From: a bacterium
GTDB lineage: Bacteria > Aerophobota > Aerophobia > Aerophobales > AE-B3A
Assembly (NCBI GenBank): GCA_046758525.1
Contig: JBHIAL010000001.1
Coordinates: 667 to 64,666 of the forward strand
Length of the DNA: 64,000 bases
Direction of reading: 5' to 3'
Below the pieces are notes generated by a model. That model worked only from the letters and a program-made list of their open reading frames with translations, had not been told where the DNA came from and made no database searches. Below, one piece after another: positions 1-64,000 of this stretch. How positions within the stretch are numbered: position 1 is the stretch's first letter; every line of letters starts with the position of its first letter. The translations under genes were made by a program, and so were the position numbers.

Positions 1-138
1 TATCTCGTATTTCAGAAACAGTCTTATTATTCATATTTCCTTTCTCTTGGTATATTTGAGCCCAATGACGTGATTGTTTATACCAATCCTGAAGCGCTGT
101 TATAGTTATATCTTTATTCTTATCTGTTTTGCCGTTCA
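1..138 (-). CDS. partial hypothetical protein (N-terminus only; continues off the window)
   Basis: Minus-strand ATG at 138..136 preceded by AGGA. It reads M N G K T D K N K D I T I T A L Q D W Y K Q S R H W A Q I Y Q E K G N M N N K T V S E I R D with no stop before the window edge. Confidence 0.2.
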
Positions 139-410
139 TAAGTTTTTTATCCTCTTCATTATCCTTACCTAATAGGTAAACCCACCTTTCCTTTATCTTC
201 CCCATTGAACTTTTTATTGTATGTTTCATATTTCATGGACCCCAAATCAGAGTAATGATTAAAAAGGCGTGTCTTTACCTGTCATATCCTTATAAAATTT
301 TTTAAACTCGTTCATCTGTCCTAATGGAAGGTTTTTGTAGTGCACTAATAAATCGGGATATTCCTTTAAGCGTTCACAGCATACTTCCATGCCACTCACA
401 TAATATTGTT

Positions 411-644
411 TCATGGCATCACTTGTTTAGTGGAAAACCCATAAACTGTTGGTTGGATGTTTATTTCTGGAGTGAGGTTTTTGACAATGGCATATTTCAC
501 AGCCTCCTTGCTATAGCAGGTCTCACAAACACCATAATATATATCGCCAGCCAAGTTGGGTATCGGAGCAGGTAAGATAAGCAATTTAGCGTCAGATTCT
601 TCCCTGCATAATGCACAGATTTTGGGGAGGACTGCATCATTCAT
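411..644 (-). CDS. small Cys4 zinc-ribbon protein, hypothetical
   Basis: 77-aa ORF with CxxC...CxxC (CALCRE / CETC). Its orientation fits the divergent minus-strand block upstream of the 833 promoter. It is preferred over the overlapping plus ORF 324..575. Confidence 0.3.
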   Translation of the reverse strand: MNDAVLPKICALCREESDAKLLILPAPIPNLAGDIYYGVCETCYSKEAVKYAIVKNLTPEINIQPTVYGFSTKQVMP

Positions 645-832
645 GTCAATATTAATGTCTTTTGTATGTTTTTAATTTTGGGGCAGGAAGTAAATGAAAA
701 ATTAATATCGCCCAAGACGATTTTTCGCAACCACCCTCCCCTCGTTTAAGGAGAAGTTTACTATTATAGTATACCACATTTTTAGGGAAAATTCAACCTA
801 ATTTTTACAATATTTTAAAAAACAGAAAATCC

Positions 833-861
833 TTGACATTTGCAAATCCTTGGTTTATAAG
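833..861 (+). promoter_or_regulatory. sigma70-like promoter, TTGACA-17-TATAAG
   Basis: TTGACA at 833..838, a 17-nt spacer, TATAAG at 856..861, and an AT-rich upstream tract. The first ATG of the downstream gene is at 869, giving a nearly leaderless transcript. Confidence 0.4.
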
Positions 862-868
862 TAGTTTT

Positions 869-1480
869 ATGAAATCTACTCCAAGAAAACAACAAAAAAC
901 CCGCATTTTGGAGAAATTTGAGGCGGGTGATTGGGTGTATCTTCTTCAAAGGGTTTACGTATGTAGTAACGAAACCTGCAAGTGCAAGGAGGGACAGCTC
1001 CATAACTACGAATATGTTTTCAAAAGGAAGAAATACAGTAAGCGTAAATTCTTTATAGGCAGCAAAGAGGAAGTGGGATTCCCTCCTGACACATCCAACG
1101 AACCTGAAATCAAGGATTTGGAATTTAAATTAAACATACAAGACGAGGTAAACACATTCGTTGAGAATCTCAAGGAGGAACTGAATATAAATGGTTCCTT
1201 GGTTGAACAAATGGAACTGGATTTCTTGAAATCTGAATACTATATATATAAGGTAATCACTCAGGAACTTTTTAAATCCCGCAAAAGAATAACCGACCGA
1301 ACGGGGGACGGTGATTGGAAGTCGTCAAATCTCACAACAAATTTGCTCAAAACGATTGACAGACTCAGGGATTCGCTTGGAAAGCTTCGTGGCGCATCAT
1401 TCAGTGTTCCCTCTAAAAATGCAACATCAGAGGAAACAGTTAATGGTTCTAACTATAATGATTTATTAGCTTCTTTATAA
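869..1480 (+). CDS. hypothetical protein, putative small terminase subunit by position
   Basis: It lies immediately upstream of TerL, with its stop 2 nt before the TerL start. It is basic and Lys-rich. The track ORF 833..1480 starts at TTG; the first ATG at 869 is used here. No recognisable HTH. Confidence 0.3.
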   Translation: MKSTPRKQQKTRILEKFEAGDWVYLLQRVYVCSNETCKCKEGQLHNYEYVFKRKKYSKRKFFIGSKEEVGFPPDTSNEPEIKDLEFKLNIQDEVNTFVENLKEELNINGSLVEQMELDFLKSEYYIYKVITQELFKSRKRITDRTGDGDWKSSNLTTNLLKTIDRLRDSLGKLRGASFSVPSKNATSEETVNGSNYNDLLASL

Positions 1481-1482
1481 TT

Positions 1483-3021
1483 ATGAACGCTAAAAAATTC
1501 TCTTCTTTTACGCCACTCAGAAGTCTCAATGATAGAGATTCACTTCTTTTATATAAGGATAATCCTTGTCAATTCCTTGAAGAACAAGTTGTAATTGGTA
1601 CTAACGTTATATTACCAGAGAATATAGACAATTACTACAAGGTTGGCAACAGGATTCTATTGAAGCTTGAGCCTTTTCAAAAGAAATTTATTGACGCAAT
1701 CATATTAACCAGAGACAAGAATGGTTACAGATATTATGATGAAGCTGTGCTTGCTATAGGAAAGAAGAATGGCAAAAGTAGCCTTGCATCCTATATAGCG
1801 ACTTACCTGTTTTTTATGGATAGGGAAGAAGAGTCTGATTATATATTCTCATCCAACTCAAAAGACCAAGCGGATATTCTTGCATTTGGTAATTTTAAAC
1901 GAATCTGTTACCACAGCCCTAACCTGAAAGATAAAACGGACAGATTTAAGTCTTATGTTCAGCGCAAGAATTCTGAAATCAAGGCATATCCCGTCCCTTA
2001 TGCAGAGGCATCCAATCATGGCGTTATGAACCTTGCTTTTGTAAGCCATGATGAGGCTTGGGGTTACGCTGATGATTCTGCTTATACAGCATTAACAAGG
2101 AACTTTGCCAAGAATGAATTTCTGGCGTTAACCACATCCTATGCAGGATATAATAAAAACTCTGTTTATTATCAACTTTATGATAGGTGTAAAAAAGCAA
2201 ACAGTGCAAAGACATATTTCAAATCCTATGAGTGTACCATAGACGACCCACAATTTTGGAAAGATGCCAACCCTGCATCTTGGGTTACCTTGGAAAAGTT
2301 AATGCACCAAAAGGAGCGTTTACATGATAATCAATTTAAGCGTATGCACCTAAATATGTGGGCGAGTTCTGACAGTTCAACGAAGATGCAGCAATTTGTA
2401 ACCGAAGAGCAGGTTATGGCAGTAACAAACCCCGATTTAGCTCCCACAGAGATAGGGGGAGATTCCGATTTCTATGTGTGTGGCGTTGATTTGGGGCTTG
2501 TCCATGATAATACGGCTGTTGCAGTCATGCACACAAAAGGCAGTAAATTAATACTTGATAGATTGGATGTATTTTCAGGAACAAAGGAGAACCCTGTTGA
2601 CATCGTAAAGTTAGAAAACTATTTGAAGGAATTAAGGGTACGTTATGGATGTGTTTTTGTAATTGACCCTTGGCAAATGGCGCAAACACTACAAAAATTT
2701 GTTACTCTTTATGGGAGTGATGTAGTTAATGAGGTCTCATTTAGGAAGGTAAATGCAGAATTGACTGAACTTCTTTGCAGGGTGATTAAAACCAAGGAAA
2801 TAGAGTTTTATCCGAGGGCGGGGTTGCACTATGACCAAAAAGGGAATGAATTTACATTGCAACAAGAGTTGGCTGACCTTTATGTTAAGTGGACTAATGG
2901 CACTATTCGGTTTGACCATGAATACAACAAGAAATCTGATATGGCTGTGGCAGTTGCTATTTGTGTCTTGAAATTGGTTGGGTGTTCTCAATACAGCCCA
3001 CCAAGAATCAGAAGACTTTGA
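1483..3021 (+). CDS. terL: terminase large subunit (TerL)
   Basis: 512 aa. Walker A-like GKKNGKSSL. Acidic Walker B region VSHDEAWGY. C-terminal RNaseH-like nuclease segment GVDLGLVHDNTAVAV. Position is at the head of the structural module. Confidence 0.8.
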   Translation: MNAKKFSSFTPLRSLNDRDSLLLYKDNPCQFLEEQVVIGTNVILPENIDNYYKVGNRILLKLEPFQKKFIDAIILTRDKNGYRYYDEAVLAIGKKNGKSSLASYIATYLFFMDREEESDYIFSSNSKDQADILAFGNFKRICYHSPNLKDKTDRFKSYVQRKNSEIKAYPVPYAEASNHGVMNLAFVSHDEAWGYADDSAYTALTRNFAKNEFLALTTSYAGYNKNSVYYQLYDRCKKANSAKTYFKSYECTIDDPQFWKDANPASWVTLEKLMHQKERLHDNQFKRMHLNMWASSDSSTKMQQFVTEEQVMAVTNPDLAPTEIGGDSDFYVCGVDLGLVHDNTAVAVMHTKGSKLILDRLDVFSGTKENPVDIVKLENYLKELRVRYGCVFVIDPWQMAQTLQKFVTLYGSDVVNEVSFRKVNAELTELLCRVIKTKEIEFYPRAGLHYDQKGNEFTLQQELADLYVKWTNGTIRFDHEYNKKSDMAVAVAICVLKLVGCSQYSPPRIRRL

Positions 3022-3027
3022 TTTTCC

Positions 3028-3057
3028 TTGACATTTAACAGGTGGGTGTTCTAATAT
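3028..3057 (+). promoter_or_regulatory. putative promoter, TTGACA-18-TAATAT
   Basis: TTGACATTT at 3028 is the same extended motif seen at 833 and 16743. TAATAT is at 3052..3057. Confidence 0.3.
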
Positions 3058-3126
3058 ATCCATACAAAAATGTTCACTTGTGTATTCCAGATTTCGCCAT
3101 TAAATATTTAATAAGGAGTGAATTAT

Positions 3127-3171
3127 ATGCCAAAAAAGAAGAAAGCTAAGAAAAATAAAAAGGGTAAATAA
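3127..3171 (+). CDS. 14-aa poly-lysine micro-ORF (MPKKKKAKKNKKGK)
   Basis: Strong SD AAGGAGTG sits 6-7 nt upstream of the ATG. It is too short for the ORF track. Confidence 0.25.
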   Translation: MPKKKKAKKNKKGK

Positions 3172-3193
3172 AAATGTAAGATTAGTAACCCCA

Positions 3194-3505
3194 TTGATTA
3201 TATTATTTTTTTCAATGAAGAGACTATTCAAAAGAAGTGGTAATATAATCTGGATTAACTGCCCTTGTCATCCACAGGCAGACAAGAGTGGCTTTGTACC
3301 CTATCACAGATGGTTAATAGAGAAAGACCAATGTAGATTCCTGAAACCAGATGAAGTAGTTAGGCACAAAAACGGAGACATTTTGGATAATAGATTGTCC
3401 AATCTTGTAATAGATAAAAAATGGGCTTTCAGAGGGGATTGTGGGAATAGGCCCAAGCCACCTACCAAGAAAGAAATTGAGAAGTTCAAGCAAGAGAAAT
3501 TATAA
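3194..3505 (+). CDS. HNH endonuclease
   Basis: CPCH...YHRW...VRHKNGDILDNRLSNL, an HNH_3-type His-Asn-His core. It is adjacent to the terminase. The true start may be the internal Met at 3215. Confidence 0.7.
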   Translation: MIILFFSMKRLFKRSGNIIWINCPCHPQADKSGFVPYHRWLIEKDQCRFLKPDEVVRHKNGDILDNRLSNLVIDKKWAFRGDCGNRPKPPTKKEIEKFKQEKL

Positions 3506-3522
3506 CTACAAAAGGAGTAAAG

Positions 3523-3741
3523 GTGGCATTACCTTACGTGGATGAATATTATTATACACATTATGGGTTTAATGGTTATATAAAAATCAGAACCATAGGT
3601 GGTATTACTACAATCAGAACTGTAAGTAGTGGGAAATATGCGGAAGATAGGGAATCTGTCCCTCCAATACAGACAGGTTTAATTACTATTGATAACAATA
3701 CCAATATAATGAGTGTGTCGACACCATGTGGGAAGGATTAA
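3523..3741 (+). CDS. hypothetical protein
   Basis: 72-aa ORF with SD GGAGTAAAGG upstream. Confidence 0.3.
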   Translation: MALPYVDEYYYTHYGFNGYIKIRTIGGITTIRTVSSGKYAEDRESVPPIQTGLITIDNNTNIMSVSTPCGKD

Positions 3742-3848
3742 TCGAGATAGGAAAAGCCTTTTTAGGACTGACTCTTGTATTTATAATATTAGGAGTAATT
3801 TATTTTATCTTCAAGTATTCGGAAACATGGAAAGGAGGTGAATAAATT

Positions 3849-4064
3849 ATGAAACCAGGTATAAGAAGCAGTGAGTTATGGCTTGGTCTTTTTGGTGCTG
3901 TACTTATGTACCTTAATGATTTTTACGGGTGGGGGTTTGATGTAAAAACAATTGTTGGGACTGTTGCTATTATTGTCGGGTATATCGTTTCCAGAACAGT
4001 TGTCAAGGCAAAACAGATAACCAAAGAGAAGGAGATAGAGCTTGAAAAAGTCAAGACCAAATAA
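3849..4064 (+). CDS. holin-like small membrane protein
   Basis: 71 aa with two predicted TM helices and a highly charged C-terminal tail (KEKEIELEKVKTK). Strong SD AAGGAGGTG. Confidence 0.4.
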   Translation: MKPGIRSSELWLGLFGAVLMYLNDFYGWGFDVKTIVGTVAIIVGYIVSRTVVKAKQITKEKEIELEKVKTK

Positions 4065-4108
4065 GAAGCTGTTAATATTTGTTTCGGTATTCAGTATTGG
4101 AGGGAAAG

Positions 4109-4519
4109 ATGCGATTCCAGAATGATGAAAAGGCTCTTTTTAAATTTTTGGGTTTTATTGCATTAGTATCATTGGTAGGAGCTTTGCTGCTATCGCTTGG
4201 TGGATGCTCTGTAATGACAATTAGAAAACAAAAGTCGATAGTTGACAGGGCAGAGAATGTGTTAATAGAGGCAAATCGTGTTGTTGGTGAGACTTGTAAT
4301 GACCCTGAATCCAGCCCAAAAAAACAGGAATTATGCGAGGTTATACGTGAGGGAATGGCTTTGTTACAGGAGGGACTCGGAGTTTACAGGGAAGTCCTGA
4401 TTGCTGTAGAGAATGGAGAGGCGACTGAAGACAAGGTAGCAGACGCTATTATTGCTGTTGGGCTGCGTGCTACAACACTTGAAATGAGAATCAGAAGATT
4501 AATAGAAACCGTTGATTAG
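4109..4519 (+). CDS. lipoprotein with coiled-coil region (spanin-like or exclusion lipoprotein)
   Basis: Signal peptide plus lipobox, LLLSLGGC. SD GGAGGG lies before the ATG at 4109; the track ORF starts earlier at 4079. The C-terminus is helical. It is adjacent to the holin-like gene. Confidence 0.45.
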   Translation: MRFQNDEKALFKFLGFIALVSLVGALLLSLGGCSVMTIRKQKSIVDRAENVLIEANRVVGETCNDPESSPKKQELCEVIREGMALLQEGLGVYREVLIAVENGEATEDKVADAIIAVGLRATTLEMRIRRLIETVD

Positions 4520-4555
4520 TGTATGTCCCTCATGATAAATTAGCGATAAAAAACA

Positions 4556-4942
4556 ATGACTGTGTCAAGACGATGTGCGTATGACGGGGGTGAAGAAATC
4601 ATAGTTAGTTTAGATAAGCGCATTAAGTATCATACTTTGGAATGCGCCAGGCGAGCGAGGTATTTGAAAAAATGTCAAAGGCAACACAGGAACAAGAAGA
4701 AGGCGGTTTGTAAGAATTGTGGGGAGGAGATACTTACTGAAGGCAGGGTGGGAAGACCAGTGCTGGTTTGCAATAACTGTGCAAAAGCGGAAGTAAGCAG
4801 CAGGAGGGCGATGGCATCGGCAAAGATAAAAGTAAAGGCGAATAGAGTCCAGGAACTGAATATGGGCAAAGGTAGAAGTTATGTTGGTTTTACCAACCGT
4901 TGTGTTGAGTGGCGTGATTGGCTTAGGGATAGAAAGCTATAA
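4556..4942 (+). CDS. basic zinc-ribbon protein, likely nucleic-acid binding
   Basis: 128 aa with CKNCGEE...CNNC and a very basic composition (HRNKKK). It ends ...WLRDRKL inside a 26-nt direct repeat. Confidence 0.4.
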   Translation: MTVSRRCAYDGGEEIIVSLDKRIKYHTLECARRARYLKKCQRQHRNKKKAVCKNCGEEILTEGRVGRPVLVCNNCAKAEVSSRRAMASAKIKVKANRVQELNMGKGRSYVGFTNRCVEWRDWLRDRKL

Positions 4943-4975
4943 GCAAGTAACGAGTAACGAGTAACCTATAACCTA

Positions 4976-5206
4976 ATGTATTCACAAAAAAAGAAATCAA
5001 TTGAGGATGCTTTTTATTTGTTGATAAAAAGGCTGGTTAATTGCAAGTTGGCACATAAGAACGGGGGCGATATGCTTGAGTCCTTGTGGCAGGCACACTC
5101 AATGTACCATGAGTTATTGGTTCTTGTAAACGATTATGAATCTGAAAAAAGAAGATTCGAGGAGTCATTCCGTTTCTGTGTCCCAAGACGAAATGGTACG
5201 GGATGA
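4976..5206 (+). CDS. hypothetical protein
   Basis: 76-aa ORF. It overlaps the next ORF. Confidence 0.25.
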   Translation: MYSQKKKSIEDAFYLLIKRLVNCKLAHKNGGDMLESLWQAHSMYHELLVLVNDYESEKRRFEESFRFCVPRRNGTG

Positions 5207-5363
5207 ATTTATTTTTACCCGTTTATCAAGCGGAATACGATTAAATGGGAATTTTCTGTGGTCAGTAGAGAGTAGGGATACAGGGCTTACGGCATCTGGT
5301 GTTACTAAAGAAGCAGCAGCCAATAGGTTACGAAAGAAAATATGGAAGGCGATAAGAGTATAG
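5136..5363 (+). CDS. hypothetical protein
   Basis: 75-aa ORF in an alternative frame. Confidence 0.2.
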   Translation: MNLKKEDSRSHSVSVSQDEMVRDEFIFTRLSSGIRLNGNFLWSVESRDTGLTASGVTKEAAANRLRKKIWKAIRV

Positions 5364-5503
5364 AGTTGTTTGAGAGGATTGACCGCAAGATGATAAGGGT
5401 GCGTATTCGTAGTATAGTTACAGGGTTGTATAATATTGTGAGCTTAAGCTTTGGACTTCTTTTGTTAATCACTCGTTATTGGCTTAGGGATAGAAAGCTA
5501 TAA
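5342..5503 (+). CDS. 53-aa small protein with C-terminal TM segment, ending ...RYWLRDRKL
   Basis: Read by hand because it is under the 60-aa track cutoff. ATG at 5342. Hydrophobic stretch IVTGLYNIVSLSFGLLLLIT. The last 26 nt are identical to the 3' end of ORF 4556..4942. Confidence 0.2.
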   Translation: MEGDKSIELFERIDRKMIRVRIRSIVTGLYNIVSLSFGLLLLITRYWLRDRKL

Positions 5504-5701
5504 ATGGTAACATTTGAATGTTCTAAGTGTAAATCGTTATGCTTCAGTGAAAAACCAGTAACAACTATTGCCTATAACCATCTTGTTAATGGAGATTATA
5601 TTCCTTATCTGGTTCAGTATATTTGCAGGAATTGTTTTGAGGGGAAGAAGATAGATGCCCGAAATTGGGGATTGCCCACAAGGGAAAGAAATACAAGGTA
5701 A
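5504..5701 (+). CDS. Cys-rich zinc-finger-like small protein
   Basis: CSKCKSLC...CRNC. Confidence 0.3.
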   Translation: MVTFECSKCKSLCFSEKPVTTIAYNHLVNGDYIPYLVQYICRNCFEGKKIDARNWGLPTRERNTR

Positions 5702-5933
5702 TCTTGAGGTCGTGGCGGAAAGGCTGGCAAACTATATAGCTTTCTCCGAAAAGACGATTACCCGTATTGAACATGCCATTGAGTTGTGTACTAAAGAAAC
5801 AAAGGATGGGCTTAAGGAAATAAAAAAGCAAATTGAGGAGAGGAATAAATATAATAGGGTGCTATGGGTTACTATCATTGGTACGGCAACAGGAATAATA
5901 GTAACAAACATTTTCTTCTTGATGGTAAAATGA
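5655..5933 (+). CDS. membrane-anchored hypothetical protein
   Basis: 92 aa with a C-terminal TM helix (VLWVTIIGTATGIIVTNIFFLMV). Confidence 0.3.
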   Translation: MPEIGDCPQGKEIQGNLEVVAERLANYIAFSEKTITRIEHAIELCTKETKDGLKEIKKQIEERNKYNRVLWVTIIGTATGIIVTNIFFLMVK

Positions 5934-5937
5934 TGAA

Positions 5938-6339
5938 ATGTTATTCTTATGCGAAAAATGCGGAAGGATTCGGAAGTTCGGCAAGTGGAGTGAATTACCA
6001 GAGCATTTAATTTTAACTAATGAATTTAAAGCCGTTCCTAAAACAAAGATGACTTGCGATGATTGTAAAGATAAAAAGCTTGGCTTGTCCCGTACCGAAA
6101 TAGTACGGGGCGGGGGCTGTGAAGGACTTAGAGAGGTCAGAAAGCAGGTTGTGAGTATGCGTATCGGAGACTGTCTGGTCGGCGCTTTGCTTCTTGTTTT
6201 GATAATTAGTGTAGTATGGTGCGGTATTGTCTCTTACAAAACATGGGCTGTAATGGAAAAGAGTAAGTGTGTGTGCGATGATAACGGAACGAATCGTGGA
6301 ATTATGCAAAGAGACGGCAATCCAAGCTCTAAAAGATGA
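5938..6339 (+). CDS. zinc-ribbon membrane protein
   Basis: CEKCG...CDDCKDKK and a TM helix. Confidence 0.35.
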   Translation: MLFLCEKCGRIRKFGKWSELPEHLILTNEFKAVPKTKMTCDDCKDKKLGLSRTEIVRGGGCEGLREVRKQVVSMRIGDCLVGALLLVLIISVVWCGIVSYKTWAVMEKSKCVCDDNGTNRGIMQRDGNPSSKR

Positions 6340-6481
6340 TGTGGGCATAAAAGAGGTATTAGACTGTCAGAGGAGTTGGCTTATTGACGAGGCACTTGTG
6401 AGATATGGTACGCAGGCTGAAGCTGCAAAGAAATTAAAAAAGAGCCGTAGGGTTATTAATTATTATTTGAGAGGAAAATAA
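6269..6481 (+). CDS. small HTH DNA-binding protein
   Basis: C-terminal GTQAEAAKKLKKSRRVINYYLRGK resembles a Fis / sigma-region-4-type HTH. Confidence 0.35.
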   Translation: MCAMITERIVELCKETAIQALKDDVGIKEVLDCQRSWLIDEALVRYGTQAEAAKKLKKSRRVINYYLRGK

Positions 6482-6482
6482 A

Positions 6483-7682
6483 ATGGTGGCATCATTCATT
6501 CCTTCAATTTTAGATGAGCTTGATGATGTTGTGATAGCAGCGCCTATTGCAGGACATGTGTTAAGATATGACGGCATGGACTGGAAGAACGCTCAACTTG
6601 CCCATAGCGATTTGTCAGGCTTAGCGAATGATGACCATTCCATCTACACCTTACTTGCAGGCAGGGCTGGTGGACAGACCCTTATTGGCGGTATGGCAGC
6701 CAGCGAAAATCTTACGCTTCAGTCCACATCACATGCCACAAGGGGCAAGATACTCTTTGGTACTTCAGCTTATGACGAGGTAAATAATAGATTAGGTCTT
6801 GGTACGGTTTCACCAGCATCACTGCTTACAGTAGCAGGGAATGCCTCTATAGGCTCAGGATATACAGGTATAGCAGCGCCTGCCAATGGAATGTTGATTG
6901 AAGGTAAAGTTTGGATTGGAACCACATCCCCAACAACAAATTCAGGTGATATGCTTGTAGTACATAGAAGTTCTGCCAATAATCAATTGATAACGCTAAG
7001 AAATACACATGTGGATGGTCTCTCTTCTATAAGATTAGAGGATGAGGCTGGGGCGTTTAAAGGGGATATTGGGTATTATAATAACATAGACAAGATACGG
7101 ATAGGGGGGGCTGGAGTTCCCATGTACTTTGACGGGTCATTAGATTTATTTACTTCCGCTATCCCTGCATCGGAAGCAGACTACACAAAATTATATACAC
7201 GAGATTGGAACGGTCCTGGTACAAATGCGCTATTCATACTATGTGAAGAAAATGTTGCTCATGTTTTTGGTAGCAGTGTAGGCATCGGCACGGCTGCACC
7301 AGATTCTCAAGCAAAAGCAACAATAGCAGGCGGACTTAAAACACAAGCTGATGTAGGTGCGACCCAGTTTAATTGGTTTCCCTATGAAGGCGACTGGAGA
7401 ATCTATTTTCGGTCGCCCGTACAAGTTGATGACGAAATGAAATTTGGGACTACTGGTGTATGGGGAGTTGGCAGCAATGTTGGTATTGGGACCCTTACTC
7501 CAGCCGCATCAGCGCAGCTTGAAATGGTATCTACGTCAAAAGGCTTCTTGCCTCCTCGCATGACGGAAGTACAGCGAGATGCAATATCAAGCCCTGCAGC
7601 AGGACTTGTGGTTTATGTTACTGATGGCACAAATCCAAATAAACTCCACTTTTATAATGGCACGGCATGGGGAGTAGTGTAA
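6483..7682 (+). CDS. fiber-like structural protein with repeated xGIGT(x)P motifs
   Basis: 399 aa. N-terminal HSDLSGLANDDHSIY. Three copies of a motif common in phage tail-fiber repeats: LGLGTVSPASL, VGIGTAAPDSQ, VGIGTLTPAAS. Confidence 0.5.
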   Translation: MVASFIPSILDELDDVVIAAPIAGHVLRYDGMDWKNAQLAHSDLSGLANDDHSIYTLLAGRAGGQTLIGGMAASENLTLQSTSHATRGKILFGTSAYDEVNNRLGLGTVSPASLLTVAGNASIGSGYTGIAAPANGMLIEGKVWIGTTSPTTNSGDMLVVHRSSANNQLITLRNTHVDGLSSIRLEDEAGAFKGDIGYYNNIDKIRIGGAGVPMYFDGSLDLFTSAIPASEADYTKLYTRDWNGPGTNALFILCEENVAHVFGSSVGIGTAAPDSQAKATIAGGLKTQADVGATQFNWFPYEGDWRIYFRSPVQVDDEMKFGTTGVWGVGSNVGIGTLTPAASAQLEMVSTSKGFLPPRMTEVQRDAISSPAAGLVVYVTDGTNPNKLHFYNGTAWGVV

Positions 7683-8053
7683 ATCCCGACGGAACGAATG
7701 AGGTAAAGATTATGATTAAAGTAACAAGACATGAAATTACAAAAGACAAAAATAATAATATTATCAGGGGCGTTATAGGAATTACTTACATCGACACAGT
7801 AACTGGCAAATCTGCATATAGAGACAGGGTGTGGACGGTGGGCAGTCCTGATTCAGATTTCCCCACCGTGCCTACAAAGGCAGAGTTTAGGGCTGCTGTC
7901 AAGTCATGGCTAACTGCTATACCTAAAGATGGTCAATCTATTTTACAAAGTATAAAAGCTTCTATACGAAAAGAAGTAGAAGAATCAATTACGGTGTTTA
8001 AACCAGGAGACCCTGGGTCTATGGTGAATGAAGAAATACAGGAGCCGGTATGA
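7667..8053 (+). CDS. hypothetical protein
   Basis: 128 aa, overlapping the preceding gene by 16 nt. Confidence 0.35.
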   Translation: MGSSVNPDGTNEVKIMIKVTRHEITKDKNNNIIRGVIGITYIDTVTGKSAYRDRVWTVGSPDSDFPTVPTKAEFRAAVKSWLTAIPKDGQSILQSIKASIRKEVEESITVFKPGDPGSMVNEEIQEPV

Positions 8054-8109
8054 GCGAGAATAAGATTAAAGTCAAAGCTGAAACTCCCTTGTGAGGCGGA
8101 AAGTTTGAT

Positions 8110-8301
8110 ATGAAATGTCCTGAGTGTGAGCATGTTAAAACTTGTATTGTAAAGGAATATTTATCTCCTTTAGGCGTTGTGGTTTTTAGGATTCGTGAAT
8201 GTCAAAAATGCAAAACAAAATTTGAGACTACCGAGACAGTAGCATTTTATAATGAACGCAATAAAGGGTTTAAAGGGGTACAAATGCGTTTGCTTTATTA
8301 A
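8110..8301 (+). CDS. zinc-finger small protein
   Basis: CPECEH...CQKCK. Confidence 0.35.
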   Translation: MKCPECEHVKTCIVKEYLSPLGVVVFRIRECQKCKTKFETTETVAFYNERNKGFKGVQMRLLY

Positions 8302-8315
8302 TGGCAGGAAATTAA

Positions 8316-8672
8316 ATGGACAACAACAAGATTAAAGTCAAACTGGAACAGATTAAAAACATCGATAAGGATGGAAAGAGCATTAAAGATAAAGAAGGCA
8401 ATTTGATTTACATCAGGCACGATGCGATTGCCCTATCGCAACTGATAAATGCCGTTGACAGCAAGGTAGTCGCTACTGGCGAATATCCTGCATGGATAGC
8501 GCTTGATGATAAAAGTAGAGAGGCGTTAAAGCAAGATAGGGATGAAATTGAATTGACAGTTGACGAGGCATCCTTTTTGAAGAAACTATTTAGTAATCCC
8601 CAAAATGATAGAGTTACTTTGGGGGTATTCCATGTTAGAACGATTAACGGAATTTTGGAGCAACTAAAATAA
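8316..8672 (+). CDS. hypothetical protein
   Basis: 118 aa. Confidence 0.35.
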   Translation: MDNNKIKVKLEQIKNIDKDGKSIKDKEGNLIYIRHDAIALSQLINAVDSKVVATGEYPAWIALDDKSREALKQDRDEIELTVDEASFLKKLFSNPQNDRVTLGVFHVRTINGILEQLK

Positions 8673-9529
8673 TGCCTTATACATTACTCTTGGCGGTTGG
8701 TTTTGGTTCAACAAAAACAGGGCTTGCTACTGTTGGCTATCAGTTGAAGAACGCTGATGCTACTAATAACGGTACAAGAATTACGGCTGGTATAGTGGAA
8801 GTTGGCAATGGCTACTATCAAGCGTCTGTGTCAATCCCTGATACGCATAGCGGTGGCATTCTCTGGGATACTGGAGAGGCAACGCCAAAGTACGTTTATC
8901 AGGACATTAATCCTGGGGTGGACGAATACACTGATGCAAAGATTTCATCAAGGGCGGTAGGTATGGGAACAGGCGTAAATACCGTTACGATAACCTTAAC
9001 AGAGACAGGCGGGACGCCTGTGATACCAGGTGCAACTGTGTCAGTGAAGAATCAGGCTAATGATACTCTACTTGCAACAGGAACAACAGATGCGAACGGG
9101 CAGGTAGTGTTCATGCTTGATAATGGCACATATTCTGTTGACAAGCAGAAGCTTGGCAGTTACAGCTTCACGAATCCTGAAACCCTTGTTGTTAGTGGCA
9201 ACACCAATCAAAGCTACATCGGCACGCCAATAAGCGTGAGCGCACCTGCACAGCCGAACACGTGCAGAATGTTCATCTGGGCAAGGAATCTTGACGGGAC
9301 ACTTATGACAACGCTCACTGGCAATGTTACAATCATCAAATTGCCCTATACCACGTCAGGCGCTGCTTACCAGAAAGATGACACTATATTTATATTACAT
9401 GCAGATGGTTATTTTTATGTGGACGTAGTTTATGGAGCAACCATTAGTATTTATATACCAGTTCTTGGGGTTGATACCACTCTTGTAGTTCCGTCTCAAA
9501 CTACATACGACCTTGATACCTTAATTTAA
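8672..9529 (+). CDS. structural protein with carboxypeptidase-regulatory-like or Ig-like beta-sandwich domain
   Basis: TVTITLTETGGTPVIPGATVSVKNQANDTLLATGTTDANGQVVFMLDNGTYSV is a typical CarboxypepD_reg-like segment. Confidence 0.4.
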   Translation: MPYTLLLAVGFGSTKTGLATVGYQLKNADATNNGTRITAGIVEVGNGYYQASVSIPDTHSGGILWDTGEATPKYVYQDINPGVDEYTDAKISSRAVGMGTGVNTVTITLTETGGTPVIPGATVSVKNQANDTLLATGTTDANGQVVFMLDNGTYSVDKQKLGSYSFTNPETLVVSGNTNQSYIGTPISVSAPAQPNTCRMFIWARNLDGTLMTTLTGNVTIIKLPYTTSGAAYQKDDTIFILHADGYFYVDVVYGATISIYIPVLGVDTTLVVPSQTTYDLDTLI

Positions 9530-9645
9530 GATAATAGAGGTGATGAATACTATTGCAAAATCATATCTTATATCTGAAAAAGAGAATTCTATCTGTACCA
9601 AGATAAAAAACTACCAAGAATTATTGTTTTAGCATAGGAGCGAAT

Positions 9646-10365
9646 TTGTTGTCTAACAGTATAGTTGATGCTAAAACCATTTCAATTATCCTTCCCACCC
9701 GTAAGCGGGTTAGGAATTTAACACGCCTGATAGATTCTATCATTCAAACAAGTAAATATCCTTCTAACATAGAGATTTGTATCCGTGTTGACCATGACGA
9801 TATGGAATCTGCCTTGGCATTAATTCCTTATTCTGACAAAATAACTATAAAAGTTTGTATTGGCTCCAGGGAAAAATGTTATGGCCATTACTGGAATGAC
9901 GCATGGAGATTAGCCACGGGGGATGTCTTACAAATGAGCGGTGATGATTTTATATACAGAACCAAGGATTGGGATGTTGAGATTCTCAAAGAAATAAATA
10001 AGTTCAATGATAAGATGGTTTTTGTCTATGGTAATGATGGATTTCAGCACGGTAATCTGGGAACTCATTTTTTTATCCATCGTAGATGGGCAGATGCGTT
10101 GGGGGAGTTTGTGCAGATGCACACTAACGTATTTTACCACGACACATGGGCGGATGTTTTGGCAACAAGAATAAATAGAAGAATGTACAGAGATGACCTT
10201 TTCTTTGAGCATGTCCATTGGGTAACTGGTAAAACAGGTAAGGATGTAATTTACGAAACCGCTCAAAAGAATGCAGAATCGGACGCCAGAATATGGGAAG
10301 CAAATTGGCAAGGCCCAGCCATGCAGAGTGATGTCGCCAAATTAAAAAGATTACTGAATGAATAA
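9646..10365 (+). CDS. glycosyltransferase family 2-like
   Basis: TTG start with SD AGGAG. N-terminal ISIILPTRKR resembles the GT2 opening strand. Acidic motifs DHDD and GDD follow. Confidence 0.5.
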   Translation: MLSNSIVDAKTISIILPTRKRVRNLTRLIDSIIQTSKYPSNIEICIRVDHDDMESALALIPYSDKITIKVCIGSREKCYGHYWNDAWRLATGDVLQMSGDDFIYRTKDWDVEILKEINKFNDKMVFVYGNDGFQHGNLGTHFFIHRRWADALGEFVQMHTNVFYHDTWADVLATRINRRMYRDDLFFEHVHWVTGKTGKDVIYETAQKNAESDARIWEANWQGPAMQSDVAKLKRLLNE

Positions 10366-10930
10366 TGTTTTGTCATTATTAATATGTTCCTTAACCAAAA
10401 GGGAATCATCCCTCAGAGAACTTTTATCCTGTTTATCTCCCCAATTGGTAGAGGGAGTGCAGATTCTGGTTAATTCGGATAATGGGAGGAAAGCTGTAGG
10501 GCAAAAAAGGAACGAACTATTAAGAGGCGCAACAGGGAAATATGTTACATTCATAGACGATGACGACCTTGTAAGCGATGATTATGTTTTTCTGATTCTG
10601 GATGCAATCAGGAATGATTGTGATGTTGTTGGCATACATCTTCTTATGACAACCAATGGAATCAAGAATAGCGAATGCAGGACATATCATTCACTCAAAT
10701 ATAAATCATGGTGGGATGAGGAAGACCCAGACAGACCAGGAAGGAGGCGGTATTTCAGGAATCCAAATCATCTGAATCCAGTAAAAAGAGACCTTGCCCT
10801 TGCTACACAGTTTATTGAAATAGATTATGGAGAAGACCACGATTATAGCAAAAGGCTTCTGCCTTTATTGAAAACAGAGGTAAATATAAACGAACCAATC
10901 TATTACTATCAGGTTAAGGGCGTGGAGTAA
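10358..10930 (+). CDS. glycosyltransferase family 2-like
   Basis: YVTFIDDDDLVSDDY is a DXD-type motif. There is an 8-nt overlap with the upstream gene. Confidence 0.5.
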   Translation: MNNVLSLLICSLTKRESSLRELLSCLSPQLVEGVQILVNSDNGRKAVGQKRNELLRGATGKYVTFIDDDDLVSDDYVFLILDAIRNDCDVVGIHLLMTTNGIKNSECRTYHSLKYKSWWDEEDPDRPGRRRYFRNPNHLNPVKRDLALATQFIEIDYGEDHDYSKRLLPLLKTEVNINEPIYYYQVKGVE

Positions 10931-10940
10931 AGGAGTATTT

Positions 10941-11630
10941 GTGGAAGTAATGATTAACCAATCGGCAGGGCTTGGTGATATTTTCTTCTGCCAGAAAATT
11001 GCTATGAAACTTATGGAACTTGGTTATGAAGTTTATTGGCCTGTTATTGAAGAATATAGATATATAAGTAATTATATACATAATGGTGTTATATGGAGAA
11101 TGAGCGAAAAAAAACGTAATGAAATTTATAAATTAGACCTTAGCCATTCTACCAATTATTTTAGGTTCAAGCACAATCAACAGCTTAATGATAATATCAT
11201 GCAAGCTAAATACAAGTATGCAAACAGTCAATTCTCATTTGCAATTGGTGGGTGGGAAGATTGGCAGGATTATCTTAAAATAACAAGAAATTCCGAAGAG
11301 GAGAAAGAACTCGAAGATATTATCCTGAACGGCGTCCCCGACAAGTTTGCGCTTGTGTGCAACCATTTTGCAACTAACTATCTCACTCTCAATAAGAGTA
11401 TAGAATCTGACTTACCAACAGTGGAGATTATCAAGATTCCTAATGTGCCTATTTTTAGTTGGTGCGGAATTATTGAGAAGGCCTCCGAAATAAGAATACC
11501 AGATTCAAGTTTTCCATATCTTGTTGAGGTACTGAATACAACAGATAACCTCTATCTTTATAATAGAAACTACGAATCTAATATACGAACCAAGCCTATA
11601 TGGAAGAAGGGATGGACATTCGTGGAATGA
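10941..11630 (+). CDS. hypothetical protein, possible GT-B/GT9-like transferase
   Basis: AGLGDIFF resembles the GLGD signature of heptosyltransferase-like enzymes. The evidence is weak. Confidence 0.3.
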   Translation: MEVMINQSAGLGDIFFCQKIAMKLMELGYEVYWPVIEEYRYISNYIHNGVIWRMSEKKRNEIYKLDLSHSTNYFRFKHNQQLNDNIMQAKYKYANSQFSFAIGGWEDWQDYLKITRNSEEEKELEDIILNGVPDKFALVCNHFATNYLTLNKSIESDLPTVEIIKIPNVPIFSWCGIIEKASEIRIPDSSFPYLVEVLNTTDNLYLYNRNYESNIRTKPIWKKGWTFVE

Positions 11631-12568
11631 CATTTCTTATCACAGGAATATCTGGCTTTGTTGGTCCCTATTTAGCGAGTCATCTATTAGAGAGGGGACA
11701 TATCGTGTATGGGTTGGCTCACACTAAAACAGACAAGTGTGCGAAAGGTGTGAAATATCTACATGGGGATTTACGTAATATAAATGATTTAGTATCTTTA
11801 CAATCATACAATTTTGCTGGTGTTTTTCATCTTGCAGCATTAACTCACCCACCAACATCATTCAAGGAACCCAGATTGTATTTTGAAACAAATGCACTTG
11901 GGACTGTGAATTTATGCGAAGTCCTTGGAGAAAATAGTATAATTATGCAGTGCAGTAGTCCAGAAGTCTATGGGGTGTGCCCACAAAGAGAAATATTTGA
12001 GTCATTCCCAATGAACCCTGTTTCTCCCTATGCTGTTTCAAAGGCAGCATCTGATTTATATATTCTTGAGCGGACAAAAAGTAAAAGATTAAAGGCATTC
12101 ATTACACGGGCTGGGTCGCATACTGGAGCAGGCAGGCCTTCTTGTTATTCTATTTCTTCAGATGCTGCCCAAATAATAAGAATTAAAAGAGGCTTGCAGA
12201 AGCCTGTACTCAGGGTAGGAAATATTAATTCCCAGAGGGCTGTGATGGATGTTCGAGATGTGGTTGCAGCTTATTATAAATTAATGATTAAATATATACT
12301 GGGGGGAATAAGGAATGGAGATATTTTTCATATAAGTGGGCATAATTTACAGACAATAGAGTATTATATTGACCTTATGATGAATTTGGCAAATGTTAAA
12401 GCGGAAAAGGTAGCTGATAAAAATCTCGTGCGAAGGATAGATATTCCTGTACAGATATTAAACAGTGATAAAACTCGCTCTATTATTTCGTGGAAGCCAA
12501 AAATTCCTATTGAGGAAACTCTTGGAGAGCTACTTGATTATTGGGAGAAGATTATAGATGGGAATTAA
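11627..12568 (+). CDS. GDP-mannose 4,6-dehydratase / GDP-4-keto-6-deoxymannose reductase family (Gmd/Rmd-like extended SDR)
   Basis: Rossmann motif TGISGFVG. Catalytic YAVSK (YxxxK). LRVGNINSQRAVMDVRDVV matches the Gmd-family LRxGNLxAxRDWGxAxDYV block. Translationally coupled to the upstream gene by an ATGA overlap. Confidence 0.65.
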   Translation: MTFLITGISGFVGPYLASHLLERGHIVYGLAHTKTDKCAKGVKYLHGDLRNINDLVSLQSYNFAGVFHLAALTHPPTSFKEPRLYFETNALGTVNLCEVLGENSIIMQCSSPEVYGVCPQREIFESFPMNPVSPYAVSKAASDLYILERTKSKRLKAFITRAGSHTGAGRPSCYSISSDAAQIIRIKRGLQKPVLRVGNINSQRAVMDVRDVVAAYYKLMIKYILGGIRNGDIFHISGHNLQTIEYYIDLMMNLANVKAEKVADKNLVRRIDIPVQILNSDKTRSIISWKPKIPIEETLGELLDYWEKIIDGN

Positions 12569-13610
12569 AGATATTGACTCACATAAGCTGAATTACCATC
12601 CTGAAAGAGTAGCCCAATGGAAGAGTACGGGTTTTTGTTATCCCCTTCATATGGAAGTTGGAATAACTAATGAGTGCAATCACAGGTGTAAACAATGCAC
12701 GCTGGATTGGATAAATCATGGGCAGGATTCTCTTGATGCCCAGATTCTTGTTGAGACATTAAAGGAAGCAAGCAGTCTTGGAGTTAAATCTGTTTACTTT
12801 GCGGGGGAGGGTGAGCCAACTCTTCACAGAGCTTTGGGTTTGTTTGCAAGAACAGCGCATGATTTGGGAATAAAAGTGGCGCTTTCAACCAATGGGTCTT
12901 GTTTATCTACCTTAAAGGATACATTACCCTACTTATCGTGGTTAAGGTTTAGTGTTGATGCCGCAACCGCAGAAACATTCTCAAAAATCCATCGAGTAGA
13001 ACTTTCTGAATTTGATAAGGTTATTTCCAATATAAAGCAATGCGTAGATGTGGTTAAAAATGAGGATTATAAAGTACAGATTGGTATTCAGTCCCTCCTA
13101 ATGCCAGAAAATATAAATGAGATTGAGCCACTTGCCAACATTGCCAAGAATATAGGGGCGCATAATTTCCAAGTGAAACCTGCTCATTGCCACCCTAAAA
13201 GCTCTTATCAGATAACACCCCGCCAGCATTTACAAGATGGGATGCAACAAAGGCTTGAGAAGTTAAACAGTAATACTTTTACAACAATAGTAAGGATTAG
13301 AAGCTTGGAAAGGTTAGGTCAACCCAGAACTTATAATGAATGTCATGCGTTTAACTTCTATTGTCTCATTGATGCTTGTGGAAATTTGTCCCCTTGTAAT
13401 GTTTTTTATGGAAAAGATAATTATATATTTGGTAATATTTATAAGGACAGTCTTCAAGAGATTTGGTCAAGCGACAAGAAGAGAATAATAATAAAGCAAA
13501 TAGCTGAGCTTAAACATTCACTGTGTAAAGATTACAGATGCAGACAGGATGTAATGAATAGGTATCTTGAAAGAGTGAAGAATCCAGAGATTAACGATGA
13601 GTTTATTTAG
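12558..13610 (+). CDS. radical SAM enzyme with C-terminal SPASM/twitch-like Cys cluster
   Basis: CNHRCKQC is a Cx3Cx2C motif. GEGEP is a SAM-binding-like motif. The C-terminal CHAFNFYCLIDACGNLSPC supplies auxiliary-cluster cysteines. Confidence 0.7.
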   Translation: MGIKDIDSHKLNYHPERVAQWKSTGFCYPLHMEVGITNECNHRCKQCTLDWINHGQDSLDAQILVETLKEASSLGVKSVYFAGEGEPTLHRALGLFARTAHDLGIKVALSTNGSCLSTLKDTLPYLSWLRFSVDAATAETFSKIHRVELSEFDKVISNIKQCVDVVKNEDYKVQIGIQSLLMPENINEIEPLANIAKNIGAHNFQVKPAHCHPKSSYQITPRQHLQDGMQQRLEKLNSNTFTTIVRIRSLERLGQPRTYNECHAFNFYCLIDACGNLSPCNVFYGKDNYIFGNIYKDSLQEIWSSDKKRIIIKQIAELKHSLCKDYRCRQDVMNRYLERVKNPEINDEFI

Positions 13611-13621
13611 GAGTAGAATGA

Positions 13622-14590
13622 ATGATTAAAAAGACGGTCTTGGTATGTGGAGCGGGGGGTTTTATAGGCAATCATCTTGTAAAGCGCCTGAAAAAAGACG
13701 GTTATTGGGTAAGGGGAGTGGATTTGAAATACCCAGAATATTCAAAAACTGAAGCGGATAATTTTGTTGTTGGTGATTTAACAGATATTACTTTTTGTCG
13801 AGGGATAATGGATAGACAATTTGATGAGGTATATAACCTCGCTGCTGATATGGGGGGAGCTGAGTATGTATTTACAGGCGATAACGATGCTAATATTATG
13901 TCCAATTCAGTAATGATTAATCTAAACATACTGAATACTTGTTATAAGAGAAACATAAAGCGCCTTTTTTATTCCTCTTCAGCGTGCTGCTATGCAGAAC
14001 ACAACCAGTTAGACCCACATAATCCAAAATGTTCTGAAGATTCTGCCTATCCTGCTAATCCTGACTCTGCCTATGGTTGGGAAAAACTGTTTAGTGAGCG
14101 TCTTTATAATGCCCATCATAGAAATTGTGGTATGGAAGTTAGGATTGGTCGCTATCATAATGTGTTTGGTCCCGAATGTACTTGGTTTGGAGGGAAGGAA
14201 AAAGCACCTGCTGCACTATGTAGGAAAGTGGCTGAAGTTGAATCTGGAGGAGGAATAGAGATATTTGGGGATGGGAAACAAACAAGGTCTTTTCTCTACA
14301 TTGATGAGTGCATTGAAGGTACTATCAGGCTTATGAAGTCGGATTATAATGAACCCATTAACATAGGCTCGGATGAAATGATAACAATAGACGAATTAGC
14401 CAAAAAGATAATGACTATTGCCAAGAAGGAATTAAAAATCAGGCATATAGATGGGCCTCAAGGGGTTAGGGGCAGAAACTCAGATAATACACTGATTAAA
14501 AAGGTCTTAGGCTGGGCTCCATCTGCTTCTTTGGATGAGGGGCTTAGAGTAACATATGACTGGATTTCAAAAAGGAGGGATATAACATGA
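13622..14590 (+). CDS. GDP-mannose 3,5-epimerase homologue (GME family)
   Basis: Block-by-block resemblance to plant GDP-mannose 3',5'-epimerase as I recall it, not an alignment I ran: GAGGFIGNHL; NLAADMGG; SSACCYAE; DSAYGWEKL; RIGRYHNVFGP; GGKEKAPAALCRK; GDGKQTRSF.YIDECIEG; NIGSDEMITI; GPQGVRGRNSDNTLIKKVLGWAP; EGLRVTYDWI. Confidence 0.75.
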   Translation: MIKKTVLVCGAGGFIGNHLVKRLKKDGYWVRGVDLKYPEYSKTEADNFVVGDLTDITFCRGIMDRQFDEVYNLAADMGGAEYVFTGDNDANIMSNSVMINLNILNTCYKRNIKRLFYSSSACCYAEHNQLDPHNPKCSEDSAYPANPDSAYGWEKLFSERLYNAHHRNCGMEVRIGRYHNVFGPECTWFGGKEKAPAALCRKVAEVESGGGIEIFGDGKQTRSFLYIDECIEGTIRLMKSDYNEPINIGSDEMITIDELAKKIMTIAKKELKIRHIDGPQGVRGRNSDNTLIKKVLGWAPSASLDEGLRVTYDWISKRRDIT

Positions 14591-16725
14591 CAGTCGAACA
14601 TACTATTATAATACCTCTGACCACTAACCTTTGTAACTTGAGAGAAACCATAAAGAGTGTAAATGAATACTCAGAAGACCACGAGATTCTGGTTATTGTA
14701 GATGATAGACAAAAGGTAGAATCAGAAATTGTAAAAACTATGGCATCTGTAGTTTGCAAAAAATCTACAATTGGGGAGGCTCTTAATGCTTGCATAGATT
14801 CAGCCAATGGAAAATACATTACAATCTTGAAGGATAATGCACTTGTTTCTCCTAATTGGCTAAATAAACTAAAAAGAACCTTTTTGCTCCCATCTTACAG
14901 ACCAGTTACAATAGCTGCGCCAATTCTGAGTCATACAGTATTTAGTGTCCAACAATGTGAATTCAGTCTGACATCTGGTAATTATATAAAAGCCTTGGAA
15001 GAGCGTAAGTTTAATTATGGATACACTCTTGCAAATCTGGTTTCGGATGTGTGTATTATGTTTGAGAGGACAAATGGGGTGCGCTTTAATGGGACGCTAA
15101 ATTCAGGTGAGATATTTGACGTGGTAGTAAGGAACACGCTCTCTGGAAATATATGTGCAATTAATAAGGGCGTTTTCATATTTGATAAGAGTCCAATAAC
15201 AAAACTTGATAATCTATCAAAGAGTATTATTGCTGTAGCCAAGATACATAACAGGTATCTCACAAGACCCCAAACAATACTGGGGGTAATAAGAACCAAA
15301 ATAACAAATGATTTTGACGCTGAAATATTCAAAATGGTATTGGATAAAACTAAGAGTCTTGTTGATAAAATACTTGTTCTCAATGAGGGACAGGAGTATC
15401 CTTTTGACCTGATAGGAGATATAAATAAACTGGATGTGTCTGAATCAATACATAACGAGAAAGCTTCCGAAGCAATAATCGACAGAATTGAAGAACTTAA
15501 TTGCGACTGGATTTTACACCTGAATGAAAAAGAAGTTTTAGAGGAGTCTATTACAAGGAAGGATTTGGACAGACTTATTTATAACCCTAACCCCCTTATT
15601 CATGGATATGTTTTTCAGGATTATCTATTTGAGGGGACGGACAATAACTACACAGCAAGTCAAGATTCCACCAAGACTGTAGTCCCCAATCTATTCAGAT
15701 ATATTCCAAATAGTAAGCATAGAAATTTTGCTATGCTCTTAAAGATGACTGAAGACTCTTTATGTGTATCAAGCATGAGATATAAACAGTATATAGAGCC
15801 AGCTAAAAATAAACCTGTCTTTACAACGAAGATGTGGAATGCAAATAATAGAATTGACATATGTACTATTATGAAAAATGAGGAGGCCAAATTATTCTGG
15901 TACATGCACAGACATTTTGGCTTTGCCAACAATGTTATACTTATTGACACAGGTTCTACGGACAGCTCCATAGAGTTGGCGAGATTGTTAGGAGCTATTG
16001 TTTATGAAGAAAGGGACGGCTCTAAAGATTTTGCACGAGCAAGGAATACCTATCTCAATAAATCATCTTCAGAATGGATTTTTCATGTTGATTTGGATGA
16101 ATATTGCAGTGATTTGACAGGCATAAGGAAATTGACTGAAGGTACTTGTGATAACTGGTTATTCAAGATTCAAAACAGGCGGAAGGATGGCTCCACTCCT
16201 ACAAGCGAAACCATCAGGCTGTTTCGTAATAAAGAAGGATTATCTTATAAGGGTATAATACATGAAATACTTGATACGCCGAAACCCCCTGCATATTCGC
16301 CCATAATTCTAATCAATGAAGGATTCTTGGAAGATGATGATGTCGTTGCAAGGAAGGTAAAAATGTATCTGGATATGTGCATGATGAGAATCAAACAAGA
16401 CCCAGAGGATGTTCAGGCATTATACTCAGTTGGGATTCATTTGGCAGATGATAATAGATATGAGCTTGCAATAGCAATGCTCAACAAGGCGGTAAGATTG
16501 ATGAGTGAATGGCACTTGCCAAAGAAGGAACTGGCAGTTACATATCTGCATTTTGGTAAACAATTATATAAAGAGCTTGTTGATATGTTGCCTGCCCACC
16601 ATCCTGACAGACTGGAATATGTAAAAGTATTTGAGTTTCTAAACAACGCATTCAAACCAAGAATAATAGATGTTGTCAGTATTACAAAAGATATATCTGA
16701 CGAGGATATAATGAAGATTTTATAA
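14587..16725 (+). CDS. multidomain glycosyltransferase: N-terminal GT-like domain, central GT2 domain, C-terminal TPR-like repeats
   Basis: 712 aa. ICTIMKNEE...LIDTGSTD...DLDEY is a GT2 signature. The C-terminus is helical and repeat-like (ALYSVGIHLADDNRYELAIAMLNKAV). ATGA overlap with the epimerase gene. Confidence 0.55.
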   Translation: MTVEHTIIIPLTTNLCNLRETIKSVNEYSEDHEILVIVDDRQKVESEIVKTMASVVCKKSTIGEALNACIDSANGKYITILKDNALVSPNWLNKLKRTFLLPSYRPVTIAAPILSHTVFSVQQCEFSLTSGNYIKALEERKFNYGYTLANLVSDVCIMFERTNGVRFNGTLNSGEIFDVVVRNTLSGNICAINKGVFIFDKSPITKLDNLSKSIIAVAKIHNRYLTRPQTILGVIRTKITNDFDAEIFKMVLDKTKSLVDKILVLNEGQEYPFDLIGDINKLDVSESIHNEKASEAIIDRIEELNCDWILHLNEKEVLEESITRKDLDRLIYNPNPLIHGYVFQDYLFEGTDNNYTASQDSTKTVVPNLFRYIPNSKHRNFAMLLKMTEDSLCVSSMRYKQYIEPAKNKPVFTTKMWNANNRIDICTIMKNEEAKLFWYMHRHFGFANNVILIDTGSTDSSIELARLLGAIVYEERDGSKDFARARNTYLNKSSSEWIFHVDLDEYCSDLTGIRKLTEGTCDNWLFKIQNRRKDGSTPTSETIRLFRNKEGLSYKGIIHEILDTPKPPAYSPIILINEGFLEDDDVVARKVKMYLDMCMMRIKQDPEDVQALYSVGIHLADDNRYELAIAMLNKAVRLMSEWHLPKKELAVTYLHFGKQLYKELVDMLPAHHPDRLEYVKVFEFLNNAFKPRIIDVVSITKDISDEDIMKIL

Positions 16726-17003
16726 ACAATCGGAGAAATTGCTTGACATTTTAATTATTTGTGTTTTTATTATGTGTAAGTGAGTATGCTAACGCAGTTT
16801 ACAATTGAAAAGATTAAAAGGGTTGTACAAGAGGAGGAGTCAAGAATCACTAACAACGATTTCTGTGGTTCTATAAGTATTAAACTGAATTTTCTTCATG
16901 GTTTGGTAAGGACGGTCGAAACATCCATAAACCAACATGAGCAACTCAAGAACTAAAATTTAAAATATATTAAAAATCTCATTAGCTTTACCAAAGCCTG
17001 AGA

Positions 17004-17046
17004 TGGGTAATTAATCTACCTGTCTTGGGCTTTTTTATTGGAATAA
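17004..17046 (+). terminator. possible rho-independent terminator (G·U-containing stem plus T tract)
   Basis: AGCCUGAGAUGGG pairs with CCUGUCUUGGGCU as RNA in a 13-bp stem with 4 wobble pairs, followed by UUUUUAUU. This is weak and lies immediately before the portal ATG. Confidence 0.25.
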
Positions 17047-17047
17047 A

Positions 17048-18358
17048 ATGCAAATAACACAAAAAATAAGAAACTTTCTTAGAACAAAAGCCAATAGAGC
17101 ATTGGGGCTTATGATTTATCCTTGGATGGACAATAGCGGGATAAAGATGGATTGGCGAACAAAGGATTATATAGATTTGTATGGTAAATCCGATTTTTCC
17201 AATGCTGTGGTTCATGGGACAGTGAAAGAGCTTGCATTGGCTATTGCCAATTGCGATTTGAAATTTTATCGAAAGGTAAGAAAGAAAAAATTAAAGAAAT
17301 TGACCCGTACTCACCCCCTTGTAGATTTATTCTGGAATGTTAATCCTGTTACAACCAGATTTGATTTTTGGGAATCTCTTGTTGTCTATTTGCAATTGGC
17401 AGGCGAAGCCCCTGTAGCATTAGAGCGACTGAATAAGTTAGACCAACCTAAAGAACTATGGACTTTAAGACCCGATTTTATTCGTGTAATTCCAGACGCT
17501 AAAAATTTTGTTAGGGGGTATCTGTATGAGACTGGTGTGGGACGGGTTGGCTACCTCCCCAACGAATTAATATTTTTTAAGCATTTTAGCCCAACAGAAA
17601 CATGGAGAGGGCAGTCCCCCTATGCTGCTGCAAGACAAGAACTTATATCTGAATATTATAGAAGTAAATATAATATCGAATTCTTCAAACAAGGCGCAAG
17701 TCCTTCTGGAGTATTCTCCACAGATAGGACATTAGACAATGATACGTTTAAGAGACTTCAGAAAGAGCTTGAGATGGCTTACTCAGGCGTTAATAAGGCG
17801 CACAGACCAATGTTACTTGAAAGCGGATTGCAATGGACTCGAATAGGAGTGAGCCCAAAGGATGGTGATTTTATACAACAACACGCCTTGAACAATGAAG
17901 CAATTGCAGGTGTTGTGAATGTGCCCCCTCAATTTGCCTTTGGGGGCAATTCATTCAGATACGGAAATGTTCAAACCACAAAGGAACAAGCCAAGATGTT
18001 TTGGGGGATTACGATAAAGCCCCTAATCAGAAAAATAGAGGAGTATTTAAATACTTTCCTTGTAAAGAGATATGGTAATGATTTGATTGCCAAGTTTGAT
18101 TTAAGTGAAATTGACGCTATCAACGATACAAATGTTGAAAAGAGTATTGTTGCAAGAAGAATGGTAGAAATAGGTATCTGGACTCCAAATGAAGCAAGAA
18201 AGATATTGTGGAATATGGAAGAAACAGAAGACGGAAATGGCGATACAAGATATGTACCAGGTAATTTAATTGATGCCAATTCGGAATCGCAGATACCTGA
18301 TGAACCTGATAATGGTAAACTTTTGGAGAGGCACGAAAATGAACGAATTTATATATAA
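17048..18358 (+). CDS. portal protein
   Basis: 436 aa. Called mainly by synteny (portal, protease, then MCP) and size. Confidence 0.55.
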   Translation: MQITQKIRNFLRTKANRALGLMIYPWMDNSGIKMDWRTKDYIDLYGKSDFSNAVVHGTVKELALAIANCDLKFYRKVRKKKLKKLTRTHPLVDLFWNVNPVTTRFDFWESLVVYLQLAGEAPVALERLNKLDQPKELWTLRPDFIRVIPDAKNFVRGYLYETGVGRVGYLPNELIFFKHFSPTETWRGQSPYAAARQELISEYYRSKYNIEFFKQGASPSGVFSTDRTLDNDTFKRLQKELEMAYSGVNKAHRPMLLESGLQWTRIGVSPKDGDFIQQHALNNEAIAGVVNVPPQFAFGGNSFRYGNVQTTKEQAKMFWGITIKPLIRKIEEYLNTFLVKRYGNDLIAKFDLSEIDAINDTNVEKSIVARRMVEIGIWTPNEARKILWNMEETEDGNGDTRYVPGNLIDANSESQIPDEPDNGKLLERHENERIYI

Positions 18359-19487
18359 AACAGTTGATTCTAAGATTAAAGATATAGATGAAAGAAACAG
18401 GACATTTTTAGCCATAGCCTCCACCGAAGATAAAGATAGGGATGGAGATATTATTCAACAAAGTGGCTGGGATTTGAGGAACTATGAAAAGAATCCTGTT
18501 GTACTTTGGGCGCACAGACACACAGATTTACCTATAGCTAAAGCAGAAAAGATAAAGGTTGAGGATAATAAGCTTGTCTTTAAACCGAAATTTGCAACGT
18601 ATGAGGAATACCCATTTGCAGATACAGTTTTCAAGCTATACAAAGGGGGCTTTATTAATTCATTTTCGGTTGGCTTTCAGCCAAAGGAATCTGAGCCTTT
18701 AGATGAGGATAACCTTTTTAGTGGAAGAAGAATAATTAAACAGGAATTGCTCGAAATTTCTGGTTTGCCCTTACCTTCCAATCCAAGCGCAAGGATTAGG
18801 GAAGCGCTTTCAAAGGGAATTATAAGTGAGGATGACCACAAGATTTATAATGATACAATGAATTTAATAATTGAAGAATGTATGGAAGATTTTGAGGGTA
18901 AGGGAACTGGGAATGGGAATATAACAGATGACTCTTGGGACGGCAGTAAATCAAGATTTTCAGTTCAACAGCTTTTAGCTTCTGTACCCCCAGCGATTGC
19001 AAGGGCAGCGAGGGCACGAGCAAGGCGGGAGGATAGAGAGATTGCGGACATCCCCAAAGATTGGTTAAAACTTCCTCATCACGAACCTAATGGGGCACTT
19101 AATGCAAATGGCGTGAGGGCTGCTAAAGGTAGATTAAATCAAGCAGATTTACCTGAAGGTGTTAGTAGAAGTGCGGTTATGGCTCATCTCGATATGCACA
19201 GTGGACAAGTTGAAAGATGGAGAGAAAGACGTAGTGTTGAGGATGAGGAAACCAAGCACACTCCCATTGAAATTATTTCATTTAATACATTTGAAGCTGC
19301 CCTGAAAGCTGTGAAGGCAGACGTAGACCTATACAAGAACAAGAATGAATTCAACAGTTCCGATAAAGAAAGACTAAATTGGATGGCTAATGAGCTTAAG
19401 AAGACATCCAATACATTATTCTCTTATGCGAATGAAGAAAAGCTAAGAGATTTAATCAAGCGTGCAGAGGCATGTTTGAAAGATTAG
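18339..19487 (+). CDS. prohead protease (HK97 / S78 family) with C-terminal coiled-coil (scaffold-like) extension
   Basis: NPVVLWAHRHTDLPIAKAE matches the conserved pvLwqHd..piG block of HK97-type prohead proteases. The start is taken at MNEF (18339); the track start 18270 overlaps the portal. Confidence 0.65.
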   Translation: MNEFIYKTVDSKIKDIDERNRTFLAIASTEDKDRDGDIIQQSGWDLRNYEKNPVVLWAHRHTDLPIAKAEKIKVEDNKLVFKPKFATYEEYPFADTVFKLYKGGFINSFSVGFQPKESEPLDEDNLFSGRRIIKQELLEISGLPLPSNPSARIREALSKGIISEDDHKIYNDTMNLIIEECMEDFEGKGTGNGNITDDSWDGSKSRFSVQQLLASVPPAIARAARARARREDREIADIPKDWLKLPHHEPNGALNANGVRAAKGRLNQADLPEGVSRSAVMAHLDMHSGQVERWRERRSVEDEETKHTPIEIISFNTFEAALKAVKADVDLYKNKNEFNSSDKERLNWMANELKKTSNTLFSYANEEKLRDLIKRAEACLKD

Positions 19488-19513
19488 TGCACATTTTTTA
19501 AGGAGTTTAGTAA

Positions 19514-20779
19514 ATGACTGAACCAAAAGAGCCACAGGAAAAAGACTTAGCTACACAACTCGAAGAAAAGGTTTCAGAGTTGGAGGCCAAAAAGAAAGAA
19601 GAAGTTGAAAGGAAAATTAAGGAGAAGGAGGATGCTGTAAAAATAGCTGAAGGCATGAAGGAATTCAAGGGCTTAAATGATAAGCTAACCAAAGAACTTG
19701 AGGCATTGAAGGAGCAGCAAGGTAATATAAAGGAAAGTGTTGAAAGGGATAGGGAAGAAAGAAAGCTTCGTTTCGACACTACTAAAGAGGTCAATGAGAG
19801 TGCCCCAAATAGTAACAAAGGGAGCGAGTTTAGTTTTGCTCGATTTTATAACGCTATAGCACATAAGAACATGAATCTTGCTCCTTACGAGTTTAAGGCT
19901 TTGGGGGAAAGCACAGGTTCGGGGGGTGGTTTTATAGTACCAGAGGAATACCTTGGCGATTTAAGGGATAGAATTACAGCGCAGTCAGTTGTTAGAGGAA
20001 TGGGACCTACTGTCTATCCTATGGTATCTGATACTCTGTTAGTACCAAAGATAACAGGCGGGGCTACAGCCGTTTGGGTGGGGGAGAATGCACAAATTAC
20101 TGAAAGCCAAAACACATTTGGACAACTTCAGTTAATAGCAAAGTTGTTGGCAGCCCTTGTCAAAGTAAGTAATCAATTGATTTCTGATTCTAATCCTGCT
20201 GTTGAGACTGCTGTTAGAAAGGATACGGTAAAGGTTCTTGCGCTTGCCGAGGATATTGCATTCTTGGGAGGCTCTGGTTCGGCTAACCAACCAACAGGTA
20301 TCATAAATACTACTGGTGTAGCAGAGGTTACTCTTGGGGCAAATGGGGCAACGCCTACATTTGATAATATTTATGACACACTCTATCAGGTGGAGTTGGC
20401 TAATGGCGTAGCAAGCGGTTGGGTTATGCACCCAAGAACAAAAAACACATTGACAAAGATTAAGGATTCCAATGGTCAATACATCTACAATGTAAGTCCA
20501 AGTATCAAGGAGCCAGATACACTTGTAGGTTTGCCTGTAAAACTAACCACCCAAGTTCCAATCAATCTTACTGTGGGCAGTTCTTCAGACTGTTCTTATG
20601 TAATCTGCGCCCAATGGGATGAGGCTGTGATTGGGGAAAGAGCAGGCATTGAGTTTGCTGCTGATACATCTGGGACTGCTTTTGAGTTTTACCAGACTTG
20701 GATTAGGGCAATTGAAAGAATTGATTTTGGGTTAAGGACACCAGAAGTGTTCTGTAAAATGACTGGCGTAAGACCTTAA
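19514..20779 (+). CDS. major capsid protein, HK97 fold, with N-terminal delta/scaffold domain
   Basis: The N-terminal ~110 aa are a charged coiled coil (EEKVSELEAKKKEEVERKIKEKEDAVK). The rest has HK97-MCP size and composition. It follows the protease and is followed by a strong terminator. Confidence 0.7.
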   Translation: MTEPKEPQEKDLATQLEEKVSELEAKKKEEVERKIKEKEDAVKIAEGMKEFKGLNDKLTKELEALKEQQGNIKESVERDREERKLRFDTTKEVNESAPNSNKGSEFSFARFYNAIAHKNMNLAPYEFKALGESTGSGGGFIVPEEYLGDLRDRITAQSVVRGMGPTVYPMVSDTLLVPKITGGATAVWVGENAQITESQNTFGQLQLIAKLLAALVKVSNQLISDSNPAVETAVRKDTVKVLALAEDIAFLGGSGSANQPTGIINTTGVAEVTLGANGATPTFDNIYDTLYQVELANGVASGWVMHPRTKNTLTKIKDSNGQYIYNVSPSIKEPDTLVGLPVKLTTQVPINLTVGSSSDCSYVICAQWDEAVIGERAGIEFAADTSGTAFEFYQTWIRAIERIDFGLRTPEVFCKMTGVRP

Positions 20780-20802
20780 GTAGTGAGATTTATATAAATT
20801 TT

Positions 20803-20840
20803 GAAGCCCTGCTCTTGTCAGGGTGGGGCTTCTCTTTATA
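20803..20840 (+). terminator. rho-independent terminator after major capsid gene
   Basis: Sequence gaagCCCTGctcttgtCAGGGtggggcttc. The inner stem is CCCTG/CAGGG and the outer stem is GAAG/CTTC, followed by TCTCTTTAT. Confidence 0.5.
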
Positions 20841-20852
20841 GGAGAGTTAAAC

Positions 20853-21257
20853 ATGGCAAGAAACGTTGGTGAAGTTATTAAAAGTCTAACAGCCCTGAGA
20901 CCACAATCTGATTCTGGAGGTTCTGCTGTAAATGGAGCGGATGTTGATAGATTGGGTTATCAGAATGCTACCTTTCTAATTCAAACAGGAGCTATCAGTG
21001 GTTCTCCAGGTGCAAACACAGTTACAGTAAATGTTCAACATGCTACTGCTGCAGGGGGCTCCTATGCAAACGTGTCTGGGGCAACTGGTACAATCACTGC
21101 TGCTAATACCGATTTGGAGATTAATGTCGCACTTCAAGCGTTGAATCAGTATATACGTGTAACTGAGACCACTGCATTTACAGGTGGTTCATCTCCCACA
21201 GTTTTGATTGGTTCCGCATGTGTACTTGGTAATTTCTCTGGCACATTACCTGTCTAA
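20853..21257 (+). CDS. hypothetical head-associated protein (possible decoration protein)
   Basis: 134 aa starting at the ATG at 20853 with SD GGAGAG; the track's GTG start at 20823 lies inside the terminator. Gly/Ala/Thr-rich. Confidence 0.4.
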   Translation: MARNVGEVIKSLTALRPQSDSGGSAVNGADVDRLGYQNATFLIQTGAISGSPGANTVTVNVQHATAAGGSYANVSGATGTITAANTDLEINVALQALNQYIRVTETTAFTGGSSPTVLIGSACVLGNFSGTLPV

Positions 21258-21271
21258 AAATAGGGACATTT

Positions 21272-21348
21272 GGGCAGAAGTGGAGAACTGAGAAAGATAT
21301 AACGAAATCAATTTATTGAGGATATTTCGATAATGTACACTTCTGCCC
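21272..21348 (+). repeat. long-range perfect 11-bp inverted repeat (GGGCAGAAGTG ... CACTTCTGCCC) enclosing a nested CGAAAT/ATTTCG hairpin
   Basis: Read directly. It is followed by CCTTTTCTTGGG. It may be a terminator or a structured RNA. Confidence 0.3.
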
Positions 21349-21397
21349 CTTTTCTTGGGATTGGATGAACAAAATGCTTAAACATTATGAGAATAAG

Positions 21398-21457
21398 ATG
21401 ATGGAGTCAGTCGATAAGCCTAAGAGGAAGAAAAAGAAGAAAAAGATTAAAAAATAA
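21398..21457 (+). CDS. 19-aa poly-lysine micro-ORF (MMESVDKPKRKKKKKKIKK)
   Basis: Read by hand. It carries an AAG/AAA run. Confidence 0.2.
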   Translation: MMESVDKPKRKKKKKKIKK

Positions 21458-21598
21458 CTTTTTCTGGGGGAGTTTCCCATGTGTGATATAGATGATGCTT
21501 TTCGTAGAGCAATAAACAAAAGGGTTGGCTATTTAGAATAGTGTGAGGAACGCTTTGGGGAAGACAAGGAAGCCAAGGGAGATTTTAAGAGTTCCTAT

Positions 21599-22237
21599 AT
21601 GGAGTTGTTTCATTTTTATAACGCACAAGCATTTCTTATAAGGAGAGGATACAGCAGACTTAACGAAGATTGGATAAAAGATGATGTAGAAGGAACCTTT
21701 AAAGAAATTGACGAAAAATACCCTTACATGCTTGAAGATTTAAGCAGAGTCTTAATACAATGCAATGAGCTTATTGCTATACATGGAGATTGGGCTAAAT
21801 ATATAAAACCTCCCCAGGCACCATTACCCTCACAGGATATATCTTCTTTATTTTACGATATAAATGAGTCCATAAGAGAAGAAGAAAAGAGAACAATTGC
21901 TAATATAAATGATTTATTAATGAGAAAAGATGGAAAGAGGGGTTTTGGAGAATATGGAACTTACTGGAGATATGATGAAGATACTCTTGGTAGCTTCATT
22001 ATGGCATTATTATACTGCTATGATATAAAGAATTTTTTTATAAGGCAAAAATATAATAGGATAAATAAGTCGTGTCAGAAAGGTCGTCTGGATGCAATAT
22101 TCAAAGATATTGGCGAGAACTATCCATTTGTGTTTGATAAGATGCGTGAGATAGAGAAAGAATATCCCCTACGACTTAAAGAAGTAGAATATATGTACGA
22201 TGATTTATTTAAGGAAGAACAATTAGTACATATTTAA
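21599..22237 (+). CDS. hypothetical protein, moron-like insertion
   Basis: 212 aa and visibly AT-richer than the flanking structural genes. It is set between a ~340-nt intergenic region and the connector gene. No recognisable motif. Confidence 0.4.
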   Translation: MELFHFYNAQAFLIRRGYSRLNEDWIKDDVEGTFKEIDEKYPYMLEDLSRVLIQCNELIAIHGDWAKYIKPPQAPLPSQDISSLFYDINESIREEEKRTIANINDLLMRKDGKRGFGEYGTYWRYDEDTLGSFIMALLYCYDIKNFFIRQKYNRINKSCQKGRLDAIFKDIGENYPFVFDKMREIEKEYPLRLKEVEYMYDDLFKEEQLVHI

Positions 22238-22240
22238 ACT

Positions 22241-22792
22241 ATGGCTATAACTATAACAAGAGCACAAGTAAAGGCTAAGGACACATTCCCCACATCTGAT
22301 GACAGCTTTGTTGATACACTTATAAGTGCAGTTACTACATTTGTAGAGAATTATCTTAAACGCACAGTAGAAGCTGCTGCTTATGATGAATACTATGATG
22401 GAGATGGCAGTCTTGAGATTCATACTAAACAATTTCCTATAAATAGTGTATCCTCACTTACACATGAAGACGAAAACGGCAATACAGTTTATACATGGAC
22501 GAGTGTTGACTACGCCTATGAAAGTCAAGGACTTATAAAATTAAGAAAGGGAAAATTCCCAAAAGGAATCCAAAATATAAGAATTCAATATAACGCTGGT
22601 TATACAACATTGCCCAAAGACCTTGAGGATGCAGTTATAGACCATATTTTATGGAAGAAAGCAAACAGGCAAGGGAAGGATTTGGGATTAAGAACTAAAT
22701 CCTTGGGTGATGGAGGTTATCAGATATACCAAATGGGAATACCAGATAAAATAAAAATAGTTTATGATTTGTACCGAAGATTTGGCACTTAA
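22241..22792 (+). CDS. head-tail connector / adaptor protein (gp6-like)
   Basis: N-terminus ITITRAQVKAKDTFPTSDDSFVDTLISAVTTFVENYL resembles gp6-like connectors (leader region ...dd..l..li.aA...). Confidence 0.55.
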   Translation: MAITITRAQVKAKDTFPTSDDSFVDTLISAVTTFVENYLKRTVEAAAYDEYYDGDGSLEIHTKQFPINSVSSLTHEDENGNTVYTWTSVDYAYESQGLIKLRKGKFPKGIQNIRIQYNAGYTTLPKDLEDAVIDHILWKKANRQGKDLGLRTKSLGDGGYQIYQMGIPDKIKIVYDLYRRFGT

Positions 22793-22807
22793 CAGGAGGA
22801 TTTCAAC

Positions 22808-23812
22808 ATGCCACTACAAGCAACAGGTTCAGAAGCCCTAATTGTGTTTGATGAAGAAGTAACATACAATACTATACCAACGGCAGCAGCAGCAAATCCA
22901 AGATTATTTCCCTTTACATCCGAGGATTTGAGGAGGTCAAGGGGCAGGATTGAGTCAGCAGCCATTACGGCATACAGGGATAGAAGGATGCCCCGACAGG
23001 AAAATATCGATGTCAGGGGCACAATTAATTTTGAGGCAGATGCTACGTGGATGGGAACCATATTCAAACATGCTTTAGGTTCTGTATCATCTACAACAAC
23101 CGCTCCTAATTACACTCACACAATTACAGTTGGCGCTCTGCCTACAGGTTTGATGCTTGAGAAAAGATTTATAAATGTTGGTTCAGCGACTGGAACTCAA
23201 TATTTCAACTACAGAGGATGCAAGATTAATCAGCTCTCCATGAGTTTTAGTGCAAGCGGATTTATAACAGGCTCGGTTTCTGTTATAGGCGCATCGGAAA
23301 ATCAATCCACAGCCTCCTACACAACAGCGACTGCAACAGACTTGGGTAATAATCCATTCGATGGTTTCGAGGCTACAATATTTGAGGGGGGAACTGGAGG
23401 TACTACATTAGGTTACGCTACTGATATAGAGTTTACACTTGATAATGCCCTTGATGACACCACATTCGCCATTGGTGGAGCGGGGACAAGGCGAAATCTC
23501 CCAGAAGGCTTCTCAACTATAACAGGTACAATGACTGTGTTATTTGAGGATATTTCACTTTATACAAAGGCTGTAAATTTTGATACAAGCCTCATCAAGA
23601 TACAACTCACTCGTGGTACAGGAGACGGCTCGGCAGGCAATGAACACATGGAAATTCTTATACCAGAATTGAAATATGATTCGAGCGCTCCTGTTGTAGC
23701 GGATGATAGGGGAATCAAGCTTGAGTTGCCTTTCTCTGCATTTGCATCAACAGCAGGCGGTTCTACAACCAGTATGCAGATTACACTCAAGAATACTCAA
23801 GCGACAATCTGA
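22808..23812 (+). CDS. structural protein, possibly major tail tube protein
   Basis: 334 aa, Thr/Gly/Ala-rich and beta-rich in composition. Called from position only. Confidence 0.35.
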   Translation: MPLQATGSEALIVFDEEVTYNTIPTAAAANPRLFPFTSEDLRRSRGRIESAAITAYRDRRMPRQENIDVRGTINFEADATWMGTIFKHALGSVSSTTTAPNYTHTITVGALPTGLMLEKRFINVGSATGTQYFNYRGCKINQLSMSFSASGFITGSVSVIGASENQSTASYTTATATDLGNNPFDGFEATIFEGGTGGTTLGYATDIEFTLDNALDDTTFAIGGAGTRRNLPEGFSTITGTMTVLFEDISLYTKAVNFDTSLIKIQLTRGTGDGSAGNEHMEILIPELKYDSSAPVVADDRGIKLELPFSAFASTAGGSTTSMQITLKNTQATI

Positions 23813-23861
23813 GAAAGTCAAAATGTTTTAAAAATCTACCTCTATTTGGGGAATTTATAAA

Positions 23862-24347
23862 ATGAAAATTATAGAAGATGCAGCAATAAAGATTAGGACT
23901 GTGCTTCAGACTAATCTTCCAGCCAAATTAGACACAATAGACACTGAAAGAGGCGATGGAATCGTTCTGGATGACATCGCCTTTTTTTCCATTACAAGTT
24001 ATCAATTGAACGAATACTTCCCCCGCCCTGCAATGTTTATCTTAGGAGAAAACACTCCATTTCTTGAAATCTCCACAGTTGGAGGTAAAAGAAAGAGAAT
24101 GACTTATATAATGGACTTGACTGTCGTAGTAGAAGATAATGATGAAGAAAGGTTGCAAAAGAAATTGTGGCGATATGCTGATGGGGTTGAGAGAGTTCTG
24201 GAGGCAGACAGACGATTAGGAGGGACTGTTCACTCTATAATAATAAAGGATTTGTTGATAACCAGTAGGGGTTTTACCACTTCTTCGGCACCAACAAGAG
24301 CAATAAGCCTCCTCGCTGAGATTCAACAGGATTATACTATTGATTAG
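23862..24347 (+). CDS. neck / head-tail joining protein (hypothetical)
   Basis: 161 aa, placed between the connector and the chaperones. Confidence 0.35.
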   Translation: MKIIEDAAIKIRTVLQTNLPAKLDTIDTERGDGIVLDDIAFFSITSYQLNEYFPRPAMFILGENTPFLEISTVGGKRKRMTYIMDLTVVVEDNDEERLQKKLWRYADGVERVLEADRRLGGTVHSIIIKDLLITSRGFTTSSAPTRAISLLAEIQQDYTID

Positions 24348-24822
24348 AATTGATATAGATGCCAAAGACATAGCTGGAAAAATAGATGAAATAACGACTT
24401 ACTTGAGAAACTATGGTGATGCTCTCAGAACATCTGCTGATTTCGTTATATACCCAATTCTTGAAAGAAAATTCGATGCAGAGGGGAAAACAAAACAAAG
24501 CTCCAAATGGGATGCTTTAGACCCTGATACAGTTAATGCTCGTTTAAGAAGGATTGGTTACTACTCGGTAAAATCTTCTGAGGGAGCAACGGGCAGAATA
24601 CTTCATTGGACACATAGATTAAGAAGAAGTGTCTTGGGTAAAAGCTCTGAAAGCGTGTTTGAATTAAGGAAAGAAGGAGACAAGCATATTATGACTATTG
24701 GTACAAGAGTCCCCTATGCAAAAAAATTGCACAGAAAAAGACCTATATATGTTATTGCAGATATTAGGGACGATGTAAAAGAATTTTTGGATGAGGATTT
24801 AAGAATTGTTGTAGAAGATTGA
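24340..24822 (+). CDS. HK97 gp10-like neck/tail component
   Basis: RVPYAKKLH resembles the vPYA..vEfG motif of HK97-gp10-family proteins. Confidence 0.4.
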   Translation: MIRIDIDAKDIAGKIDEITTYLRNYGDALRTSADFVIYPILERKFDAEGKTKQSSKWDALDPDTVNARLRRIGYYSVKSSEGATGRILHWTHRLRRSVLGKSSESVFELRKEGDKHIMTIGTRVPYAKKLHRKRPIYVIADIRDDVKEFLDEDLRIVVED

Positions 24823-24867
24823 CAAGTTGGTTTTTTGAGCCTTATTTAGGCAAAAGGAAGGTGTTGG

Positions 24868-25392
24868 ATGGAGATATTTGAAGATGTAAAAACTCCTATA
24901 GGAGAGGTACTTGAAAGGTATAATGTTTACTCTGCCAATTTGGAAAGGGATTTATTGGCATTACAATCAAGGGTTGGTAAAGTACCTGAGTTTCTTGAAA
25001 CGGTTGGGTTTACCGAAGGAATAATAAGAATTCCTGGTAATGGTAATGAAGAGTGTTATTTGAAAATTTGCGGTTTAACAGACGAGGCGAGAATCAAAGG
25101 AAGGGAAGTATATACAAAGAAGAATCTTGCCCTGCTTGAAGAAGCCAAAAATCTCGCCTTTAGGGATTGTGTAATCGAAATTAAGGGTATAAAGTTTGAG
25201 CGCAATGTAAGGGAGTATAAAAGAGGGGATGAAGTTCCCCTTTTATATGAAATAAAAAATCGAAAGGAAGCAGAAGAGCTTGTTCAAGCAATTCCCCAAA
25301 AGATTAGAAATATGGTATATGATGGGGCGGATTATCTGAGTGATTTCCAAAAGGATGAACTAAAAAACTGGAACATGCCATCGAGAAGTTAA
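24868..25392 (+). CDS. tail assembly chaperone (lambda gpG analogue)
   Basis: Lies immediately upstream of the tape measure protein. An A_AAA_AAC slippery heptamer sits near its 3' end, and the -1 frame is open to 25658. Confidence 0.55.
   Translation: MEIFEDVKTPIGEVLERYNVYSANLERDLLALQSRVGKVPEFLETVGFTEGIIRIPGNGNEECYLKICGLTDEARIKGREVYTKKNLALLEEAKNLAFRDCVIEIKGIKFERNVREYKRGDEVPLLYEIKNRKEAEELVQAIPQKIRNMVYDGADYLSDFQKDELKNWNMPSRS
25362..25368 (+). promoter_or_regulatory. programmed -1 ribosomal frameshift slippery site A_AAA_AAC
   Basis: The 0-frame codons are cta aaa aac. The -1 frame (aaa aaa ctg ...) is open from 25359 to the stop at 25658. Confidence 0.55.
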
Positions 25393-25658
25393 TCGGTGGC
25401 AAGCGGATAACCCAGATTGCGAAGACTCCATCAGGAAGATTGGTTAATGAGGATATACCAATCCCTTTCTACATAGAAGATATAGTTTTTGAGGCTTTTC
25501 TTTGCTACAAAATGGGTAAATTATTCAGAGATGGCGGGCTAAAAGCACAAAGATACAAGGAGTTACAAGTGCTATATTTGGTAATCCAATACATAGACAG
25601 AAAGTACATCAATGATTGGTGTGAAGTTCTTTTTGGTTCAAAGGACAGTAAAAAATAA
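25368..25658 (+). CDS. -1 frame extension giving the G-T-like chaperone fusion (about 263 aa total with 24868..25368)
   Basis: See the slippery site above. The track ORF 25440..25658 is the ATG/TTG-anchored part of this frame. Confidence 0.5.
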   Translation: MEHAIEKLIGGKRITQIAKTPSGRLVNEDIPIPFYIEDIVFEAFLCYKMGKLFRDGGLKAQRYKELQVLYLVIQYIDRKYINDWCEVLFGSKDSKK

Positions 25659-28600
25659 TGGCTAACTTAGGAATTACAGTAACTGCTGACGCTAAAAATG
25701 CTCTTGGCACACTTGTCAAATTGCAAGCGCAACTTGAGAATATAGGCAAGATTAAGGGCACTGGTTTTTCAAAAAGCTTCATAAATCTTCAAAAAGAGCA
25801 GGAAAAGACTCTCCAAAAACAAATAGACCTTCAAGGCAAGAAGGCCGATGCAGTAAGTAGGTTTGCAGTAGCAGAACAAAAAACAATTCAGCAAGCAATG
25901 AGGGCTAATCAACAGGCTGCTAAAGCCAAAGATAAGGCAGTAAAGGATGAGATACGCACAGAACAGCAAAAGAGTAAACTTGCACTAAATATAAGAATGA
26001 CGGAAGCCAAGACTGTTAAGGATTTGGAAAAGCTGAAAGCAGATGCTGTCAAACTTCAAGGATTTGAACGATTCAAGGCGGAAAAAAATATAAGTCAGAA
26101 GATTAAGAAGGTTCAGGAGCAAGAGGCTGCGTGGAGAAAAGCAAAGCTGCTTGCTGCTGGTAACACAATAATAAGAACATTTACAGGTGTAGCAGCAGCA
26201 TTTGAGAAGATAGGATTGCCTCAAGGTCTTTCCCTTTCTGCTCGTGCTTTATCAGATGTCGTGAGGGCTATGCAAACATTCAAGAAAGAGGGGTCTTTAA
26301 GTGGCTTACAAGGATTAACACGTGCTTGGGGCAGGGTATTTGAAGGTTTAGCAAAAGGCATAACCACACTTTGGCTCAATGTGCTTGGTACAATGCTCAA
26401 GGTAGCTACTAATATAATGGGCAAGATACTAAACGTATTCAAACGTACATTTCAGGGCATGTCAATTGCCCTTGCTGCCTTTCTTGCAAAGGCAACCGTT
26501 GACTTTATAAGGTTCAGTCATGCTATATCTGGAGCAGTCATACTTATACCTGAAGCTACTGAAAAAACATTCTCAAAAGCATTTAAAGGGGTTGCACAAA
26601 TAGTAAGGGACATCCCTTCTGAGTTTAGAGACATAGCAGCAGGTTTAACAGAGATTGTATCTACAGGTATAGAAAATATAAATGAGGCTCTTATAATTAC
26701 AAGAGAGGCCGCCAGAGGCGCAGTATCTGGTATGACAAATGTTGCTACTGCAACATCGGGTTTATTAACAGTCATAAGTGCCTACAATATGTCAGCTAAG
26801 GACTCCTCAAAAATAAATGATTTATTGTTCAGGACAGTCGACAAATCAAGGGCAAGTTTTACACAACTTACTCAGGAGATGGGATTCTTCATAGGTGTTG
26901 CAAGAAATGCCAATCTTGCCCTTGAGGAAGTATTTGCAACATTCTCACTCATAACAAGGGTACTGAGACCAGAACAAGCAGGCATTGCTACTGCAAGATT
27001 GATTGAGGCTGTTACTACTCCATCTGAGGAGATACTCCAAAGAATGCAAGCTTTGGATATATCCCCATTTCAATTTGGGCAGTTTGGGGAGCGCATCTTT
27101 TTGGGCATGGAGAATTTCCTGACAAGGTTAGCCTCAAAAAATTTTCCCACTCATATAATACGACAGCTATTTCCAGATGCAAGGCAATTCAGGGCTGCTA
27201 CATCAATCATAGGTCAAGGAGTTGCCAATATTGAAAAAATGTTTGATTCTTTTGGTAATTTTATAGGTGCACAAAGCAAACCCTTTGAAACAATGTCCAA
27301 TACGATACAGAACATACTGCTGCAATTGTGGAATAATATAAGATTATTAGGAGCAACACTCATAAGACCTCTTGATAAGCCTCTGACATTATTTGTAACC
27401 AAAATTAAAGATTTTGCCATAGGGATTGGGGATACACTCCGTAAGCACATTGAGAGGGGCGGATTTGGAAGGGTTGTATCAAGAATTCAAGGAATGGTAA
27501 ATGATATTGATTTTTCTACTGGCACAACCAAAGCAGAGAGCTTCTTTCTTGGTTTAGATAATCTTATGAACAAAGCTCTTGACCTAATTGATAAGGTTAG
27601 ACAAAATTTTGGTACTATAAAAGATACCGTCAAAGATGTTTTTGTTACCATAGTTACAACCCACTTACCAAAAATTATAGAAACATTCAAAATAGTTGGA
27701 GGGCTTATATTAGATTTGGCTAAAATATCATTGACTGTTCTAAAACCAGTCATACTTATAGCTGAAAAGGCTGTAAATCTCAGCAGCTTTATCTTTGGAG
27801 ACTCCTCAAAGTTGAGTAGGGCAAAATCCGACAGGAAAAAACTTCAAGAGGAATTAGATAGTATTAGAACTAAGAAAAGAGAGCCCATAAAATTAGAATC
27901 AGGTTCTATAAGTGAAGAAACAAAAAAAGAAATCAAAGCCTTAGATGATAGAGAGAAGATAATTATATCTAAGATTGAGGGTTTAAATAAAAAGATTGAA
28001 CTACTAACAGAATTGACAGCTAACACAGGCTTAGGCATTAATCCAGCAATAGATGCAGTTATAAAGGCTTTTATTGAATTAGAAGCAGTGGGGGGGAAGG
28101 CATTAGACAAGTTCTTAAAATTACTCCAAGATTTTGCTGCGGGTACTAAAGAAGCTGGGGAAAAAGCAGGAACTGCCCTTACAGAAGGCATGAATAGAAT
28201 GTTAGATGTAAGTACAACAGTAGAATTTCTTAAAAGAGAGGAAGAAGAATTTAATGACCATGTACAAAGATTAAGATTACAACTACTTGAGGCTGGAGGT
28301 GTACTATCCCCTCAAACCTTTGATACTATGATTGCTAAAATGAGAAGTCATCTTATAGATAGGGGATTTAAACCAATAACAAAAGAGGCAGTACAGCTTG
28401 CTAATGATGCTTTTGAGGAGTTACAAAAACTTTTAGAGTTCCCTGAGAAGTTCAACTTCTCTCGTGAACAAACCGAAAGGGTATTAGAAGATGCAAGAAA
28501 AAGGGCGTTAGACGTAACCCCATTTAAAACATTAAGGGGTTTAACTGGTACGAAAAGATTAGAGGCATTAGACCCAACAGGAAGGATAGAGGAATTAAAT

Positions 28601-29566
28601 CAACTCGAACACAAAAGCGGGATTATTACTCAAGAAAAGGCAGACGCTGCTAAAGAATTAGGTCTAAATTATGGTATCTATGCTGATTTTCTCGAAGAGG
28701 GTATTAGAAGAGAAATGGATACTCTAAGACTACAATTCAGGCGCAATGATGCAGCACAGAAGCAGATAGACTTGTTGGAAAAGTTCAGAATATTACAAGC
28801 AAAAATACAGTCCGCTCAAATAAGGGCAGATGTTGGAGAGACTGTTGGCGAGGTTGTGATGGCTAAATTGAAAGCGAGGCAGTTTGAAGAAAGACCTGTC
28901 CAAATCATTGCTGACCGAATAGTAAATATATTTGATGATATGGGAAGTAGGATTGAAACTACCCTTACAGATGTCTTTAATACAGGCGAGCTCAACTTCA
29001 GAAATTTTGCAGAATCCATACAAAAAATAATGAACAGGGCTATATCTGGTATAATTGCAGATTTAATACGTTTAAAATTAAGAACAGCTATCCTGGGAGA
29101 GGCTGCGGGCGATGCTGGTGGAGGTCTGAATATTTTAGCAGCCATTGGAAGCCTCTTTGGCGCTGCTGGAGGTGCAGCGCCACCAAGCACTGGTACTAAC
29201 CCTTCTCCTGCAGGGCCTGGAGGAGGTGGGTCGTTGGCAAGACATAGTGGGGGGATGATTACAAAAGATACTCCCCGCTTTCACTCTGGGGGATTCAACA
29301 GATTATTAGCAGAGGATGAGCGAATGGCTGTTCTACAAACTGGAGAGGGAGTTCTATCCAGAGAGGGCATCAAAAACTTAGGGAAACTAAACAAAGGACA
29401 ACTATCAAAAGATTCATCTCAGGGTAATCTAACTATTAACATGCCAGTAACTATAGAAGCAATTGACCCTGTATCTGGAGCAGAGTTAATACAACCAATG
29501 ATAACAAAGAATGACCCGCTGCTTCGAGCTATGTATAGAAGATGGCAAATAGACCAAAGGAGATAA
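25658..29566 (+). CDS. tail tape measure protein
   Basis: 1302 aa, strongly alpha-helical and coiled-coil in composition, with a Gly-rich C-terminal segment (GGGLNILAAIGSLFGAAGGAAPP). Confidence 0.85.
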   Translation: MANLGITVTADAKNALGTLVKLQAQLENIGKIKGTGFSKSFINLQKEQEKTLQKQIDLQGKKADAVSRFAVAEQKTIQQAMRANQQAAKAKDKAVKDEIRTEQQKSKLALNIRMTEAKTVKDLEKLKADAVKLQGFERFKAEKNISQKIKKVQEQEAAWRKAKLLAAGNTIIRTFTGVAAAFEKIGLPQGLSLSARALSDVVRAMQTFKKEGSLSGLQGLTRAWGRVFEGLAKGITTLWLNVLGTMLKVATNIMGKILNVFKRTFQGMSIALAAFLAKATVDFIRFSHAISGAVILIPEATEKTFSKAFKGVAQIVRDIPSEFRDIAAGLTEIVSTGIENINEALIITREAARGAVSGMTNVATATSGLLTVISAYNMSAKDSSKINDLLFRTVDKSRASFTQLTQEMGFFIGVARNANLALEEVFATFSLITRVLRPEQAGIATARLIEAVTTPSEEILQRMQALDISPFQFGQFGERIFLGMENFLTRLASKNFPTHIIRQLFPDARQFRAATSIIGQGVANIEKMFDSFGNFIGAQSKPFETMSNTIQNILLQLWNNIRLLGATLIRPLDKPLTLFVTKIKDFAIGIGDTLRKHIERGGFGRVVSRIQGMVNDIDFSTGTTKAESFFLGLDNLMNKALDLIDKVRQNFGTIKDTVKDVFVTIVTTHLPKIIETFKIVGGLILDLAKISLTVLKPVILIAEKAVNLSSFIFGDSSKLSRAKSDRKKLQEELDSIRTKKREPIKLESGSISEETKKEIKALDDREKIIISKIEGLNKKIELLTELTANTGLGINPAIDAVIKAFIELEAVGGKALDKFLKLLQDFAAGTKEAGEKAGTALTEGMNRMLDVSTTVEFLKREEEEFNDHVQRLRLQLLEAGGVLSPQTFDTMIAKMRSHLIDRGFKPITKEAVQLANDAFEELQKLLEFPEKFNFSREQTERVLEDARKRALDVTPFKTLRGLTGTKRLEALDPTGRIEELNQLEHKSGIITQEKADAAKELGLNYGIYADFLEEGIRREMDTLRLQFRRNDAAQKQIDLLEKFRILQAKIQSAQIRADVGETVGEVVMAKLKARQFEERPVQIIADRIVNIFDDMGSRIETTLTDVFNTGELNFRNFAESIQKIMNRAISGIIADLIRLKLRTAILGEAAGDAGGGLNILAAIGSLFGAAGGAAPPSTGTNPSPAGPGGGGSLARHSGGMITKDTPRFHSGGFNRLLAEDERMAVLQTGEGVLSREGIKNLGKLNKGQLSKDSSQGNLTINMPVTIEAIDPVSGAELIQPMITKNDPLLRAMYRRWQIDQRR

Positions 29567-29569
29567 GCC

Positions 29570-30466
29570 ATGCCTCAAGGAGCGCTCAGAGTTATTAACC
29601 GTATATTCCCCTACAATCCATCGTATCCAGTGCAGACAACGCCTGAATGGAGTACGCTTGTACCACAATATAGGGAGGCAGACCAGTCCAGAAGTCTTGT
29701 ATCTCGCCCAAAGAGGACATGGTCGCTTCAGTGGGATTCTCTTACTAAGATAGAAAAGGATGCAATTCGGGATTTCTACCACGCCCGTAAGGGGGGATTT
29801 GGGAAGTTTTTATTTTTGGCTTACAAGGATTATGATGATGATAGTCGTTCAGATATTATAGGTACAGCAGGCAGCAGCAGTAACACAACCCAAATCTATC
29901 TACAAAATGCCCCAGCAGAAGATGACCTATATAATAATTGGACTATAGAGATTGATGTTGGTTCTGGAGCAGAACATAAGATTATTACAGATTATGACGG
30001 CTCCAATCAAGTTGCTACGACACAGGCGTTTACTGCCTCAACAGCAGGCAAGCAATACACATTACGACAAAGTATTGGAGTAGGTAACGGTACAAAGACT
30101 GCTTTTGATTTAGTTAAAAATTACAACACTCATTCAGAAACCAAAAAGTATATGTATGATGAAAGTACGAGTGGGGGAGTATATGAACCAAAGGTTTGGA
30201 CACATGATGGTTCAACAATAACAACTCAAGTATGGAGTACGAATTATACATATACACAACATCTGTTTGCCAACAATGATAGACAATATTATGAAGGTCC
30301 CATTAATTTTGTAACTGCTCCCACAAATGGACATTCTGTAATTGCAAGCTGGTATTACCTGTATCCAGTAAGATTTCATCCAGATGATGCCCTGAACAAA
30401 AGTTTGTTCACAACAAATCTTTATGAACTCAATACAATAAGGTTGGTAGAAGTATATGAGTCCTAA
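29570..30466 (+). CDS. minor tail protein, lambda gpM-like N-terminal domain
   Basis: WSLQWDSLTKIEKDAIRDFYHARKGGFGKFLFLA parallels the lambda gpM block YSVTLSVPREEATVLESFLEEHGGWKSFLWTP. Confidence 0.45.
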   Translation: MPQGALRVINRIFPYNPSYPVQTTPEWSTLVPQYREADQSRSLVSRPKRTWSLQWDSLTKIEKDAIRDFYHARKGGFGKFLFLAYKDYDDDSRSDIIGTAGSSSNTTQIYLQNAPAEDDLYNNWTIEIDVGSGAEHKIITDYDGSNQVATTQAFTASTAGKQYTLRQSIGVGNGTKTAFDLVKNYNTHSETKKYMYDESTSGGVYEPKVWTHDGSTITTQVWSTNYTYTQHLFANNDRQYYEGPINFVTAPTNGHSVIASWYYLYPVRFHPDDALNKSLFTTNLYELNTIRLVEVYES

Positions 30467-31388
30467 ATCCACCACGACTAATTTCAATACCCAGAAGGAT
30501 GCCGAGCAGAATGCCCCATTTTATTTAATGGAACTTGATGGTTTGATTTGGGGTACTACAGGCAGTTCTTCAACATCAACAAACGTGTATCTTGGAGCGA
30601 GTGCAAGTTCTGTGGATGGTATTTATGATGGTCATCAATTGAAGGTGGGCGACCCTGAATCTACCACAGGTACTGAAACACGGACAATAAATACATATAC
30701 AGGCTCTACCAAGATAGCCAACGTTTCGACAGCATTTACAATCCCTACAGCATCTGTCAAATATGAAGTATCCAACACTTATTATTTTGCCAACTGGAGT
30801 AATGATGTTGTAATAGGAGCTACAACATACAAAAGTAGAGGATTTAATATAAGCGACCAAGGTATAACTGAAAATGCTATTGGGGAAGTGGATAGCTCAG
30901 ACATAATGATTGATGATGTTGATAGACAGATTGTATTATATGCCAATGCTTATAATTCATTCAAGGAAAGAGAACTTAGATTGCATACTATATTTCTCGA
31001 TGAATTAACAATTGCAGATGCCATTACGGATGTATTTGATGTCCGTACAGTTGCATTCAAACCTCCAGCAGCGTCTATTCTGGTAAGATTCGCAATCAAT
31101 CCCCAAGAAAACATGTTGCATTTGCGAACATGGCTTGCAGAGGGATGCCCTTGGAAGTATAAGGATTCAAATACATGTAGATACAACCCCGACAATATTG
31201 CCAATTTATTTGTACCAGGCCCTAATGGAGAAACAGACTTTTGCTCAAAGTCATTTCATGGGCCTTTTGGGTGTAAATTTGGTATAAGAGCCGATGGGGA
31301 ATTCAGACGTAATACAGAGAATTTCGGTGGAGCCCCTGGAATGCCAGACCCTCGTCTCATTGTATTTGTGCCCACAAAGGGGAGATAA
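30456..31388 (+). CDS. minor tail protein, lambda gpL-like (C-terminal Cys cluster)
   Basis: The C-terminus CPWKYKDSNTCRYNP...FCSKSFHGPFGCKFG has 4-5 cysteines. Lambda gpL coordinates an Fe-S cluster through C-terminal cysteines. Confidence 0.45.
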   Translation: MSPKSTTTNFNTQKDAEQNAPFYLMELDGLIWGTTGSSSTSTNVYLGASASSVDGIYDGHQLKVGDPESTTGTETRTINTYTGSTKIANVSTAFTIPTASVKYEVSNTYYFANWSNDVVIGATTYKSRGFNISDQGITENAIGEVDSSDIMIDDVDRQIVLYANAYNSFKERELRLHTIFLDELTIADAITDVFDVRTVAFKPPAASILVRFAINPQENMLHLRTWLAEGCPWKYKDSNTCRYNPDNIANLFVPGPNGETDFCSKSFHGPFGCKFGIRADGEFRRNTENFGGAPGMPDPRLIVFVPTKGR

Positions 31389-31393
31389 TAACT

Positions 31394-34300
31394 ATGGCTA
31401 AGATTATTCCAATTATATTAGGTGGAATACAAATAATTACAGGCACACTTATGCTTTTGTCTGGGAATCCATGGGGATTAATGCTTATGTTCACAGGGGC
31501 AATGAGTATAAGCACTGCCCTCGCCCGCATCCCACGAGCACGGACACCAAAAAGACCAGATGAAGTATTTAGCTTTATGGGGGCAGAGGCACGGTCTGAA
31601 CCTGGTATGCCAGTTGGAACTCATTGGGGACGCAATTTGGTGGGAGGACAGCTATTACAATTATCAAGAGACTTTGAGCGCCCAGGTCACACCTTTGAAG
31701 TGCTAACAATGGTTATAGGGATTGGAGAGGGTAAAGCAGAGGGATTCTCTGGTTCACTTAACGAAGCACTTAATAGAATCTTTGTTAATGACCAATCATT
31801 GAAATCACTTGGTATAGATTCAAGAATCCAATTTACAGACGGTACGCAAGATTCTCCTCTGGATAAAGTATTTGCAGATAGATTAGTTACTCATTATAGA
31901 CAAAGTACAAGCCTTGATGATTCTGAATTTTCTTATACCGTTCAAAATAAGTTTGCCGAAGGAGTTGAGGTAGGTATCACATTCCCAGAAGGTCTATATG
32001 GGATTGATATGACAGGCGATAATGCTGGAAGTATAAGGGGCGCAAAGGTGGAGTTTACAATGGAATTCAGAGATGTTACAGACCCCGATAACCTTGGTGT
32101 ATGGCAGAGTGGTTTAAGAAACCGAACAAGAGAACAGGAGTTATTGGTCATAAATGAGTTCCCAGGCGTTGGTAAGGTTACAGATGAGATTTCTTTTACT
32201 ATGCCAGATGAAGGAGGGCATTTTGCATTAGACAAGATAGAATTTGGGGCACAATTTGTAGATGAATGTCTGGTAAATATCATTCCAGACACAGGTATAA
32301 CCTTCACTAATGCTTGTACTACGTTTACATTCAGCATTGATGGAGAAACAGGGGCGAGAACAGAGGACTTAACTTACCAAAAAAGTCAAAATAGGATTAA
32401 AAGAGTATGTGGAACAGTAACCTATACTACATCAGGTAATAGTTATGCAGTAGATATTTCAGTAACTTGGAGCTTTCGTTGTATAGCCGACATTAATGGT
32501 ATTGCAATGTTGCTGACAGGAGCTACACTACCTGACATAACAGAATTAGAGTTGACCAAAAACGGGCAACGCACTGGTGTAGTATTAAATGTAGTTGAAT
32601 CAGAAGGTATTACATCCCTTTCTCCAGCTATTAAGTTTCGAGACCAAGATAGATTGGGTTTTTATGTTATAAAGGGAACTTGGAGCGGGGCACAGTATGT
32701 TACACTCAGAGGAGAAAGGGTAAGTAAAAAAGACAGTACGTTTCAGGTAATAGGAGGCAAGTGGGCTCAGAAAACACTGAATAAAGATTACGAGATATTT
32801 TTTCCTGATAATGTATCAGGAGCAGAGAAAACACATCAAATCAGAATATCTAAGAAAAACTTCCCTGGCGATAGTGATACTCAGCAATTTAATAAGGCTA
32901 CAATAGTATATGTAGAGGAATTTGAATTTGGTAGACTACGTTATCCAAATACGGCATTATTGGCATTACAATTTTTTCCCTCTTCCCGCCTATCTGGAGG
33001 AACCCCCCAAATTAAAATAGTATGGGATGGGCAACACGTTTACACATTAATGGAGTCAGGGGGCACGCCCACAATGAAAGGATTTTATGATTGGGCAAAC
33101 CCCTCTTCTGACAGAAGGGTATGGGGGAGGAATCCAGCGTGTATCCTTTATACAATATATCGTGATATTATTGGGGTAAGCGCCAGCAGACTTGACCTTA
33201 CCAGTTTCAAGGATGTTAGAGATAGGGCGTTTGCCAATGGCATTACATTTGATTATTCAGTAGCTACAGAAGTCAGTTTCAGGGACTTTATAGAAGACTT
33301 CAAGAATGCTACGGGATTCGTTCCAATAAGAGGGAATAATGGCGTGATTGAACTCACTTATGATAAAGCTATGTTTGGGGAGACTGATACATCTGCTTTC
33401 TCATTCAATGAAAAGAATATAATTGATAAACCAAGCCTATCTCTTGAATGGGGAGGCAAACCCGCAACCAAGCTCCCTAATGCAATAGAGATACAATATC
33501 GTAACGCTGAAAATAACTATGCGCCTGAGACTATTTTATTGACAAGGGAGGACTTAAGAGACTTTGAGAAATTAGAGACTGTAAATGTATTATTAAATGG
33601 AGTTACAATTAGAGAACAGGCATTGAAAAAGGGAAATGTAATACTTAATACATTAAGACTTGAAGACATCACAGCAAGATGGAAAACAGGGACTTATGGT
33701 ATGCACTTGCAGCCGACTGATATAGTTGATATTACACATGAAGACCCTGGTTGGTCAAGTAAGCAATTTAAAATAACTAAGTTATCTCGTACACTTGATG
33801 AGCCTAACGTAATGACATTGGAAGCAATTGAATTTAATCCAGACATCTATAAAAGGGATGGAACCCCCAGTTATACTCCCGACAAACTAACATTCAGACC
33901 TCCTAATGCTGCTCCTTTGAATGTACTGAATTTGAACGTAACTCTGAATAAGGTTGAAGAAAGACTTGTACTGTTCATTACTTTTGATTTACCTGATGAT
34001 AATAATTTCAGTCATGCCGAGATTTATCTGTCAGAGGAGAACAACGACACCCCCATCCTAAAAGGTAACTCGACAGGACAATTTACCATATACCACGAAT
34101 TAATCGAGAAGCAGCTTTATACAGTTTCCGTTACGAGCGTATCAATTTACAATATCAGAAGTTTTAAAAGTGCAGAAAGTACAATATATATAGACCCCTT
34201 CATTCATGTAGTTCCTCCCAATGTAGAGGATTTCACAGCTTCTTTCGATGGTAATATTATTCACTTCGAGTGGAGTGCAATAGCAGATACAGACCTTGAC

Positions 34301-34858
34301 TATTATGAAATCAGGGAAGGACAATCATGGGAGGGGGGCACAACTGTCGCAACCAGAATAAGACAAACAACATGGAGTTTGATGAATATTCCAGAACCAG
34401 GTACTTATAAATACTTTATCAAAGCAATTGATAAATTCAGGGACGAATCTGAGGGCGCTACTGATTTTATTTTAGAGATACCTCCAGATAAAAATAGAAG
34501 GTTGATTTTTAGCAGGGATGAACGAGTAGAAGACTGGATATTTGAATCGTCCACAACAAGCGCCAACAGTGGAGATATACGTGAGGTATTCCTTGGTTCA
34601 GATGCCAGCGGAGAAGATGATTTCTACAATGATATGTTAGTAGAAGTGGAAAATGTAGGTTGGGGACATATAGAGGATTATGTTGGTTCTACAAAACTTG
34701 CAACATTGATGGCTGTTGATAAATTTTCATCCCCACCAAAATCAGGCAAGACCTATAAAATACGTAACACTGGAAACAGACTTTTCAGGACAGTAGAAGG
34801 AACCTTAATGCTGGCATCAAGAAAAAGATGGGACGATATGCGTATTTTCAACCCTTAA
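31394..34858 (+). CDS. central tail fiber / host specificity protein: gpI C-terminal-like hydrophobic Gly-rich N-terminus fused to gpJ-like body with fibronectin-III domain
   Basis: The N-terminus IILGGIQIITGTLMLLSG...LARIPRARTPKRPD parallels the lambda gpI C-terminus (...GGVAQMLAPKARTPRIQ). FN3-like segment VVPPNVEDFTASFDGNIIHFEWSAIADTDLDYYEIREG. 1154 aa. Confidence 0.6.
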   Translation: MAKIIPIILGGIQIITGTLMLLSGNPWGLMLMFTGAMSISTALARIPRARTPKRPDEVFSFMGAEARSEPGMPVGTHWGRNLVGGQLLQLSRDFERPGHTFEVLTMVIGIGEGKAEGFSGSLNEALNRIFVNDQSLKSLGIDSRIQFTDGTQDSPLDKVFADRLVTHYRQSTSLDDSEFSYTVQNKFAEGVEVGITFPEGLYGIDMTGDNAGSIRGAKVEFTMEFRDVTDPDNLGVWQSGLRNRTREQELLVINEFPGVGKVTDEISFTMPDEGGHFALDKIEFGAQFVDECLVNIIPDTGITFTNACTTFTFSIDGETGARTEDLTYQKSQNRIKRVCGTVTYTTSGNSYAVDISVTWSFRCIADINGIAMLLTGATLPDITELELTKNGQRTGVVLNVVESEGITSLSPAIKFRDQDRLGFYVIKGTWSGAQYVTLRGERVSKKDSTFQVIGGKWAQKTLNKDYEIFFPDNVSGAEKTHQIRISKKNFPGDSDTQQFNKATIVYVEEFEFGRLRYPNTALLALQFFPSSRLSGGTPQIKIVWDGQHVYTLMESGGTPTMKGFYDWANPSSDRRVWGRNPACILYTIYRDIIGVSASRLDLTSFKDVRDRAFANGITFDYSVATEVSFRDFIEDFKNATGFVPIRGNNGVIELTYDKAMFGETDTSAFSFNEKNIIDKPSLSLEWGGKPATKLPNAIEIQYRNAENNYAPETILLTREDLRDFEKLETVNVLLNGVTIREQALKKGNVILNTLRLEDITARWKTGTYGMHLQPTDIVDITHEDPGWSSKQFKITKLSRTLDEPNVMTLEAIEFNPDIYKRDGTPSYTPDKLTFRPPNAAPLNVLNLNVTLNKVEERLVLFITFDLPDDNNFSHAEIYLSEENNDTPILKGNSTGQFTIYHELIEKQLYTVSVTSVSIYNIRSFKSAESTIYIDPFIHVVPPNVEDFTASFDGNIIHFEWSAIADTDLDYYEIREGQSWEGGTTVATRIRQTTWSLMNIPEPGTYKYFIKAIDKFRDESEGATDFILEIPPDKNRRLIFSRDERVEDWIFESSTTSANSGDIREVFLGSDASGEDDFYNDMLVEVENVGWGHIEDYVGSTKLATLMAVDKFSSPPKSGKTYKIRNTGNRLFRTVEGTLMLASRKRWDDMRIFNP

Positions 34859-34876
34859 AATTGACAGGAATGAATC

Positions 34877-37432
34877 ATGTCTACAAACATATTTTTTGAC
34901 GATTTCGGGGGCACATACCCCTCAACAAACTGGATAGAAGATTCTGGCGCTAATGATTTAAATATATCATCTGGCGAATTAAGAAATGACGTTACAGGTG
35001 AAGTATTTGCTACTCATACAGGCACAACCATGCCAGCTATTAATGGCAAGGAAAATTATGCAGTTGAAGTTAGGATAAGAGTCTCCGCAGCAACAAATAA
35101 TTTTAGTGGGCTGATTGCACGATATACGGGGACAAGTGATTATTATTATGTAAAGGTAGATTGGGCAGGGAATAAGATAGAACTTAGAAAAAAGACAACG
35201 GCAGGCGGGGACGAGTTAATCCAATCTGTTAATAAGACAGTATTTTTTCTATCTGCTGGTAATTATTATTATATGAAATTCATTGTTAAGGATACTAATT
35301 TAAAAGTTTTCTTATCAAAAATTACTAATCTTGTTCTTCCTGTTTATGACGAGCCCCCCCTCTTCGATGTTACAGACACAAGTTTAGCTACGGGAAAACC
35401 AGGTGTCTGGGGAAATGCCAATGCTGCAAATGAATTATATTGGGATAATTTTAGCGTTGATGTAACAGAATTGTATGTTGATTTTGCATCTGGATTAGAC
35501 ACTAATAACGGAAGAACTCCAGCCAATGCAAAAAAACATATTCAGGATACAATTTATAGTTTTACACCATTTGGAACATATCAAAGCACTCCGTTAGGTA
35601 TAGATATAATTTTACGCAGAAACCAGATACACGATACATTATATAGCAGATTTGAAAACGAACATACATCATGGCGTTCAACTTTCCTCACATGGGCCCC
35701 AATAGGGCAGAGATACCTACCTTTAAAGCTTAAATCTGATAATGATACAATTGGAAGATGGACAGCAGACGCAGGTAATGCTATACCTGCCCAGTTAAAT
35801 TTCTACCGTTCCTACGGAGATGTTGGAGATAACCTGTCCCCATACATTGGACACTTCAAGAACCAAGTATTGGATGGGTTCATGGAAAGAACTGGTACAA
35901 CAGATTGGACTGCTGGTAACAGCGCAACATTATCAAAAGACACAGTTGAAAAAACATCAGGGAGCCAATCTCTCAAGGTTGTTGCGGGGGCAAGTGCAGG
36001 TTGGGCAGAACAATCAGGAGATTCAGTAAATAATTCGGGTAATTTCTTCGTTGGCGGTTATGGCTTCCGCTTTAGGAAATGGGAGTTCTCCTGTCGTTAC
36101 AAAGGCGCAAATTGCAGAATTATCATTGAAGATACAAGTAGTAATGTTATCTGGGATAGCGGAAACCTTAATAGTGCAGGCTGGTCAATTGCAACATTTA
36201 CGGTTGAATTCCCCCGACCAGGTAAAATCAAGCTATATGCTAATGCAGCCAGCGCAATCTCTTATTATGATGATGTAATCATTGCATACGATAAAACTAC
36301 AGAAAGACTCAGTGCCTTCCTTGCTGGGAATCATGTTTATTTTGATGATGTACGTTTTTACTATGACTTATCCAATTTATCATGGGCTGAATATACCAGC
36401 ATAATTGGCCCTAATCTTGGTGATTATACAGGCATACAGGCAATTGCTTATCAGTTTAAAGCATGCAGATTTACATCCAATCCTTCCATGTACGATGGTG
36501 GATGGGAGACATTAATTTTCTCCAGATATGGAGATGATGATATGACTTTGTTTGATACCTGTAATATTGATAATAATACGTCTAACTCAGGAGAAGTTTT
36601 CTGGGGGCAATTCCGTAACGTAAAACTAAAGAAATGTACCATAGAGAATGTAGCAGAAGTCCTGAACGCAGGAGGAAACTTTATCTGGGAGGATTGCAAG
36701 ATTGGCACAGTTAATAAAAAGGTTGCTCAACCTATTGGTGTAAGTGGCGGATTTGAAACATTTGGGTATCTGCGAGTATACTCGAAAGGGTGTGAGTATC
36801 ATTATACAGGCGCTGCCATTGTGAATGATTCTATGCTAACTACAGATATGATAAATGCACAACCACCTAATGATAACTATATCATACTTGAAGACTACGG
36901 AGACCAAGGAGCGACAGTAAAAGGGACCCGATGGGGATATAGAAGATTAGGTAATGTAAAATATAACACTGATTATACATACAAGTCTCAAAATTCATGG
37001 CGAGCTGAAGGAAATGTAAATACAAACACAACTGAACCTTTATTAATAATTGAATATCCAGGACTACGACTTAATAATCCTCAAGATATTGAAATACGTG
37101 TTATGCCTCGTGAGGGATGGACTACATTACCCACAACCTATATTGACGGCACAACAATAAGCGGTTTGTGGTTTGAAATAGAGTATTATAATAGTGCATT
37201 AAACGCTGATGTCATTAAACGATATAGTTATCAGGAGACACAACAACCATTAGCAGAGAATGTGTGGACTCCAATCAAGATTTCCTCAAGTAATTATACC
37301 TTCAACGCTCCAGGATTTGTCTCTACCATAAGGGTTTATTTGTCAACAGGCGAAGCAGGGAAGTATGTTTATGTAGATGGAGTGCCCAAAGTCTCAAATG
37401 TAAATTTCCAACCAGATTTGGTAGGATGGTAG
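34877..37432 (+). CDS. receptor-binding / tail fiber protein with N-terminal concanavalin-A-like (LamG-type) domain
   Basis: 851 aa. Its N-terminal ~150 aa are paralogous to the N-terminus of the next gene: F.DDF......NW.E...L.I.S..L.ND....GLIAR....YY. Confidence 0.5.
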   Translation: MSTNIFFDDFGGTYPSTNWIEDSGANDLNISSGELRNDVTGEVFATHTGTTMPAINGKENYAVEVRIRVSAATNNFSGLIARYTGTSDYYYVKVDWAGNKIELRKKTTAGGDELIQSVNKTVFFLSAGNYYYMKFIVKDTNLKVFLSKITNLVLPVYDEPPLFDVTDTSLATGKPGVWGNANAANELYWDNFSVDVTELYVDFASGLDTNNGRTPANAKKHIQDTIYSFTPFGTYQSTPLGIDIILRRNQIHDTLYSRFENEHTSWRSTFLTWAPIGQRYLPLKLKSDNDTIGRWTADAGNAIPAQLNFYRSYGDVGDNLSPYIGHFKNQVLDGFMERTGTTDWTAGNSATLSKDTVEKTSGSQSLKVVAGASAGWAEQSGDSVNNSGNFFVGGYGFRFRKWEFSCRYKGANCRIIIEDTSSNVIWDSGNLNSAGWSIATFTVEFPRPGKIKLYANAASAISYYDDVIIAYDKTTERLSAFLAGNHVYFDDVRFYYDLSNLSWAEYTSIIGPNLGDYTGIQAIAYQFKACRFTSNPSMYDGGWETLIFSRYGDDDMTLFDTCNIDNNTSNSGEVFWGQFRNVKLKKCTIENVAEVLNAGGNFIWEDCKIGTVNKKVAQPIGVSGGFETFGYLRVYSKGCEYHYTGAAIVNDSMLTTDMINAQPPNDNYIILEDYGDQGATVKGTRWGYRRLGNVKYNTDYTYKSQNSWRAEGNVNTNTTEPLLIIEYPGLRLNNPQDIEIRVMPREGWTTLPTTYIDGTTISGLWFEIEYYNSALNADVIKRYSYQETQQPLAENVWTPIKISSSNYTFNAPGFVSTIRVYLSTGEAGKYVYVDGVPKVSNVNFQPDLVGW

Positions 37433-37443
37433 GGGTTTAATAT

Positions 37444-40400
37444 ATGGCACAACTCGTTTTTGAAGATGATTTTGACAGAGCAGACAGTTCAGATTTAGGC
37501 TCAAACTGGGATGAATTTGACACAGGATTATCAATTGCAAGTAATAAACTAAGTAATGATACATCTGCTGGTTTAAGTGGTACTGCTGTATATACAGGAG
37601 TAGTGCTGAACAACCAAGAAGTGCAGGCTATTGTGAGCACATCCTCTATTGGAGGCGCATCAGACAACGCTAATGGACTGATTGCAAGGCGGGCTAATAG
37701 TAGCTATTATTCTATTCACATGAATTGGGACACAGGGGAGCTTAAACTTCAAAAGAATGTCAGTGGAGTCTGGACAACACTTGGGAGTATCATTAAGACT
37801 GTCGCTATAAATACAGATTATCTATTAAGGCTTATTTGTAAAGGTAATTCAATTGAGGCATGGTTTGACAAGGTGGGAGAGGAGAAAGGAGTTGCCCAAA
37901 TAAGTGTAGAGGATAGTTCCATTAGTTCTGGAAGTGCTGGGGTCAGAGCACCTTTTGTCTTTGGTGTAAATGAGGTTACATGGAATGATTTTAAAATATT
38001 CAATCTTAATGTGCCTGCTGAGGGCTTTGTTACGCCAAATAAGATTTTTTTACAAACAATTAATAATATACCATCAGATAACATTAATCTTAACTCCGCA
38101 ATAAGAAATCCAAATAGCGGTACATGGGAAGATTTGAAATGGGGGGATAAACGTATAGAAAACTACAAATACTGGGCATATCCTTTTAATGATGGTAAAT
38201 ACACATCCCCCATTATAGATTTGGGTAAACAAGATAATACTGGTACAACCACTGCCCCAAATTCCACTACAATTGCATTAAATACCACAGCCTCCGACAA
38301 AGACGATTTCTATAACAACTGGGATATAACCGTTGTTGATAATGGGAGTATTAAGAAGGGAAAGATAACTGATTATTTTGGCAGCTCAAGAGTAGCTGTA
38401 CTGGATTTCACTATAGTAAATCAGGTAACTAATACCCCAGTAACACTCAGTGGCAAGGTTTTTTATAATACCAAAATAAAGATTATTCCACGTATTACAC
38501 AACATACAACTAATTATACACCAGAGAGTCTGCAGATGGATGATAATGGAAGAGTACGTCTAAATATCAAAGGCAAATGCAATATTATGAAATCCCGAAC
38601 AGGTTATAAGGGGGAGTTCGGAAGGAAAGCCACAAATGCTCTGACCCAATTGAATTATTTTTGGATTGATAGCAACAGACAATTTGTATTTGTATCAAAA
38701 AGGGGGGATGACTTTATACAAAAATTAAACTATAAAGACCTTTCAATAGTGCAGGAGGTTGATAATTCCGACATTGGTATTACATTCGGAGATGAAAGAG
38801 ACGGACTTGGAGGTATTACAGGAGACAGTGAATATATTTATTACCTGTATAATAATGATGAGGAAGCTGCTTCGGCAAGTTATGTAATCAAGCGACGCCA
38901 ATCGGATTTGGCATTCATAGACAAAAAATCTACTCTAACAGGGGATTCAACAGCGCTCAATATTAGTTCTGATACAGGACTTTGGTGGGATGGGACTAAT
39001 CTATTCATCTGCGACAAGTATAATGATAGAGTGATTAAAAGTGATTCCACATTGGCATATATTGCGGATTATTTGGATGCCACTAATTTTACCCCTATAA
39101 GTGTTTGGGGAGGGAGCAGCTCCGAATCAAGTATATATGTATTAAATAATCATACAATTGAGAAATCAGCAAGGAGAATCACCAAGTCCACCATGTCCCT
39201 GAACGGCACAAGTACAGTAAACCTGACATTCCCTCGATATATTTTTGGTGATGGGGCAGGAGCGCCCAACATATATATACTTGAGGCACAATCATATCCT
39301 AAATCTAACAGACTTTTGAGGCTGGACGCCACTTTGGCAGTTGTTATTGGAGAAACCGATAAACTTGGGCCGAACAATGAAAAAAGCTACTTTGGAGGAG
39401 GTTTTGGAAATGTTTTTAATAACCAAATCTATCTATCATTCAGGCGATTGCATATCATGGATACTATGAATGTCGATTTAACATGGGGAGGCACAGAGAA
39501 GACATCGCCAAGTTCCACAGCAGATTCCATACCTCAATTTGCATCAATTACGGGAGATGACAAACATTTTTATATTAGCGACCATAATACCCAAAGAATC
39601 ATCAAGGTTAATCGTAATACACTTATTCCCATAACTACCACACCCCATTTCTTTGATTTGGTAGGAGGCGATTTTACAAAAATTGAAAGGGCAATGCGCT
39701 CTGATGATTCACATTTATATATAACAATCGACACATATAGCAATCCAGACAAGATAATTAAAGTCAGGAAGGACACGATGCAGATTGAAAAAATCGGATT
39801 GTTAGCAGATGGAGCTACAAATTATTCCCCTGCGCTGTACGAAGGAATGGCTGTTGATGGAGGCTTCATCTACATTTCAAATGGTTTTGGGGAATTTACC
39901 AAATGGAAAACATCCGATTTAAGCTTTGTCGCCAGCAACACCAACACCAACAAGGCGGAGATTAATTCTCCTCGCAGCTTATGGGCGGACGGAGATTATA
40001 TTTATGTAACAAATCACCGTAAACTTACAGGTAAAACAGACTACAGCATTTCAATCTTGAGTGCAAAAACATCAACATTTGGGAATTTTCTTACATCCTA
40101 TGAATTCTCAAAGTTTGACCGCCCTTATGGAATCACTGGCGATACGACCGAAGGTTATCTATATACAACCAATATTGGAGAAGACACTACGACATTTAAT
40201 ATTCTTGGAGAACCTGTTACTGTTTATGATTCATTTATTACGAAGATTCAATATGATAGAGATATAGGATTTCTTTACTCTGCTACATTAAACTTTGGAA
40301 GTCAGGGTTTGGGAAAATCAAACTTTGACCGTCCAAGGTCAATCCATGTAGATAGTGATTATATATTTATTGCAGATAGTGGAAATTACCGCATTATGCG

Positions 40401-41148
40401 CAGATACAAGGATGTTTATTTCAGGGTCAAATTATTAACAGATGAAAGTACATCGGATGGATTACCCAGTAAGGTAAATGACGCCTATAGAGGATATGAT
40501 ATTGTGCTTGTAAACCACCCAGAAATATCACAATTCAAGTCCAGACGGAAGGTTATAAGTTATAATGCACGAACAAACCGTATCAGGGTTGCAAGAAGTA
40601 ACCCCCTGTTTGTAAAAGCCGTTAATAAACTAAATAACGTCCGATATAGAATGGTTTATAAAAGTGAATACTTTGATGATGTACAAAATATACACAAAAA
40701 TCCTAAAATAAGGATAAAGACATCAGATAGGGATTCGCTACTCACATCCATACCTTGGGAGAGTTATTCACCACAAAAAGAATACAGCGCCGTACGATTT
40801 GTCCAGTATGATTCAAAATTTGAGGTAAAAGACCACCAGGCAAATATAGAAGTTGATACTATACAGTTTAAAGCTCATATAGTGCTTCAAAATGATGGGG
40901 GAACTAATATTAGCATTCCTTCTTCTACAGATGCAACAAAGATATTCTTTAATAAAAGATTTAATGAAATACCAAGAATCAATGCCACAGTTGATAGCAC
41001 AACGGCTGCTTATGCCGTTGTATCAAATGCAACAATAATAGATACAACCAATTACCCCCCTTTTGGAGGTTTTGACGTTAGATTATTTGATGGCGCTGGA
41101 ACGCAAATAGCAGGTACACTGCTAAGCTGGACAGCAACAGAATTTTAG
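37444..41148 (+). CDS. receptor-binding / tail fiber protein: ConA-like N-terminal domain plus NHL-type beta-propeller repeats
   Basis: 1234 aa. N-terminus paralogous to 34877..37432. NHL-like repeats: DRPYGITGDTTEGYLYTTN; DRPRSIHVDSDYIFIADSGNYRIMRR; PRSLWADGDYIYVTNHRK; KHFYISDHNTQRIIKV. Confidence 0.5.
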   Translation: MAQLVFEDDFDRADSSDLGSNWDEFDTGLSIASNKLSNDTSAGLSGTAVYTGVVLNNQEVQAIVSTSSIGGASDNANGLIARRANSSYYSIHMNWDTGELKLQKNVSGVWTTLGSIIKTVAINTDYLLRLICKGNSIEAWFDKVGEEKGVAQISVEDSSISSGSAGVRAPFVFGVNEVTWNDFKIFNLNVPAEGFVTPNKIFLQTINNIPSDNINLNSAIRNPNSGTWEDLKWGDKRIENYKYWAYPFNDGKYTSPIIDLGKQDNTGTTTAPNSTTIALNTTASDKDDFYNNWDITVVDNGSIKKGKITDYFGSSRVAVLDFTIVNQVTNTPVTLSGKVFYNTKIKIIPRITQHTTNYTPESLQMDDNGRVRLNIKGKCNIMKSRTGYKGEFGRKATNALTQLNYFWIDSNRQFVFVSKRGDDFIQKLNYKDLSIVQEVDNSDIGITFGDERDGLGGITGDSEYIYYLYNNDEEAASASYVIKRRQSDLAFIDKKSTLTGDSTALNISSDTGLWWDGTNLFICDKYNDRVIKSDSTLAYIADYLDATNFTPISVWGGSSSESSIYVLNNHTIEKSARRITKSTMSLNGTSTVNLTFPRYIFGDGAGAPNIYILEAQSYPKSNRLLRLDATLAVVIGETDKLGPNNEKSYFGGGFGNVFNNQIYLSFRRLHIMDTMNVDLTWGGTEKTSPSSTADSIPQFASITGDDKHFYISDHNTQRIIKVNRNTLIPITTTPHFFDLVGGDFTKIERAMRSDDSHLYITIDTYSNPDKIIKVRKDTMQIEKIGLLADGATNYSPALYEGMAVDGGFIYISNGFGEFTKWKTSDLSFVASNTNTNKAEINSPRSLWADGDYIYVTNHRKLTGKTDYSISILSAKTSTFGNFLTSYEFSKFDRPYGITGDTTEGYLYTTNIGEDTTTFNILGEPVTVYDSFITKIQYDRDIGFLYSATLNFGSQGLGKSNFDRPRSIHVDSDYIFIADSGNYRIMRRYKDVYFRVKLLTDESTSDGLPSKVNDAYRGYDIVLVNHPEISQFKSRRKVISYNARTNRIRVARSNPLFVKAVNKLNNVRYRMVYKSEYFDDVQNIHKNPKIRIKTSDRDSLLTSIPWESYSPQKEYSAVRFVQYDSKFEVKDHQANIEVDTIQFKAHIVLQNDGGTNISIPSSTDATKIFFNKRFNEIPRINATVDSTTAAYAVVSNATIIDTTNYPPFGGFDVRLFDGAGTQIAGTLLSWTATEF

Positions 41149-41166
41149 AATAAGGAGTTAAATATC

Positions 41167-42129
41167 ATGGGACAAGCTTGGCCTGGCATGGGAGAAGATT
41201 TACACGATAATAGAGGAGTTCTTGATGGAAGAACAAATACATTAAGGAGCAATTTTTCTGGTACATCATGGCCCACTGATGATGTAAGTGAGGGGCAGAC
41301 ATCTTATAATACTACTACAGGACTTCTTGGTTTGAGAAAGAGCGATGCTTATGTTCCTTTAAACGCAATAATAGAAAACCGCCTTTTTTACAAGAACCTT
41401 GTTATTACAAACAATGCAACCACTCCTGCAACCCAACTGGATATAAGTGCAGATTTTATTTCATGTAATGGGTATGCTATAACAAGTGCAACAACTTGGA
41501 CACTTGATGCAGGGCAGACACAGACTGCTGATGAGGCTAACAAAAGGGATTCAGCCACAGGATTAGTAGCCGATACATGGTATTTCATCTACTTGATAGT
41601 AGATACAGGAGCTTCAGAACCTCTGGGGCAGTCTCCCACCTTTGCAACAATACTCTCTACAAACTCTACAACGCCAACATTAACATCCTCTGGTTACGAT
41701 AAATTTGTTAGAATAGGCGCAGTGAGAACACTAAGCGGAGCTGCAACATTCAGGGAATTCCAACAAACAGATAACGTTGTTTTTTACACTGATGGTAGCT
41801 CAGATACAGACACGAACATTCTCTCAACAGCTACTCCAGCTACTTCTTTTACAGACTTAACTATAGCACAACTTGGTAAATCTGTACCAAATGACGGTAC
41901 AAACTATTTTTCTCGGAAAATATTCTTTTATGCTACAAAGGCTACATCGGGGACTATAAACGTGAGACCCAATAATTCACCGTCCACAAATGGGGTATCT
42001 CCAGAGGTTCTTTCTGCATTACCTAAGCCATATATTCCAATGCCTATTGCAAAGACAGGTCTGGAATATAAAGCGTCAACACAGACACAAGTAGACCTGT
42101 ATGTGGCTGGTTATGTTGATATTATTTAA
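41167..42129 (+). CDS. putative tail fiber-associated structural protein
   Basis: 320 aa, Thr/Ser-rich. It is the last gene of the plus-strand structural block. Confidence 0.35.
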   Translation: MGQAWPGMGEDLHDNRGVLDGRTNTLRSNFSGTSWPTDDVSEGQTSYNTTTGLLGLRKSDAYVPLNAIIENRLFYKNLVITNNATTPATQLDISADFISCNGYAITSATTWTLDAGQTQTADEANKRDSATGLVADTWYFIYLIVDTGASEPLGQSPTFATILSTNSTTPTLTSSGYDKFVRIGAVRTLSGAATFREFQQTDNVVFYTDGSSDTDTNILSTATPATSFTDLTIAQLGKSVPNDGTNYFSRKIFFYATKATSGTINVRPNNSPSTNGVSPEVLSALPKPYIPMPIAKTGLEYKASTQTQVDLYVAGYVDII

Positions 42130-42178
42130 TTGATATTAAATAAACCCACAAAAAACATAGAAAATCCCCTTGCATACC

Positions 42179-42207
42179 TTGACAAATCAATTATTTTATG
42201 ATATAAT
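42179..42207 (+). promoter_or_regulatory. consensus sigma70 promoter TTGACA-17-TATAAT
   Basis: Perfect -35 at 42179..42184 and perfect -10 at 42202..42207 with a 17-nt spacer. The ATG of the RHH gene lies 10 nt after the -10, so the transcript is leaderless. Confidence 0.6.
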
Positions 42208-42216
42208 TATGTTGTA

Positions 42217-42423
42217 ATGAAAAATACTGAAAAACCCACATCTGACGTGATTGTTTATACCAAATTATCCCGCACAATATGGTTTGCTGAAAATCATTAT
42301 TATTGGCTCGAAGAGGAAGCCATGCGTAGAAGACATAAAGGAGATAGACAGGCTTCTATTTCAGGGTTAGTACGTGAGGCAATTGAACTTTTGATGAATA
42401 AAACAAAAAACCAAAGCGACTAA
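42217..42423 (+). CDS. ribbon-helix-helix (CopG/Arc-like) DNA-binding protein
   Basis: 68 aa. KLSRTIWFAENHYYWLEEEA looks like a beta-strand plus helix A. RQASISGLVREAIELL matches the RHH helix-B consensus (S.lIReAi). Confidence 0.4.
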   Translation: MKNTEKPTSDVIVYTKLSRTIWFAENHYYWLEEEAMRRRHKGDRQASISGLVREAIELLMNKTKNQSD

Positions 42424-42458
42424 ATGTAAACCCAAAAAGATTTTAAGAGGCTAAAAGA

Positions 42459-42665
42459 ATGAAAATAAGAGAATATACAATTCCCATTTGTGATTCTTGC
42501 TACGACTTGCAAGGTGAAATGTGCCATACTCCAAGGTGTGTATTCATTAGGCACACAATGAGTGCGGTAAAGGAGCTTTTAAATATATTACAAATAAGGA
42601 TTCCAGGCTTGGAGGGTGAAAGTGTTATTGTTCAGAATAAACCACCCGAATATTCCACCAAATAA
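42459..42665 (+). CDS. hypothetical small Cys-containing protein
   Basis: 68 aa. CDSCYD...C..PRC. Confidence 0.3.
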   Translation: MKIREYTIPICDSCYDLQGEMCHTPRCVFIRHTMSAVKELLNILQIRIPGLEGESVIVQNKPPEYSTK

Positions 42666-43205
42666 GGAGAAGCAATGAGTGTTGAATTGAAGATAAGGTG
42701 GATTTTTTACAGTAGAATGCGATAAATGCCATAAAATATATGATTCAGGCGATACTACCGAATTTTGGCTTGAACATTTTAATGGGTGGACATGGGAGAT
42801 GGAGGAAAATGGATGGGGGTCAAACAGTTTAATCAATGAAGATTCCTCTCGGAAATGGAAATTTGGATTGTCCAACATAAAAATATATTGTCCAGATTGT
42901 AGAGAACATAAAGATTTACGATAATGAAAATTACCAAACAAACAATCCAAGAATGTATAGATGCGTTAATTGATACCAAGAGTGCATATCTTTGTAAACA
43001 TTGCAAAAAAAAATATATGCAAATGTAAATAAAGATAGTCTATGTTTCTCTTGTTGGCAAGAAAGGAAGGAGTGTGAGTGAGATATTGGTTAATTATTAT
43101 CATACTTGCCCTTGCCTTTGTGTATCACTCAATTTTGATTAGTGAATTGAAAAGTGAATTACGGTACATCAAAGGCAAAGTTAATAAAATGCTAATTATA
43201 AGGCG

Positions 43206-43541
43206 ATGTTAATGGTAAGCTGGAAAGATGATGTAGATGTACGTGGGGAACGGCGTATCTATGATGAGGACGTTTTGTGTGATGGGTGTGACACGTGGCA
43301 AATACCAATTGCACATGATGAAGAGGGCGAAGTATACTGCATCTACTGTATAGAAAAGATTGCAGAGTGGTTTCGCAACATAGCTCCTCCTTTGACGGGG
43401 AAAGGGGTGCTTTTTGCTGGAGAGGATGTGATTTTTGACGTGGAAAAAAAGATAGATAAGGTTTCAGAAACTATTGATAAGTATAGGATAAAAGAAGAAA
43501 TACGACAAGAATATAAGAGAAATAAGTATCAACACATATAA
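43206..43541 (+). CDS. zinc-finger small protein
   Basis: CDGCD...CIYC. Confidence 0.3.
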   Translation: MLMVSWKDDVDVRGERRIYDEDVLCDGCDTWQIPIAHDEEGEVYCIYCIEKIAEWFRNIAPPLTGKGVLFAGEDVIFDVEKKIDKVSETIDKYRIKEEIRQEYKRNKYQHI

Positions 43542-43569
43542 CAGTAAGGAAACTGAAAAAGAGAAAAAC

Positions 43570-43782
43570 ATGACAACGAACCTAAACATTGAACATGTGC
43601 CGAGCTGGGAGGTGAAACTCAACTATATGAACTTAATATATGCCCTGAAATTCGGCATTATCAGGCAAAAATGCAGGTGCGGTTCTGTGCTGTTATGGCA
43701 TGAATCTACACAGACGCTCCGATGTCCAGATTGCAGGTACAATTTTTTTCTTCAGGAATTCCGTTTGCCTTTTTCTTTGTAA
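43570..43782 (+). CDS. zinc-ribbon small protein
   Basis: CRCGS...CPDC. Confidence 0.3.
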   Translation: MTTNLNIEHVPSWEVKLNYMNLIYALKFGIIRQKCRCGSVLLWHESTQTLRCPDCRYNFFLQEFRLPFSL

Positions 43783-43934
43783 GAAAGTGGGGAAATCAAT
43801 GACACAAAATCATAATAGCAGGGAGGATATTCTTGCACAAATAGCAGTGTTAGATGTAGCTAATATGATACATGGGAAAGATGTGATAAGGAATTATAAA
43901 AGAAAAGAGTTACTCGAAAAGCTCAAGAGAGAAA

Positions 43935-44279
43935 ATGAAAAGCAAAAATGATATAAAAAAAGATTTGCACTTGCTGAAAGACCGCTTAAGATTGGCAGAT
44001 AGGAGTCTATTAGAAACGGTTTTAACCCAATTCTATCTGCCCGAAATTCCTTTGAGCAAACTGAAAAGAATTGTGGACAGTCATTCTGAGAATCTGAGCG
44101 AAGACACATCTATCCTTGTAAAAACTGTCCAAGGAAGAGAGAAATTAATCAGTCTTGCGCAAGAAGAATTTTTAAGTGCTATGACCTTTAGAGAGCTTTG
44201 GGGACTAATAATTAGATTCGCTCAGGAAAAAGAAGGAATACTTGAAGATATTTTAGGTTTTCTTGGAGTGCGTTATTGA
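43935..44279 (+). CDS. hypothetical protein
   Basis: 114 aa. The overlapping ORF 43700..43951 is an alternative call. Confidence 0.3.
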   Translation: MKSKNDIKKDLHLLKDRLRLADRSLLETVLTQFYLPEIPLSKLKRIVDSHSENLSEDTSILVKTVQGREKLISLAQEEFLSAMTFRELWGLIIRFAQEKEGILEDILGFLGVRY

Positions 44280-44296
44280 GCGGATAAAGCGCTGGC

Positions 44297-46441
44297 ATGG
44301 AGAAAAGTGATAAGTGGAAAGACAAGTTTTTAAACAAAATTACTCAGGGCGATTGCCTTGAATTGCTGAAAGAACTGCCTGACGAGAGCATTGACTGTGT
44401 AATCACCTCTCCGCCGTACTGGGGGCTTCGGGACTACGGAGTTAATGAGCAGTTAGGCTTAGAACCTACATTTAAAGAGTATATTAACAACATCTGCAAT
44501 ATTTTTGACGAGGTCAAGCGGGTGTTGAAAAAGACTGGTACATGCTGGGTGAATATCGCTGATACCTACTGGGGTGGAGGTAATAATCGAGGTAATAATT
44601 CTCCTATTTCAGATAAGCAAAGCAGTAATCGTGGAGCGGTAGGGCAGGTGCAAATGGACTGGGATGGCGCCTTACCCAATAAGTGTCTTGTTGGCATCCC
44701 TGAGCGCTTTGTGATTGAAATGACGGATAGAGGGTGGATACGGCGTAATACGATAATCTGGCATAAGCCGAACTGTATGCCCACCAGCGCAGGTGACAGG
44801 TTTACGGTGGACTTTGAATACCTGTACTTCTTTGCTAAAAGCACAAAGTATTGTTTTGAGCGACAGTTTGAGCCGCTTTGCTTAGATATAAAAAAGCGGG
44901 CAAAGACAAATAATAATTCCGCAAAATCTGACACACAGGATTCTTATATATCTAACGAAAACACAAGGAAATATTTCAATAAGGTTTTAAGCGGTAAAAT
45001 ACAAGGGCGCAACATGCGAACCGTTTGGACTATACCAACGCAATCTTATAGCGAAGCACACTTTGCGTGTGTAACGCCTGATACAGAGATATTAACTATC
45101 GATGGATGGAAAAAATACACGGACATTAAATGGTATGGGAAAAGCAGCCCTCAGCATATTTTGGTTGCCACCTACAATATTAAGAAAAAAACTATTGAGT
45201 ATCAACCGTTAAGTTATATTAGAGAATACGACTTTAATGGAAAACTAATTAAAATCGGGAATAGAGATTTAGATGTTTTGATGACACCGAACCACCGAAA
45301 TATCGTAAAGAAAAAAATAGGAAAAGAAGAAATTGTATTAGCCGATAAACTTGCATATCTCGATAAAATTAGAGTTCATGCTCCCATAAAATATCCAGAA
45401 ACCTCTGGTATAGGAAGAACCTTTGCAGAGTTAATTGGTTGGATTATTTCGGAAGGTCATTATAAAAAAGGTGGCTATATTGAACTTTATCAAAATGAAG
45501 GTAATAGTGCAAAACGAATAGATTACCTTTTGCGAAAATTAGAAATATCACATACAAGAAAATTAAGAAATAAAATTTATAGGGGGCAAAACAAGGGGCA
45601 AGTTACTTGGTTTCTCAAGAAATCGCCTTTGATAGAATGGTGTTTAGCAAACATAAAATATAAACAACTTAATAAATTTTTAGTATCGTTACCTTTAACA
45701 GAAGTAAGGGCATTGTTTAATGGTTTAATTGCAGGGGATGGTCATAAAAGAAAAGATGATGGAAGGTTGTCTTTTGTGCAGAATAACAAACAGACAAAGG
45801 ATTGGTTTCAAATATTGGCATTCAGACTTGGGTATCATTCTATGCAAAAAGGCAATACGATTTATTTAACAAAAAGAACACATATCGGTATTAGAAAAAC
45901 TAATGGATGTGGTAAAAACATAAAGAAGATAAACTATGATGGTAAAGTTTGGTGTCCTAAAACTAAGAACGGAACATGGGTTGCCCGCAGAAATGGCAAG
46001 ATATTTATTACTGGCAATACATTTCCTGAGCGTCTAATCGAGATACCTATAAAGGCGGGATGCCCTGAGAAGATTTGTAGGAAATGCGGGAAGGCAAGGG
46101 AAATGATAATTGCGGTTGATTATGTTCCCGTTGGTGTTAAAAGTAACAACGAAAAATATGCAGAGAATACGCCATCAGACAATACCAATCCTGGGCCAGC
46201 AGGGATGAGGCATGGCAGAGCAAGGGCAATCCGTAACACCGCAGGTTATACCGATTGTGGATGCAACGCCGGCTACAACCCTGGGGTTGTTTTGGATTTA
46301 TTCATGGGTTCGGGTACAACAGCTTTAGTTGCCCTTAAGCTTAACCGTAACTTCATAGGTTTTGAACTATCTCAAAAGTATATTGATATGGCTGACAAAC
46401 GCATCCAACAGGAACTCAGGCAGGGGAATTTTTTGAGGTGA
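44297..46441 (+). CDS. DNA methyltransferase (beta-class N6-adenine/N4-cytosine amino-MTase, SPPY motif) interrupted by an intein
   Basis: N-terminal extein: GDCLELLKELPDESIDCVITSPPYW...KRVLKKTGTCWVNI. C-terminal extein: TFPERL...LDLFMGSGTTALVALKLNRNFIGFELS. The junction HFA|TFPERL is the conserved HxAxFPxxL motif split by the insert. Confidence 0.8.
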   Translation: MEKSDKWKDKFLNKITQGDCLELLKELPDESIDCVITSPPYWGLRDYGVNEQLGLEPTFKEYINNICNIFDEVKRVLKKTGTCWVNIADTYWGGGNNRGNNSPISDKQSSNRGAVGQVQMDWDGALPNKCLVGIPERFVIEMTDRGWIRRNTIIWHKPNCMPTSAGDRFTVDFEYLYFFAKSTKYCFERQFEPLCLDIKKRAKTNNNSAKSDTQDSYISNENTRKYFNKVLSGKIQGRNMRTVWTIPTQSYSEAHFACVTPDTEILTIDGWKKYTDIKWYGKSSPQHILVATYNIKKKTIEYQPLSYIREYDFNGKLIKIGNRDLDVLMTPNHRNIVKKKIGKEEIVLADKLAYLDKIRVHAPIKYPETSGIGRTFAELIGWIISEGHYKKGGYIELYQNEGNSAKRIDYLLRKLEISHTRKLRNKIYRGQNKGQVTWFLKKSPLIEWCLANIKYKQLNKFLVSLPLTEVRALFNGLIAGDGHKRKDDGRLSFVQNNKQTKDWFQILAFRLGYHSMQKGNTIYLTKRTHIGIRKTNGCGKNIKKINYDGKVWCPKTKNGTWVARRNGKIFITGNTFPERLIEIPIKAGCPEKICRKCGKAREMIIAVDYVPVGVKSNNEKYAENTPSDNTNPGPAGMRHGRARAIRNTAGYTDCGCNAGYNPGVVLDLFMGSGTTALVALKLNRNFIGFELSQKYIDMADKRIQQELRQGNFLR
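45068..46018 (+). mobile_element. intein (317 aa) with LAGLIDADG-type homing endonuclease domain
   Basis: Starts CVTPDTEILTIDG (Hint block A). Block B is LMTPNHR. Two LAGLIDADG-like motifs (ELIGWIISEGH and LFNGLIAGDGH). Ends ...FITGN followed by Thr+1 (TFPE). Confidence 0.7.
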
Positions 46442-46447
46442 GGGGAA

Positions 46448-46663
46448 ATGATAGAATATGCATCTGGTGAGGGAGATTGCTTGTTTTTTAAAATGGACGG
46501 AGTTCGTTTCAGAATCAGGAAAGTAACAATTGTACTCAATAAAACACTTCGTGCAGTTATGCGGTGTGAAAGGGAACTGAATATTGGACACTGGTTGATT
46601 ATCCATGATGAATTGATACTTACAAAAAAGGAAGAGGAAGCCCTACCCAACAAGATTTTTTAA
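46448..46663 (+). CDS. hypothetical protein
   Basis: 71 aa. Confidence 0.3.
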   Translation: MIEYASGEGDCLFFKMDGVRFRIRKVTIVLNKTLRAVMRCERELNIGHWLIIHDELILTKKEEEALPNKIF

Positions 46664-46917
46664 GCACTCTTACCTTTCGTGAGCTTTCTGGATTAAATGT
46701 TAAAGAATTAAACTTGGGATGACAAATAAAATGATGAAAGAGTGCTAAAAATGATAAAAATCAGGCATCTGCCAGATAGGATTGCAAATGCAAAGGAAGT
46801 TGTTGCAAAGTTGGTAGAAGAGAGGAAGTCATTGATAGAGGAGGAAAGGAAGTCGTTGGGTGATGTCATGAAAAATTTGTGGAGATAGTATAGTACAATC
46901 AGAGGAGGGATAAATAA

Positions 46918-47094
46918 ATGTTTTTTATTGGAGATTTAAGAAGATTCTTGTTTGTGCCGTGGTCAAGTCGTTGGAATGCGTGGGTAAGAGATATAACAGC
47001 TAAATATGAGGGGACATGCCAGAATGATGAAAAGGCTTCTTTTAAATTTTTAGGATTTTTATATCTTCCAAACCATCATTCACATATACTATGA
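46918..47094 (+). CDS. 58-aa small ORF; its C-terminal half derives from a duplicated copy of the 4109 lipoprotein signal-peptide region
   Basis: SD GAGGAGGG 9 nt upstream. ...TCQNDEKASFKFLGFLYLP matches the lipoprotein N-terminus MRFQNDEKALFKFLGFIALV at both nucleotide and protein level. Confidence 0.25.
   Translation: MFFIGDLRRFLFVPWSSRWNAWVRDITAKYEGTCQNDEKASFKFLGFLYLPNHHSHIL
47007..47063 (+). pseudogene. degenerate duplicate of the RBS, start codon and signal-peptide region of the lipoprotein gene at 4098..4158
   Basis: About 88% nucleotide identity over ~45 nt (ccagaatgatgaaaaggct...aaattttt.gg.tttt) plus a GAGGG..ATG upstream. It lies in the convergent gap between the plus block and the RNR 3' end. 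Confidence 0.35.
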
Positions 47095-49076
47095 CTACAT
47101 TTTAAACAAATCTTACACCCCTCACTCCTAATTATAGTACCTCCACAATTTTCCCTATTACATTTCTCGCCATCACGGACAAGATATGCCTCAAGTCTGT
47201 TAGCTATTATGTGGGATAAAGAATTAATATGTCTATTCTTGACCTTTCGAGCTTGGTAGATTATCTCCTCAACAGGAAGACCCCATTGAAGGCTCTTACT
47301 CAATAATCGAGCAAGGAAGTCCTCTGTATCAGACACATCAACAACCTCTCCTGTACTCAACCATACTTCTAAGGGTAATAGCGTCTCTGGAGAATGATAT
47401 GTTGCTACATATATAGTCTTGTCTCTAAGTTTGTGCTTTCTTCGGAATCCAGGTAGTATGTCAGGAGAAGGTAATTTTGATTTGGACGACAATACCTCAA
47501 CCTCTCTTGAACCCTTCACATATACGGTAACACCTTTCAAATAAGGTATATTCTCAAGCAGCAGTTTACTTAATTTATCGTGTAGATTCTTATCAGGCAT
47601 ACAATTTATTGTTTTAGAAATACTACCATCTAAATATTTTTGGATTGTTCTTTGGACGGCTATATGCTCTTTTGGTGTTATCTCATTTGTAGTGGCAAAT
47701 AACTCTTTAGGATATTTACCTGTCTCATATAGAGAGTCTTTAATTTCATGCTCCCCCAAAGAATCCTTCCTGATGTAGGAAAGCTCAAATATAGGTTCCA
47801 CACCTGACGATGTGTTGGCCAATTGAGATAGAGTACCTGTGGGAGCACAAGTATTCACAGCACAATTAGCCATCCCTTTTTTTCTAATCAATCGTAGTAT
47901 ATCTTTTGGGAAATCCTCAAAGAATGGATTATTTAGATACTTTTTGGAGTTAAAGCCCTTAAACTTACCAAATACTTTTGTTAGATTTGCGCTTGCCTCA
48001 TAACTAAAATTTCTAAAAGCCTCAAATAATTTAGCAGCCACTTCTAAAGATTCCGAGGAACCATACTTAACATTATTTTTTATTAAAAAATGAGCTAACC
48101 CAAATACCCCAACTCCTACACGCCTAAAATCAAATGCTACTTTTTTATTCTCTGGTATAATGTAATTATTTTTTTCAAGCATATAGTTGGCTATCTCCAC
48201 TGATACATACACATACCTCTTTAATTCATCGTAAAAATAACTGCTCCTAATATTAGGAAGAGTAGATAGATTTATAGAAAATAAACAACACCCTGAATAA
48301 TCTTGTAAACCCAACTCAAAACATGGGTTACAACAATTTATTTCTCCGCCTTTTAAATAGCGCACTGTATTATATTTTGCATAAGTTCCTAAGTTTAAAA
48401 GTCCAGGTTCGCCGTCCTTAATCATACCATCAATAACAGCATTCCATAATTTACTCTCTCTTTCCACTCCACTCTTTACATTATTAATAAAACAATCATC
48501 TATACCAAGACTTATATTAAAGGAATTCCATTTGGAATGGTCTCTTTTTACTTTTATGAATTCATAAGCATCGGGATGGCGAAAATCTAAAACAGCAGCC
48601 GTTGCTCCCTTCCTTTCCCCAATCCCAGTTATTACATCGGCGGATTTATGAAAAATGTCCATAAAACCAATAGGCCCGCAACTTCTTTCTTTTGGTTTTG
48701 CTACCTTCCCCTTCCTATAGATAGGGGCTCCTTTTGCTCGGAGATTGCTAAAATTAATTCCCACTCCCCCACCTAATGTCTCTATCTTTATAAAGTCTGT
48801 AAGTGTTTTGCTTATAGACTCAATATTATCTTCTATGGGTAATACAAAACAATTAAGAATTTGATTTGTTGTCCCTGCATTGCTCAAGGCCCTGCCCCCA
48901 GGCAGCCCATTTAAACTATATATAAACTCAAAGAATTGCTTCTGCTTACTTTTATCATTTGTAAGCAACTTGCAAAACCGATTAACACACTGTTCCCATG
49001 TTTCCTTTGTTTCCTCATCATTTGATGCGTACTTTTGGTGAAATATCCGCTCTGCCCTTGGTGATAATATTGTCAT
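47076..49076 (-). CDS. ribonucleotide reductase, probably class II (adenosylcobalamin-dependent, NrdJ-like)
   Basis: 666 aa. The catalytic-barrel region has NCFVL and GGGVG. C-terminal Zn ribbon CNRENCGG...CKICLKC. No NrdB or ATP-cone is visible nearby. Confidence 0.6.
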   Translation of the reverse strand: MTILSPRAERIFHQKYASNDEETKETWEQCVNRFCKLLTNDKSKQKQFFEFIYSLNGLPGGRALSNAGTTNQILNCFVLPIEDNIESISKTLTDFIKIETLGGGVGINFSNLRAKGAPIYRKGKVAKPKERSCGPIGFMDIFHKSADVITGIGERKGATAAVLDFRHPDAYEFIKVKRDHSKWNSFNISLGIDDCFINNVKSGVERESKLWNAVIDGMIKDGEPGLLNLGTYAKYNTVRYLKGGEINCCNPCFELGLQDYSGCCLFSINLSTLPNIRSSYFYDELKRYVYVSVEIANYMLEKNNYIIPENKKVAFDFRRVGVGVFGLAHFLIKNNVKYGSSESLEVAAKLFEAFRNFSYEASANLTKVFGKFKGFNSKKYLNNPFFEDFPKDILRLIRKKGMANCAVNTCAPTGTLSQLANTSSGVEPIFELSYIRKDSLGEHEIKDSLYETGKYPKELFATTNEITPKEHIAVQRTIQKYLDGSISKTINCMPDKNLHDKLSKLLLENIPYLKGVTVYVKGSREVEVLSSKSKLPSPDILPGFRRKHKLRDKTIYVATYHSPETLLPLEVWLSTGEVVDVSDTEDFLARLLSKSLQWGLPVEEIIYQARKVKNRHINSLSHIIANRLEAYLVRDGEKCNRENCGGTIIRSEGCKICLKCSHSICE

Positions 49077-49112
49077 TTAACCACGCTCTCCCATTTAATA
49101 TCGTGAAAAATC

Positions 49113-49190
49113 TGGTCAGGGAGGGAGGATTTGAACCTCCGACCTCCTGCTTCCAAGGCAGGCACGCTAACCAGACTGCGCTACTCCCTG
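49113..49190 (-). tRNA. tRNA-Pro (anticodon TGG) with encoded CCA
   Basis: Reverse complement reads CAGGGAG-TA-GCGC-AGTCTGGTTA-GCGT-G-CCTGC-CTTGGAA-GCAGG-AGGTC-GGAGG-TTCAAAT-CCTCC-CTCCCTG-A-CCA. This is a full cloverleaf with a 7-bp acceptor stem, a T-loop TTCAAAT and a UGG anticodon. Confidence 0.8.
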
Positions 49191-49213
49191 ATAAGAGATA
49201 ATGTACCATTTAA

Positions 49214-49663
49214 TTAATCGGGTAAATCATCATCATTAAGCATACAGTAATCAATTGTTTCTACACGCTTACTTCTCCAAGCCCTCTTTACAAAAGAACT
49301 TGACCTCCTTATTCCAAAACCCACACTGGAAATAGAGAAGTTTTTTACCGCATATCTACCATTAAGTTTAGCCATTAACTCCTTTTCGGTTAGTTCATTT
49401 GGACAATTAAGCACAAATAATTTAACAACAGGCGACATAAGAAAATACGTAGAGTAAAGATAGCCAATCTTTGTGCCCAACAACATTTCCATCCTTTTAG
49501 TCCTTTCTGGCATTCTTAATGCGCCTTCATACAGGACATCTTTTCTATCTTCGTAGTCATTAATTGGGCATTTCCCAATAACTCTAATATTACAAATTCC
49601 TTCATTGATTGACTGCGCAAAAATTATAATGGCATTATGCCTTGATGTGTTTATCTCAATCAC
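49214..49663 (-). CDS. hypothetical protein
   Basis: 149 aa. Lies between the primase and the tRNA. Confidence 0.35.
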   Translation of the reverse strand: MIEINTSRHNAIIIFAQSINEGICNIRVIGKCPINDYEDRKDVLYEGALRMPERTKRMEMLLGTKIGYLYSTYFLMSPVVKLFVLNCPNELTEKELMAKLNGRYAVKNFSISSVGFGIRRSSSFVKRAWRSKRVETIDYCMLNDDDLPD

Positions 49664-49675
49664 TCCATCCCCCTA

Positions 49676-52072
49676 CTAAAAAGTGGACATCTTACACAAT
49701 TTCGTAAATTCCTCTATTGTGTTGCCTTGTTTAATAAAATCCAATATATCCTCTCCATCGCCAACAGATAAATGAACAGTTTTTAATTTGACAATTCCTC
49801 CAAGATGAATCATAAAATTCTCAACATACTGTTCCCCTGCCTTGTCATTATCAGGCACTAAGATGAAGGTCGAGCCTGCTGTATTATTCTTAACCAAATC
49901 TATAAGCCGTTGGTTCCATTTGGAGTTAGCCCCAGTGTCAAGGCATGTGGCTGTTAAACCATTGTCAATAGCCCAGTTAGCCTTCCTTTCACCCTCAAAT
50001 ACATAAACATCCTCGCCTGCTTTAAGCGCTTTCACCACATTGGATTCATTGTAGAAAATAGAAAAGCCTTCTCTATTCTCAAACTTGAAACTCTTTGAGC
50101 CGTCCTCAAAATCATATCGTGTCTTTTTATACTTAATTGTACTGTCAAACGATTCATAAGTGTAATGCTCAGTTGCTTTTATCTTCTTTAGGGCTTTTGG
50201 TTTATGCTTTCTGCCTTCAAATTCAAGTTGGGCAAGGGGCGAATATGAAAATTCAGGCTTCCATTCTTTCCATAAACCTAACTTGATAAAGTCAACCATG
50301 CCCCTGTAAGTCTTGAACTGTTCTTCCTGATTAGATTCTTCATAAATCTTTTTCAGGAACTCATAAACGTGTCCCCCAGAATTATTACACCCCCCAAAAC
50401 AAAACCATTTACCTGTCTTTAAATTGACACTCATGCTTGGGTCTGTATCTGAATGAAAAGGACACAAAGCCTTGACATCCCCATTTGAAAGCTCCCTGTC
50501 TTCCAGTTTGAGATAATGGGAGTAGAAATCCTTGTAATCCAAATCTGCCAACTGATGACCACACGATTTGTCCTCCCTGCCTGTGAGTTTATCCCCATTT
50601 CCACTTCCCTGTCCGCTATCCTTCAAATTGGTTTTGTATGGAACTGAACCTGCCAATTTGGTGATTTCCTCAATATTTGGTGTTCTTTGACCACAGGATG
50701 CCCCAATTTGAGGCGCAGAGACACCAAAAAAGGACTTGGATGGAGAATGGGCAGCCTGACCACAGTCAGCCCTTTTGATTGCCTCTATACACCCTTCCTG
50801 CGAATTTTCATGGATTTTTACAATATTACAAAAATCTCCTTTCAGATTCCCATTTATCTTACTCCCAAATCCACGTTTATCATTTTCAACCCTATTTTTT
50901 TTCAAAATCTGAGCCAACTCCAAAGAGTCCCCCAAAAAAGAATCCCCAGAACCACGATTAGCATCCGAATCAGAAACATCTCTACCCAAAGAATATTCAG
51001 AACCAACATTTAAATTTTCCCTTACATCAACCTGATTCAAAGAATTATCAACCAAAACGTCAACAGAATCTCTAACCTGATTCTCATCTCTACCCAAAAA
51101 ATCCCTATCTATATTTTCACATTCTCCCAAAAAACCCCCAACCAGATTATCATTTCCTTTTGGTTCTATGCTCCCGCTTATTCCTTCTTTAAAAAACTTA
51201 TTCCTAAAAGGAATATTACTCTGTCTATATATATAGGGGGTATTACTTACAGAAGGGGTCAGTTTTTCCTCATTTTGTTTGTAGATTGGTTCATTTTTTC
51301 CTTTTTCAGTTTTTTCATCTAACCCTTTTATTTCCAATAACTTACTTTGTTTTTCCGATTTATGTTTTATTTTCTGTTTTTTTACAAAATTTCTCATTTT
51401 TCCCTTGAATTCAGATATGGCTTTTTCCGCATCTTTTGGATGCTTTTCTCTGGACTTGGTTAGCAGTTTCCTTATAGATGGTTTCAGAGCTTTCAGTAGT
51501 CTTTCTTTAAGGTCTTCTGAGAATTCATCTTCATATCTTGTAAAGAGAATGCCCAATCTTGTTTGAGTTTTTAGATAATAAAAAACCCATTTTTTATCTT
51601 TGGGCATCCTTTTATAAAACCAGTAATTTCTGTCAATCAGGTATGTCAGCATGGCGCCCAAATCGTCATTCATAAAATCATTCCACCTGTCTATGTGATA
51701 TATCACAGACCTATGGGGAAATCTGGCATTTACACATTTTTGCACATATTGTCTAATTTGGCAGTCTGTTACTCCCCAGTCAGAGAATTTATGTCTGAGT
51801 TCCTTTTTTGGTTTCTTACAGATTCCACTCTTGTTTTTGATGTGTGTCAGAATCCTATATACCCCCTCGCTTAAATCTCGGAGTATCTCTTGTTTATCTT
51901 CTTTGTATTTGTTACCATAAAATGTCCTCTTTTGCTTGTGCCTTTCCCGTTCCAAGTAATATATCCTTTCAGGATTTTGTTTATCTTGTTCTATTATATT
52001 CTCATTGTATGCTGTGATTCTGGATTTTTTGGCTGCATTTGTCCCTTTGCGTTTTTCACTTGCTCGATTCAT
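49676..52072 (-). CDS. DNA primase (DnaG-like CHC2 zinc finger plus TOPRIM) with long N-terminal domain and low-complexity linker
   Basis: CPFHSDTDPSMSVNLKTGKWFCFGGCNNSGGHVYEF is a CHC2 zinc finger. The TOPRIM segment is YVFEGERKANWAID...ILVPDNDKAGEQY. The N-terminal 450 aa are unassigned and include a repetitive FLG(R/D)D... linker. Confidence 0.6.
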   Translation of the reverse strand: MNRASEKRKGTNAAKKSRITAYNENIIEQDKQNPERIYYLERERHKQKRTFYGNKYKEDKQEILRDLSEGVYRILTHIKNKSGICKKPKKELRHKFSDWGVTDCQIRQYVQKCVNARFPHRSVIYHIDRWNDFMNDDLGAMLTYLIDRNYWFYKRMPKDKKWVFYYLKTQTRLGILFTRYEDEFSEDLKERLLKALKPSIRKLLTKSREKHPKDAEKAISEFKGKMRNFVKKQKIKHKSEKQSKLLEIKGLDEKTEKGKNEPIYKQNEEKLTPSVSNTPYIYRQSNIPFRNKFFKEGISGSIEPKGNDNLVGGFLGECENIDRDFLGRDENQVRDSVDVLVDNSLNQVDVRENLNVGSEYSLGRDVSDSDANRGSGDSFLGDSLELAQILKKNRVENDKRGFGSKINGNLKGDFCNIVKIHENSQEGCIEAIKRADCGQAAHSPSKSFFGVSAPQIGASCGQRTPNIEEITKLAGSVPYKTNLKDSGQGSGNGDKLTGREDKSCGHQLADLDYKDFYSHYLKLEDRELSNGDVKALCPFHSDTDPSMSVNLKTGKWFCFGGCNNSGGHVYEFLKKIYEESNQEEQFKTYRGMVDFIKLGLWKEWKPEFSYSPLAQLEFEGRKHKPKALKKIKATEHYTYESFDSTIKYKKTRYDFEDGSKSFKFENREGFSIFYNESNVVKALKAGEDVYVFEGERKANWAIDNGLTATCLDTGANSKWNQRLIDLVKNNTAGSTFILVPDNDKAGEQYVENFMIHLGGIVKLKTVHLSVGDGEDILDFIKQGNTIEEFTKLCKMSTF

Positions 52073-52538
52073 CCTTCTCCATCCTTTCCTTCATTAATGC
52101 CTTGTTGTAGCTGTCTCTTTCTTTCTTCCTTTCCTCTTTGTATTTTTCACGGAGGATTTGCTCTATGCGTCTGTACTCTTCTTTTTTTGGTTTTTCTACG
52201 TTTATTTTAGACCACTTACCCCCATAATGGTCGAACCACTTGTCCCATCCCTCTTTGAACTCGTCAAATATAGTATTGATTTTATCGTATAGTTCATGGT
52301 AATTAACATCTGCAAATTCGACAATAATACCCATCTCGTCAGTTAGTGTTACGGTTTCTACCTTTATCACACTTGCTGGGTCGCTCTGTCCTATTGAGGA
52401 TTCAGAGAGGGTTATACAACTGTTGACAGGCGGAATGAACGATAGCTCGGCAGAACAGTCCCACGAACAGGTTATTTTCTCGCTATCTTCATTATCTTCA
52501 TTTACAAAATTAATATTCCCGTAAAAGACCATTTCCAT
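52056..52538 (-). CDS. hypothetical acidic protein
   Basis: 160 aa, with a Lys/Glu-rich C-terminus. Confidence 0.35.
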   Translation of the reverse strand: MEMVFYGNINFVNEDNEDSEKITCSWDCSAELSFIPPVNSCITLSESSIGQSDPASVIKVETVTLTDEMGIIVEFADVNYHELYDKINTIFDEFKEGWDKWFDHYGGKWSKINVEKPKKEEYRRIEQILREKYKEERKKERDSYNKALMKERMEKDESSK

Positions 52539-52561
52539 AATTTTTTCCTCTCTGTAAATAG

Positions 52562-52660
52562 AAAAGGCAACATGTTAATAGACCCTCAAAAATCTCGGAA
52601 AGAAAAAGGGTCTATTAACTGTTGCCTTTTCTAAACAACCTAAGTTCGATGCTTAGGTTG
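52562..52660. promoter_or_regulatory. pair of palindromes in a minus-strand intergenic region: a 23-bp-arm imperfect inverted repeat and a perfect 9-bp hairpin
   Basis: AAAAGGCAACATGTTAATAGACCC at 52562..52585 is mirrored at 52608..52630. CAACCTAAG-ttcgatg-CTTAGGTTG at 52636..52660 is followed by a T-rich tract. Confidence 0.3.
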
Positions 52661-52753
52661 CTCTTTACATATTCTTTTAATTCTTTTCCGAGATTTTTGA
52701 TTTCCCCAATTATAGTAATTATAGTTACATTTTAAAGAGAAGTCAAGGTTTTT

Positions 52754-53005
52754 TTAGTAAAATTCAAATTCTATTTTTTTCACTCTTCTTATTTCACCCT
52801 CCTTTAATTGTACACCTGTGGCGTTATAAAATTCTTTAATCTCACACAAGCTTTCACACTCTTTTTGGTCTATAAATTTTTTCTCTTCAGAGTCGAATAT
52901 AGGTTTTCTCTTCCACCAAATGGAGATGTAGTCTTTTTCCTCCATATCTCGTGTTATCCAAACACTCATTTTAACCTCCTTAGCATAATTTATCAAAAAA
53001 GTCAA
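52754..53005 (-). CDS. hypothetical protein
   Basis: 83 aa. Confidence 0.3.
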   Translation of the reverse strand: MTFLINYAKEVKMSVWITRDMEEKDYISIWWKRKPIFDSEEKKFIDQKECESLCEIKEFYNATGVQLKEGEIRRVKKIEFEFY

Positions 53006-53035
53006 GGTAAAGATTAATTTATTTAGTATTATATC

Positions 53036-54442
53036 TTATGTGGTAATCTTTATCTTGCCCTCGTTGACCTCGATTGTGCTATCCCAGTCAAAATCTACAT
53101 AACGAGGGGATATTATGTATGTTGGGTATGAAATATCAACCATCTTTAATAACTCCAATGTTTCTTCTATGCCTTTACTATCGAGGTTATTGAATAACTC
53201 ATCCATCACAAGATAATTACAAATTCCCAAATCCCCTTTTAAATAAACTACTAATTGCCTTAAGGCAAGACTCAGGAGCACATCTAATCGTCTTTTAATG
53301 CCATTGCCCTGATACTCATAAGGAATAGTATTAACAAATATGGTTAGGGTATTGTCCTCCCAATTGAGTTTTAAATCAAAATCAAATACGTTTTGCAAAT
53401 TTCGTATGAATTCTTCAATATATTGGGTGTATACATTTGCTAATGCAGCCTTAGCCCCCCTGCTTCCATTACTGCTAAAGAAATCATACCATTTTTTGTG
53501 TATTTCAATCTTCTTATCCAATTTCTTAATCTCATCCTCAATCGTAGTCATTGTATTAATTTTGTCCTGCACCTTTTGGTAATATATATAGTGGTCGAGG
53601 TCAACCCTCAAATCATTCAGTTTTTTAACATTCCTCCCTATTAGGTGCTCAAATTTGGCTATGGCAGAATGTAAATTAGCAATGTCCTTCTTCAGGATAG
53701 ACAATTGGTGTTCTTTGTAATCTTCTCTTATTGGTTGAAGACAGTTGGGGCATGTGTTATTATCACTCAATATGCTAACTGCATTATCCTTCTGGCATTT
53801 TTGGGCTGTAAATTTATTCTTATTTCCTTGGTGGTCTTTTAATGTGTATGATAAGTTATCTATCTGTAATCGTAGTTTGGTATCATAATCTGCTTCAAAC
53901 TTGCTTGCAGGAGTTCCCTTGAATTCTTTTATAACCCCCTGAATACCATACATTTCTTTTAGGTACTCGTTGTATATGCTTCGTAAATCAGAACAATCTT
54001 TATTTAATTTATTAGCACAACCATTTATGACTTCTGAATTGCTTAATGCGCTCAGTAAATTATTTTTTTTCCCAGACGTCATTTGCATAATTGCCGTAGA
54101 AAAATTCACATGAACAATTTGTCTATAAATATCATAGGAGATTGGGGTGAGTTCATCAATATCTTTTATATTAGTTCTACTTTGGGTTATAGTCCTTTCT
54201 CTATAAAATATTTGTGCCCCAGTATTTAAACTTACCTTACAGAAAGGACTACCTTTTTTTATAACACTCGATATGCCTTTTTTAGAGTCCAGTTTATTAT
54301 TATATTGCCAGATACACCAACCAATAGACTCTACCAGACTTGATTTACCCATCCCATTATCGCCATGAATCAAATGTAATCCCTTTTGCATAGTAAGCTC
54401 TGTCTTATCGAAACATGCGTAATTTTCAAGTTTTAAAATCAC
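53036..54442 (-). CDS. SbcC/Rad50-like ATPase with zinc hook
   Basis: Walker A HGDNGMGKSSLVESI. CPNC zinc hook in the middle. Walker B / D-loop YLVMDELFNNLD. Confidence 0.6.
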   Translation of the reverse strand: MILKLENYACFDKTELTMQKGLHLIHGDNGMGKSSLVESIGWCIWQYNNKLDSKKGISSVIKKGSPFCKVSLNTGAQIFYRERTITQSRTNIKDIDELTPISYDIYRQIVHVNFSTAIMQMTSGKKNNLLSALSNSEVINGCANKLNKDCSDLRSIYNEYLKEMYGIQGVIKEFKGTPASKFEADYDTKLRLQIDNLSYTLKDHQGNKNKFTAQKCQKDNAVSILSDNNTCPNCLQPIREDYKEHQLSILKKDIANLHSAIAKFEHLIGRNVKKLNDLRVDLDHYIYYQKVQDKINTMTTIEDEIKKLDKKIEIHKKWYDFFSSNGSRGAKAALANVYTQYIEEFIRNLQNVFDFDLKLNWEDNTLTIFVNTIPYEYQGNGIKRRLDVLLSLALRQLVVYLKGDLGICNYLVMDELFNNLDSKGIEETLELLKMVDISYPTYIISPRYVDFDWDSTIEVNEGKIKITT

Positions 54443-54447
54443 CTTAT

Positions 54448-54768
54448 TTAATCCTTTACAAATTTTAACCTAATCTCTATCTTTTTACATTCCCCTATTT
54501 CTAATTCTAAGTCAAAAATTTCCTTAAAATCTTCTTCATAAATACGGGTAATACCGCTATTTTCTGTATCCGTTACCCAATTGTAATATTTATCGTAGTG
54601 AGGCTTAAAATCTTTAAATGGTTGGGAATGGGAGATATAGTAGTCTCCAAAAGTATCCCTTGCCACATAAATATATCTCTTATTCATACTCTTCTTATAA
54701 TTGCCTCCCTTATCCTTAAATAGATTAAGGGCTTTACTTAAAACGCCTAAAGATATATCCTTACTCAT
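54448..54768 (-). CDS. hypothetical protein
   Basis: 106 aa. Confidence 0.3.
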   Translation of the reverse strand: MSKDISLGVLSKALNLFKDKGGNYKKSMNKRYIYVARDTFGDYYISHSQPFKDFKPHYDKYYNWVTDTENSGITRIYEEDFKEIFDLELEIGECKKIEIRLKFVKD

Positions 54769-54961
54769 CTTAACCTCCTCGTGATAATTCTGTGAGCTTG
54801 TTAGATTTTTCTGCTATGTCCTTTTTCTCCTCCTCTATTAATAAAGTCTTATTTTCCTCCAATTGTATCAAGCGCTCTTTCGCCTTTTGAATCCGCTCCA
54901 CTATCTTCTTTATCTTGGTCAATCTTGGTATAGGTTTTCCTCCCATTTTTAATCCTCCTTA

Positions 54962-55267
54962 TCAAATTCCCTTGCAAAATGTATATGTATCTGGTAATAA
55001 ATGAGAGGAATTACAATCACTTTCATATTCCTCTTTTGGCACTATATTATTACATTCTGCACATTTAAAAGTCTGTGTTTCAAAAGAATATAACATTTCT
55101 GTTTTGCATTTCCTGCAATAAATAGGTTTAGCCCCCAAAATGTTTAATCGTTTGTGGTGTGCAACCATATTTGGGATTTCCTTGCCTTTTTGAGTTATCG
55201 GGAAGTTGGGATGTTCTATTAATACTTTTATAGTGTTAGTATCAACATCGTAATGAAATCCCCTCAT
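54962..55267 (-). CDS. zinc-ribbon protein
   Basis: CRKCKTEM...CAECNN. Confidence 0.3.
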   Translation of the reverse strand: MRGFHYDVDTNTIKVLIEHPNFPITQKGKEIPNMVAHHKRLNILGAKPIYCRKCKTEMLYSFETQTFKCAECNNIVPKEEYESDCNSSHLLPDTYTFCKGI

Positions 55268-55343
55268 TTAGGCATCTTTTGGTATTCCCTTAGTAACCTT
55301 AAAGCCATGCTCAGTTCCTTCTACCCATATTTGTAACCTTTTT

Positions 55344-56369
55344 TTATCCATTTTCAATCTCCATTATTAATTCTTCTAATATTGTGGGGTTATTTATGAA
55401 AAATGCCCTCATACCTTCAATTGTTCTTCCTATAATATTATCTTTATAAAAGCGTTTACCTTCCTTATCCTCAAATAGGTTAAGAGCTTTACCTAAAGTG
55501 GCAACTTCTAAGATTGTGTCAATTCCTTCCCCATAAATTAATGGAAATTTACCTTTATCGGGCGGGGCAACTTTGGATTTGTTAATGGTTGCCGTTACCC
55601 AATGCCCTATTTTCTTTTCGCTCTTTTTAATTGCATCGGACGGACTCAATTGCAATAGTATTCGATTATAGTGTTCTAATGCTTCACCGCACGGTCTTGT
55701 ATAAGGAGGCGCATAAGAATTCAAACCCGCTCCCCAATTAGCCCTAACCTGATTTATGATTATAAGTATCTTGTTCCTTGGTTTAATAATCTGAGCAAAA
55801 CGGGGTAATGCTTTTGTTACAAGTCCTGCAATAGCTGCTAACCTTCCCCCAGAATCGTAGTTAAGCATTCCATCTTCGAGAAACTTTCTTGGTAAGAGTG
55901 CGGGCAATGAATCCAAGATTATAAGTTTAATGTCTGAATCCAGTATTGTTTTCTCTATAAGCTTCATTATGTTTTCAGCATATAAGTTACCTTCATCGTC
56001 TGATTGAATAAGGACAAGTCTGTCGAAATCTATTCCTAAATTATGTGCATAACCGTTATCAAATGAGCACTCTGCATCTATAAATAATACATTTTGTTTC
56101 TTCCTTTGGGTTTCTACTGCTGTATTTATACCAATAGTGCTCTTACTTGCTCCCTTTTCTCCCCAAATCTCTATGATAGACCCCAAAGGAAATCCTCCTA
56201 CACCAAGGATTCTATCTAATATTATAGACCCTGAAGATATAACCTCACAGGGGGCAACCCTATTAGAGGCTATTACATTGCCTATATTCTCCCGAATCCA
56301 AGCAATGTGTTCCTCTGTCGTCCTTATTTCTGCCCTGTCTTTTGTTGTTTTTTCTTTAGGTTTACTCAT
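55344..56369 (-). CDS. RecA-family recombinase
   Basis: SSGSIILDRILGVGGFPLGSIIEIWGEKGASKST (Walker A in RecA context). FIDAE. LIILDSLPALLP. IIINQVR. Confidence 0.7.
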   Translation of the reverse strand: MSKPKEKTTKDRAEIRTTEEHIAWIRENIGNVIASNRVAPCEVISSGSIILDRILGVGGFPLGSIIEIWGEKGASKSTIGINTAVETQRKKQNVLFIDAECSFDNGYAHNLGIDFDRLVLIQSDDEGNLYAENIMKLIEKTILDSDIKLIILDSLPALLPRKFLEDGMLNYDSGGRLAAIAGLVTKALPRFAQIIKPRNKILIIINQVRANWGAGLNSYAPPYTRPCGEALEHYNRILLQLSPSDAIKKSEKKIGHWVTATINKSKVAPPDKGKFPLIYGEGIDTILEVATLGKALNLFEDKEGKRFYKDNIIGRTIEGMRAFFINNPTILEELIMEIENG

Positions 56370-56372
56370 ATT

Positions 56373-57278
56373 TTAATATCCTAAACTATTTAATGTTTCC
56401 AGAGGAACCTTTACATCCAATCCGTTATCTCTCCCATAATCCTCTATGAGTTTCCTGATTGATGGAATCTTCTGCTTTTTAGGCATTGGTTTATTGTTTT
56501 GGCGATTGAAAACAGGAAATATCTTTGCATTCTTGATATTTAGCTCCTTGATTCTTGTTATTACTACATCAATTTCGTCTTGATTCTTACAATTTAACCT
56601 AACAAAGTCATCATGTTTTACAGTTCCATCCTGTATATAGGTTAGCCATTTATCTACACTTAGCGTGAATTTGCCCTCTGTGTTACTATAAATGTATTTT
56701 ATTTCCGACCTGTCGGAGTCAAAATGGATAAATCTGCATCTGTAAACCTCATTGAGAGTTCCATATCTCTCAGGTATGAGGCTTCCTACAAAACAAAGAT
56801 TACTTTTTTGAAATGATGTTGGCTGATGCCAATGCCCTAAAAAATATATTTTGTTCCTGTCAAAGCTTTTTATGGGTTTGGTCTTGTCCCCAAAGAATGG
56901 ATTTGATTCTTTTGGCACATAATGACATAACTCAAAGTGCCCCTTTGGATGTATGGAGTGCCCATCAGGAATAAAGGAAATTCCGAATTCTTTTAATAAT
57001 CTCCATGAATTTCTATCGTGATTTCCTTTAATACTCCGCAGAATAATCCCATTATCCTTAATTTTTTTTATCAATCTCATGGCTTCTATTATAACATTAT
57101 ATTTTTCATCTTCTTGTCTGTGTAGAAAATCCCCGCAAGAAAGCCATGTATTTATATTATTTTTAAGACTGTAATTTATCATTTGGTCAAACACCTTTGT
57201 AACCATAGATAGTGTTTTCTCTGATATGTGTACATCTGAAAATATTAGATAATTCAAATTTTTTGAAAAGCCCACCAA
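56373..57278 (-). CDS. Mre11/SbcD-family nuclease (calcineurin-like phosphoesterase)
   Basis: FSDVHIS, CGDFLHR, KGNHD and LGHWHQP are metallophosphatase motifs I-IV. Confidence 0.65.
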   Translation of the reverse strand: MVGFSKNLNYLIFSDVHISEKTLSMVTKVFDQMINYSLKNNINTWLSCGDFLHRQEDEKYNVIIEAMRLIKKIKDNGIILRSIKGNHDRNSWRLLKEFGISFIPDGHSIHPKGHFELCHYVPKESNPFFGDKTKPIKSFDRNKIYFLGHWHQPTSFQKSNLCFVGSLIPERYGTLNEVYRCRFIHFDSDRSEIKYIYSNTEGKFTLSVDKWLTYIQDGTVKHDDFVRLNCKNQDEIDVVITRIKELNIKNAKIFPVFNRQNNKPMPKKQKIPSIRKLIEDYGRDNGLDVKVPLETLNSLGY

Positions 57279-57377
57279 TAACTGTGAAATTTTCTGGAGT
57301 GCTTCTGATTTAATCTTGGGTTACAGAATATTATGCCTCTCGTCATTAACGTAATACCTTTGTCTTAGGTATGTTAT

Positions 57378-57959
57378 TCATTTCTGTTTATCCTCCAAAA
57401 CTTGTTGGCACATTCCCAGAATGCCTGAATCTAATTTACAAAGTTGTTCGGGACTGAAACCATGATTATATTTAATATAACCATCTTTGAATTCCATAGG
57501 TATATCAAATGTAACTTCTATTCCTAAGTATCGTCTTGTATTTTTTGTAACAACTCCTGTTTGGTATTCCCAAAAAAAGCAACAATCTGAGTATGGTGTG
57601 ATTATTCTAACTTTTGTGCCAACAGGAAAGTCTTCATAATTATTATTCCCCGTGTTATATTTTGCTATTTTTTCCTCTAAAACAGTGCCTAATGATTTAC
57701 ACATTTTTTGCTCCTTTATTTGAGAGGTTGTATTTTGTCTAGGATGTTGTATTTTGTCTAATAAGTGTAAATACCAGTACGTAGAATAATAATCCCCTTT
57801 ATTAGCGTCTTTTCTATTTCGGAGTGCCTCTACTACTATATTACGTTCTAATTCGGTGAGGGTAAATGTATATGTTTTTTCCTTATCGTTCCCCATGAAA
57901 AATCTCCCTATGATGTTGCTTACACATTGGTAATAGGTTATAAATGCTATTACACACAA
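57378..57959 (-). CDS. hypothetical protein
   Basis: 193 aa. The true start is possibly the internal MGNDKEK. Confidence 0.35.
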   Translation of the reverse strand: MCVIAFITYYQCVSNIIGRFFMGNDKEKTYTFTLTELERNIVVEALRNRKDANKGDYYSTYWYLHLLDKIQHPRQNTTSQIKEQKMCKSLGTVLEEKIAKYNTGNNNYEDFPVGTKVRIITPYSDCCFFWEYQTGVVTKNTRRYLGIEVTFDIPMEFKDGYIKYNHGFSPEQLCKLDSGILGMCQQVLEDKQK

Positions 57960-58155
57960 TTACGCTCCTTGGCACTATGTGCGCCAACTCTAATCTCCGC
58001 CTTGTACCACACACAACACACTTTGTTTTGTAGAATCTCATAATGCTCTTATATTTTGTTGGTGTAATCTTTTCTTTTATTCTATCCTTACACTGACTAC
58101 ATTGTTTATAAGTAGGTTTTGTTATTTCGTTTTCTTCTATCATGTAAAGCTCCAA
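57883..58155 (-). CDS. HNH endonuclease
   Basis: CSQCKD...CVVCG...LELAHIVP...CKQHHREIFHG. Confidence 0.55.
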   Translation of the reverse strand: MELYMIEENEITKPTYKQCSQCKDRIKEKITPTKYKSIMRFYKTKCVVCGTRRRLELAHIVPRSVIVCNSIYNLLPMCKQHHREIFHGER

Positions 58156-60359
58156 TCCTTACCTATTTCTACATCTACATTTAGCACATTCTTCATTTCA
58201 GGTATGATTTGAGATGGAGATTCCTTTATGATATTTACTATGTCTTTTATAATATCTTTTTTAATTAAATCTTTTCTAACATAGAAGTCAATCTCATCGT
58301 GTACAGTATTACATATATATACCCCATTAAATCCTGCTCTATATACTTGAATACCTGCATTAATCGTAATATCTGATGCCAAACTCTGTATTATTGTGTT
58401 AACTGCCAACCTTTTTACTCTGTCTGAGTCTTCTTCTCTGTTTAAGTCTCTCCATCTATTGGTATAAGGAACATCAATCCTTTTTGTTCTTAGGGCTTTA
58501 TTTCTTACGGAAGCAATCCACCGAGCCACTTTTGGGAAAGCTGGGAAGAATGTTCTGATAACTTCCTCATCCATAAGTCCATACATTACTCCCAAAACTC
58601 TTGGTTTTAATGCCTGTCTTTCCTCTTTTGTGGGTAGCCCTCTATACATCCGCTTAAAAATAAATGTATAAACATCACTTGTATTTAGAAGTTCCTTATC
58701 CCCCGCTAATAATGCCAACACTTTAGGCTCAATCTGTTGGAAATCTATGCTTACAAAGTCATGCCCTTCTGGGGCTATGAATAACTTCCTGAACTCAGGG
58801 TCTCTGGGGATATTTTGAACATTGAATGGTTTTCCAGAACTCACCCGACCTGTTTCAGTAAAATGTAAATTATAATTAGTATGAATCCTGTCCATGCCTA
58901 AATAGGGTTCAATGTATGTGGATAAGAGTTTTTGAGTCTTTTTGAATCCAGTCAGTAATTTACATAGTGGGTGGTCAATGTTACTAATAATATCACTTCT
59001 TACAGAGTAATTGTTTTTTGGCGTTTTAGACAATTTAACCCCATCTTTTCTTAGAAATCCTGCTACTTGCTTGGGGGATGCTGGATTAAATTTTTCGTCT
59101 TTTACAAAAGCTATAATATTGTTGTGTGTATCATCATACAACCTCTTGTATTTGGGTAAGAGTGTGTTTTCCAAATGTCCAGAATCTATAAGTAAACCAC
59201 GGGATTCTACATCAGACAGCATAGGAATAGCATTGCACAATAAGCTATAAGCAGGTTCTCTTTTAGGAATTTTATTATGTAAATATGTAGTGAGCACGAC
59301 ATCAGACTTATTATATTCATATAGTTCCTCTTTAGGTATCTCGCCTATTTTAGCTGGGTCAACTTCTTTGATTTGGTTAATTGAAACACCATAAGCCTTC
59401 GCAATGTTTTTTAATTTATTACTAACTATTTTACCCCCAACCATTCCCGAATCTAAATAATGAGCCAACATTACATCGTGTAATCTTCCCTTGACGTTGA
59501 TGTTGGCTATCTTTTTAAGGGCGTTGCAATCAAATTTTGCATTAAACAACACTTTAGGAATATTTGGATTCTCCAGTAATTTTTTATAGCTTTCAACCTG
59601 AGAATTCTTTACCCAATCTACTACAATACATTTTTGGTCTTGTGTTCCAAACCCAATAGAAAGCAAATCTACCTCTTTTGTAAACAGTTCTACTCCTGTA
59701 GTTTCTACATCGAAAGTAATTGCTCCATTGTTTAGGCTATCAAAGAACCAAGTCCTTGCTTCTAAATTACCCCCATCAACCTTGTATTCATTTTCAATTT
59801 TGGGGGCATCACCATAAACAAGTTCCTTCATTCTTTGGAACGAGCCCTTATATCTTTGAGTTTCATAAGGTTTATAATTTAAATATGATGGATGTAATAA
59901 TGGTATTACTTTACCAAATTTAGATTCTTGTAGAGTTCCTTCAATATCTGTTATCTTTAATCTTTTATTATTTAAAATCGTAGAAGTAGCTGTATCACCA
60001 AGAGTTACAATAAATTCTGGTTTTAGCTCTTTAATTGTATGTTCTATAATGGGATAACATAGCCCTATTTCATCTTTGGTAGGGGGTCTTACACCACCTT
60101 CTTTGGTTGTGGTACGACAGCATACAGTATTACCAATTGAAACGTCATTCCAAGGGATGCCCACAAAATTAACTATATCTCTGAAAATCTTTCCTGCTTT
60201 TCCTACGAGAGGTTCGCCTGTTACCTCTTCTGAAGCACCTGGAACTTCTGCAACAAACAGTATCTTATTACCTATTGTTTTATTGGGTACATATGGACGA
60301 TTCAATAGGGGGCATTTATTGCAATTCTCTTTATTGTATTCTGGTTTTTGCCTAACCAT
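58140..60359 (-). CDS. family A DNA polymerase with N-terminal UDG family-4-like domain and 3'-5' exonuclease domain
   Basis: N-terminus VAEVPGASEEVTGEPLVGKAGKIF...NTVCCRTT matches the UDG-4 pattern GE.PG..Ed..G.PFvG.AG.lL...N...CRPP. PolA motifs include ICNTVHDEIDFYV (motif C) and RQALKPRVLGVMYGL. Confidence 0.75.
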   Translation of the reverse strand: MVRQKPEYNKENCNKCPLLNRPYVPNKTIGNKILFVAEVPGASEEVTGEPLVGKAGKIFRDIVNFVGIPWNDVSIGNTVCCRTTTKEGGVRPPTKDEIGLCYPIIEHTIKELKPEFIVTLGDTATSTILNNKRLKITDIEGTLQESKFGKVIPLLHPSYLNYKPYETQRYKGSFQRMKELVYGDAPKIENEYKVDGGNLEARTWFFDSLNNGAITFDVETTGVELFTKEVDLLSIGFGTQDQKCIVVDWVKNSQVESYKKLLENPNIPKVLFNAKFDCNALKKIANINVKGRLHDVMLAHYLDSGMVGGKIVSNKLKNIAKAYGVSINQIKEVDPAKIGEIPKEELYEYNKSDVVLTTYLHNKIPKREPAYSLLCNAIPMLSDVESRGLLIDSGHLENTLLPKYKRLYDDTHNNIIAFVKDEKFNPASPKQVAGFLRKDGVKLSKTPKNNYSVRSDIISNIDHPLCKLLTGFKKTQKLLSTYIEPYLGMDRIHTNYNLHFTETGRVSSGKPFNVQNIPRDPEFRKLFIAPEGHDFVSIDFQQIEPKVLALLAGDKELLNTSDVYTFIFKRMYRGLPTKEERQALKPRVLGVMYGLMDEEVIRTFFPAFPKVARWIASVRNKALRTKRIDVPYTNRWRDLNREEDSDRVKRLAVNTIIQSLASDITINAGIQVYRAGFNGVYICNTVHDEIDFYVRKDLIKKDIIKDIVNIIKESPSQIIPEMKNVLNVDVEIGKDWSFT

Positions 60360-60573
60360 AAATTTCCTTTAATATTTGCTCTTTGCTCTTGGTCTTTTGT
60401 AACGGTTTAAAAGATGTTTGTTTTATAAAGTTGGCATGAGCCAAACCACCCCCCAGAAGCAGCCTCCCATAGAAGTCTTCCAGTGTAACTTCTGGGGGTT
60501 TATACATTCTAACCAAGTCTTCCAAATCAGTATAGGAATTGGGGGGCAAGCTAATGATTATTTTATGCTTCAT
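60352..60573 (-). CDS. hypothetical protein
   Basis: 73 aa. Confidence 0.3.
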   Translation of the reverse strand: MKHKIIISLPPNSYTDLEDLVRMYKPPEVTLEDFYGRLLLGGGLAHANFIKQTSFKPLQKTKSKEQILKEIYG

Positions 60574-60577
60574 TGAA

Positions 60578-61096
60578 TTACAGTATTAATTTGTATTTAT
60601 TGTGAATGTTATCTAATACGTCCCTTTGTGGCTTTATCAATTCCCCAACACAATTCACCAAGCAATGTCCAATTTTGAAAAGCCCATAGGCATCTGCCTC
60701 GTTTGAATCCTTTGGGTCAAATCCCCATCTTTTGTACACGTCCTTCATAATCTTGTCTTTTCGGGCTGTGCCATCTCCTGTAATAAATTTTTTAAGTTGT
60801 GTAGGAGCTATATAAATTATCTTAGCTTTAGTATCTTCCAAAAATAGCTCAAGAAGTCCCATCAATTTAGCCAACGGTATAACAGATATACTATCTTTAT
60901 AATAATTACCCAAGCCCTCTATTACATATAGATTGGTTGTTTCTGTTGATAGAGATTCTCTAAATACGGACATTGCATGTTTCTTATTATGTTGATTCAT
61001 TTTTATAGATGTCACAAAGTCAGGTTTTTCTGGGTTGTTTCCAGTTACGATACCAGTCCCAGACCAACTTAAGTCAATCCCTGTTACTACTTTCAT
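60578..61096 (-). CDS. RuvC-like Holliday junction resolvase
   Basis: N-terminal TGIDLSWSGTGIV. Acidic residues appear in RuvC-like positions: E in YVIEGLG, then TGDGTARKD, then EADAYGL. Confidence 0.65.
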   Translation of the reverse strand: MKVVTGIDLSWSGTGIVTGNNPEKPDFVTSIKMNQHNKKHAMSVFRESLSTETTNLYVIEGLGNYYKDSISVIPLAKLMGLLELFLEDTKAKIIYIAPTQLKKFITGDGTARKDKIMKDVYKRWGFDPKDSNEADAYGLFKIGHCLVNCVGELIKPQRDVLDNIHNKYKLIL

Positions 61097-61473
61097 TACT
61101 GTTGATTTCTCTCCTCTGTTTCGTTACTAATCCCCCAAAATAAAAAGTACAGCTTTGTTTTAGTCAATTTATCATCTGAGTCTATTTTAGCTAACTTGCT
61201 GTGAAATTTCTCTGGGTTATAGGTTGTGCCAAAAAGATTGCTCCATACTAATGAATCATTCTTAAAAGGCTTGGATTTCACAATAGCTTTATCGTGTATT
61301 AATTGATTAAATATACCTGCCCATTGCCTTTCCAGCTTTGTTATTAATTTATTCATGCCTTCCTCAGATTCTGTTTTACAATCATTCCTCACTTTAGACT
61401 CTTTCTTGATTACACATTCATAAAGTTTTGGGAATTTCTCTTTGGTTATTTTCCTAATTGGACATTCATACAT
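61096..61473 (-). CDS. hypothetical protein
   Basis: 125 aa. Confidence 0.3.
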   Translation of the reverse strand: MYECPIRKITKEKFPKLYECVIKKESKVRNDCKTESEEGMNKLITKLERQWAGIFNQLIHDKAIVKSKPFKNDSLVWSNLFGTTYNPEKFHSKLAKIDSDDKLTKTKLYFLFWGISNETEERNQQ

Positions 61474-61486
61474 GATAAAATGCCAT

Positions 61487-63379
61487 TCATCTAATGAATT
61501 TATTACTTGGTGGGAAAAGTGCTTTTTTTTCTTCTATGATGTCTTCTGCACATTCAGCAGGTACGTCAATTAATCTACCATTTTTATATTTTAGGAAATC
61601 CTTAAAGGGTTTACCCCCCAGTCTTATTTTTTCGAGGCTTATTAAACTGTATTCAGACATTGTCGTTATGGAACTCAAGGCATCGAGCCTGTCTGTATCT
61701 TCATCCTTTCTGCGCCTGTAGATTAAAATTATTTGGCTTGCAGTATCCAATAATCCGCTTGTCTCTCTCAGGCTTTGTTTTGTAGGTACGATGCGGTCAT
61801 CTCCCTTTTTTAATTGTGAAAGGCATATAAAGATTATTCCCGTTTTCTCTGTCAAGAATTTTAAATCAGTTGTAAACTGATTATATAAACTTGCATCCGT
61901 TTTGTATCTTGTAGCGCTACCAGAAAAGGTTACGAATTGTAGATGGTCGAACATTACAACCTTCAAATTGTATTTTATAATTGCTTTCTCTATTAAACTT
62001 AATAACTCATCTGCTGTTCTTTCCTGAACCCCTCTGGGAATCCATAGAGGTACACCTCTTTCTTTCTGGCAGATAAGACCTTGTGCTTCCAATGTGTAAT
62101 CTATACTTCCTAAATCATGTTCTCCCAAGGACAGTTCTGTATATTTAAGTACGTGTTCTAATTTACTCATTTCGAGACATACAAATAATGTGGGTAGGCA
62201 CAGCTTATAAGTTAAATAGTTTGCCCACTGAAAGGCAAAACTTGTTTTACCTGAGCCTGGGTAGCCTCCTATTGCTACAAGATTTCCCCACCTGAAGAAT
62301 ACTTTTTTATTTAATGTCTGCCATGGTGTATTAATTCCCTCATTTAGATTTATATCGCTTTTGGGCTGTGCTAATTCTATCAGGACTTCTGCAAAAGCAG
62401 TTTTTATATCCACGAAATCAACCAATGAGGATTCTTCAGCATTTTCTATTGCCGTACTTATAATATCCTGAGCTTTCTCACTGGTGGAAGTTAAAAATAT
62501 ATCGAAAATTTCTTGTGGAAGTTTTGATTGACAAGTCCTGTCCTTGCCTAAGAAATCTATAATTTCTTTTATTTTAATTTTATCTGCATATTTTGCATGG
62601 TATAGTATATTTATTCGGCAATTCATTCCTTTTATAGCATCTAAATACCTGTAGGAATTAATTTCAGTTTGAGGCATGGAGACCACATCTTTCCAACCTA
62701 ACTGGTATAATGCCCAACACTCCATCTCACTTCTTACGATAAATACCTCTTTAGCATTTTTTGAGATATTATTTTGGTTATAAAGGCAAGGTTTGTTTGT
62801 TTCATGGTCGATAAATGTTCTATAAGCGCCCTTTTCATCAGACGCTAAACGATACTTAAGAAGTGTTACATTATGCTTATTATCAATATATGGTATTGTA
62901 GTGTAATATCTGCCGTCTTGAATATCTGAACCTAACTTAAAATGCTCTATTGTGTCTTTTGTTAGCTTGTTGTTGTGAGCAAGCCAATTCAATGTTGGAT
63001 TGTCTAAGGTAAAAAGGGAGCTTACATATCTTTTTGTATATTCATTTAATGTAAGGGTTTGGGAGGATGGCTTTTTTTCTTGTTGGGTTGATTTATTGAG
63101 AGTTGGAATTATATCTGTATAACCAAATTCATCATATATGTAAGCTTTAAGTGCCTCATAATTCCCAAAATTCTTGCAGTTTGTGCAGTTCCAGCTCCCG
63201 CTTGTGCAGTCAATTTGGAATGTGGATGTTTCTCCCGAACAAAAGAAGCATTTTTTAACAACGAATTTTTCTTTTATTTTAAGATAGTGCCTATTTGAAA
63301 CAAGTCCAATTTTATCAAGGAGCGCCTTTGGGGATAAAAAGAAATCTCCAACCTTCTGGTTTTCGTGAAGTTGTGCCAA
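61487..63379 (-). CDS. primase-helicase (zinc-ribbon N-terminus plus DnaB-like helicase, T7 gp4-like architecture)
   Basis: Zinc ribbon CFFCSGE...CTNCKN. Walker A LVAIGGYPGSGKTSFAF. Walker B VVMFDHLQ. C-terminal DnaB-like region. Confidence 0.65.
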   Translation of the reverse strand: MAQLHENQKVGDFFLSPKALLDKIGLVSNRHYLKIKEKFVVKKCFFCSGETSTFQIDCTSGSWNCTNCKNFGNYEALKAYIYDEFGYTDIIPTLNKSTQQEKKPSSQTLTLNEYTKRYVSSLFTLDNPTLNWLAHNNKLTKDTIEHFKLGSDIQDGRYYTTIPYIDNKHNVTLLKYRLASDEKGAYRTFIDHETNKPCLYNQNNISKNAKEVFIVRSEMECWALYQLGWKDVVSMPQTEINSYRYLDAIKGMNCRINILYHAKYADKIKIKEIIDFLGKDRTCQSKLPQEIFDIFLTSTSEKAQDIISTAIENAEESSLVDFVDIKTAFAEVLIELAQPKSDINLNEGINTPWQTLNKKVFFRWGNLVAIGGYPGSGKTSFAFQWANYLTYKLCLPTLFVCLEMSKLEHVLKYTELSLGEHDLGSIDYTLEAQGLICQKERGVPLWIPRGVQERTADELLSLIEKAIIKYNLKVVMFDHLQFVTFSGSATRYKTDASLYNQFTTDLKFLTEKTGIIFICLSQLKKGDDRIVPTKQSLRETSGLLDTASQIILIYRRRKDEDTDRLDALSSITTMSEYSLISLEKIRLGGKPFKDFLKYKNGRLIDVPAECAEDIIEEKKALFPPSNKFIR

Positions 63380-63400
63380 CTCGACTCCTTTTTAGTATGA

Positions 63401-63613
63401 TTAGCCCTGATTTAATTCTCGGTAAATTTCGTTTATGCGAGCTCGGATGAATTCTTTGGAACGTTTAGGTACTCTGACTTTATGAGCCTCTCTTGGAGGG
63501 GATATTTCGACATATTTTTTGTCCAAATTCGGGGTTTTTGAGCCTGATTGAATATCTGAATCAACAGACGCTATGATGCTCTTTTTTTCCCCTTTAATTG
63601 GTTTCCGAATCAT
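63401..63613 (-). CDS. hypothetical protein
   Basis: 70 aa. Confidence 0.25.
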   Translation of the reverse strand: MIRKPIKGEKKSIIASVDSDIQSGSKTPNLDKKYVEISPPREAHKVRVPKRSKEFIRARINEIYRELNQG

Positions 63614-63923
63614 AATTAATGCCTGTGATGGTTGGGTTTAGAAGATTTGGAGCATTCGTGGTCAAATTCTGGACAAGCTCTCTAACTTCTTCGTCAGGAT
63701 TAAATCCATCATCTTCAGTGTCTCTCCCCATGATTGTAAACTCTGCATGTACTGGACGTTTAATGTCGCCACCCTTATTGTTAATATCTTGTCTTAGACC
63801 TATTTTAATAATATAATCCCAAGGATGGCTTATTTTTTTCTTTATTACAATCTCTTTCAGTTTATTTATGAATTTCTTTGCATCTGGCAGGGCAACCCTG
63901 TCAAAATATACCCATACAGGCAA
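63594..63923 (-). CDS. hypothetical protein
   Basis: 109 aa. Confidence 0.3.
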   Translation of the reverse strand: MPVWVYFDRVALPDAKKFINKLKEIVIKKKISHPWDYIIKIGLRQDINNKGGDIKRPVHAEFTIMGRDTEDDGFNPDEEVRELVQNLTTNAPNLLNPTITGINYDSETN

Positions 63924-64000
63924 AGAGGATTCTTCAAGTAGTACGAGAAAATATACAATTTCAGCACATTCTGGGGGTATGTTTCTCTTACTATCCTTAG

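Follow-up and report, generated by a model that had tools for sequence, protein, structure and literature searches.

A composite interval between the large terminase and portal genes of an uncultivated tailed phage, with a putative protein glycosylation module

The terminase-portal interval and its boundaries

The window analysed here is a 64-kb stretch of a 76.9-kb contig, and its source is an uncultivated tailed phage. Two relatives provide usable genomic context: relA, the only one for which the whole interval discussed below was recovered, and relB, a partial contig that reaches 5.7 kb upstream of its portal gene. The interval (3022-17047) is exactly the 14-kb gap between the terminase genes (869-3021) on the left and the portal gene on the right:

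869-1480, + strand: candidate small terminase (TerS), 32% identical to its positional counterpart in relA
1483-3021, + strand: large terminase (TerL), PF03354, E 9e-11
17048-18358, + strand: portal protein, PF04860, E 2.8e-62
18270-19487: prohead protease, after the portal gene
19514-20779: HK97-type capsid protein, PF05065, E 1.5e-54

A sequence-only reading of this DNA had proposed that an accessory island of about 20 genes separates TerL from the portal. Its outline is correct: TerL ends at 3021, the portal starts at 17048, and about 25 ORFs, all on the + strand, lie between them, a large gap that is unusual for HK97-type head modules. The tblastn matches of TerL are annotated large terminases. 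The gene at 17048 is indeed that of the portal and is followed by those of the protease and capsid protein; its ATG is favoured because K14, N16, and R17 in the N-terminal alignment are invariant in nine of nine homologues. The expected contents (an HNH nuclease, holin-like, lipoprotein, Cys-rich, fibre-like, and Ig-like proteins, and a glycosylation cassette) were all located.

Promoter-like sites, leader, and terminator-like hairpin

Five non-coding or doubtful features are associated with the interval:

832-868, + strand: promoter-like site P1, CTTGACATTT, 17 nt, TATAAG, immediately ahead of the small terminase gene
3027-3057, + strand: promoter-like site P2, CTTGACATTT, 18 nt, TAATAT, with 10 of 12 consensus matches
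16742-16775, + strand: promoter-like site P3, CTTGACATTT, after the double glycosyltransferase gene
16786-16956, + strand: 56-aa leader ORF located after P3 and ahead of the terminator, a doubtful gene (phrog_9568, 1.3e-3)
16993-17033, + strand: intrinsic-terminator-like hairpin, with a stem of 17 pairs and then a U tract

The motif TTGACATTT is present at 3028 and 16743, where it had been pointed out before, and a third copy lies at 833. Within this genome alone, its frequency does not reach significance (four matches against 1.75 expected; 11 of 100 shuffles reach four). Exactly three copies of the 10-mer CTTGACATTT are present, all of them intergenic and on the + strand, and in the two genomes compared the motif is kept at three orthologous places: in relA, P1 has its counterpart upstream of a TerS-like gene (L001, 8985), P2 at 12941, immediately before the relA HNH gene, and P3 in L005 at 9728. 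P1 lies outside the TerL-portal interval, yet belongs to the same motif family as P2 and P3. P2 begins 6 nt past the TerL stop codon, ahead of the HNH gene. This conservation at both edges fits the separate transcription units that had been proposed.

In place of the 56-aa leader ORF, relA has a 54-aa ORF; BLASTP finds no significant similarity between the two, which have in common only the motif GS(I/V)S(I/V)xL. The hairpin ends 14 nt upstream of the portal ATG, and its fold z-scores are -4.85 in this phage, -5.33 in relA, and -3.76 in L015. Between the stems of the phage and relA, alignment by hand suggests about three compensatory pairs and an automatic three-sequence alignment gives only one. 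Because the conserved P3, a leader of about 250 nt, and a strong, conserved terminator hairpin directly precede the portal gene, the arrangement points to separate transcription of the island and of the head-tail operon.

The HNH gene and the left half of the interval

The left half holds the HNH gene, a fast-evolving segment of small genes (3523-6481, + strand), and several further genes:

3194-3505, + strand: HNH endonuclease, PHROG HNH 1.6e-9, PF13392 2.2e-5 (slightly under the Pfam cutoff)
3849-4064, + strand: holin-like TM protein, a weak match to phrog_9987 (1.8e-4)
4079-4519, + strand: lipobox-like protein (LSLGGC, from reading the sequence only)
4556-4942, + strand: basic, Cys-rich protein with eight Cys
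5504-5701, + strand: zinc-ribbon-like Cys-rich protein
5655-5933, + strand: C-terminal TM protein
5938-6339, + strand: Cys-rich TM protein
6269-6481, + strand: HTH-like protein
6483-7682, + strand: fibre-like protein of 399 aa, phrog_9729 tail fibre 1.4e-4 over residues 8-40
7667-8053, + strand: 128-aa protein with a relB homologue (34%)
8110-8301, + strand: NrdR-type zinc-ribbon protein, Cys-rich, 63 aa, PF22811, 8.4e-8
8316-8672, + strand: 118-aa protein with a relB homologue (37%)
8672-9529, + strand: prealbumin/Ig-like protein of 285 aa, CarboxypepD_reg 3e-7 and SdrD_B 5e-5 (both under cutoff)

The HNH protein, which likely starts at the ATG at 3215, is 54% identical to its relA counterpart, which likewise follows P2. 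An HNH nuclease that assists packaging has a precedent in HK97 gp74 (PMC9410871); by analogy with that protein, the phage enzyme is probably a packaging accessory nuclease that would help terminase cutting, and not accessory cargo.

Within 3523-6481, homologues in relA or relB are limited to weak ones (27-36%) of the 146-aa, 133-aa, and 70-aa proteins. A 30-nt repeat (4913-4942 and 5474-5503) gives two ORFs an identical C-terminus, and the zinc-ribbon gene at 8110-8301 lies between direct repeats (8050-8083 and 8316-8349). The fibre-like protein has a precomputed match to PF26696 (PTL_trimer), no PDB sequence match, and no counterpart in the recovered portions of relA and relB. The Ig-like protein, with a Ser/Thr content of 21%, is 58% identical to the product of the relB gene immediately upstream of the relB double glycosyltransferase gene; it may be a fibre protein or serve as a decoration of the virion.

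The glycosylation cassette

The right half is occupied by a cassette (9646-16725, + strand) of seven soluble proteins, which together hold five glycosyltransferase (GT) domains, a GDP-mannose 3,5-epimerase homologue, a GDP-sugar dehydratase/reductase-like enzyme, and a radical SAM/SPASM enzyme:

9646-10365, + strand: small soluble GT2, PF00535, 76% identical to relA
10358-10930, + strand: small soluble GT2, PF00535, 71% identical to relA
10941-11630, + strand: compact GT-B/GT9-like protein of 229 aa, 69% identical to relA
11600-12568, + strand: extended SDR of the GDP-sugar 4,6-dehydratase / 4-reductase type, PF16363, 3e-45
12558-13610, + strand: radical SAM + SPASM enzyme, PF04055 7e-14, PF13186 1.3e-8
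13622-14590, + strand: GDP-mannose 3,5-epimerase homologue, with a full-length PDB match
14587-16725, + strand: double-GT2 protein of 712 aa, PF00535 matched twice

The two small GT2s match PHROG glycosyltransferase families at 4e-32 and 1e-35. The 229-aa protein matches no Pfam family and has 644 homologues; the best Foldseek matches of its AF2 model (pLDDT 93.6) are the GT9 heptosyltransferases 3tov, WaaC, and TibC (E 2e-5 to 1e-2, TMq 0.5-0.58), and it is a probable further glycosyltransferase. The SDR matches GDP-D-glycero-D-manno-heptose 4,6-dehydratase (3.6e-43) and GDP-6-deoxy-D-lyxo-4-hexulose reductase (2.3e-39) in the PDB, and the epimerase homologue matches plant GDP-mannose 3',5'-epimerase structures (1.5e-96, 327 bits) and has homologues of about 60% identity in many cyanomyophages. 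The radical SAM/SPASM enzyme, 70% identical to that of relA, presumably acts on a sugar nucleotide as a tailoring enzyme; every NCBIfam match falls far under its cutoff, and the PDB matches to BtrN, PqqE, and BlsE are weak.

The double GT is the sole cassette gene found in all three clade members (56% identity with relA, 33% with relB). Its N-terminal GT2 domain has a degenerate DxD (KDN) in both the phage and relA, the model is of low confidence in the middle part, and the C-terminal domain has an invariant DxD (D502/D504). This last domain matches GmaR (5e-14), ThuS (9e-9), and SunS (4e-6) among PDB sequences, and in Foldseek SunS/ThuS (4e-17) and then K4CP (3e-10), so that SunS/ThuS lead the class that follows by about seven orders of magnitude. 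The SunS NCBIfam score is 38.7 bits, far under the equivalog cutoff of 350. In remote homologues GT2 is fused to TPR, and TarP, a GT-A enzyme for wall teichoic acid, is also among the structural neighbours (about 1e-8). In sequence and model, the C-terminal GT-A plus helical domain resembles protein/peptide glycosyltransferases, among which GmaR has flagellin as its substrate (PMC9638930).

Origin of the interval

The core proteins of relA are 58-69% identical to those of the phage (TerL 61%, portal 65%, capsid protein 69%). Its gene order is TerL, HNH, small ORFs, GT2, GT2, a 227-aa protein, SDR, radical SAM/SPASM, four extra genes, SDR, double GT, the 54-aa ORF, and portal, and its cassette proteins, at 56-76% identity, are about as conserved as the capsid genes. 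In relB, the portal is 64% identical and adjoins the double GT; no sugar-nucleotide genes occur in the 5.7 kb recovered upstream of it. More distant Brocadiales chromosomal loci (portals 47-51% identical) have a terminase gene directly before the portal, and their TerL and TerS show no relation to those of the phage.

That a moron-like accessory island, dispensable and horizontally mobile, was recently acquired and split an adjacent TerL-portal pair is a reading to which these comparisons give something: TerL adjoins the portal in the more distant portal relatives, the relatives mostly lack the left half, local duplication or insertion scars are present, and the interval carries its own promoter-like motifs. 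The plasticity that had been claimed is likewise real, with a mostly unshared left half and nested indels within and around the cassette across the clade. Against it stand the layout and cassette common to relA and the phage, conserved like the core genes (about 61-65%), and a phage-typical composition: the GC content of the island is ordinary, as is its tetranucleotide distance (12.5-19.4 against a window mean of 16.3, sd 2.7), and not the distinct profile that an island might have had. No bounding repeats, integrase, or transposase were found around the interval, and the unrelated terminase of the Brocadiales outgroup means that the event is not cleanly polarised. For the cassette, recent insertion is largely refuted by the shared relA layout and the equal conservation. 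What survives of the accessory-island proposal is the gap, its plasticity, and its edge motifs; as a whole we regard it as distinctly improbable.

The interval instead appears to be a composite layout common to a small phage clade. It would sit where a terminase module meets a portal-head module with a different history, because Brocadiales with related portals carry unrelated TerL and TerS, and would change through nested gene gain and loss. Three layers may be recognised: the HNH endonuclease behind its own conserved P2; small membrane, zinc-ribbon, and fibre/Ig-like genes that turn over quickly by local gain, loss, and duplication, as the homologue comparisons show; and a conserved, seemingly self-contained cytoplasmic glycosylation module.

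A possible role in virion glycosylation

We consider it somewhat better than an even bet that the best explanation of the locus is a composite, clade-wide interval with a late, probably virion-directed protein glycosylation module. Its expression is presumably late, given its promoter motifs and its position, co-oriented with the packaging and head genes. Judged from sequence, the cassette most likely decorates proteins, and probably those of the virus particle: the GmaR/ThuS/SunS matches in sequence and fold, together with the lack of TM segments in all seven cassette proteins and of a recognised flippase or polymerase gene within the TerL-portal interval, argue for protein-directed glycosylation. 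The two SDR enzymes and the radical SAM/SPASM enzyme are predicted to turn a host GDP-manno-configured sugar (GDP-mannose or a GDP-heptose) into rarer sugars, from which the five GT domains, one of the GmaR/SunS/ThuS protein-directed type, would assemble a short glycan.

Alternatively, the cassette might remodel host envelope glycans or surface proteins (LPS, wall polymers, or S-layer glycoprotein), masking receptors or shutting out superinfecting phages in the manner of prophage TarP or of serotype-conversion genes of the Gtr type. Wall-polymer GTs of the TarP, RmlT, and TarS type do occur among the fold matches (1e-8 to 1e-6), the GT9-like fold is similar to LPS heptosyltransferases, and cyanophages commonly carry sugar-nucleotide clusters of unassigned role. 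We nevertheless think this rather unlikely: in addition to the soluble proteins and missing flippase and polymerase, no polyprenyl-phosphate GT was recognised, the genes lie within the late packaging/head region and not by lysogeny or early genes, and the conserved GT matches protein/peptide GTs best by a wide margin.

Phage GT-A enzymes that resemble TarP can also glycosylate DNA, and some related contigs carry epimerases or are located close to terminase genes (bioRxiv 10.1101/2023.12.21.572611). Sugar hypermodification of phage DNA (of the glycosylated 5hmC or 5hmU type), evading restriction, is nonetheless a very unlikely role here. The GT2 at 9646-10365 also matches a PHROG labelled DNA methyltransferase (2.6e-12), most likely because that family includes a fused domain. 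The ORFs of the window that were screened include no C5-methyltransferase, 5mYOX/TET, or thymidylate-synthase-like hydroxymethylase, the only methylase recognised being of the N6/N4 type, though the remaining ~13 kb of the contig could hold such an enzyme. The cassette is, moreover, far from the replication module (47-64 kb), and protein/peptide GTs are the best matches.

Those same SunS and ThuS matches bring to mind a glycocin-like RiPP, in which a Cys-rich mini-protein would become a secreted glycopeptide through the action of the SunS-like GT and the radical SAM/SPASM enzyme, comparable to sublancin of the SPbeta prophage; peptide maturation is frequent among SPASM enzymes, and several small Cys-rich ORFs lie upstream of the GT. 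These proteins, however, resemble CxxC...CxxC zinc ribbons (one NrdR-type, 8e-8) and are not kept beside the GT in relA or relB, the relB GT occurs without a radical SAM enzyme, and no ABC exporter/peptidase, thiol-disulfide oxidoreductase, or immunity gene was recognised. This is the least probable of the roles considered.

Returning to virion glycosylation, the acceptor would most likely be a co-produced virion protein, such as the capsid protein, the tail tube, or the Ser/Thr-rich Ig-like protein, itself a possible glycan acceptor. If this explanation is true, the phage particle would be coated with glycans.

Genome layout and the terminase-portal interval

By gene content and domain searches the window encodes an HK97-type siphovirus, an uncultured phage for which metagenomic contigs are the sole source. 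The sequence-only reading had placed a 14-kb accessory island between the genes for the large terminase subunit (TerL) and the portal, and the gap itself is borne out: 3022-17047 coincides exactly with the TerL-portal interval, which holds about 25 ORFs, every one on the plus strand, and the Pfam match of the gene at 17048 confirms it as the portal gene. Each of the contents listed in that reading is also present, at the levels of support given here.

Principal features of the phage genome and of the island
1483-3021, TerL (PF03354)
3022-17047, plus strand, the island, comprising:
HNH protein (Pfam and PHROG searches)
holin-like protein (weak match)
lipobox-like protein (read from the sequence alone)
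four small Cys-rich proteins, one a clear NrdR-type zinc ribbon
fibre-like protein (399 aa)
8672-9529, plus strand, Ig-like protein (285 aa)
9646-16725, plus strand, glycosylation cassette of seven proteins (right half of the island)
17048-18358, plus strand, portal (PF04860, 2.8e-62)
47-64 kb, minus strand, replication module, which includes ribonucleotide reductase, primase-domain protein, AAA/SMC-like ATPase, metallophosphatase, RecA, a fusion of uracil-DNA glycosylase and PolA, and DnaB

The portal gene is followed by genes for a prohead protease, an HK97-fold capsid protein, connector proteins, and a tail tube; an ORF at 25658-29566 is of tape-measure size (1302 aa, a label given by size, the ORF itself being unscreened), and distal tail proteins and large fibre-like ORFs extend to about 42 kb. 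Neither the fibre-like nor the Ig-like protein found a match in a PDB sequence search. Lysis genes, including an endolysin, were not recognised at 41-47 kb. The single match of an Rfam search was a tRNA, and inspection of about 2 kb past the end of the window found nothing relevant.

Several further features of the genome deserve mention. An N6/N4 DNA methylase gene at 44297-46441 (PF01555, 1.8e-38, two matched stretches) is interrupted by a LAGLIDADG_3 domain and probably encodes an intein-containing methyltransferase; a ribonucleotide reductase gene with a C-terminal TSCPD domain (47076-49190) adjoins a tRNA-Pro(TGG) gene (49113-49190); and the family A DNA polymerase at 58140-60359, which has a 3'-5' exonuclease domain, carries a fused N-terminal domain of the uracil-DNA glycosylase superfamily. 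Among the small genes of the island, two different ORFs end in copies of a 30-nt direct repeat (4913-4942 and 5474-5503, 97% identical) and so share the C-terminus WLRDRKL; the repeat may mark a recombination boundary in a variable segment. A second direct repeat (8050-8083 and 8316-8349) lies on both sides of a 63-aa zinc-ribbon gene; its first copy is a truncated duplicate of the start of a 118-aa gene (MSENKIKVK vs MDNNKIKVK), and the arrangement looks like the footprint of a single-gene insertion.

Composition and relatives of the island

A distinct GC or k-mer profile had been proposed as a sign of insertion, and the island has none, its composition being typical of the window. The GC content spans 0.34-0.43, the same range inside and outside; tetranucleotide distances of island windows are 12.5-19.4, against a whole-window mean of 16.3 (sd 2.7); and the cassette ranks among the most typical segments in tetranucleotide composition. 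A repeat search found no direct or inverted repeats bracketing 3022-17047, and Pfam and PHROG searches found no integrase, transposase, or recombinase domain in any island ORF.

No close relative was found when 24 kb were compared by megablast with 50,697 phage records, nor did IMG/VR scans with single TerL and portal proteins find relatives; those described here came from a large protein collection. Portal-profile scans of metagenome and viral contigs returned only the first of them (relA) again, together with relatives of at most 29% identity. A TerL homologue (P0006, 30% identical) was uninformative as a comparison locus, being surrounded by an integrase-rich element without a portal.

The whole interval was recovered from relA, a merge of two loci that overlap by 3,135 identical nucleotides. 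Its TerL and portal are 61 and 65% identical to those of the window, and its TerL-portal interval, of 16.9 kb, follows the same plan: TerL, a 65-aa ORF and a metallophosphatase (both extra), HNH, small ORFs, two GT2 glycosyltransferases, a 227-aa protein, a short-chain dehydrogenase/reductase (SDR), a radical SAM/SPASM enzyme, four extra genes, a second SDR, a double glycosyltransferase (GT), a 54-aa ORF, and the portal. Identities to the window are 54% for the HNH protein, 76 and 71% for the two GT2 enzymes, 69% for the 227-aa protein, 67% for the first SDR, 70% for the radical SAM/SPASM enzyme, 72% for the second SDR, and 56% for the double GT. With values of 56-76% for its proteins, set against 69% for the capsid protein and 58% for the protease, the cassette is therefore as conserved as these two head proteins. 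The four added genes (relA locus L005, 3127-6582), lying between the radical SAM/SPASM and epimerase genes, encode products of 114, 299, 429, and 310 aa, of which the 429-aa product is a B12-binding radical SAM enzyme; the block suggests further sugar tailoring in the relA phage, e.g. C-methylation.

A second relative (relB), whose portal is 64% identical to the window's, lies on a partial contig that starts 5.7 kb upstream of the portal. Five proteins of the window, of 128, 146, 133, 118, and 285 aa, have homologues there, the last of these (Ig-like) directly preceding a double GT of 785 aa that is 33% identical to the window's and ends 21 nt 5' of the portal; no sugar-nucleotide genes occur in these recovered 5.7 kb. 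The sugar-nucleotide block of about 5 kb is common to the window and relA and missing from the recovered part of relB, the 3.4-kb four-gene block is confined to relA, and the fibre and Ig-like genes vary in presence among clade members.

TerL next to the portal was seen only in distant loci on chromosomes of Brocadiales metagenome-assembled genomes (MAGs), where portals 47-51% identical to the window's belong to a three-gene TerS-TerL-portal unit in which TerL abuts the portal. The TerL and TerS of these loci have no similarity to those of the window; the portals being related and the terminases unrelated, the terminase and portal modules therefore differ in history, and the interval lies at their joint. 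The trio, in which the TerS-like protein is of the HTH_Tnp_1_2 type, recurs in Brocadiales/Brocadiia MAGs (L009 8022-11197, L012 765-3776, L013 6243-9195, L014 3080-6075, and L010) without protease or capsid genes after the portal, and at a syntenic site that follows a PGK-GDH fusion gene and precedes genes for UDP-glucose dehydrogenase and an epimerase. The trio has the look of a packaging module conserved as a fossil or domesticated, and it hints at the host range of the phage. As for the tail, the tube gene of the window (Phage_tube_2, 22808-23812) is 51% identical in relB (L008 10508-11509), and an unrelated 403-aa gene (L005 15065-16276) takes its place in relA, which is the closer relative by capsid and cassette genes despite this replacement; the tail module is therefore also mosaic.

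A recent insertion of the island is not supported, given that relA has the same layout, GC and tetranucleotide composition are ordinary, and bracketing repeats and a recombinase are lacking. Close relatives sharing one conserved gene order had been named as the outcome that would point to an ancestral layout, and relA indeed shares the order, which largely decides the matter in that direction; the plasticity of gene content, also part of the original reading, stands. We conclude that the expanded interval is common to the clade and maintained, and that it changes by nested gene gain and loss, with the two direct repeats among its small genes as scars.

Transcription signals

The promoter-like motif CTTGACATTT occurs exactly three times in the 64 kb, always intergenic and on the plus strand: before TerS (P1, 832), 6 nt after TerL and ahead of the HNH gene (P2, 3027), and after the double GT gene (P3, 16742). 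In relA the same motif is found at all three orthologous places, with a common GGTG...TAATAT-like downstream part. It is this conservation that makes the motif meaningful, the count of TTGACATTT in the window genome alone not being significant. Between P2 and the HNH gene lies a tiny Lys-rich ORF (3128-3172, MPKKKKAKKNKKGK) with a strong AAGGAG Shine-Dalgarno sequence.

A hairpin of 17 pairs with a U tract (16993-17033) stands 14 nt 5' of the portal ATG. Equivalents precede the portal in relA and in L015, a further locus, with z-scores of -4.9 (window), -5.3 (relA), and -3.8 (L015); the stems of the window and relA differ at about three compensatory positions by hand alignment, and at one in the automatic three-sequence alignment. 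The motifs at the island's edges are thus conserved, and the island's own P2 together with the terminator-like hairpin, both kept in relA, suggests that the island is a separate transcription unit, as first proposed, without being a sign of recency. Overall, the picture of a plastic, separately transcribed locus survives, and that of a recent insertion gives way to a clade-wide feature. A second strong hairpin (20803-20832; 13 pairs, 7 of them G-C) closely follows the stop codon of the capsid gene (20779) and probably acts as an attenuator, reducing the expression of genes downstream.

In the late leader PR'-tR' of phage lambda, the site of Q antitermination, a short leader separates a promoter from a strong intrinsic terminator, just upstream of the long late structural operon. 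The window shows a similar succession: the promoter-like P3, a leader of about 250 nt with a 56-aa ORF, and the terminator-like hairpin lie directly ahead of the 30-kb portal-led late operon, an arrangement kept in relA and absent from relB. It differs from lambda in that the leader may encode the 56-aa peptide, the terminase genes lie upstream of the unit, and no Q-like factor or qut site was identified in the window (Pfam and PHROG gave no antiterminator match among the ORFs screened). Several small basic zinc-ribbon proteins are encoded in the window.

Enzymes of the glycosylation cassette

Cassette genes, all on the plus strand
9646-10365 and 10358-10930, two small GT2 enzymes (Pfam, PHROG)
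10941-11630, compact GT9-like GT-B fold, 229 aa (644 homologues, no Pfam family; pLDDT 93.6)
11600-12568, GDP-sugar dehydratase/reductase-like SDR (GDP-heptose 4,6-dehydratase 3.6e-43; GDP-6-deoxy-4-hexulose reductase 2.3e-39)
12558-13610, radical SAM/SPASM enzyme (no specific family)
13622-14590, GDP-mannose 3,5-epimerase homologue (1.5e-96, full length)
14587-16725, double GT2 protein, 712 aa (PF00535)

The product of 13622-14590 is similar over its full length to the characterised enzyme (2c59, 327 bits over residues 6-318), and the next family, UDP-glucuronate decarboxylase, follows at 6.5e-29. For the 229-aa protein only the predicted fold was informative, as no Pfam or PDB sequence match emerged even with a 41-sequence profile.

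The 712-aa protein carries two GT2 domains, the additional N-terminal one being accompanied by a middle region of about 300 residues. The C-terminal PF00535 match spans residues about 422-643, and D502 and D504 of its DxD motif do not vary among 11 homologues or among the three members of the clade. In a phmmer search of the PDB this domain matched GmaR (5e-14), ThuS (9e-9), and SunS (4e-6), with nothing else below 0.01, and Foldseek, run with residues 420-690 of the AF2 model (pLDDT 70-90), placed SunS/ThuS (4e-17) seven orders of magnitude ahead of the next class (3e-10). Remote homologues of the protein are GT2-TPR fusions. The score against TIGR04195, the curated SunS family, is 38.7 bits vs a cutoff of 350; the protein resembles the SunS/ThuS/GmaR enzymes without being a SunS equivalog. 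The GT retained in all clade members resembles protein-directed GTs.

Predicted function of the cassette

The cassette comprises a conserved group of soluble enzymes that modify GDP-sugars, together with five GT domains, all encoded on the late strand and flanked by packaging genes on one side and head genes on the other. Soluble phage GTs encoded beside structural genes, as here, would be expected of phage virion glycosylation, and we infer that the locus is probably a virion protein glycosylation system. GDP-mannose or a GDP-heptose taken from the host would be converted into rarer sugars, and a short glycan would be put together on a protein acceptor in the cytoplasm late in infection; the acceptor would most plausibly be a virion protein, i.e. 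the capsid, the tail tube, or the Ser/Thr-rich Ig-like protein.

Three other roles rank lower because the neighbour genes that define them are missing. The cassette could instead remodel the host envelope or surface proteins, as Gtr/O-antigen conversion or wall-polymer modules do with a membrane flippase, a polyprenyl-phosphate GT, or a membrane-anchored GT; yet none of the seven cassette proteins, and hence none of the five GT domains, has a transmembrane-like segment, and the interval showed no recognisable gene for a flippase or polymerase. GTs also serve to hypermodify phage DNA with sugars, in which case they cluster with a C5-methyltransferase and a 5mYOX/TET enzyme or with a ThyS-like hydroxymethylase; neither combination occurs among the screened ORFs of the window, beyond which about 13 kb of the source contig extend, and we reject this role. 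The third, a glycocin-like peptide system, is brought to mind by the SunS/ThuS matches, but 3022-17047 holds no precursor peptide, ABC exporter/peptidase, or disulfide or immunity domains, and the Cys-rich ORFs, which resemble zinc ribbons, are not conserved together with the GT in relA or relB; it, too, is rejected.

Virion glycosylation can be elaborated into a fuller scenario: a siphovirus clade infecting anammox Planctomycetota (a host judged only from the 47-51% identical Brocadiales portals) would carry self-sufficient virion O-glycosylation, with a GDP-derived sugar of an unusual kind (L-galacto, 6-deoxy, or heptose type) that radical SAM enzymes would tailor and a flagellin-GT/glycocin-GT-like enzyme would attach, and a head-tail operon gated by a lambda-Q-like promoter-leader-terminator unit. 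Taken whole, this scenario strikes us as rather improbable; if true, no phage before this one would have had a protein-glycosylation pathway that brings along nucleotide-sugar and radical SAM chemistry.

Comparison with known systems

In Che8 and other Cluster F1 mycobacteriophages, phage GTs are thought to glycosylate capsid proteins in the cytoplasm, producing a glycan coat, and the GT genes lie near the right genome end (Freeman et al. 2023, as cited in PMC11256854). The window likewise has phage-encoded GTs, here predicted, but places them between TerL and portal with their own nucleotide-sugar tailoring and radical SAM enzymes. The mycobacteriophage GT genes have no detectable homology to the 712-aa GT, for which tblastn against 50,697 phage records gave five weak partial matches, none of them in a mycobacteriophage.

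For the glycosylation of their capsids, chloroviruses and other giant viruses encode, besides several soluble GTs, enzymes that convert nucleotide sugars along the GDP-mannose pathway, and make their glycan independently of host systems (PMC9614988). By sequence, the window phage also encodes predicted nucleotide-sugar enzymes and soluble GTs; those are eukaryotic viruses with unrelated capsids and GTs, and their GMD and GMER stand against a 3,5-epimerase, an Rmd/heptose-dehydratase-like SDR, and a radical SAM enzyme here. Cyanophage sugar clusters, e.g. that of Synechococcus phage S-H68, include a GDP-mannose 3,5-epimerase homologue about 60% identical to the window's, and the multi-gene S-H68 cluster adjoins structural (tail fibre) genes; these phages are, however, T4-like myoviruses with a dTDP/CDP pathway and GT11, and their clusters do not lie between TerL and portal.

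Sequence and fold searches alike place the C-terminal half of the 712-aa protein closest to GmaR, which transfers O-GlcNAc to Listeria flagellin, and to SunS/ThuS, the glycocin S-/O-glycosyltransferases. These are soluble enzymes that modify folded proteins or peptides, and in them, as predicted for the phage protein, a helical or TPR-like region for substrate binding comes after the GT-A (GT2) catalytic domain. Identity to the 712-aa protein is only about 17-28%, however, the phage protein has its N-terminal GT2 domain and middle region in addition, and the locus lacks a glycocin precursor, an exporter, and a MogR-type partner.

HK97 gp74, an HNH endonuclease, stimulates cos cleavage by TerL (PMC9410871). 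The island's HNH protein is likewise small, its gene neighbours the terminase genes of an HK97-type head module, and it is conserved in relA (54% identical, in the same position behind P2). Here the gene follows TerL and has a promoter-like site to itself, and by position the protein is probably a packaging endonuclease of the gp74 kind. Taken together, the locus would work like the virus-encoded glycosylation systems of mycobacteriophages, chloroviruses, and cyanophages; its position, its enzyme set, and its SunS/GmaR-like GT set it apart from them.

Significance

To our knowledge, few phages (e.g. mycobacteriophage Che8) have as yet been shown to encode protein glycosylation. Virion glycans affect immune recognition of phages. 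The TerL-portal layout is rare and the glycosylation module coherent, the functional statements all being sequence-based, and practical value will be modest until a host or expression system exists. The locus illustrates how the normally rigid TerL-portal junction can accommodate a region that is long-lived, modular, and transcribed separately, and it offers a caution that position alone is insufficient for calling such regions recent islands. If our reading of the cassette is true, it would represent a different and more complete glycosylation locus, combining sugar-nucleotide tailoring that includes a radical SAM enzyme, five GT domains, and a protein-directed GT, and one conserved in a phage lineage of uncultivated bacteria.

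Follow-up and report, generated by a model that had tools for sequence, protein, structure and literature searches.

The seven-gene block at 9646-16725 of the 64-kb stretch of DNA analysed here (the window), carried by an uncultured tailed phage, very probably remodels a host GDP-sugar by means of a radical-SAM enzyme and transfers the product to an acceptor, possibly the proteins of the virion. Its first six genes are a mobile module common to unrelated phages, a feature that had escaped the original prediction of a cassette for nucleotide-sugar tailoring and transfer, with which the domain and family matches otherwise agree. All seven plus-strand ORFs that it listed were recovered in place, co-oriented and tightly packed, in the order below, together with two elements that follow them.

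9646..10365, plus strand: GT2a, a soluble GT-A family 2 glycosyltransferase of 239 aa with a TTG start and an AGGAG ribosome-binding site (Pfam Glycos_transf_2, 27.2 bits, cut-off 23.3)
10358..10930, plus strand: GT2b, a short soluble GT-A glycosyltransferase of 190 aa with a DDDD motif (Pfam Glycos_transf_2, 2.1e-7)
10941..11630, plus strand: ORF3, a compact GT-B protein of 229 aa with a GT9-like (heptosyltransferase-like) predicted fold (AlphaFold model)
11600..12568, plus strand: SDR1, an extended SDR, possibly starting instead at 11612 or 11627 (PF16363, 2.6e-45; GDP_Man_Dehyd/Epimerase domain calls in SDR1 and GME)
12558..13610, plus strand: a radical-SAM enzyme of 350 aa, of an uncharacterised family, with a C-terminal auxiliary-cluster (SPASM/Twitch-type) domain (Radical_SAM and SPASM domain matches)
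13622..14590, plus strand: a GDP-mannose 3,5-epimerase (GME) orthologue of 322 aa (PDB 2c59)
14587..16725, plus strand: a 712-aa protein with one GT2 domain at its N-terminus, another, of GmaR/SunS/ThuS type, at ~423-581, and a helical TPR-like region at its C-terminus (two Pfam GT2 stretches)
16780..16956, plus strand: a small ORF of 56-58 aa between cassette and portal, of uncertain cassette membership and with no family assigned, matched by a small ORF at the same position in the related phage L006
16993..17033, plus strand: a terminator-like hairpin of 17 pairs and a T tract, closing the cassette transcription unit just 5' of the portal gene

GT2a and GT2b overlap by 8 nt, ORF3 follows after a 10-nt gap, and ORF3 and SDR1 overlap by 31 nt if the latter starts at 11600; an alternative ATG at 11612 is the start in the public gene call (318 aa), and another at 11627 would create an ATGA overlap with ORF3. 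SDR1 overlaps the radical-SAM gene by 11 nt, an 11-nt gap separates that gene from GME, and GME joins the gene for the 712-aa protein by an ATGA overlap, with AGGAG-type ribosome-binding sites upstream of GT2a, ORF3, GME and the last gene. The cassette lies ~6.6 kb downstream of TerL (1483-3021) and precedes the portal gene (17048-18358). Its description as inside the morphogenesis module needs qualifying in that the TerL-portal gap, with its small accessory ORFs and HNH gene, is an accessory-gene hotspot, and that the hairpin stands between the cassette and the portal-capsid operon. This hairpin and a site 3' of the major capsid gene are the two longest of terminator-like type in 3000-21500. 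For genes upstream, the labels 'fiber-like' and 'Ig-like' have only weak matches behind them: for 8672-9529 CarboxypepD_reg at 31.2 bits, under the cut-off of 32.3, and for 6483-7682 a tail-fibre PHROG match over 33 residues (E=1.4e-4) plus a precomputed PTL_trimer match.

Five glycosyltransferase domains are present, in GT2a, GT2b, the GT9-like GT-B protein and, twice, the 712-aa protein. No hydrophobic segment was found in GT2a, and no membrane-spanning segment in any cassette protein. GT2a matches the glycosyltransferase family phrog_14945 (3.6e-32) and has syntenic orthologues, 33-75% identical, in L005, L006, L007, L009, L010, L122 and L123; GT2b matches phrog_14775 (1.1e-35), and in L123 the two are fused in frame to give a 451-aa product with two GT2 matches. 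Relatives of both in the Actinoplanes phage phiAsp2 adjoin sequenced structural proteins. ORF3 is without sequence matches in Pfam, NCBIfam, PHROG or PDB; GT9 heptosyltransferases are the closest by fold to its AlphaFold model (pLDDT 91), which accords with its earlier designation as a possible GLGD-motif transferase. Its invariant motifs are Q.AG(L/F)GDIFF near the N-terminus and I(R/S)I.D(S/T)S near the C-terminus. It is smaller than the GT9 enzymes WaaC, WaaF and TibC (~320-380 aa), the last of which heptosylates a protein adhesin, and unlike GT9 heptosyltransferases it has no Pfam Glyco_transf_9 match. Its family was seen solely in viral and metagenomic sequence and was not found in the 185,579 species genomes searched, and in L010 it is fused in frame to SDR1.

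The conserved core of the module, also missed earlier, is the pairing of SDR with radical-SAM enzyme. In all of the ~20 viral loci examined (those where the radical-SAM protein has 43% identity or more and sequence upstream is available), SDR1 lies just upstream of the radical-SAM gene, adjoining or overlapping it, as against 1 of 80 cellular loci with the two adjacent. Best matched by the Campylobacter jejuni GDP-D-glycero-D-manno-heptose 4,6-dehydratase (PDB 7us5, 3.6e-43) and by Rmd structures (2pk3, 2.3e-39; 6x3b, 1e-33), with canonical GMDs at merely ~1e-15, SDR1 belongs on sequence to the Rmd / GDP-heptose 4,6-dehydratase clade as a putative GDP-sugar 4,6-dehydratase or 4-keto reductase; the earlier Gmd/Rmd-family call was right. 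In its radical-SAM partner the CX3CX2C motif is intact and four auxiliary cysteines are invariant. The best phmmer matches of this protein are BtrN and BlsE (1e-5 to 1e-4), DesII not being among those at E<=0.001; by fold the nearest solved structures are BlsE and DesII, the latter being the one radical-SAM enzyme listed that acts on an NDP-sugar. The peptide maturases SkfB and SuiB score almost level with these two, which counts against the reading proposed here. Several signals, previously overlooked, point to heptose-type chemistry. Cellular homologues of the radical-SAM enzyme lie in polysaccharide and nucleotide-sugar clusters, one with Wzm/Wzt, GmhA, HldE and SDRs (L004) and another with HAD, NTP-transferase, split transketolase and HldE-like genes (L090).

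DesII deaminates or dehydrogenates TDP-sugars (PMC11434129). The desosamine-type pathway in which it acts has an SDR 4,6-dehydratase followed by a radical-SAM enzyme working on an NDP-sugar; it differs in its TDP-type rather than GDP-type nucleotide, in a DesI-type aminotransferase that the cassette lacks (the marine relative L008 has one), and in that the cassette enzyme is set apart by its auxiliary-cluster domain.

Homology gives a second predicted GDP-sugar SDR, a true GME orthologue. It matches Arabidopsis GME (PDB 2c59) at 1.5e-96 across residues 6-318, the next family, UDP-GlcA decarboxylase, scoring 6.5e-29, and the catalytic motifs GAGGFIG, SSAC, YGxEK and GGxEKAPAA are retained; the original GME call was right. 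The accompanying remark that no GME-containing cassette was known in a tailed phage has to be withdrawn: tblastn recovered orthologues (56-61% identity, at least 97% of length) from dozens of cultured cyanomyovirus records, and that of Synechococcus phage S-SCSM1 was already annotated as GDP-mannose-3',5'-epimerase within a cluster of GMD, GDP-fucose synthase and multiple GT genes. In cyanophages S-SM2, S-T4 and Sf-CH8 an ORF3-like gene is found within ~2 kb of GME. These clusters (S-SCSM1 genes 121-135; S-SM2 genes 191-204) resemble the cassette in combining GME with several GT genes and in their dependence on GDP-mannose-derived sugars, but have GMD and GDP-fucose synthase in place of the radical-SAM/SDR1 pair and sit in accessory regions of T4-like genomes, not in the head module.

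Sequence matches in PDB for the C-terminal half of the 712-aa protein (~381-641) are confined to GmaR (5.2e-14), ThuS (7msk, 9e-9) and SunS (3.9e-6), with which its DxD aligns (VDLDE vs IDADE). GmaR is the Listeria flagellin O-GlcNAc transferase, and SunS and ThuS are glycocin S/O-glycosyltransferases. As in the 712-aa protein, the GT-A domain of all three runs on into a helical TPR-like region; an extra N-terminal GT2 domain sets the 712-aa protein apart. For its TPR label there are a weak match to MamA (E=0.0075) and the alignment with SunS/ThuS, which reaches residues ~640. At 38.7 bits (5.5e-10) against the 350-bit cut-off of TIGR04195 it is not a member of the SunS family. An orthologue, 57% identical, occupies the same position in L006.

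Five further lineages of uncultured phages, or more, have the first six genes in synteny, and in three these directly follow the major capsid gene. The same order recurs in L006, L005/L122, L009/L010 and L007 (a 204-kb contig). L005/L122, which was met in 155 index blocks of the assembly collection, is a siphovirus (Mu-F/portal_3) unrelated to the window phage. Here and in L010 the module is immediately adjoined by the major capsid gene on one side and by the neck/tail-terminator genes on the other; in the related contig L123 it is outside a structural region, its neighbours being a Cas4-like nuclease and small ORFs of early type. A distant radical-SAM and GT cluster follows the capsid gene of podovirus MW202801. 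Since sister modules replace the 712-aa gene by sulfotransferase genes (in L005 with APS kinase) or methyltransferase genes, lineage-specific decoration of a surface glycan is suggested.

What is the acceptor? Virion proteins are the leading reading, held at somewhat below an even chance. For them speak the exclusively protein- or peptide-modifying PDB relatives of the second GT2 domain, the position of the module between capsid and neck genes, the clusters of MW202801 and phiAsp2 near structural genes, and the lack of membrane spans in a phage that looks virulent, as no integrase was found in the 64-kb window and it carries its own replication genes. Against them, the GmaR/SunS-like gene is confined to the window/L006 lineage, other carriers of the module being without one, and the L123 location and the hairpin dissociate the module from structural operons. 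The serious rival, rather unlikely on balance, has the cassette remodelling a glycan of the host envelope in the course of infection. At the cytoplasmic face its soluble transferases would attach the tailored sugar to capsule, to teichoic-acid precursors, or to the core or O-units of LPS, and the altered cell surface would serve, for instance, superinfection exclusion or keep progeny from being trapped on debris. The heptosyltransferase fold of ORF3, the cellular radical-SAM clusters and the L123 module suit this rival, as does the interpretation of cyanomyovirus GME clusters as cell-wall synthesis or modification genes (PMC12801897). It sits poorly with the absence from the cassette of any flippase, polymerase, ligase, Gtr-type or other membrane component, with the apparent virulence, with the GmaR/SunS/ThuS-like domain, with the repeated location 3' of the capsid gene, and with the ORF3 family not having been found in cellular genomes, which would be surprising if the enzyme had been borrowed from LPS pathways of the host. 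GT2 and GT9 enzymes act mostly on lipid-linked or polysaccharide acceptors, and since GT9 heptosyltransferases are also soluble or peripheral, missing TM helices are compatible with LPS or Und-PP-glycan targets.

That the phage DNA is glycosylated, a hydroxymethylated base being hypermodified as in T4 glucosyl-hmC or C5-MT/5mYOX/GT pathways, is improbable. Hypermodification of DNA by phage GT-A and GT-B enzymes that are paired with sugar epimerases does occur, with terminase genes sometimes next to the GTs (bioRxiv 10.1101/2023.12.21.572611), and TerL is ~6.6 kb away here; in addition the second PHROG match of GT2a is to a family labelled 'DNA methyltransferase'. That label, however, goes back to Pas34 of phiAsp2, which its record describes as a GT fusion with a putative O-methyltransferase and which has structural genes as neighbours. 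The scanned ORFs of the window, which covers 64 kb of a 76.9-kb contig, include no thymidylate-synthase-like hydroxymethylase, TET/JBP-type dioxygenase or C5-methyltransferase, its sole DNA methylase being of N6/N4 type, and five transferase domains with sulfotransferase and methyltransferase variants better suit a surface glycan. The lack of DNA-modification partner genes among these ORFs agrees with the earlier reading. Still less probable is a RiPP/glycocin-like system in which the radical-SAM enzyme and SunS-like transferase act on a small phage-encoded peptide. The relationship to SunS and ThuS would fit, and the ORF 3' of the transferase gene is conserved, its 54-aa L006 counterpart sharing a GS(I/V)S(I/V)xL stretch. 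But glycocins are characterised by a nested-disulfide pattern that this ORF, with one cysteine, lacks; it is absent from the L005/L010 modules, and the radical-SAM gene is tied to an SDR, not a peptide gene, in the viral loci, with its cellular relatives in nucleotide-sugar clusters.

Glycosylation of virion proteins has parallels. Phage-encoded glycosyltransferases of mycobacteriophages act on capsid and tail-tube subunits, according to Freeman et al. 2023 as cited in PMC12619734, the acceptor class proposed here (the tail-tube C-terminus encoded in the window is Ser/Thr-rich); that case is demonstrated, in actinobacterial hosts, whereas glycosylation by the cassette is predicted. Chlorovirus PBCV-1 glycosylates its capsid with virus-encoded GMD/GMER and multi-domain GT-A enzymes (PMC7019647). 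It shares with the cassette its own GDP-sugar enzymes and soluble multi-domain glycosyltransferases, but is a eukaryotic giant virus whose proteins are unrelated in sequence. PBCV-1 makes its GDP-mannose-derived sugars and capsid glycan without host machinery. It is not known to encode a GME, a radical-SAM or a GT9-like enzyme, nor are the mycobacteriophage systems known to have been described with radical-SAM or GME sugar-tailoring genes.

The block may be viewed as a self-contained glycosylation module spreading among phages. Its substrate would be a manno-configured GDP-sugar from the host pool, GDP-mannose or GDP-heptose; the phage itself encodes neither a sugar-1-phosphate nucleotidyltransferase nor a kinase. 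SDR1 would form or reduce a 4-keto intermediate and, coupled to it, the radical-SAM enzyme would act at an unactivated carbon by a DesII/BtrN-like radical reaction (oxidation, dehydration or epimerisation), with GME separately supplying an L-series epimer (GDP-L-galactose/L-gulose type), though the order of steps and the sugar produced are conjecture, and the GDP-L-galactose/L-gulose and 6-deoxyhexose products named earlier are likewise inferred. The soluble transferases could then assemble a short hetero-oligosaccharide on co-synthesised phage structural proteins, perhaps primed in the window lineage by the GmaR/SunS-like domain and its TPR-like tail as a protein glycosyltransferase. The likely benefit would be a virion surface that is masked or stabilised, or altered in its adhesion.

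The seven genes of the cassette occupy 9646-16725 of the + strand, within a tailed-phage genome that has no close sequenced relative: none of 50,697 phage records was matched by the cassette in megablast, and portal identity to any phage record is at most 31%. An identical radical-SAM protein is present on a 76,917-bp NCBI MAG contig, and about 13 kb of the genome lies beyond the window. No integrase was seen in the window. The + strand also encodes a head completion protein and large tail genes, while the - strand from about 47 kb encodes a ribonucleotide reductase, primase, SbcCD-like proteins, RecA, RuvC and a DnaB-like helicase; the sign of the GC skew flips at about 48 kb, the same place as the switch in gene orientation. 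The principal landmarks are as follows.

1483-3021, + strand: TerL
16993-17033: terminator-like hairpin (17 bp plus a T tract) at the end of the cassette unit, just 5' of the portal gene
17048-18358, + strand: portal
18270-19487, + strand: S78-type protease
19514-20779, + strand: major capsid protein
22808-23812, + strand: tail tube
47076-49076, - strand: ribonucleotide reductase large subunit; two separate stretches match its barrel domain, and a TSCPD domain lies at the C-terminal end
58140-60359, - strand: family-A DNA polymerase, a fusion in which the 3'-5' exonuclease and polymerase domains are preceded by an N-terminal domain of the uracil-DNA-glycosylase superfamily

Several other features of the genome merit mention. 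The approximately 3 kb after TerL (3194-6481, + strand) is densely packed with small ORFs, including an HNH_3 endonuclease, zinc-ribbon or Cys-rich proteins and two small hydrophobic proteins, and has more the look of a hotspot for accessory genes than of core morphogenesis. Among the fibre-like genes 5' of the cassette a 63-aa protein (8110-8301, + strand) has an NrdR-like zinc ribbon match (PF22811, 8.4e-8, above cut-off). Between the big transferase gene and the portal is a small ORF (16780-16956, + strand) with a counterpart in a related phage, L006 (17683-17847); their products, of 54-58 aa, have a GS(I/V)S(I/V)xL stretch in common. In a 714-aa N6/N4 DNA methylase (44297-46441, + strand) the Pfam match comes in two parts. 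Between the methylase matches at the N-terminal end and a weak methyltransferase match at the C-terminal end, residues ~469-520 match the LAGLIDADG_3 homing endonuclease, which suggests that the protein may carry an intein or an inserted endonuclease. A PHROG scan of ten small replication-side ORFs yielded no hits.

In outline the cassette had been read correctly by the original prediction, with seven + strand ORFs and identifiable enzyme classes: two small glycosyltransferases (GT2a and GT2b), a 229-aa product (ORF3), a short-chain dehydrogenase-type enzyme (SDR1), a radical-SAM enzyme, a GDP-mannose 3,5-epimerase (GME) homologue and a 712-aa protein. Successive genes overlap by 8, 31, 11 or 4 nt or are 10-11 nt apart, and AGGAG-type ribosome-binding sites precede four of the seven.

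The first six genes, in the same order, recur in several phage lineages. L006, the closest related phage, with a portal 64% identical, also keeps a 714-aa GT2 protein, and it has four extra genes between those for the radical-SAM enzyme and GME (11050-14505); one encodes a B12-binding radical-SAM protein, a class that includes C-methyltransferases, and two encode proteins of ~300 aa with no assigned family. L005 and L122 represent an unrelated siphovirus of ~67 kb (Mu-F/portal_3), which turned up in 155 index blocks of the assembly collection. Here the module is placed between the genes for the capsid and the tail terminator, with a sulfotransferase-like gene after it and, in L005, an APS kinase gene after that. 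In the phage contigs L009 and L010 the order is protease, decoration protein, capsid, two further glycosyltransferases, module, sulfotransferase and Neck1, with ORF3 and SDR1 fused in frame. The module is also on a 204-kb contig (L007) and on another (L123) where GT2a is fused to GT2b and the module adjoins early-type genes. The stretches of the sister modules that have these additional genes are 12019-13085 of L005 (sulfotransferase-like gene and APS kinase) and 9458-10087 and 11467-12141 of L010 (sulfotransferase-like gene and an RMNT_CmcI-like gene, of the rhamnosyl O-methyltransferase family, that scores just under the cut-off); these genes suggest sulfated or methylated variants of the glycan. 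L122 further encodes, at 1647-2267, an ADP-ribosylating exotoxin-family domain (PF03496) between its Mu-F-like head protein and scaffold/capsid genes.

GME matches the Arabidopsis enzyme (2c59) over residues 6-318 at 1.5e-96 (327 bits), with the next family at 6.5e-29; aligned with the motifs of the plant enzyme it has GAGGFIG, SSAC(C)Y, YGWEK and GGKEKAPAA. In the Arabidopsis enzyme NAD is bound by GxxGxxG, a Ser/Tyr/Lys triad is catalytic and a Cys/Lys pair serves as acid and base for epimerization. Judged by its sequence the cassette protein is unambiguously a GDP-mannose 3,5-epimerase orthologue, as had been proposed, and would be predicted to convert GDP-D-mannose to GDP-L-galactose or GDP-L-gulose. 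The accompanying remark that no GME cassette was known in a tailed phage does not survive: among the matches listed, dozens of cultured cyanomyovirus records have orthologues at 56-61% identity and near-full coverage, and Synechococcus phage S-SCSM1 has the gene, already under the name GDP-mannose-3',5'-epimerase, within a cluster with GMD, Fcl and multiple glycosyltransferases, so that as a sequence observation such a cassette is not new. One phage record has an 80-90% identical GME match, presumably partial; it is unlikely to contain the full cassette since no phage record has a close homologue of the radical-SAM enzyme. Cyanophage GME clusters have been read in the literature as serving cell-wall modification (PMC12801897).

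SDR1 (11600-12568) is nearest to the Campylobacter jejuni GDP-D-glycero-D-manno-heptose 4,6-dehydratase (7us5; 3.6e-43) and then to two Rmd reductases (2.3e-39 for Rmd), while GMDs of known structure match only at ~1e-15. Its Ser-x-Glu and YxxxK motifs, SSPEVYG and YAVSK, correspond in the alignment to SSSEVYG and YSISK in 7us5. The Gmd/Rmd-family assignment made originally is retained. Gmd proper is rejected (TIGR01472 64.5 bits vs a cut-off of 415); SDR1 belongs by similarity to a clade of Rmd and GDP-heptose 4,6-dehydratases within which dehydratase and reductase are indistinguishable by sequence. A canonical GMD or Fcl identity was rejected for both cassette dehydrogenases, which fall far under the curated equivalog cut-offs.

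The adjoining radical-SAM enzyme (12558-13610) is secure as to superfamily (Pfam Radical_SAM 52.8 bits vs a cut-off of 29.5), its CX3CX2C cysteines C40, C44 and C47 being invariant in 31 homologues. Conserved auxiliary cysteines number about seven in SPASM proteins (two clusters) and about four in Twitch proteins (one cluster). Pfam SPASM matches at 35.4 vs a cut-off of 21.5, with only four invariant auxiliary cysteines (C262, C280, C323 and C328), and a sequence match to BtrN covers the auxiliary region. In a fold search the peptide maturases SkfB and SuiB come close behind the top matches. Named families, among them W-cofactor maturase, viperin, MoaA, PqqE and BlsE, were tried and rejected: the best 25 of 49 matched NCBIfam models are all under cut-off, the best of these being TIGR04317 (104.6 bits vs 380), with viperin at 70 bits vs 180 and MoaA at 56 vs 284. 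The literature yielded nothing relevant on radical SAM/SPASM enzymes with GDP-mannose, nor on phage radical SAM in combination with glycosyltransferase, GDP-mannose and capsid.

The family is large, with 365 metagenomic homologues at E<=1e-10 and at least 510 cellular ones at 36-45% identity in DPANN archaea, methanogens, Desulfobacterales, Lachnospiraceae, Omnitrophota and Planctomycetota. At all the viral loci examined (radical-SAM identity at least 43%, upstream sequence present) SDR1 is immediately next to the radical-SAM gene. It is a neighbor at just one of 80 cellular loci, and GME too is lacking as a partner of the cellular homologues; the cellular context is therefore no direct guide to the phage pathway. 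In the two cellular loci examined individually (L004 and L090) the radical-SAM gene is set among genes for GmhA, an HldE-like kinase/nucleotidyltransferase, a HAD phosphatase, a split transketolase and SDRs, which looks like an unnamed conserved pathway to a nucleotide sugar, perhaps a heptose, in anaerobes. L090 has a second SPASM radical-SAM as well, and cyanophage S-SM2 has a similar set of transketolase, kinase and nucleotidyltransferase. A marine viral group with the SDR1-radical-SAM pair also has HldE-like, aminotransferase and formyltransferase genes. On the 48.5-kb contig L121 the pair is surrounded by a ~20-kb run of sugar genes (about 1-20300), including UDP-GlcNAc 2-epimerase, DegT aminotransferase, B12 radical-SAM, GT1/GT2/GT8/GT9-like and several methyltransferase genes; the radical-SAM protein of L121 was found on 21 contigs.

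ORF3 (10941-11630) has no sequence-family match in Pfam (E<=0.01, including Glyco_transf_9), NCBIfam, PHROG or PDB. Structure prediction, by which alone it was placed, gives a putative GT-B fold closest to heptosyltransferases, i.e. GT9-like. Its N- and C-terminal motifs are invariant in 33 metagenomic homologues, relatives adjoin the GME orthologue in cyanophages S-SM2, S-T4 and Sf-CH8, and two peptide patterns, which very divergent members could escape, found none in 185,579 species genomes; the family has so far been seen only in viral and metagenomic sequence. What is distinctive, then, is a mobile six-gene module, its virus-specific SDR/radical-SAM core and this restricted GT9-like family, and the cassette is better described as a new form of phage-encoded glycosylation than as the first GME cassette in a tailed phage.

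Of the remaining transferases, GT2a and GT2b are small GT-A enzymes, above the Pfam GT2 cut-off and with matches of 1e-32 to 1e-36 to glycosyltransferase families of PHROG. In the 712-aa protein there are two GT2 domains. For its residues ~381-641 the only PDB matches are GmaR, the Listeria flagellin O-GlcNAc transferase, and the glycocin glycosyltransferases ThuS and SunS, with the DxD motif aligned; the resemblance is limited to the GT-A domain and the start of the helical region. Membership of the SunS family was rejected (TIGR04195 38.7 bits vs a cut-off of 350), and the second GT2 domain probably has an affinity with protein glycosyltransferases.

How might these enzymes work together? 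Enzyme classes, gene order, conserved coupling and gene fusions are directly supported. The host would provide a manno-configured GDP-sugar, SDR1 and the radical-SAM enzyme may act on it as a pair by analogy with DesIV and DesII, GME would supply the L-series epimer and the five transferase domains could then build a short glycan. DesII effects radical deamination or dehydrogenation of TDP-sugars (PMC11434129). For heptose-type chemistry there are three independent hints, none decisive: the best structural relative of SDR1, the predicted GT9-like fold of ORF3, and the occurrence of heptose genes next to radical-SAM homologues from cells and from marine viruses. The presence of GME argues for a hexose. 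As a whole we regard as rather doubtful a mobile virus-specific pathway in which an auxiliary-cluster radical-SAM enzyme of uncharacterized type, an SDR resembling Rmd and GDP-heptose dehydratase, and GME make a rare deoxy- or epimerized GDP-hexose or GDP-heptose for transfer to virion proteins by five domains, a virus-only miniature GT9-like enzyme included. If true, this would be the first case in which a nucleotide-sugar pathway dependent on radical SAM is linked with virion glycosylation.

The acceptor is a separate matter, and that it is virion protein we consider a little short of an even chance. Pointing to the virion are the putative kinship with protein glycosyltransferases shown by the second GT2 domain in the 712-aa protein, the position of the module directly after the capsid gene in three lineages, the similar placement of more distant glycosyltransferase clusters in MW202801 and phiAsp2, the lack of membrane components in the cassette and the virulent look of the genome. 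Ser/Thr-rich C-termini are present on the tail tube protein and on the 144-aa product of 20823-21257. Against it, GT2 and GT9 enzymes usually act on glycolipids and GT9 enzymes need no transmembrane helix, the protein-glycosyltransferase-like gene is lineage-specific, the clusters in L123 and the cyanophages are outside structural modules, and the cassette is set off by the terminator-like hairpin and lies in a gap that also has an HNH gene and many small ORFs. A search for a conserved candidate acceptor gene beside the module found none; the genes for 399-aa and 285-aa products upstream of the cassette are without counterpart in L005 or L006.

The chief rival, remodelling of a host glycan, we think rather unlikely. 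O-antigen seroconversion of the Gtr type, by a membrane flippase (GtrA), a bactoprenol glycosyltransferase (GtrB) and a polytopic glycosyltransferase (GtrC), was rejected, for none of the seven proteins has a hydrophobic or transmembrane segment (maximum 19-residue Kyte-Doolittle mean <=1.38). Glycan hypermodification of phage DNA, against which the original prediction had argued, is very improbable: the ORFs scanned in the window, which spans 64 of the contig's 76.9 kb, include no hydroxymethylase or ThyS-like enzyme to form a hydroxymethyl-pyrimidine, no 5mYOX and no C5-methyltransferase. The DNA-glycan pathways known so far are defined by having hydroxymethylase, 5mYOX or C5-methyltransferase as partners (bioRxiv 10.1101/2023.12.21.572611). 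A peptide system of RiPP or glycocin-like type, to which the matches to ThuS and SunS might point, is more improbable still; the small ORF 5' of the portal gene is thought unlikely to encode its substrate.

Phage-encoded glycosylation is known in outline from DNA glucosylation, seroconversion, the capsid glycans of mycobacteriophages and the unexplored sugar clusters of cyanophages. New here are a defined six-gene module moving between unrelated phage lineages and a radical-SAM/SDR pair without characterized relative, in a module whose variants gain a sulfotransferase (with APS kinase in L005), a B12-type radical-SAM or an O-methyltransferase-like gene. Whichever the acceptor, the pair is a tractable target for new nucleotide-sugar chemistry. 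Should the acceptor be the host envelope, the module would be a new kind of infection-time surface remodelling. If it is the virion, phage surface glycans would be far commoner and of much greater chemical variety than one would expect from the actinophage examples, with consequences for adsorption, environmental persistence and immune recognition, and the sulfated and methylated sister variants would, were the proposed pathway correct, point to a diversifying glycan coat on phage particles of anoxic habitats.

Follow-up and report, generated by a model that had tools for sequence, protein, structure and literature searches.

The window, by which we mean the whole 64,000-nucleotide stretch analysed here, belongs to a ~77 kb siphovirus-like phage; the phage nature of the DNA is absent from the preliminary description of it. 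Positions 9646–16725 of its forward strand hold one tightly packed operon (the cassette), with gene junctions of −31 to +11 nt. In order, the genes encode two GT2 glycosyltransferases, a GT9-like transferase, an Rmd/DmhA-like SDR (SDR1), a radical SAM enzyme, an orthologue of GDP-mannose 3,5-epimerase (GME) and a double GT2 protein. A terminator-like hairpin with a 17-bp stem and a T-run (16993–17033, same strand) closes the cassette ahead of the portal gene. The promoter scan was uninformative (34 sites against 34.3 expected).

The first two products, GT2a (9646–10365; PHROG 14945) and GT2b (10358–10930; PHROG 14775 and 8858), both match Pfam Glycos_transf_2 and are syntenic in the loci L087, L088 and L089. 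The third, unk229 (10941–11630), had no match in Pfam, NCBIfam or PHROG. Its AF2 model (pLDDT 91.5) resembles a compact GT-B glycosyltransferase nearest to the GT9 heptosyltransferases; the top eight Foldseek matches were all GT9 (3tov, WaaC), though weak (E 2e-5 to 4e-3, TM 0.40–0.59), with TibC next, and the protein is ~100 residues shorter than GT9 enzymes. In L088 it is fused in frame to SDR1. The last gene (14587–16725; PHROG 13126), the start of which overlaps the GME stop (ATGA), encodes 712 residues with two GT2 domains in Pfam (6–97 and about 440–508) and a SunS-like/TPR-like C-terminal part, the match to the NCBIfam SunS family of peptide S-glycosyltransferases being weak and far below its cutoff (E 5.5e-10).

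The radical SAM gene had been described as embedded between two GDP-sugar SDR genes, and both neighbours are indeed extended SDRs of the GDP-sugar type. Upstream, SDR1 (11600–12568), whose stop overlaps the radical SAM start by 11 nt, falls by its motifs and PDB matches (7us5, E 4e-43; 2pk3, E 2e-39; 6x3b, E 1e-33) into the DmhA/Rmd clade. The best match is a GDP-D-glycero-D-manno-heptose 4,6-dehydratase, and Rmd GDP-4-keto-6-deoxymannose reductases also match. The motifs CSSPEVYG (Ser-x-Glu) and YAVSK (YxxxK) are common to 4,6-dehydratases and 4-ketoreductases and, as the best match is itself a dehydratase, the two functions are not separable by sequence. Orthologues of SDR1 (42–66% identity) occupy position −1 in every phage-clade locus of the radical SAM family, and we propose SDR1 as its putative ketoreductase partner; besides SDR1, Pfam and NCBIfam identified no reductase, aminotransferase or other ketone source in the cassette. 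Downstream, the GME orthologue (13622–14590) matches Arabidopsis GME (2c59) with E 1.5e-96, and its SSAC, YGWEK and GGKEKAPAA align with the catalytic motifs SSAC, YGLEK and GGREKAPAA of the plant enzyme.

The radical SAM gene itself (12558–13610) encodes 350 residues. The open reading frame is real, far beyond chance, because one identical protein and hundreds of full-length homologues were found (E down to 1e-241), and its assignment is confirmed by Pfam, with Radical_SAM (PF04055) at residues 36–194 (E 7e-14) and SPASM at 262–328 (E 1e-8). The sequence CNHRCKQC, previously pointed out as the CX3CX2C motif, lies at residues 40–47. Alignment of 225 family sequences showed exactly seven conserved cysteines: C40, C44 and C47 of this motif (99%), C262 and C280 (both 100%), and two further ligand candidates, C323 and C328 (CKDYRC). 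There is no conserved cysteine in this alignment besides these cluster ligands; C27 reaches 44% and is missing from the SDR1-linked marine clade. GEGEP at 83–87, a GGE-type SAM-binding motif, is invariant. The C-terminal cysteine cluster given in the preliminary description, CHAFNFYC...CGNLSPC, needs correction: both strings are present and contain the conserved C262 and C280, but C269 (9%) and C274 (7%) are not conserved, and C323 and C328 had not been listed.

A full SPASM domain has the seven-cysteine motif CX9-15GX4C ... CX2CX5CX3C ... C and two auxiliary clusters. The CX12GX4C element is present in our protein, whereas the CX2CX5CX3C block is not, only four C-terminal cysteines being conserved, and the Pfam SPASM match spans the half-motif common to SPASM and twitch domains. 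The twitch domain is an abridged SPASM domain with a single auxiliary cluster, as defined in PMC10470005. Because the family conserves exactly 3 + 4 cysteines, one auxiliary cluster is predicted, and the auxiliary domain is of the four-cysteine twitch type, not a seven-cysteine SPASM domain. The SPASM label originally attached to the gene therefore holds as regards an auxiliary cluster, but not for the full domain.

Structure prediction, suggested earlier as a check, gave an AF2 model (pLDDT 89.8) with a radical SAM fold, which superposes on radical SAM structures with TM 0.56–0.70 (partial TIM-barrel core). Foldseek matched it to SuiB, DesII, BlsE, SkfB, viperin and anSME, and a search of the viral structures in BFVD gave generic radical SAM matches only. 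The likeness to characterised enzymes is in all cases remote (≤20% identity, about 45–50 bits). The top match is the RiPP maturase SuiB (E 1e-17) which, with the SunS-like region of the 712-residue glycosyltransferase, might point to a peptide or protein maturase of the sactisynthase, PqqE, SuiB or anSME type that modifies a phage or host protein, maybe with the SunS-like transferase. We consider this hardly credible. The NCBIfam peptide maturases scored 33–45 bits where their cutoffs are 265–850 (AlbA 33 against 850, PqqE 38 against 381), only one auxiliary cluster is possible where anSMEs have two, and there is no RRE domain, since the radical SAM core begins at about residue 33. The narrow gene junctions leave no space for a precursor peptide gene, none of the window ORFs scanned matched a sulfatase, and sugar genes surround the family in >100 loci.

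The N-terminal half of the protein scores 70 bits with prokaryotic viperin in NCBIfam (cutoff 180, residues 36–188 only) and 56 bits with MoaA (cutoff 284), and both enzymes are among the structural matches. On this basis the enzyme could be thought to act on a free nucleotide or DNA precursor, like viperin, MoaA or QueE, or the cassette to glycosylate phage DNA instead of proteins; hypermodification of phage DNA by glycosyltransferases is known (work cited in PMC12619734). We regard this as very improbable: the scores are below cutoff and reflect the generic radical SAM core only, the scanned ORFs of the window gave no sign of a hydroxymethylase, of deazaguanine genes or of any other gene for DNA modification, and in other phages the cassette lies inside the structural module. 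QueE was not among the best 25 NCBIfam matches. We conclude that the enzyme is none of these, neither QueE nor a peptide maturase, anSME, MoaA or viperin; for the last four the NCBIfam scores are all far below the cutoffs. The preliminary description had set peptide-maturase, anSME-type and QueE-like enzymes against a role on sugars, and the sub-cutoff scores, the missing RRE domain and the lack of room for a precursor gene speak for none of them. C-methylation, one of the reactions put forward originally, is unlikely, and was rejected, because Pfam identified no cobalamin-binding or methyltransferase domain in the protein. A BlsE-like decarboxylase is also unlikely; Pfam and NCBIfam identified no uronic-acid-forming dehydrogenase in the window.

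The remaining similarities are to radical SAM enzymes of sugar and aminocyclitol metabolism. The best single-sequence PDB match is BtrN (E 2.6e-5, ~15% identity, TM 0.39–0.54, profile 45 bits), the twitch dehydrogenase that acts on 2-deoxy-scyllo-inosamine in the butirosin pathway. The two enzymes have in common the CX3CX2C motif and an abridged SPASM domain with one four-cysteine auxiliary cluster; C262, C280 and C323 align with three of the cysteines of this cluster in BtrN, and BtrN acts on a carbohydrate-like carbinol. They differ in the last cysteine pair (CX2C in BtrN, CX4C here), in the substrate, since BtrN uses an aminocyclitol and not a nucleotide sugar, and in the SDR partner, which BtrN lacks; judged by sequence, they are not orthologous. 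DesII, a TDP-4-amino-4,6-dideoxyglucose deaminase/dehydrogenase, and BlsE, a cytosylglucuronate decarboxylase, are also among the best matches (Foldseek E 1e-15 and 1e-14, profile 38–49 bits, 14–17% identity) and act on nucleotide-linked sugars. Their domain sizes, C-terminal architecture and chemistry (deamination, decarboxylation) are different, and the window is without aminotransferase or uronic-acid genes.

The family comprises 1,738 clusters at 50% identity and is found in DPANN archaea, methanogens, sulfate reducers, Omnitrophota, anammox bacteria and their (metagenomic) phages. It is without a characterised member or a close solved structure, and a literature search in sugar-nucleotide, heptose, GDP-mannose 3,5-epimerase and transketolase contexts returned no publication on it. 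Of 113 non-redundant loci, 101 have a partner enzyme that uses keto-sugars no more than five genes away, be it a split transketolase, another ThDP enzyme, DegT or SDR1. In cellular genomes this is mostly the split transketolase (63 of 80 loci), while GmhA or HldE is present in 12–16 of the 80 and any SDR otherwise able to supply a ketone in only 24. The split transketolase could merely provide sedoheptulose-7-phosphate, though it is far commoner beside the radical SAM gene than GmhA/HldE. Fusions occur as well: three clusters have a CTP_transf-like nucleotidyltransferase attached, and other fusion partners are DegT, an ALS-type ThDP enzyme and a SIS/GmhA-like domain. Given the sugar context in >100 loci, these fusions and the sub-cutoff maturase scores, we predict that the family is dedicated to tailoring nucleotide-activated sugars, and this prediction is well supported. 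It bears out the core of the original proposal, that the enzyme modifies a GDP-sugar, with the proviso that it may act on a nucleotide-heptose and not on a GDP-hexose, as the GT9-like partner, the family-wide link to GmhA/HldE and the best match of SDR1 indicate.

In phages the radical SAM enzyme is coupled to an SDR, and elsewhere to ThDP and DegT enzymes, which suggests that its product is a carbonyl compound. We tentatively favour, at a little under an even chance, a pathway in which a nucleotide keto-sugar arises through an oxidation like that of BtrN or a dehydration like that of AprD4 and is then reduced by SDR1 to a rare sugar for a glycan likely to be on the virions. The enzyme would hold one SAM-cleaving [4Fe-4S] cluster and one fully cysteine-ligated auxiliary [4Fe-4S] cluster, and the 5'-deoxyadenosyl radical would remove a hydrogen at a carbinol position in a manno-configured nucleotide sugar supplied by the host, candidates being GDP-mannose, GDP-L-galactose or ADP/GDP-glycero-manno-heptose. 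The substrate radical could then pass an electron on to the auxiliary cluster, for a two-electron oxidation of a secondary alcohol to a ketone like that by BtrN, a route to which the keto-sugar-using partners lend indirect support; or it could expel a neighbouring hydroxyl, as with AprD4. Either route would yield a keto-sugar. Using NAD(P)H, the translationally coupled SDR1 would reduce the ketone, the result being a sugar that is deoxygenated or epimeric, the GME orthologue would supply or further epimerise a GDP-L-sugar, and the GT9-like and GT2 transferases would assemble the rare-sugar glycan, most likely on the virion proteins of the adjacent structural genes.

The radical SAM dehydratases AprD4 and viperin are not known to need an auxiliary cluster, nor is AprD4 known to have a conserved one, and NAD-dependent SDRs can epimerise C4 by themselves. 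These two points leave the need for radical chemistry unaccounted for in the favoured pathway. [quoted passage not shown] The pair here is likewise translationally coupled and conserved, with the reductase role of SDR1 putative; the AprD4 substrate is a pseudodisaccharide, not a nucleotide sugar.

The order of the two steps could also be the reverse, with SDR1 acting first as a DmhA/GMD-like 4,6-dehydratase and the radical SAM enzyme then working on a nucleotide 4-keto-6-deoxy sugar, for example in a C-3 deoxygenation, a rearrangement or ring contraction, or the formation of a C-C bond. The gene order, SDR1 before the coupled radical SAM gene, is as expected for such a sequence of reactions, as are the 4,6-dehydratase that is the best PDB match of SDR1 and the occurrence of DesII, with its TDP-4-amino-4,6-dideoxy sugar, among the structural matches. 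We think it unlikely nonetheless, since a 4-keto sugar would find no further ketoreductase, and no aminotransferase, in the cassette to complete it, and since the marine viral clusters already own a separate RmlB/LegB-like dehydratase along with an aminotransferase and a formyltransferase. Most cellular members are without a nearby SDR, and the family is therefore not dependent on a dehydratase.

Some radical SAM sugar epimerases are twitch enzymes, and AbmJ, HygY and NeoN rely on a residue that donates a hydrogen atom, typically a cysteine. An epimerase of this kind (like AbmJ, HygY, NeoN or AviX12) would need no partner, inverting one carbinol centre by abstracting a hydrogen and returning one from the opposite face. 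The radical tailoring of sugar stereocentres is precedented, including heptose-type sugars in the heptofuranose C3-epimerase AbmJ (PMC9978623), and, as the GME neighbour shows, the cassette has to do with the diversity of epimers. Direct epimerisation is argued against by the lack of a conserved spare cysteine as hydrogen-atom donor, C27 being kept in under half of the family sequences. Unlike these epimerases, moreover, our enzyme is coupled to a putative reductase, strictly so in phages, and the ThDP and DegT partners elsewhere again suggest a carbonyl product. We therefore judge a stand-alone epimerase to be distinctly improbable.

Phages that are otherwise unrelated share the cassette in synteny, at 50–72% identity, and an abundant ~67 kb phage has it between the capsid and tail genes. 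When the cassette was compared with 50,697 phage records by megablast, no match was obtained, and a protein search of the same records found homologues of the radical SAM enzyme at ≤26% identity only, so that no isolated phage among them has a close homologue. Ten further window ORFs, scanned against PHROG, had hardly any matches. From its gene position, the rare-sugar glycan is probably for virion glycosylation. Known systems for phage virion glycosylation use host nucleotide sugars and one or two glycosyltransferases, whereas this cassette also encodes its own sugar tailoring (GME, SDR and radical SAM enzyme). The location of glycosyltransferase genes in or beside the structural module is a feature in common with the glycosylated capsid and tail-tube of mycobacteriophages (Freeman et al. 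2023, as cited in PMC12619734).

In a wider sense, the family may be an unrecognised twitch class that provides anaerobic archaea and bacteria with an SDR-independent route to nucleotide keto-sugars, which would feed transamination and the branching or extension of chains by ThDP enzymes. Its capture by phages, along with a dedicated ketoreductase and a minimal transferase of GT9-like type, would have made a mobile cassette for the decoration of virions with a rare sugar, possibly one derived from a heptose. We put this forward as a possibility, and a somewhat doubtful one. To our knowledge, the only radical SAM enzymes known to tailor sugars come from a few antibiotic pathways. The reaction of this family, once known, would help to explain how anaerobes make unusual surface sugars and would add a new type of reaction to glycan biosynthesis. 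If the proposal is true, whole pathways of sugar tailoring, oxygen-sensitive radical chemistry included, can be encoded by phages, which probably use them to glycosylate their own particles; this bears on phage–host recognition and on the immune recognition of therapeutic phages.

The open reading frame at 12558–13610 (+) encodes a protein of 350 aa, here called rSAM, which carries the radical SAM motif CNHRCKQC at residues 40–47 and matches the Pfam domains Radical_SAM (residues 36–194, E = 7e-14) and SPASM (residues 262–328, E = 1e-8). A 76.9 kb NCBI MAG contig encodes an identical protein, and full-length homologues (~350 aa, 40–71% identity) number in the hundreds; the reading frame and its motif, as given in the preliminary description, are thus genuine well beyond chance. 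Cysteine conservation, followed first in an alignment of 36 sequences and then in 225 distinct family members, gives exactly seven conserved positions in both, C40, C44 and C47 being found in 99% of the 225 and C262, C280, C323 and C328 in 100%. The extra C-terminal cysteine cluster noted initially therefore holds for C262 and C280 but not for C269 and C274, which are kept in 9% and 7%, and the CKDYRC pair, C323/C328, had not been listed. The C-terminal pattern is CX12GX4C, followed ~42 residues on by CX4C, and lacks the CX2CX5CX3C block that a full SPASM domain would have. Since that block is missing, and since SPASM domains have two auxiliary clusters and twitch domains one in the definition quoted in PMC10470005, the sequence places rSAM with the twitch-type enzymes rather than under the SPASM label first applied. 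The family has no spare conserved cysteine beyond the cluster set; C27 is present in 44% and is missing from the marine phage clade. The family signature comprises an N-terminal DxHKLxYHPERVxxW, GEGEP, KPxHxHPxS, CX12GX4C...CX4CR and a C-terminal NDEFI. One member of 631 aa (P0254) is a radical SAM homologue broken by an intein (Intein_splicing plus HNH endonuclease).

None of the curated NCBIfam models comes near its cutoff with rSAM. The best is a tungsten-cofactor maturase (104 bits against a cutoff of 380), and the scores for viperin (70/180), MoaA (56/284), PqqE (38/381) and AlbA (33/850) are lower. The alignment gave a confident AlphaFold2 model (pLDDT 89.8, pTM 0.88), for which Foldseek finds only remote PDB relatives, at 20% identity or less: SuiB (E = 1e-17), DesII (1e-15) and BlsE (1e-14), with weaker matches to SkfB, viperin, anSME, PqqE, MoaA and BtrN. 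The rSAM profile gives ~45–50 bits with the PDB sequences of MoaA, BlsE, BtrN, viperin-like enzymes and anSME. Predicted viral structures offer nothing nearer than ~16% identity, and 50,697 phage records contain no homologue above 26%. As all matches found in these searches are remote, the family is without a characterised close relative. Three of the auxiliary-cluster cysteines of BtrN align with C262, C280 and C323 in phmmer.

The preliminary description had named a peptide maturase, anSME or QueE-like enzyme as the outcome that would speak against a sugar substrate, and the evidence is against each of them. A peptide or protein maturase is rejected on the lack of an RRE-sized N-terminal region and of room for a precursor gene, on the single auxiliary cluster and on family scores far below threshold. 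For anSME the number of clusters does not fit, nor was a sulfatase found among the window ORFs scanned; the similarity to viperin, MoaA or QueE is confined to the generic core. C-methylation, one form of the C-modification also suggested there, is unlikely, as rSAM has no cobalamin or methylase domain.

The gene lies within a block of seven (9646–16725), in which neighbouring genes overlap by up to 31 nt or stand at most 11 nt apart and which is closed by a terminator-like hairpin with a 17-bp stem at 16993–17033. Two GT2 genes (GT2a, 9646–10365; GT2b, 10358–10930) precede a 229-aa protein (10941–11630), an SDR (SDR1, 11600–12568), rSAM, a second SDR (13622–14590) and a 712-aa double-GT2 protein (14587–16725, +). 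The SDR1 stop and the rSAM start overlap by 11 nt. Both flanking SDRs are of GDP-sugar type, as first described. The downstream one matches Arabidopsis GME with E = 1.5e-96 and keeps the SSAC, YGxEK and GGxEKAPAA motifs, identifying it by sequence as a GDP-mannose 3,5-epimerase orthologue (GME). SDR1 is assigned to the DmhA/Rmd clade; its best match is GDP-D-glycero-D-manno-heptose 4,6-dehydratase (7us5, E = 4e-43), it also matches the GDP-4-keto-6-deoxymannose reductases 2pk3 and 6x3b, and its motifs fit dehydratase and reductase alike. The 229-aa protein has no family match in Pfam, NCBIfam or PHROG. Its model (pLDDT 91.5) is a compact GT-B fold; GT9 heptosyltransferases (3tov, WaaC) take the first eight places among its PDB matches and the protein heptosyltransferase TibC comes next, with modest scores (E = 2e-5 to 4e-3, TM 0.40–0.59). 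The C-terminal part of the 712-aa protein shows weak similarity to SunS-family peptide S-glycosyltransferases and to TPR proteins, and the protein may therefore be a protein-directed glycosyltransferase.

An exhaustive profile search at E ≤ 1e-30 gives a family of 1,738 clusters at 50% identity. Relatives occur in 484 stretches of the genome scan, the great majority in anaerobes (Pacearchaeota, Woesearchaeota, Nanoarchaeota, Methanoregula, Methanospirillum, Desulfobacterota, Omnitrophota and anammox Planctomycetota), and a viral scan yields 105. Reading frames were called in 120 loci and the neighbours clustered. Within five genes of rSAM in 80 non-redundant cellular loci we find a split transketolase in 63, usually at +1/+2, further radical SAM paralogues in 56, cobalamin-type radical SAM genes in 38, GT9-like genes in 32, any SDR in 24, HldE-like genes in 16 and GmhA-like genes in 12. 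Cellular loci of DPANN archaea, methanogens, Omnitrophota and Planctomycetota (L007–L086, e.g. L011, L019, L028) carry two to five radical SAM paralogues, cobalamin-type radical SAM enzymes, a split transketolase or ALS-type ThDP enzyme, NUDIX, GT9 and GT2, and look like an unexplored, chemically elaborate glycan pathway. In the phage clade closest to the window protein (at least 330 bits) an SDR1 orthologue (42–66% identity) is always at −1, a GT9-like gene lies within seven genes in 13/13 non-redundant loci, and transketolase is absent except in L103. Marine viral members have, beside the SDR1–rSAM pair, an HldD-like heptose 6-epimerase, split HldE, aminotransferase, formyltransferase and a separate RmlB/LegB-like dehydratase; the pair thus acts as a self-contained module. 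The 150 best representatives include fusions of the radical SAM domain with a CTP_transf-like nucleotidyltransferase (in three independent clusters), with a SIS/GmhA-like domain, with an acetolactate-synthase-type ThDP enzyme, with a methyltransferase and, in one giant protein, with a DegT sugar aminotransferase; these tie the enzyme directly to nucleotide-sugar formation and sugar-carbonyl enzymes.

Keto-sugars are substrates of ThDP carboligases, of DegT aminotransferases and of Rmd-like reductases alike. At least one such partner lies within five genes of rSAM in 101/113 non-redundant loci, the exceptions being mostly truncated contigs; most cellular loci have no SDR able to make a ketone, and the window cassette offers no candidate reductase besides SDR1 and no further source of a ketone. 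The simplest account of these observations is that rSAM would convert a nucleotide sugar to a nucleotide keto-sugar, which SDR1 would then reduce. The first step could be a BtrN-like dehydrogenation, giving the strictly conserved auxiliary cluster its role, or an AprD4-like dehydration, for which the AprD4/AprD3 dehydratase–reductase pair is a precedent (PMC5461906). Direct epimerisation, as by AbmJ (PMC9978623), is less likely because the family conserves no H-donor cysteine. SDR1 could also act first, as a dehydratase, with rSAM after it, but the 4-keto product would be left without a finishing enzyme in the window cassette.

The GME orthologue argues for a GDP-mannose-derived substrate, and a GDP-sugar is plausible. 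Glycero-manno-heptose nucleotides are suggested instead by the GT9-like transferase, by the best SDR1 match and by the association with GmhA, HldE and GT9 across the family, and the substrate is possibly a heptose rather than a GDP-hexose. Both groups of sugars are manno-configured. Of the GDP-sugar tailoring proposed initially, sugar tailoring is upheld in outline by neighbours and fusions, and its GDP-sugar part is plausible.

The setting is a siphovirus-like phage, with large terminase (1483–3021), fibre-like proteins (6483–9529), portal (17048–18358), HK97-type capsid (19514–20779), tail tube (22808–23812) and tape measure (25658–29566) on the plus strand and ribonucleotide reductase, primase, RecA, DNA polymerase A and a DnaB-like helicase on the minus strand. 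The fibre-like proteins, directly upstream of the cassette and placed unusually between terminase and portal, include one of 399 aa with a weak tail-fibre PHROG match and one of 285 aa with a carboxypeptidase-regulatory-like (prealbumin-fold) domain; they could be targets of glycosylation or serve in receptor binding. Elsewhere, an N6/N4 DNA methylase (44297–46441, +) is apparently broken by a LAGLIDADG-type domain (intein or homing-endonuclease insertion) and ends in a further methyltransferase-like part; the family A DNA polymerase (58140–60359, −) has an N-terminal uracil-DNA-glycosylase-superfamily domain before its 3'-5' exonuclease domain; the ribonucleotide reductase large subunit (47076–49190, −) contains a TSCPD domain, the sole tRNA detected, tRNA-Pro(tgg), coming after it at 49113–49190; and three large proteins after the tail genes (34877–42129, +; 851, 1234 and 320 aa) have essentially no family matches.

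The cassette is mobile. The order GT2a, GT2b, GT9-like, SDR1, rSAM, GME recurs in viral contigs L087, L088 and L089 (the last of 204 kb) at 50–72% protein identity, except for GT2a in L089 (30%), with one ORF of ~209 aa (L087, L088) or two small ORFs (L089) between rSAM and GME; the flanking genes in all three show no similarity to the window. In L088 (6761–8416) the 229-aa protein and SDR1 are fused in frame through loss of an intergenic region of ~80 nt that is present in the 99%-identical L087, where SDR1 itself is split in two (8268–10011). In an abundant phage of ~67 kb (ENA ERZ1426691, protein P0015; more than 128 contigs) a GT2–GT2–unknown–SDR–rSAM–SDR cassette lies between capsid and tail-terminator genes, and the sulfotransferase-like and APS-kinase genes after it suggest a sulfated glycan.

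From position we favour virion protein glycosylation as the end use: the window cassette shares its strand with the structural genes and lies between fibre-like genes and portal, that of the ~67 kb phage is flanked by capsid and tail genes, the transferase domains number four to five, and no DNA-modification genes were detected in the window ORFs scanned. Virion glycosylation has a precedent in mycobacteriophages (Freeman et al. 2023, cited in PMC12619734). Action on host glycans or on DNA instead is possible.

The original observation is thus confirmed and its interpretation supported in outline, with three corrections: the domain is twitch-type and not SPASM, the setting is a phage, and the sugar may be a heptose instead of a GDP-hexose. 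Sugar-tailoring radical SAM enzymes are known already, and our literature search found no published description of this family. The family is large, unnamed and without a characterised member, and is set off by a signature of its own, a distinctive partner logic and a mobile phage cassette.
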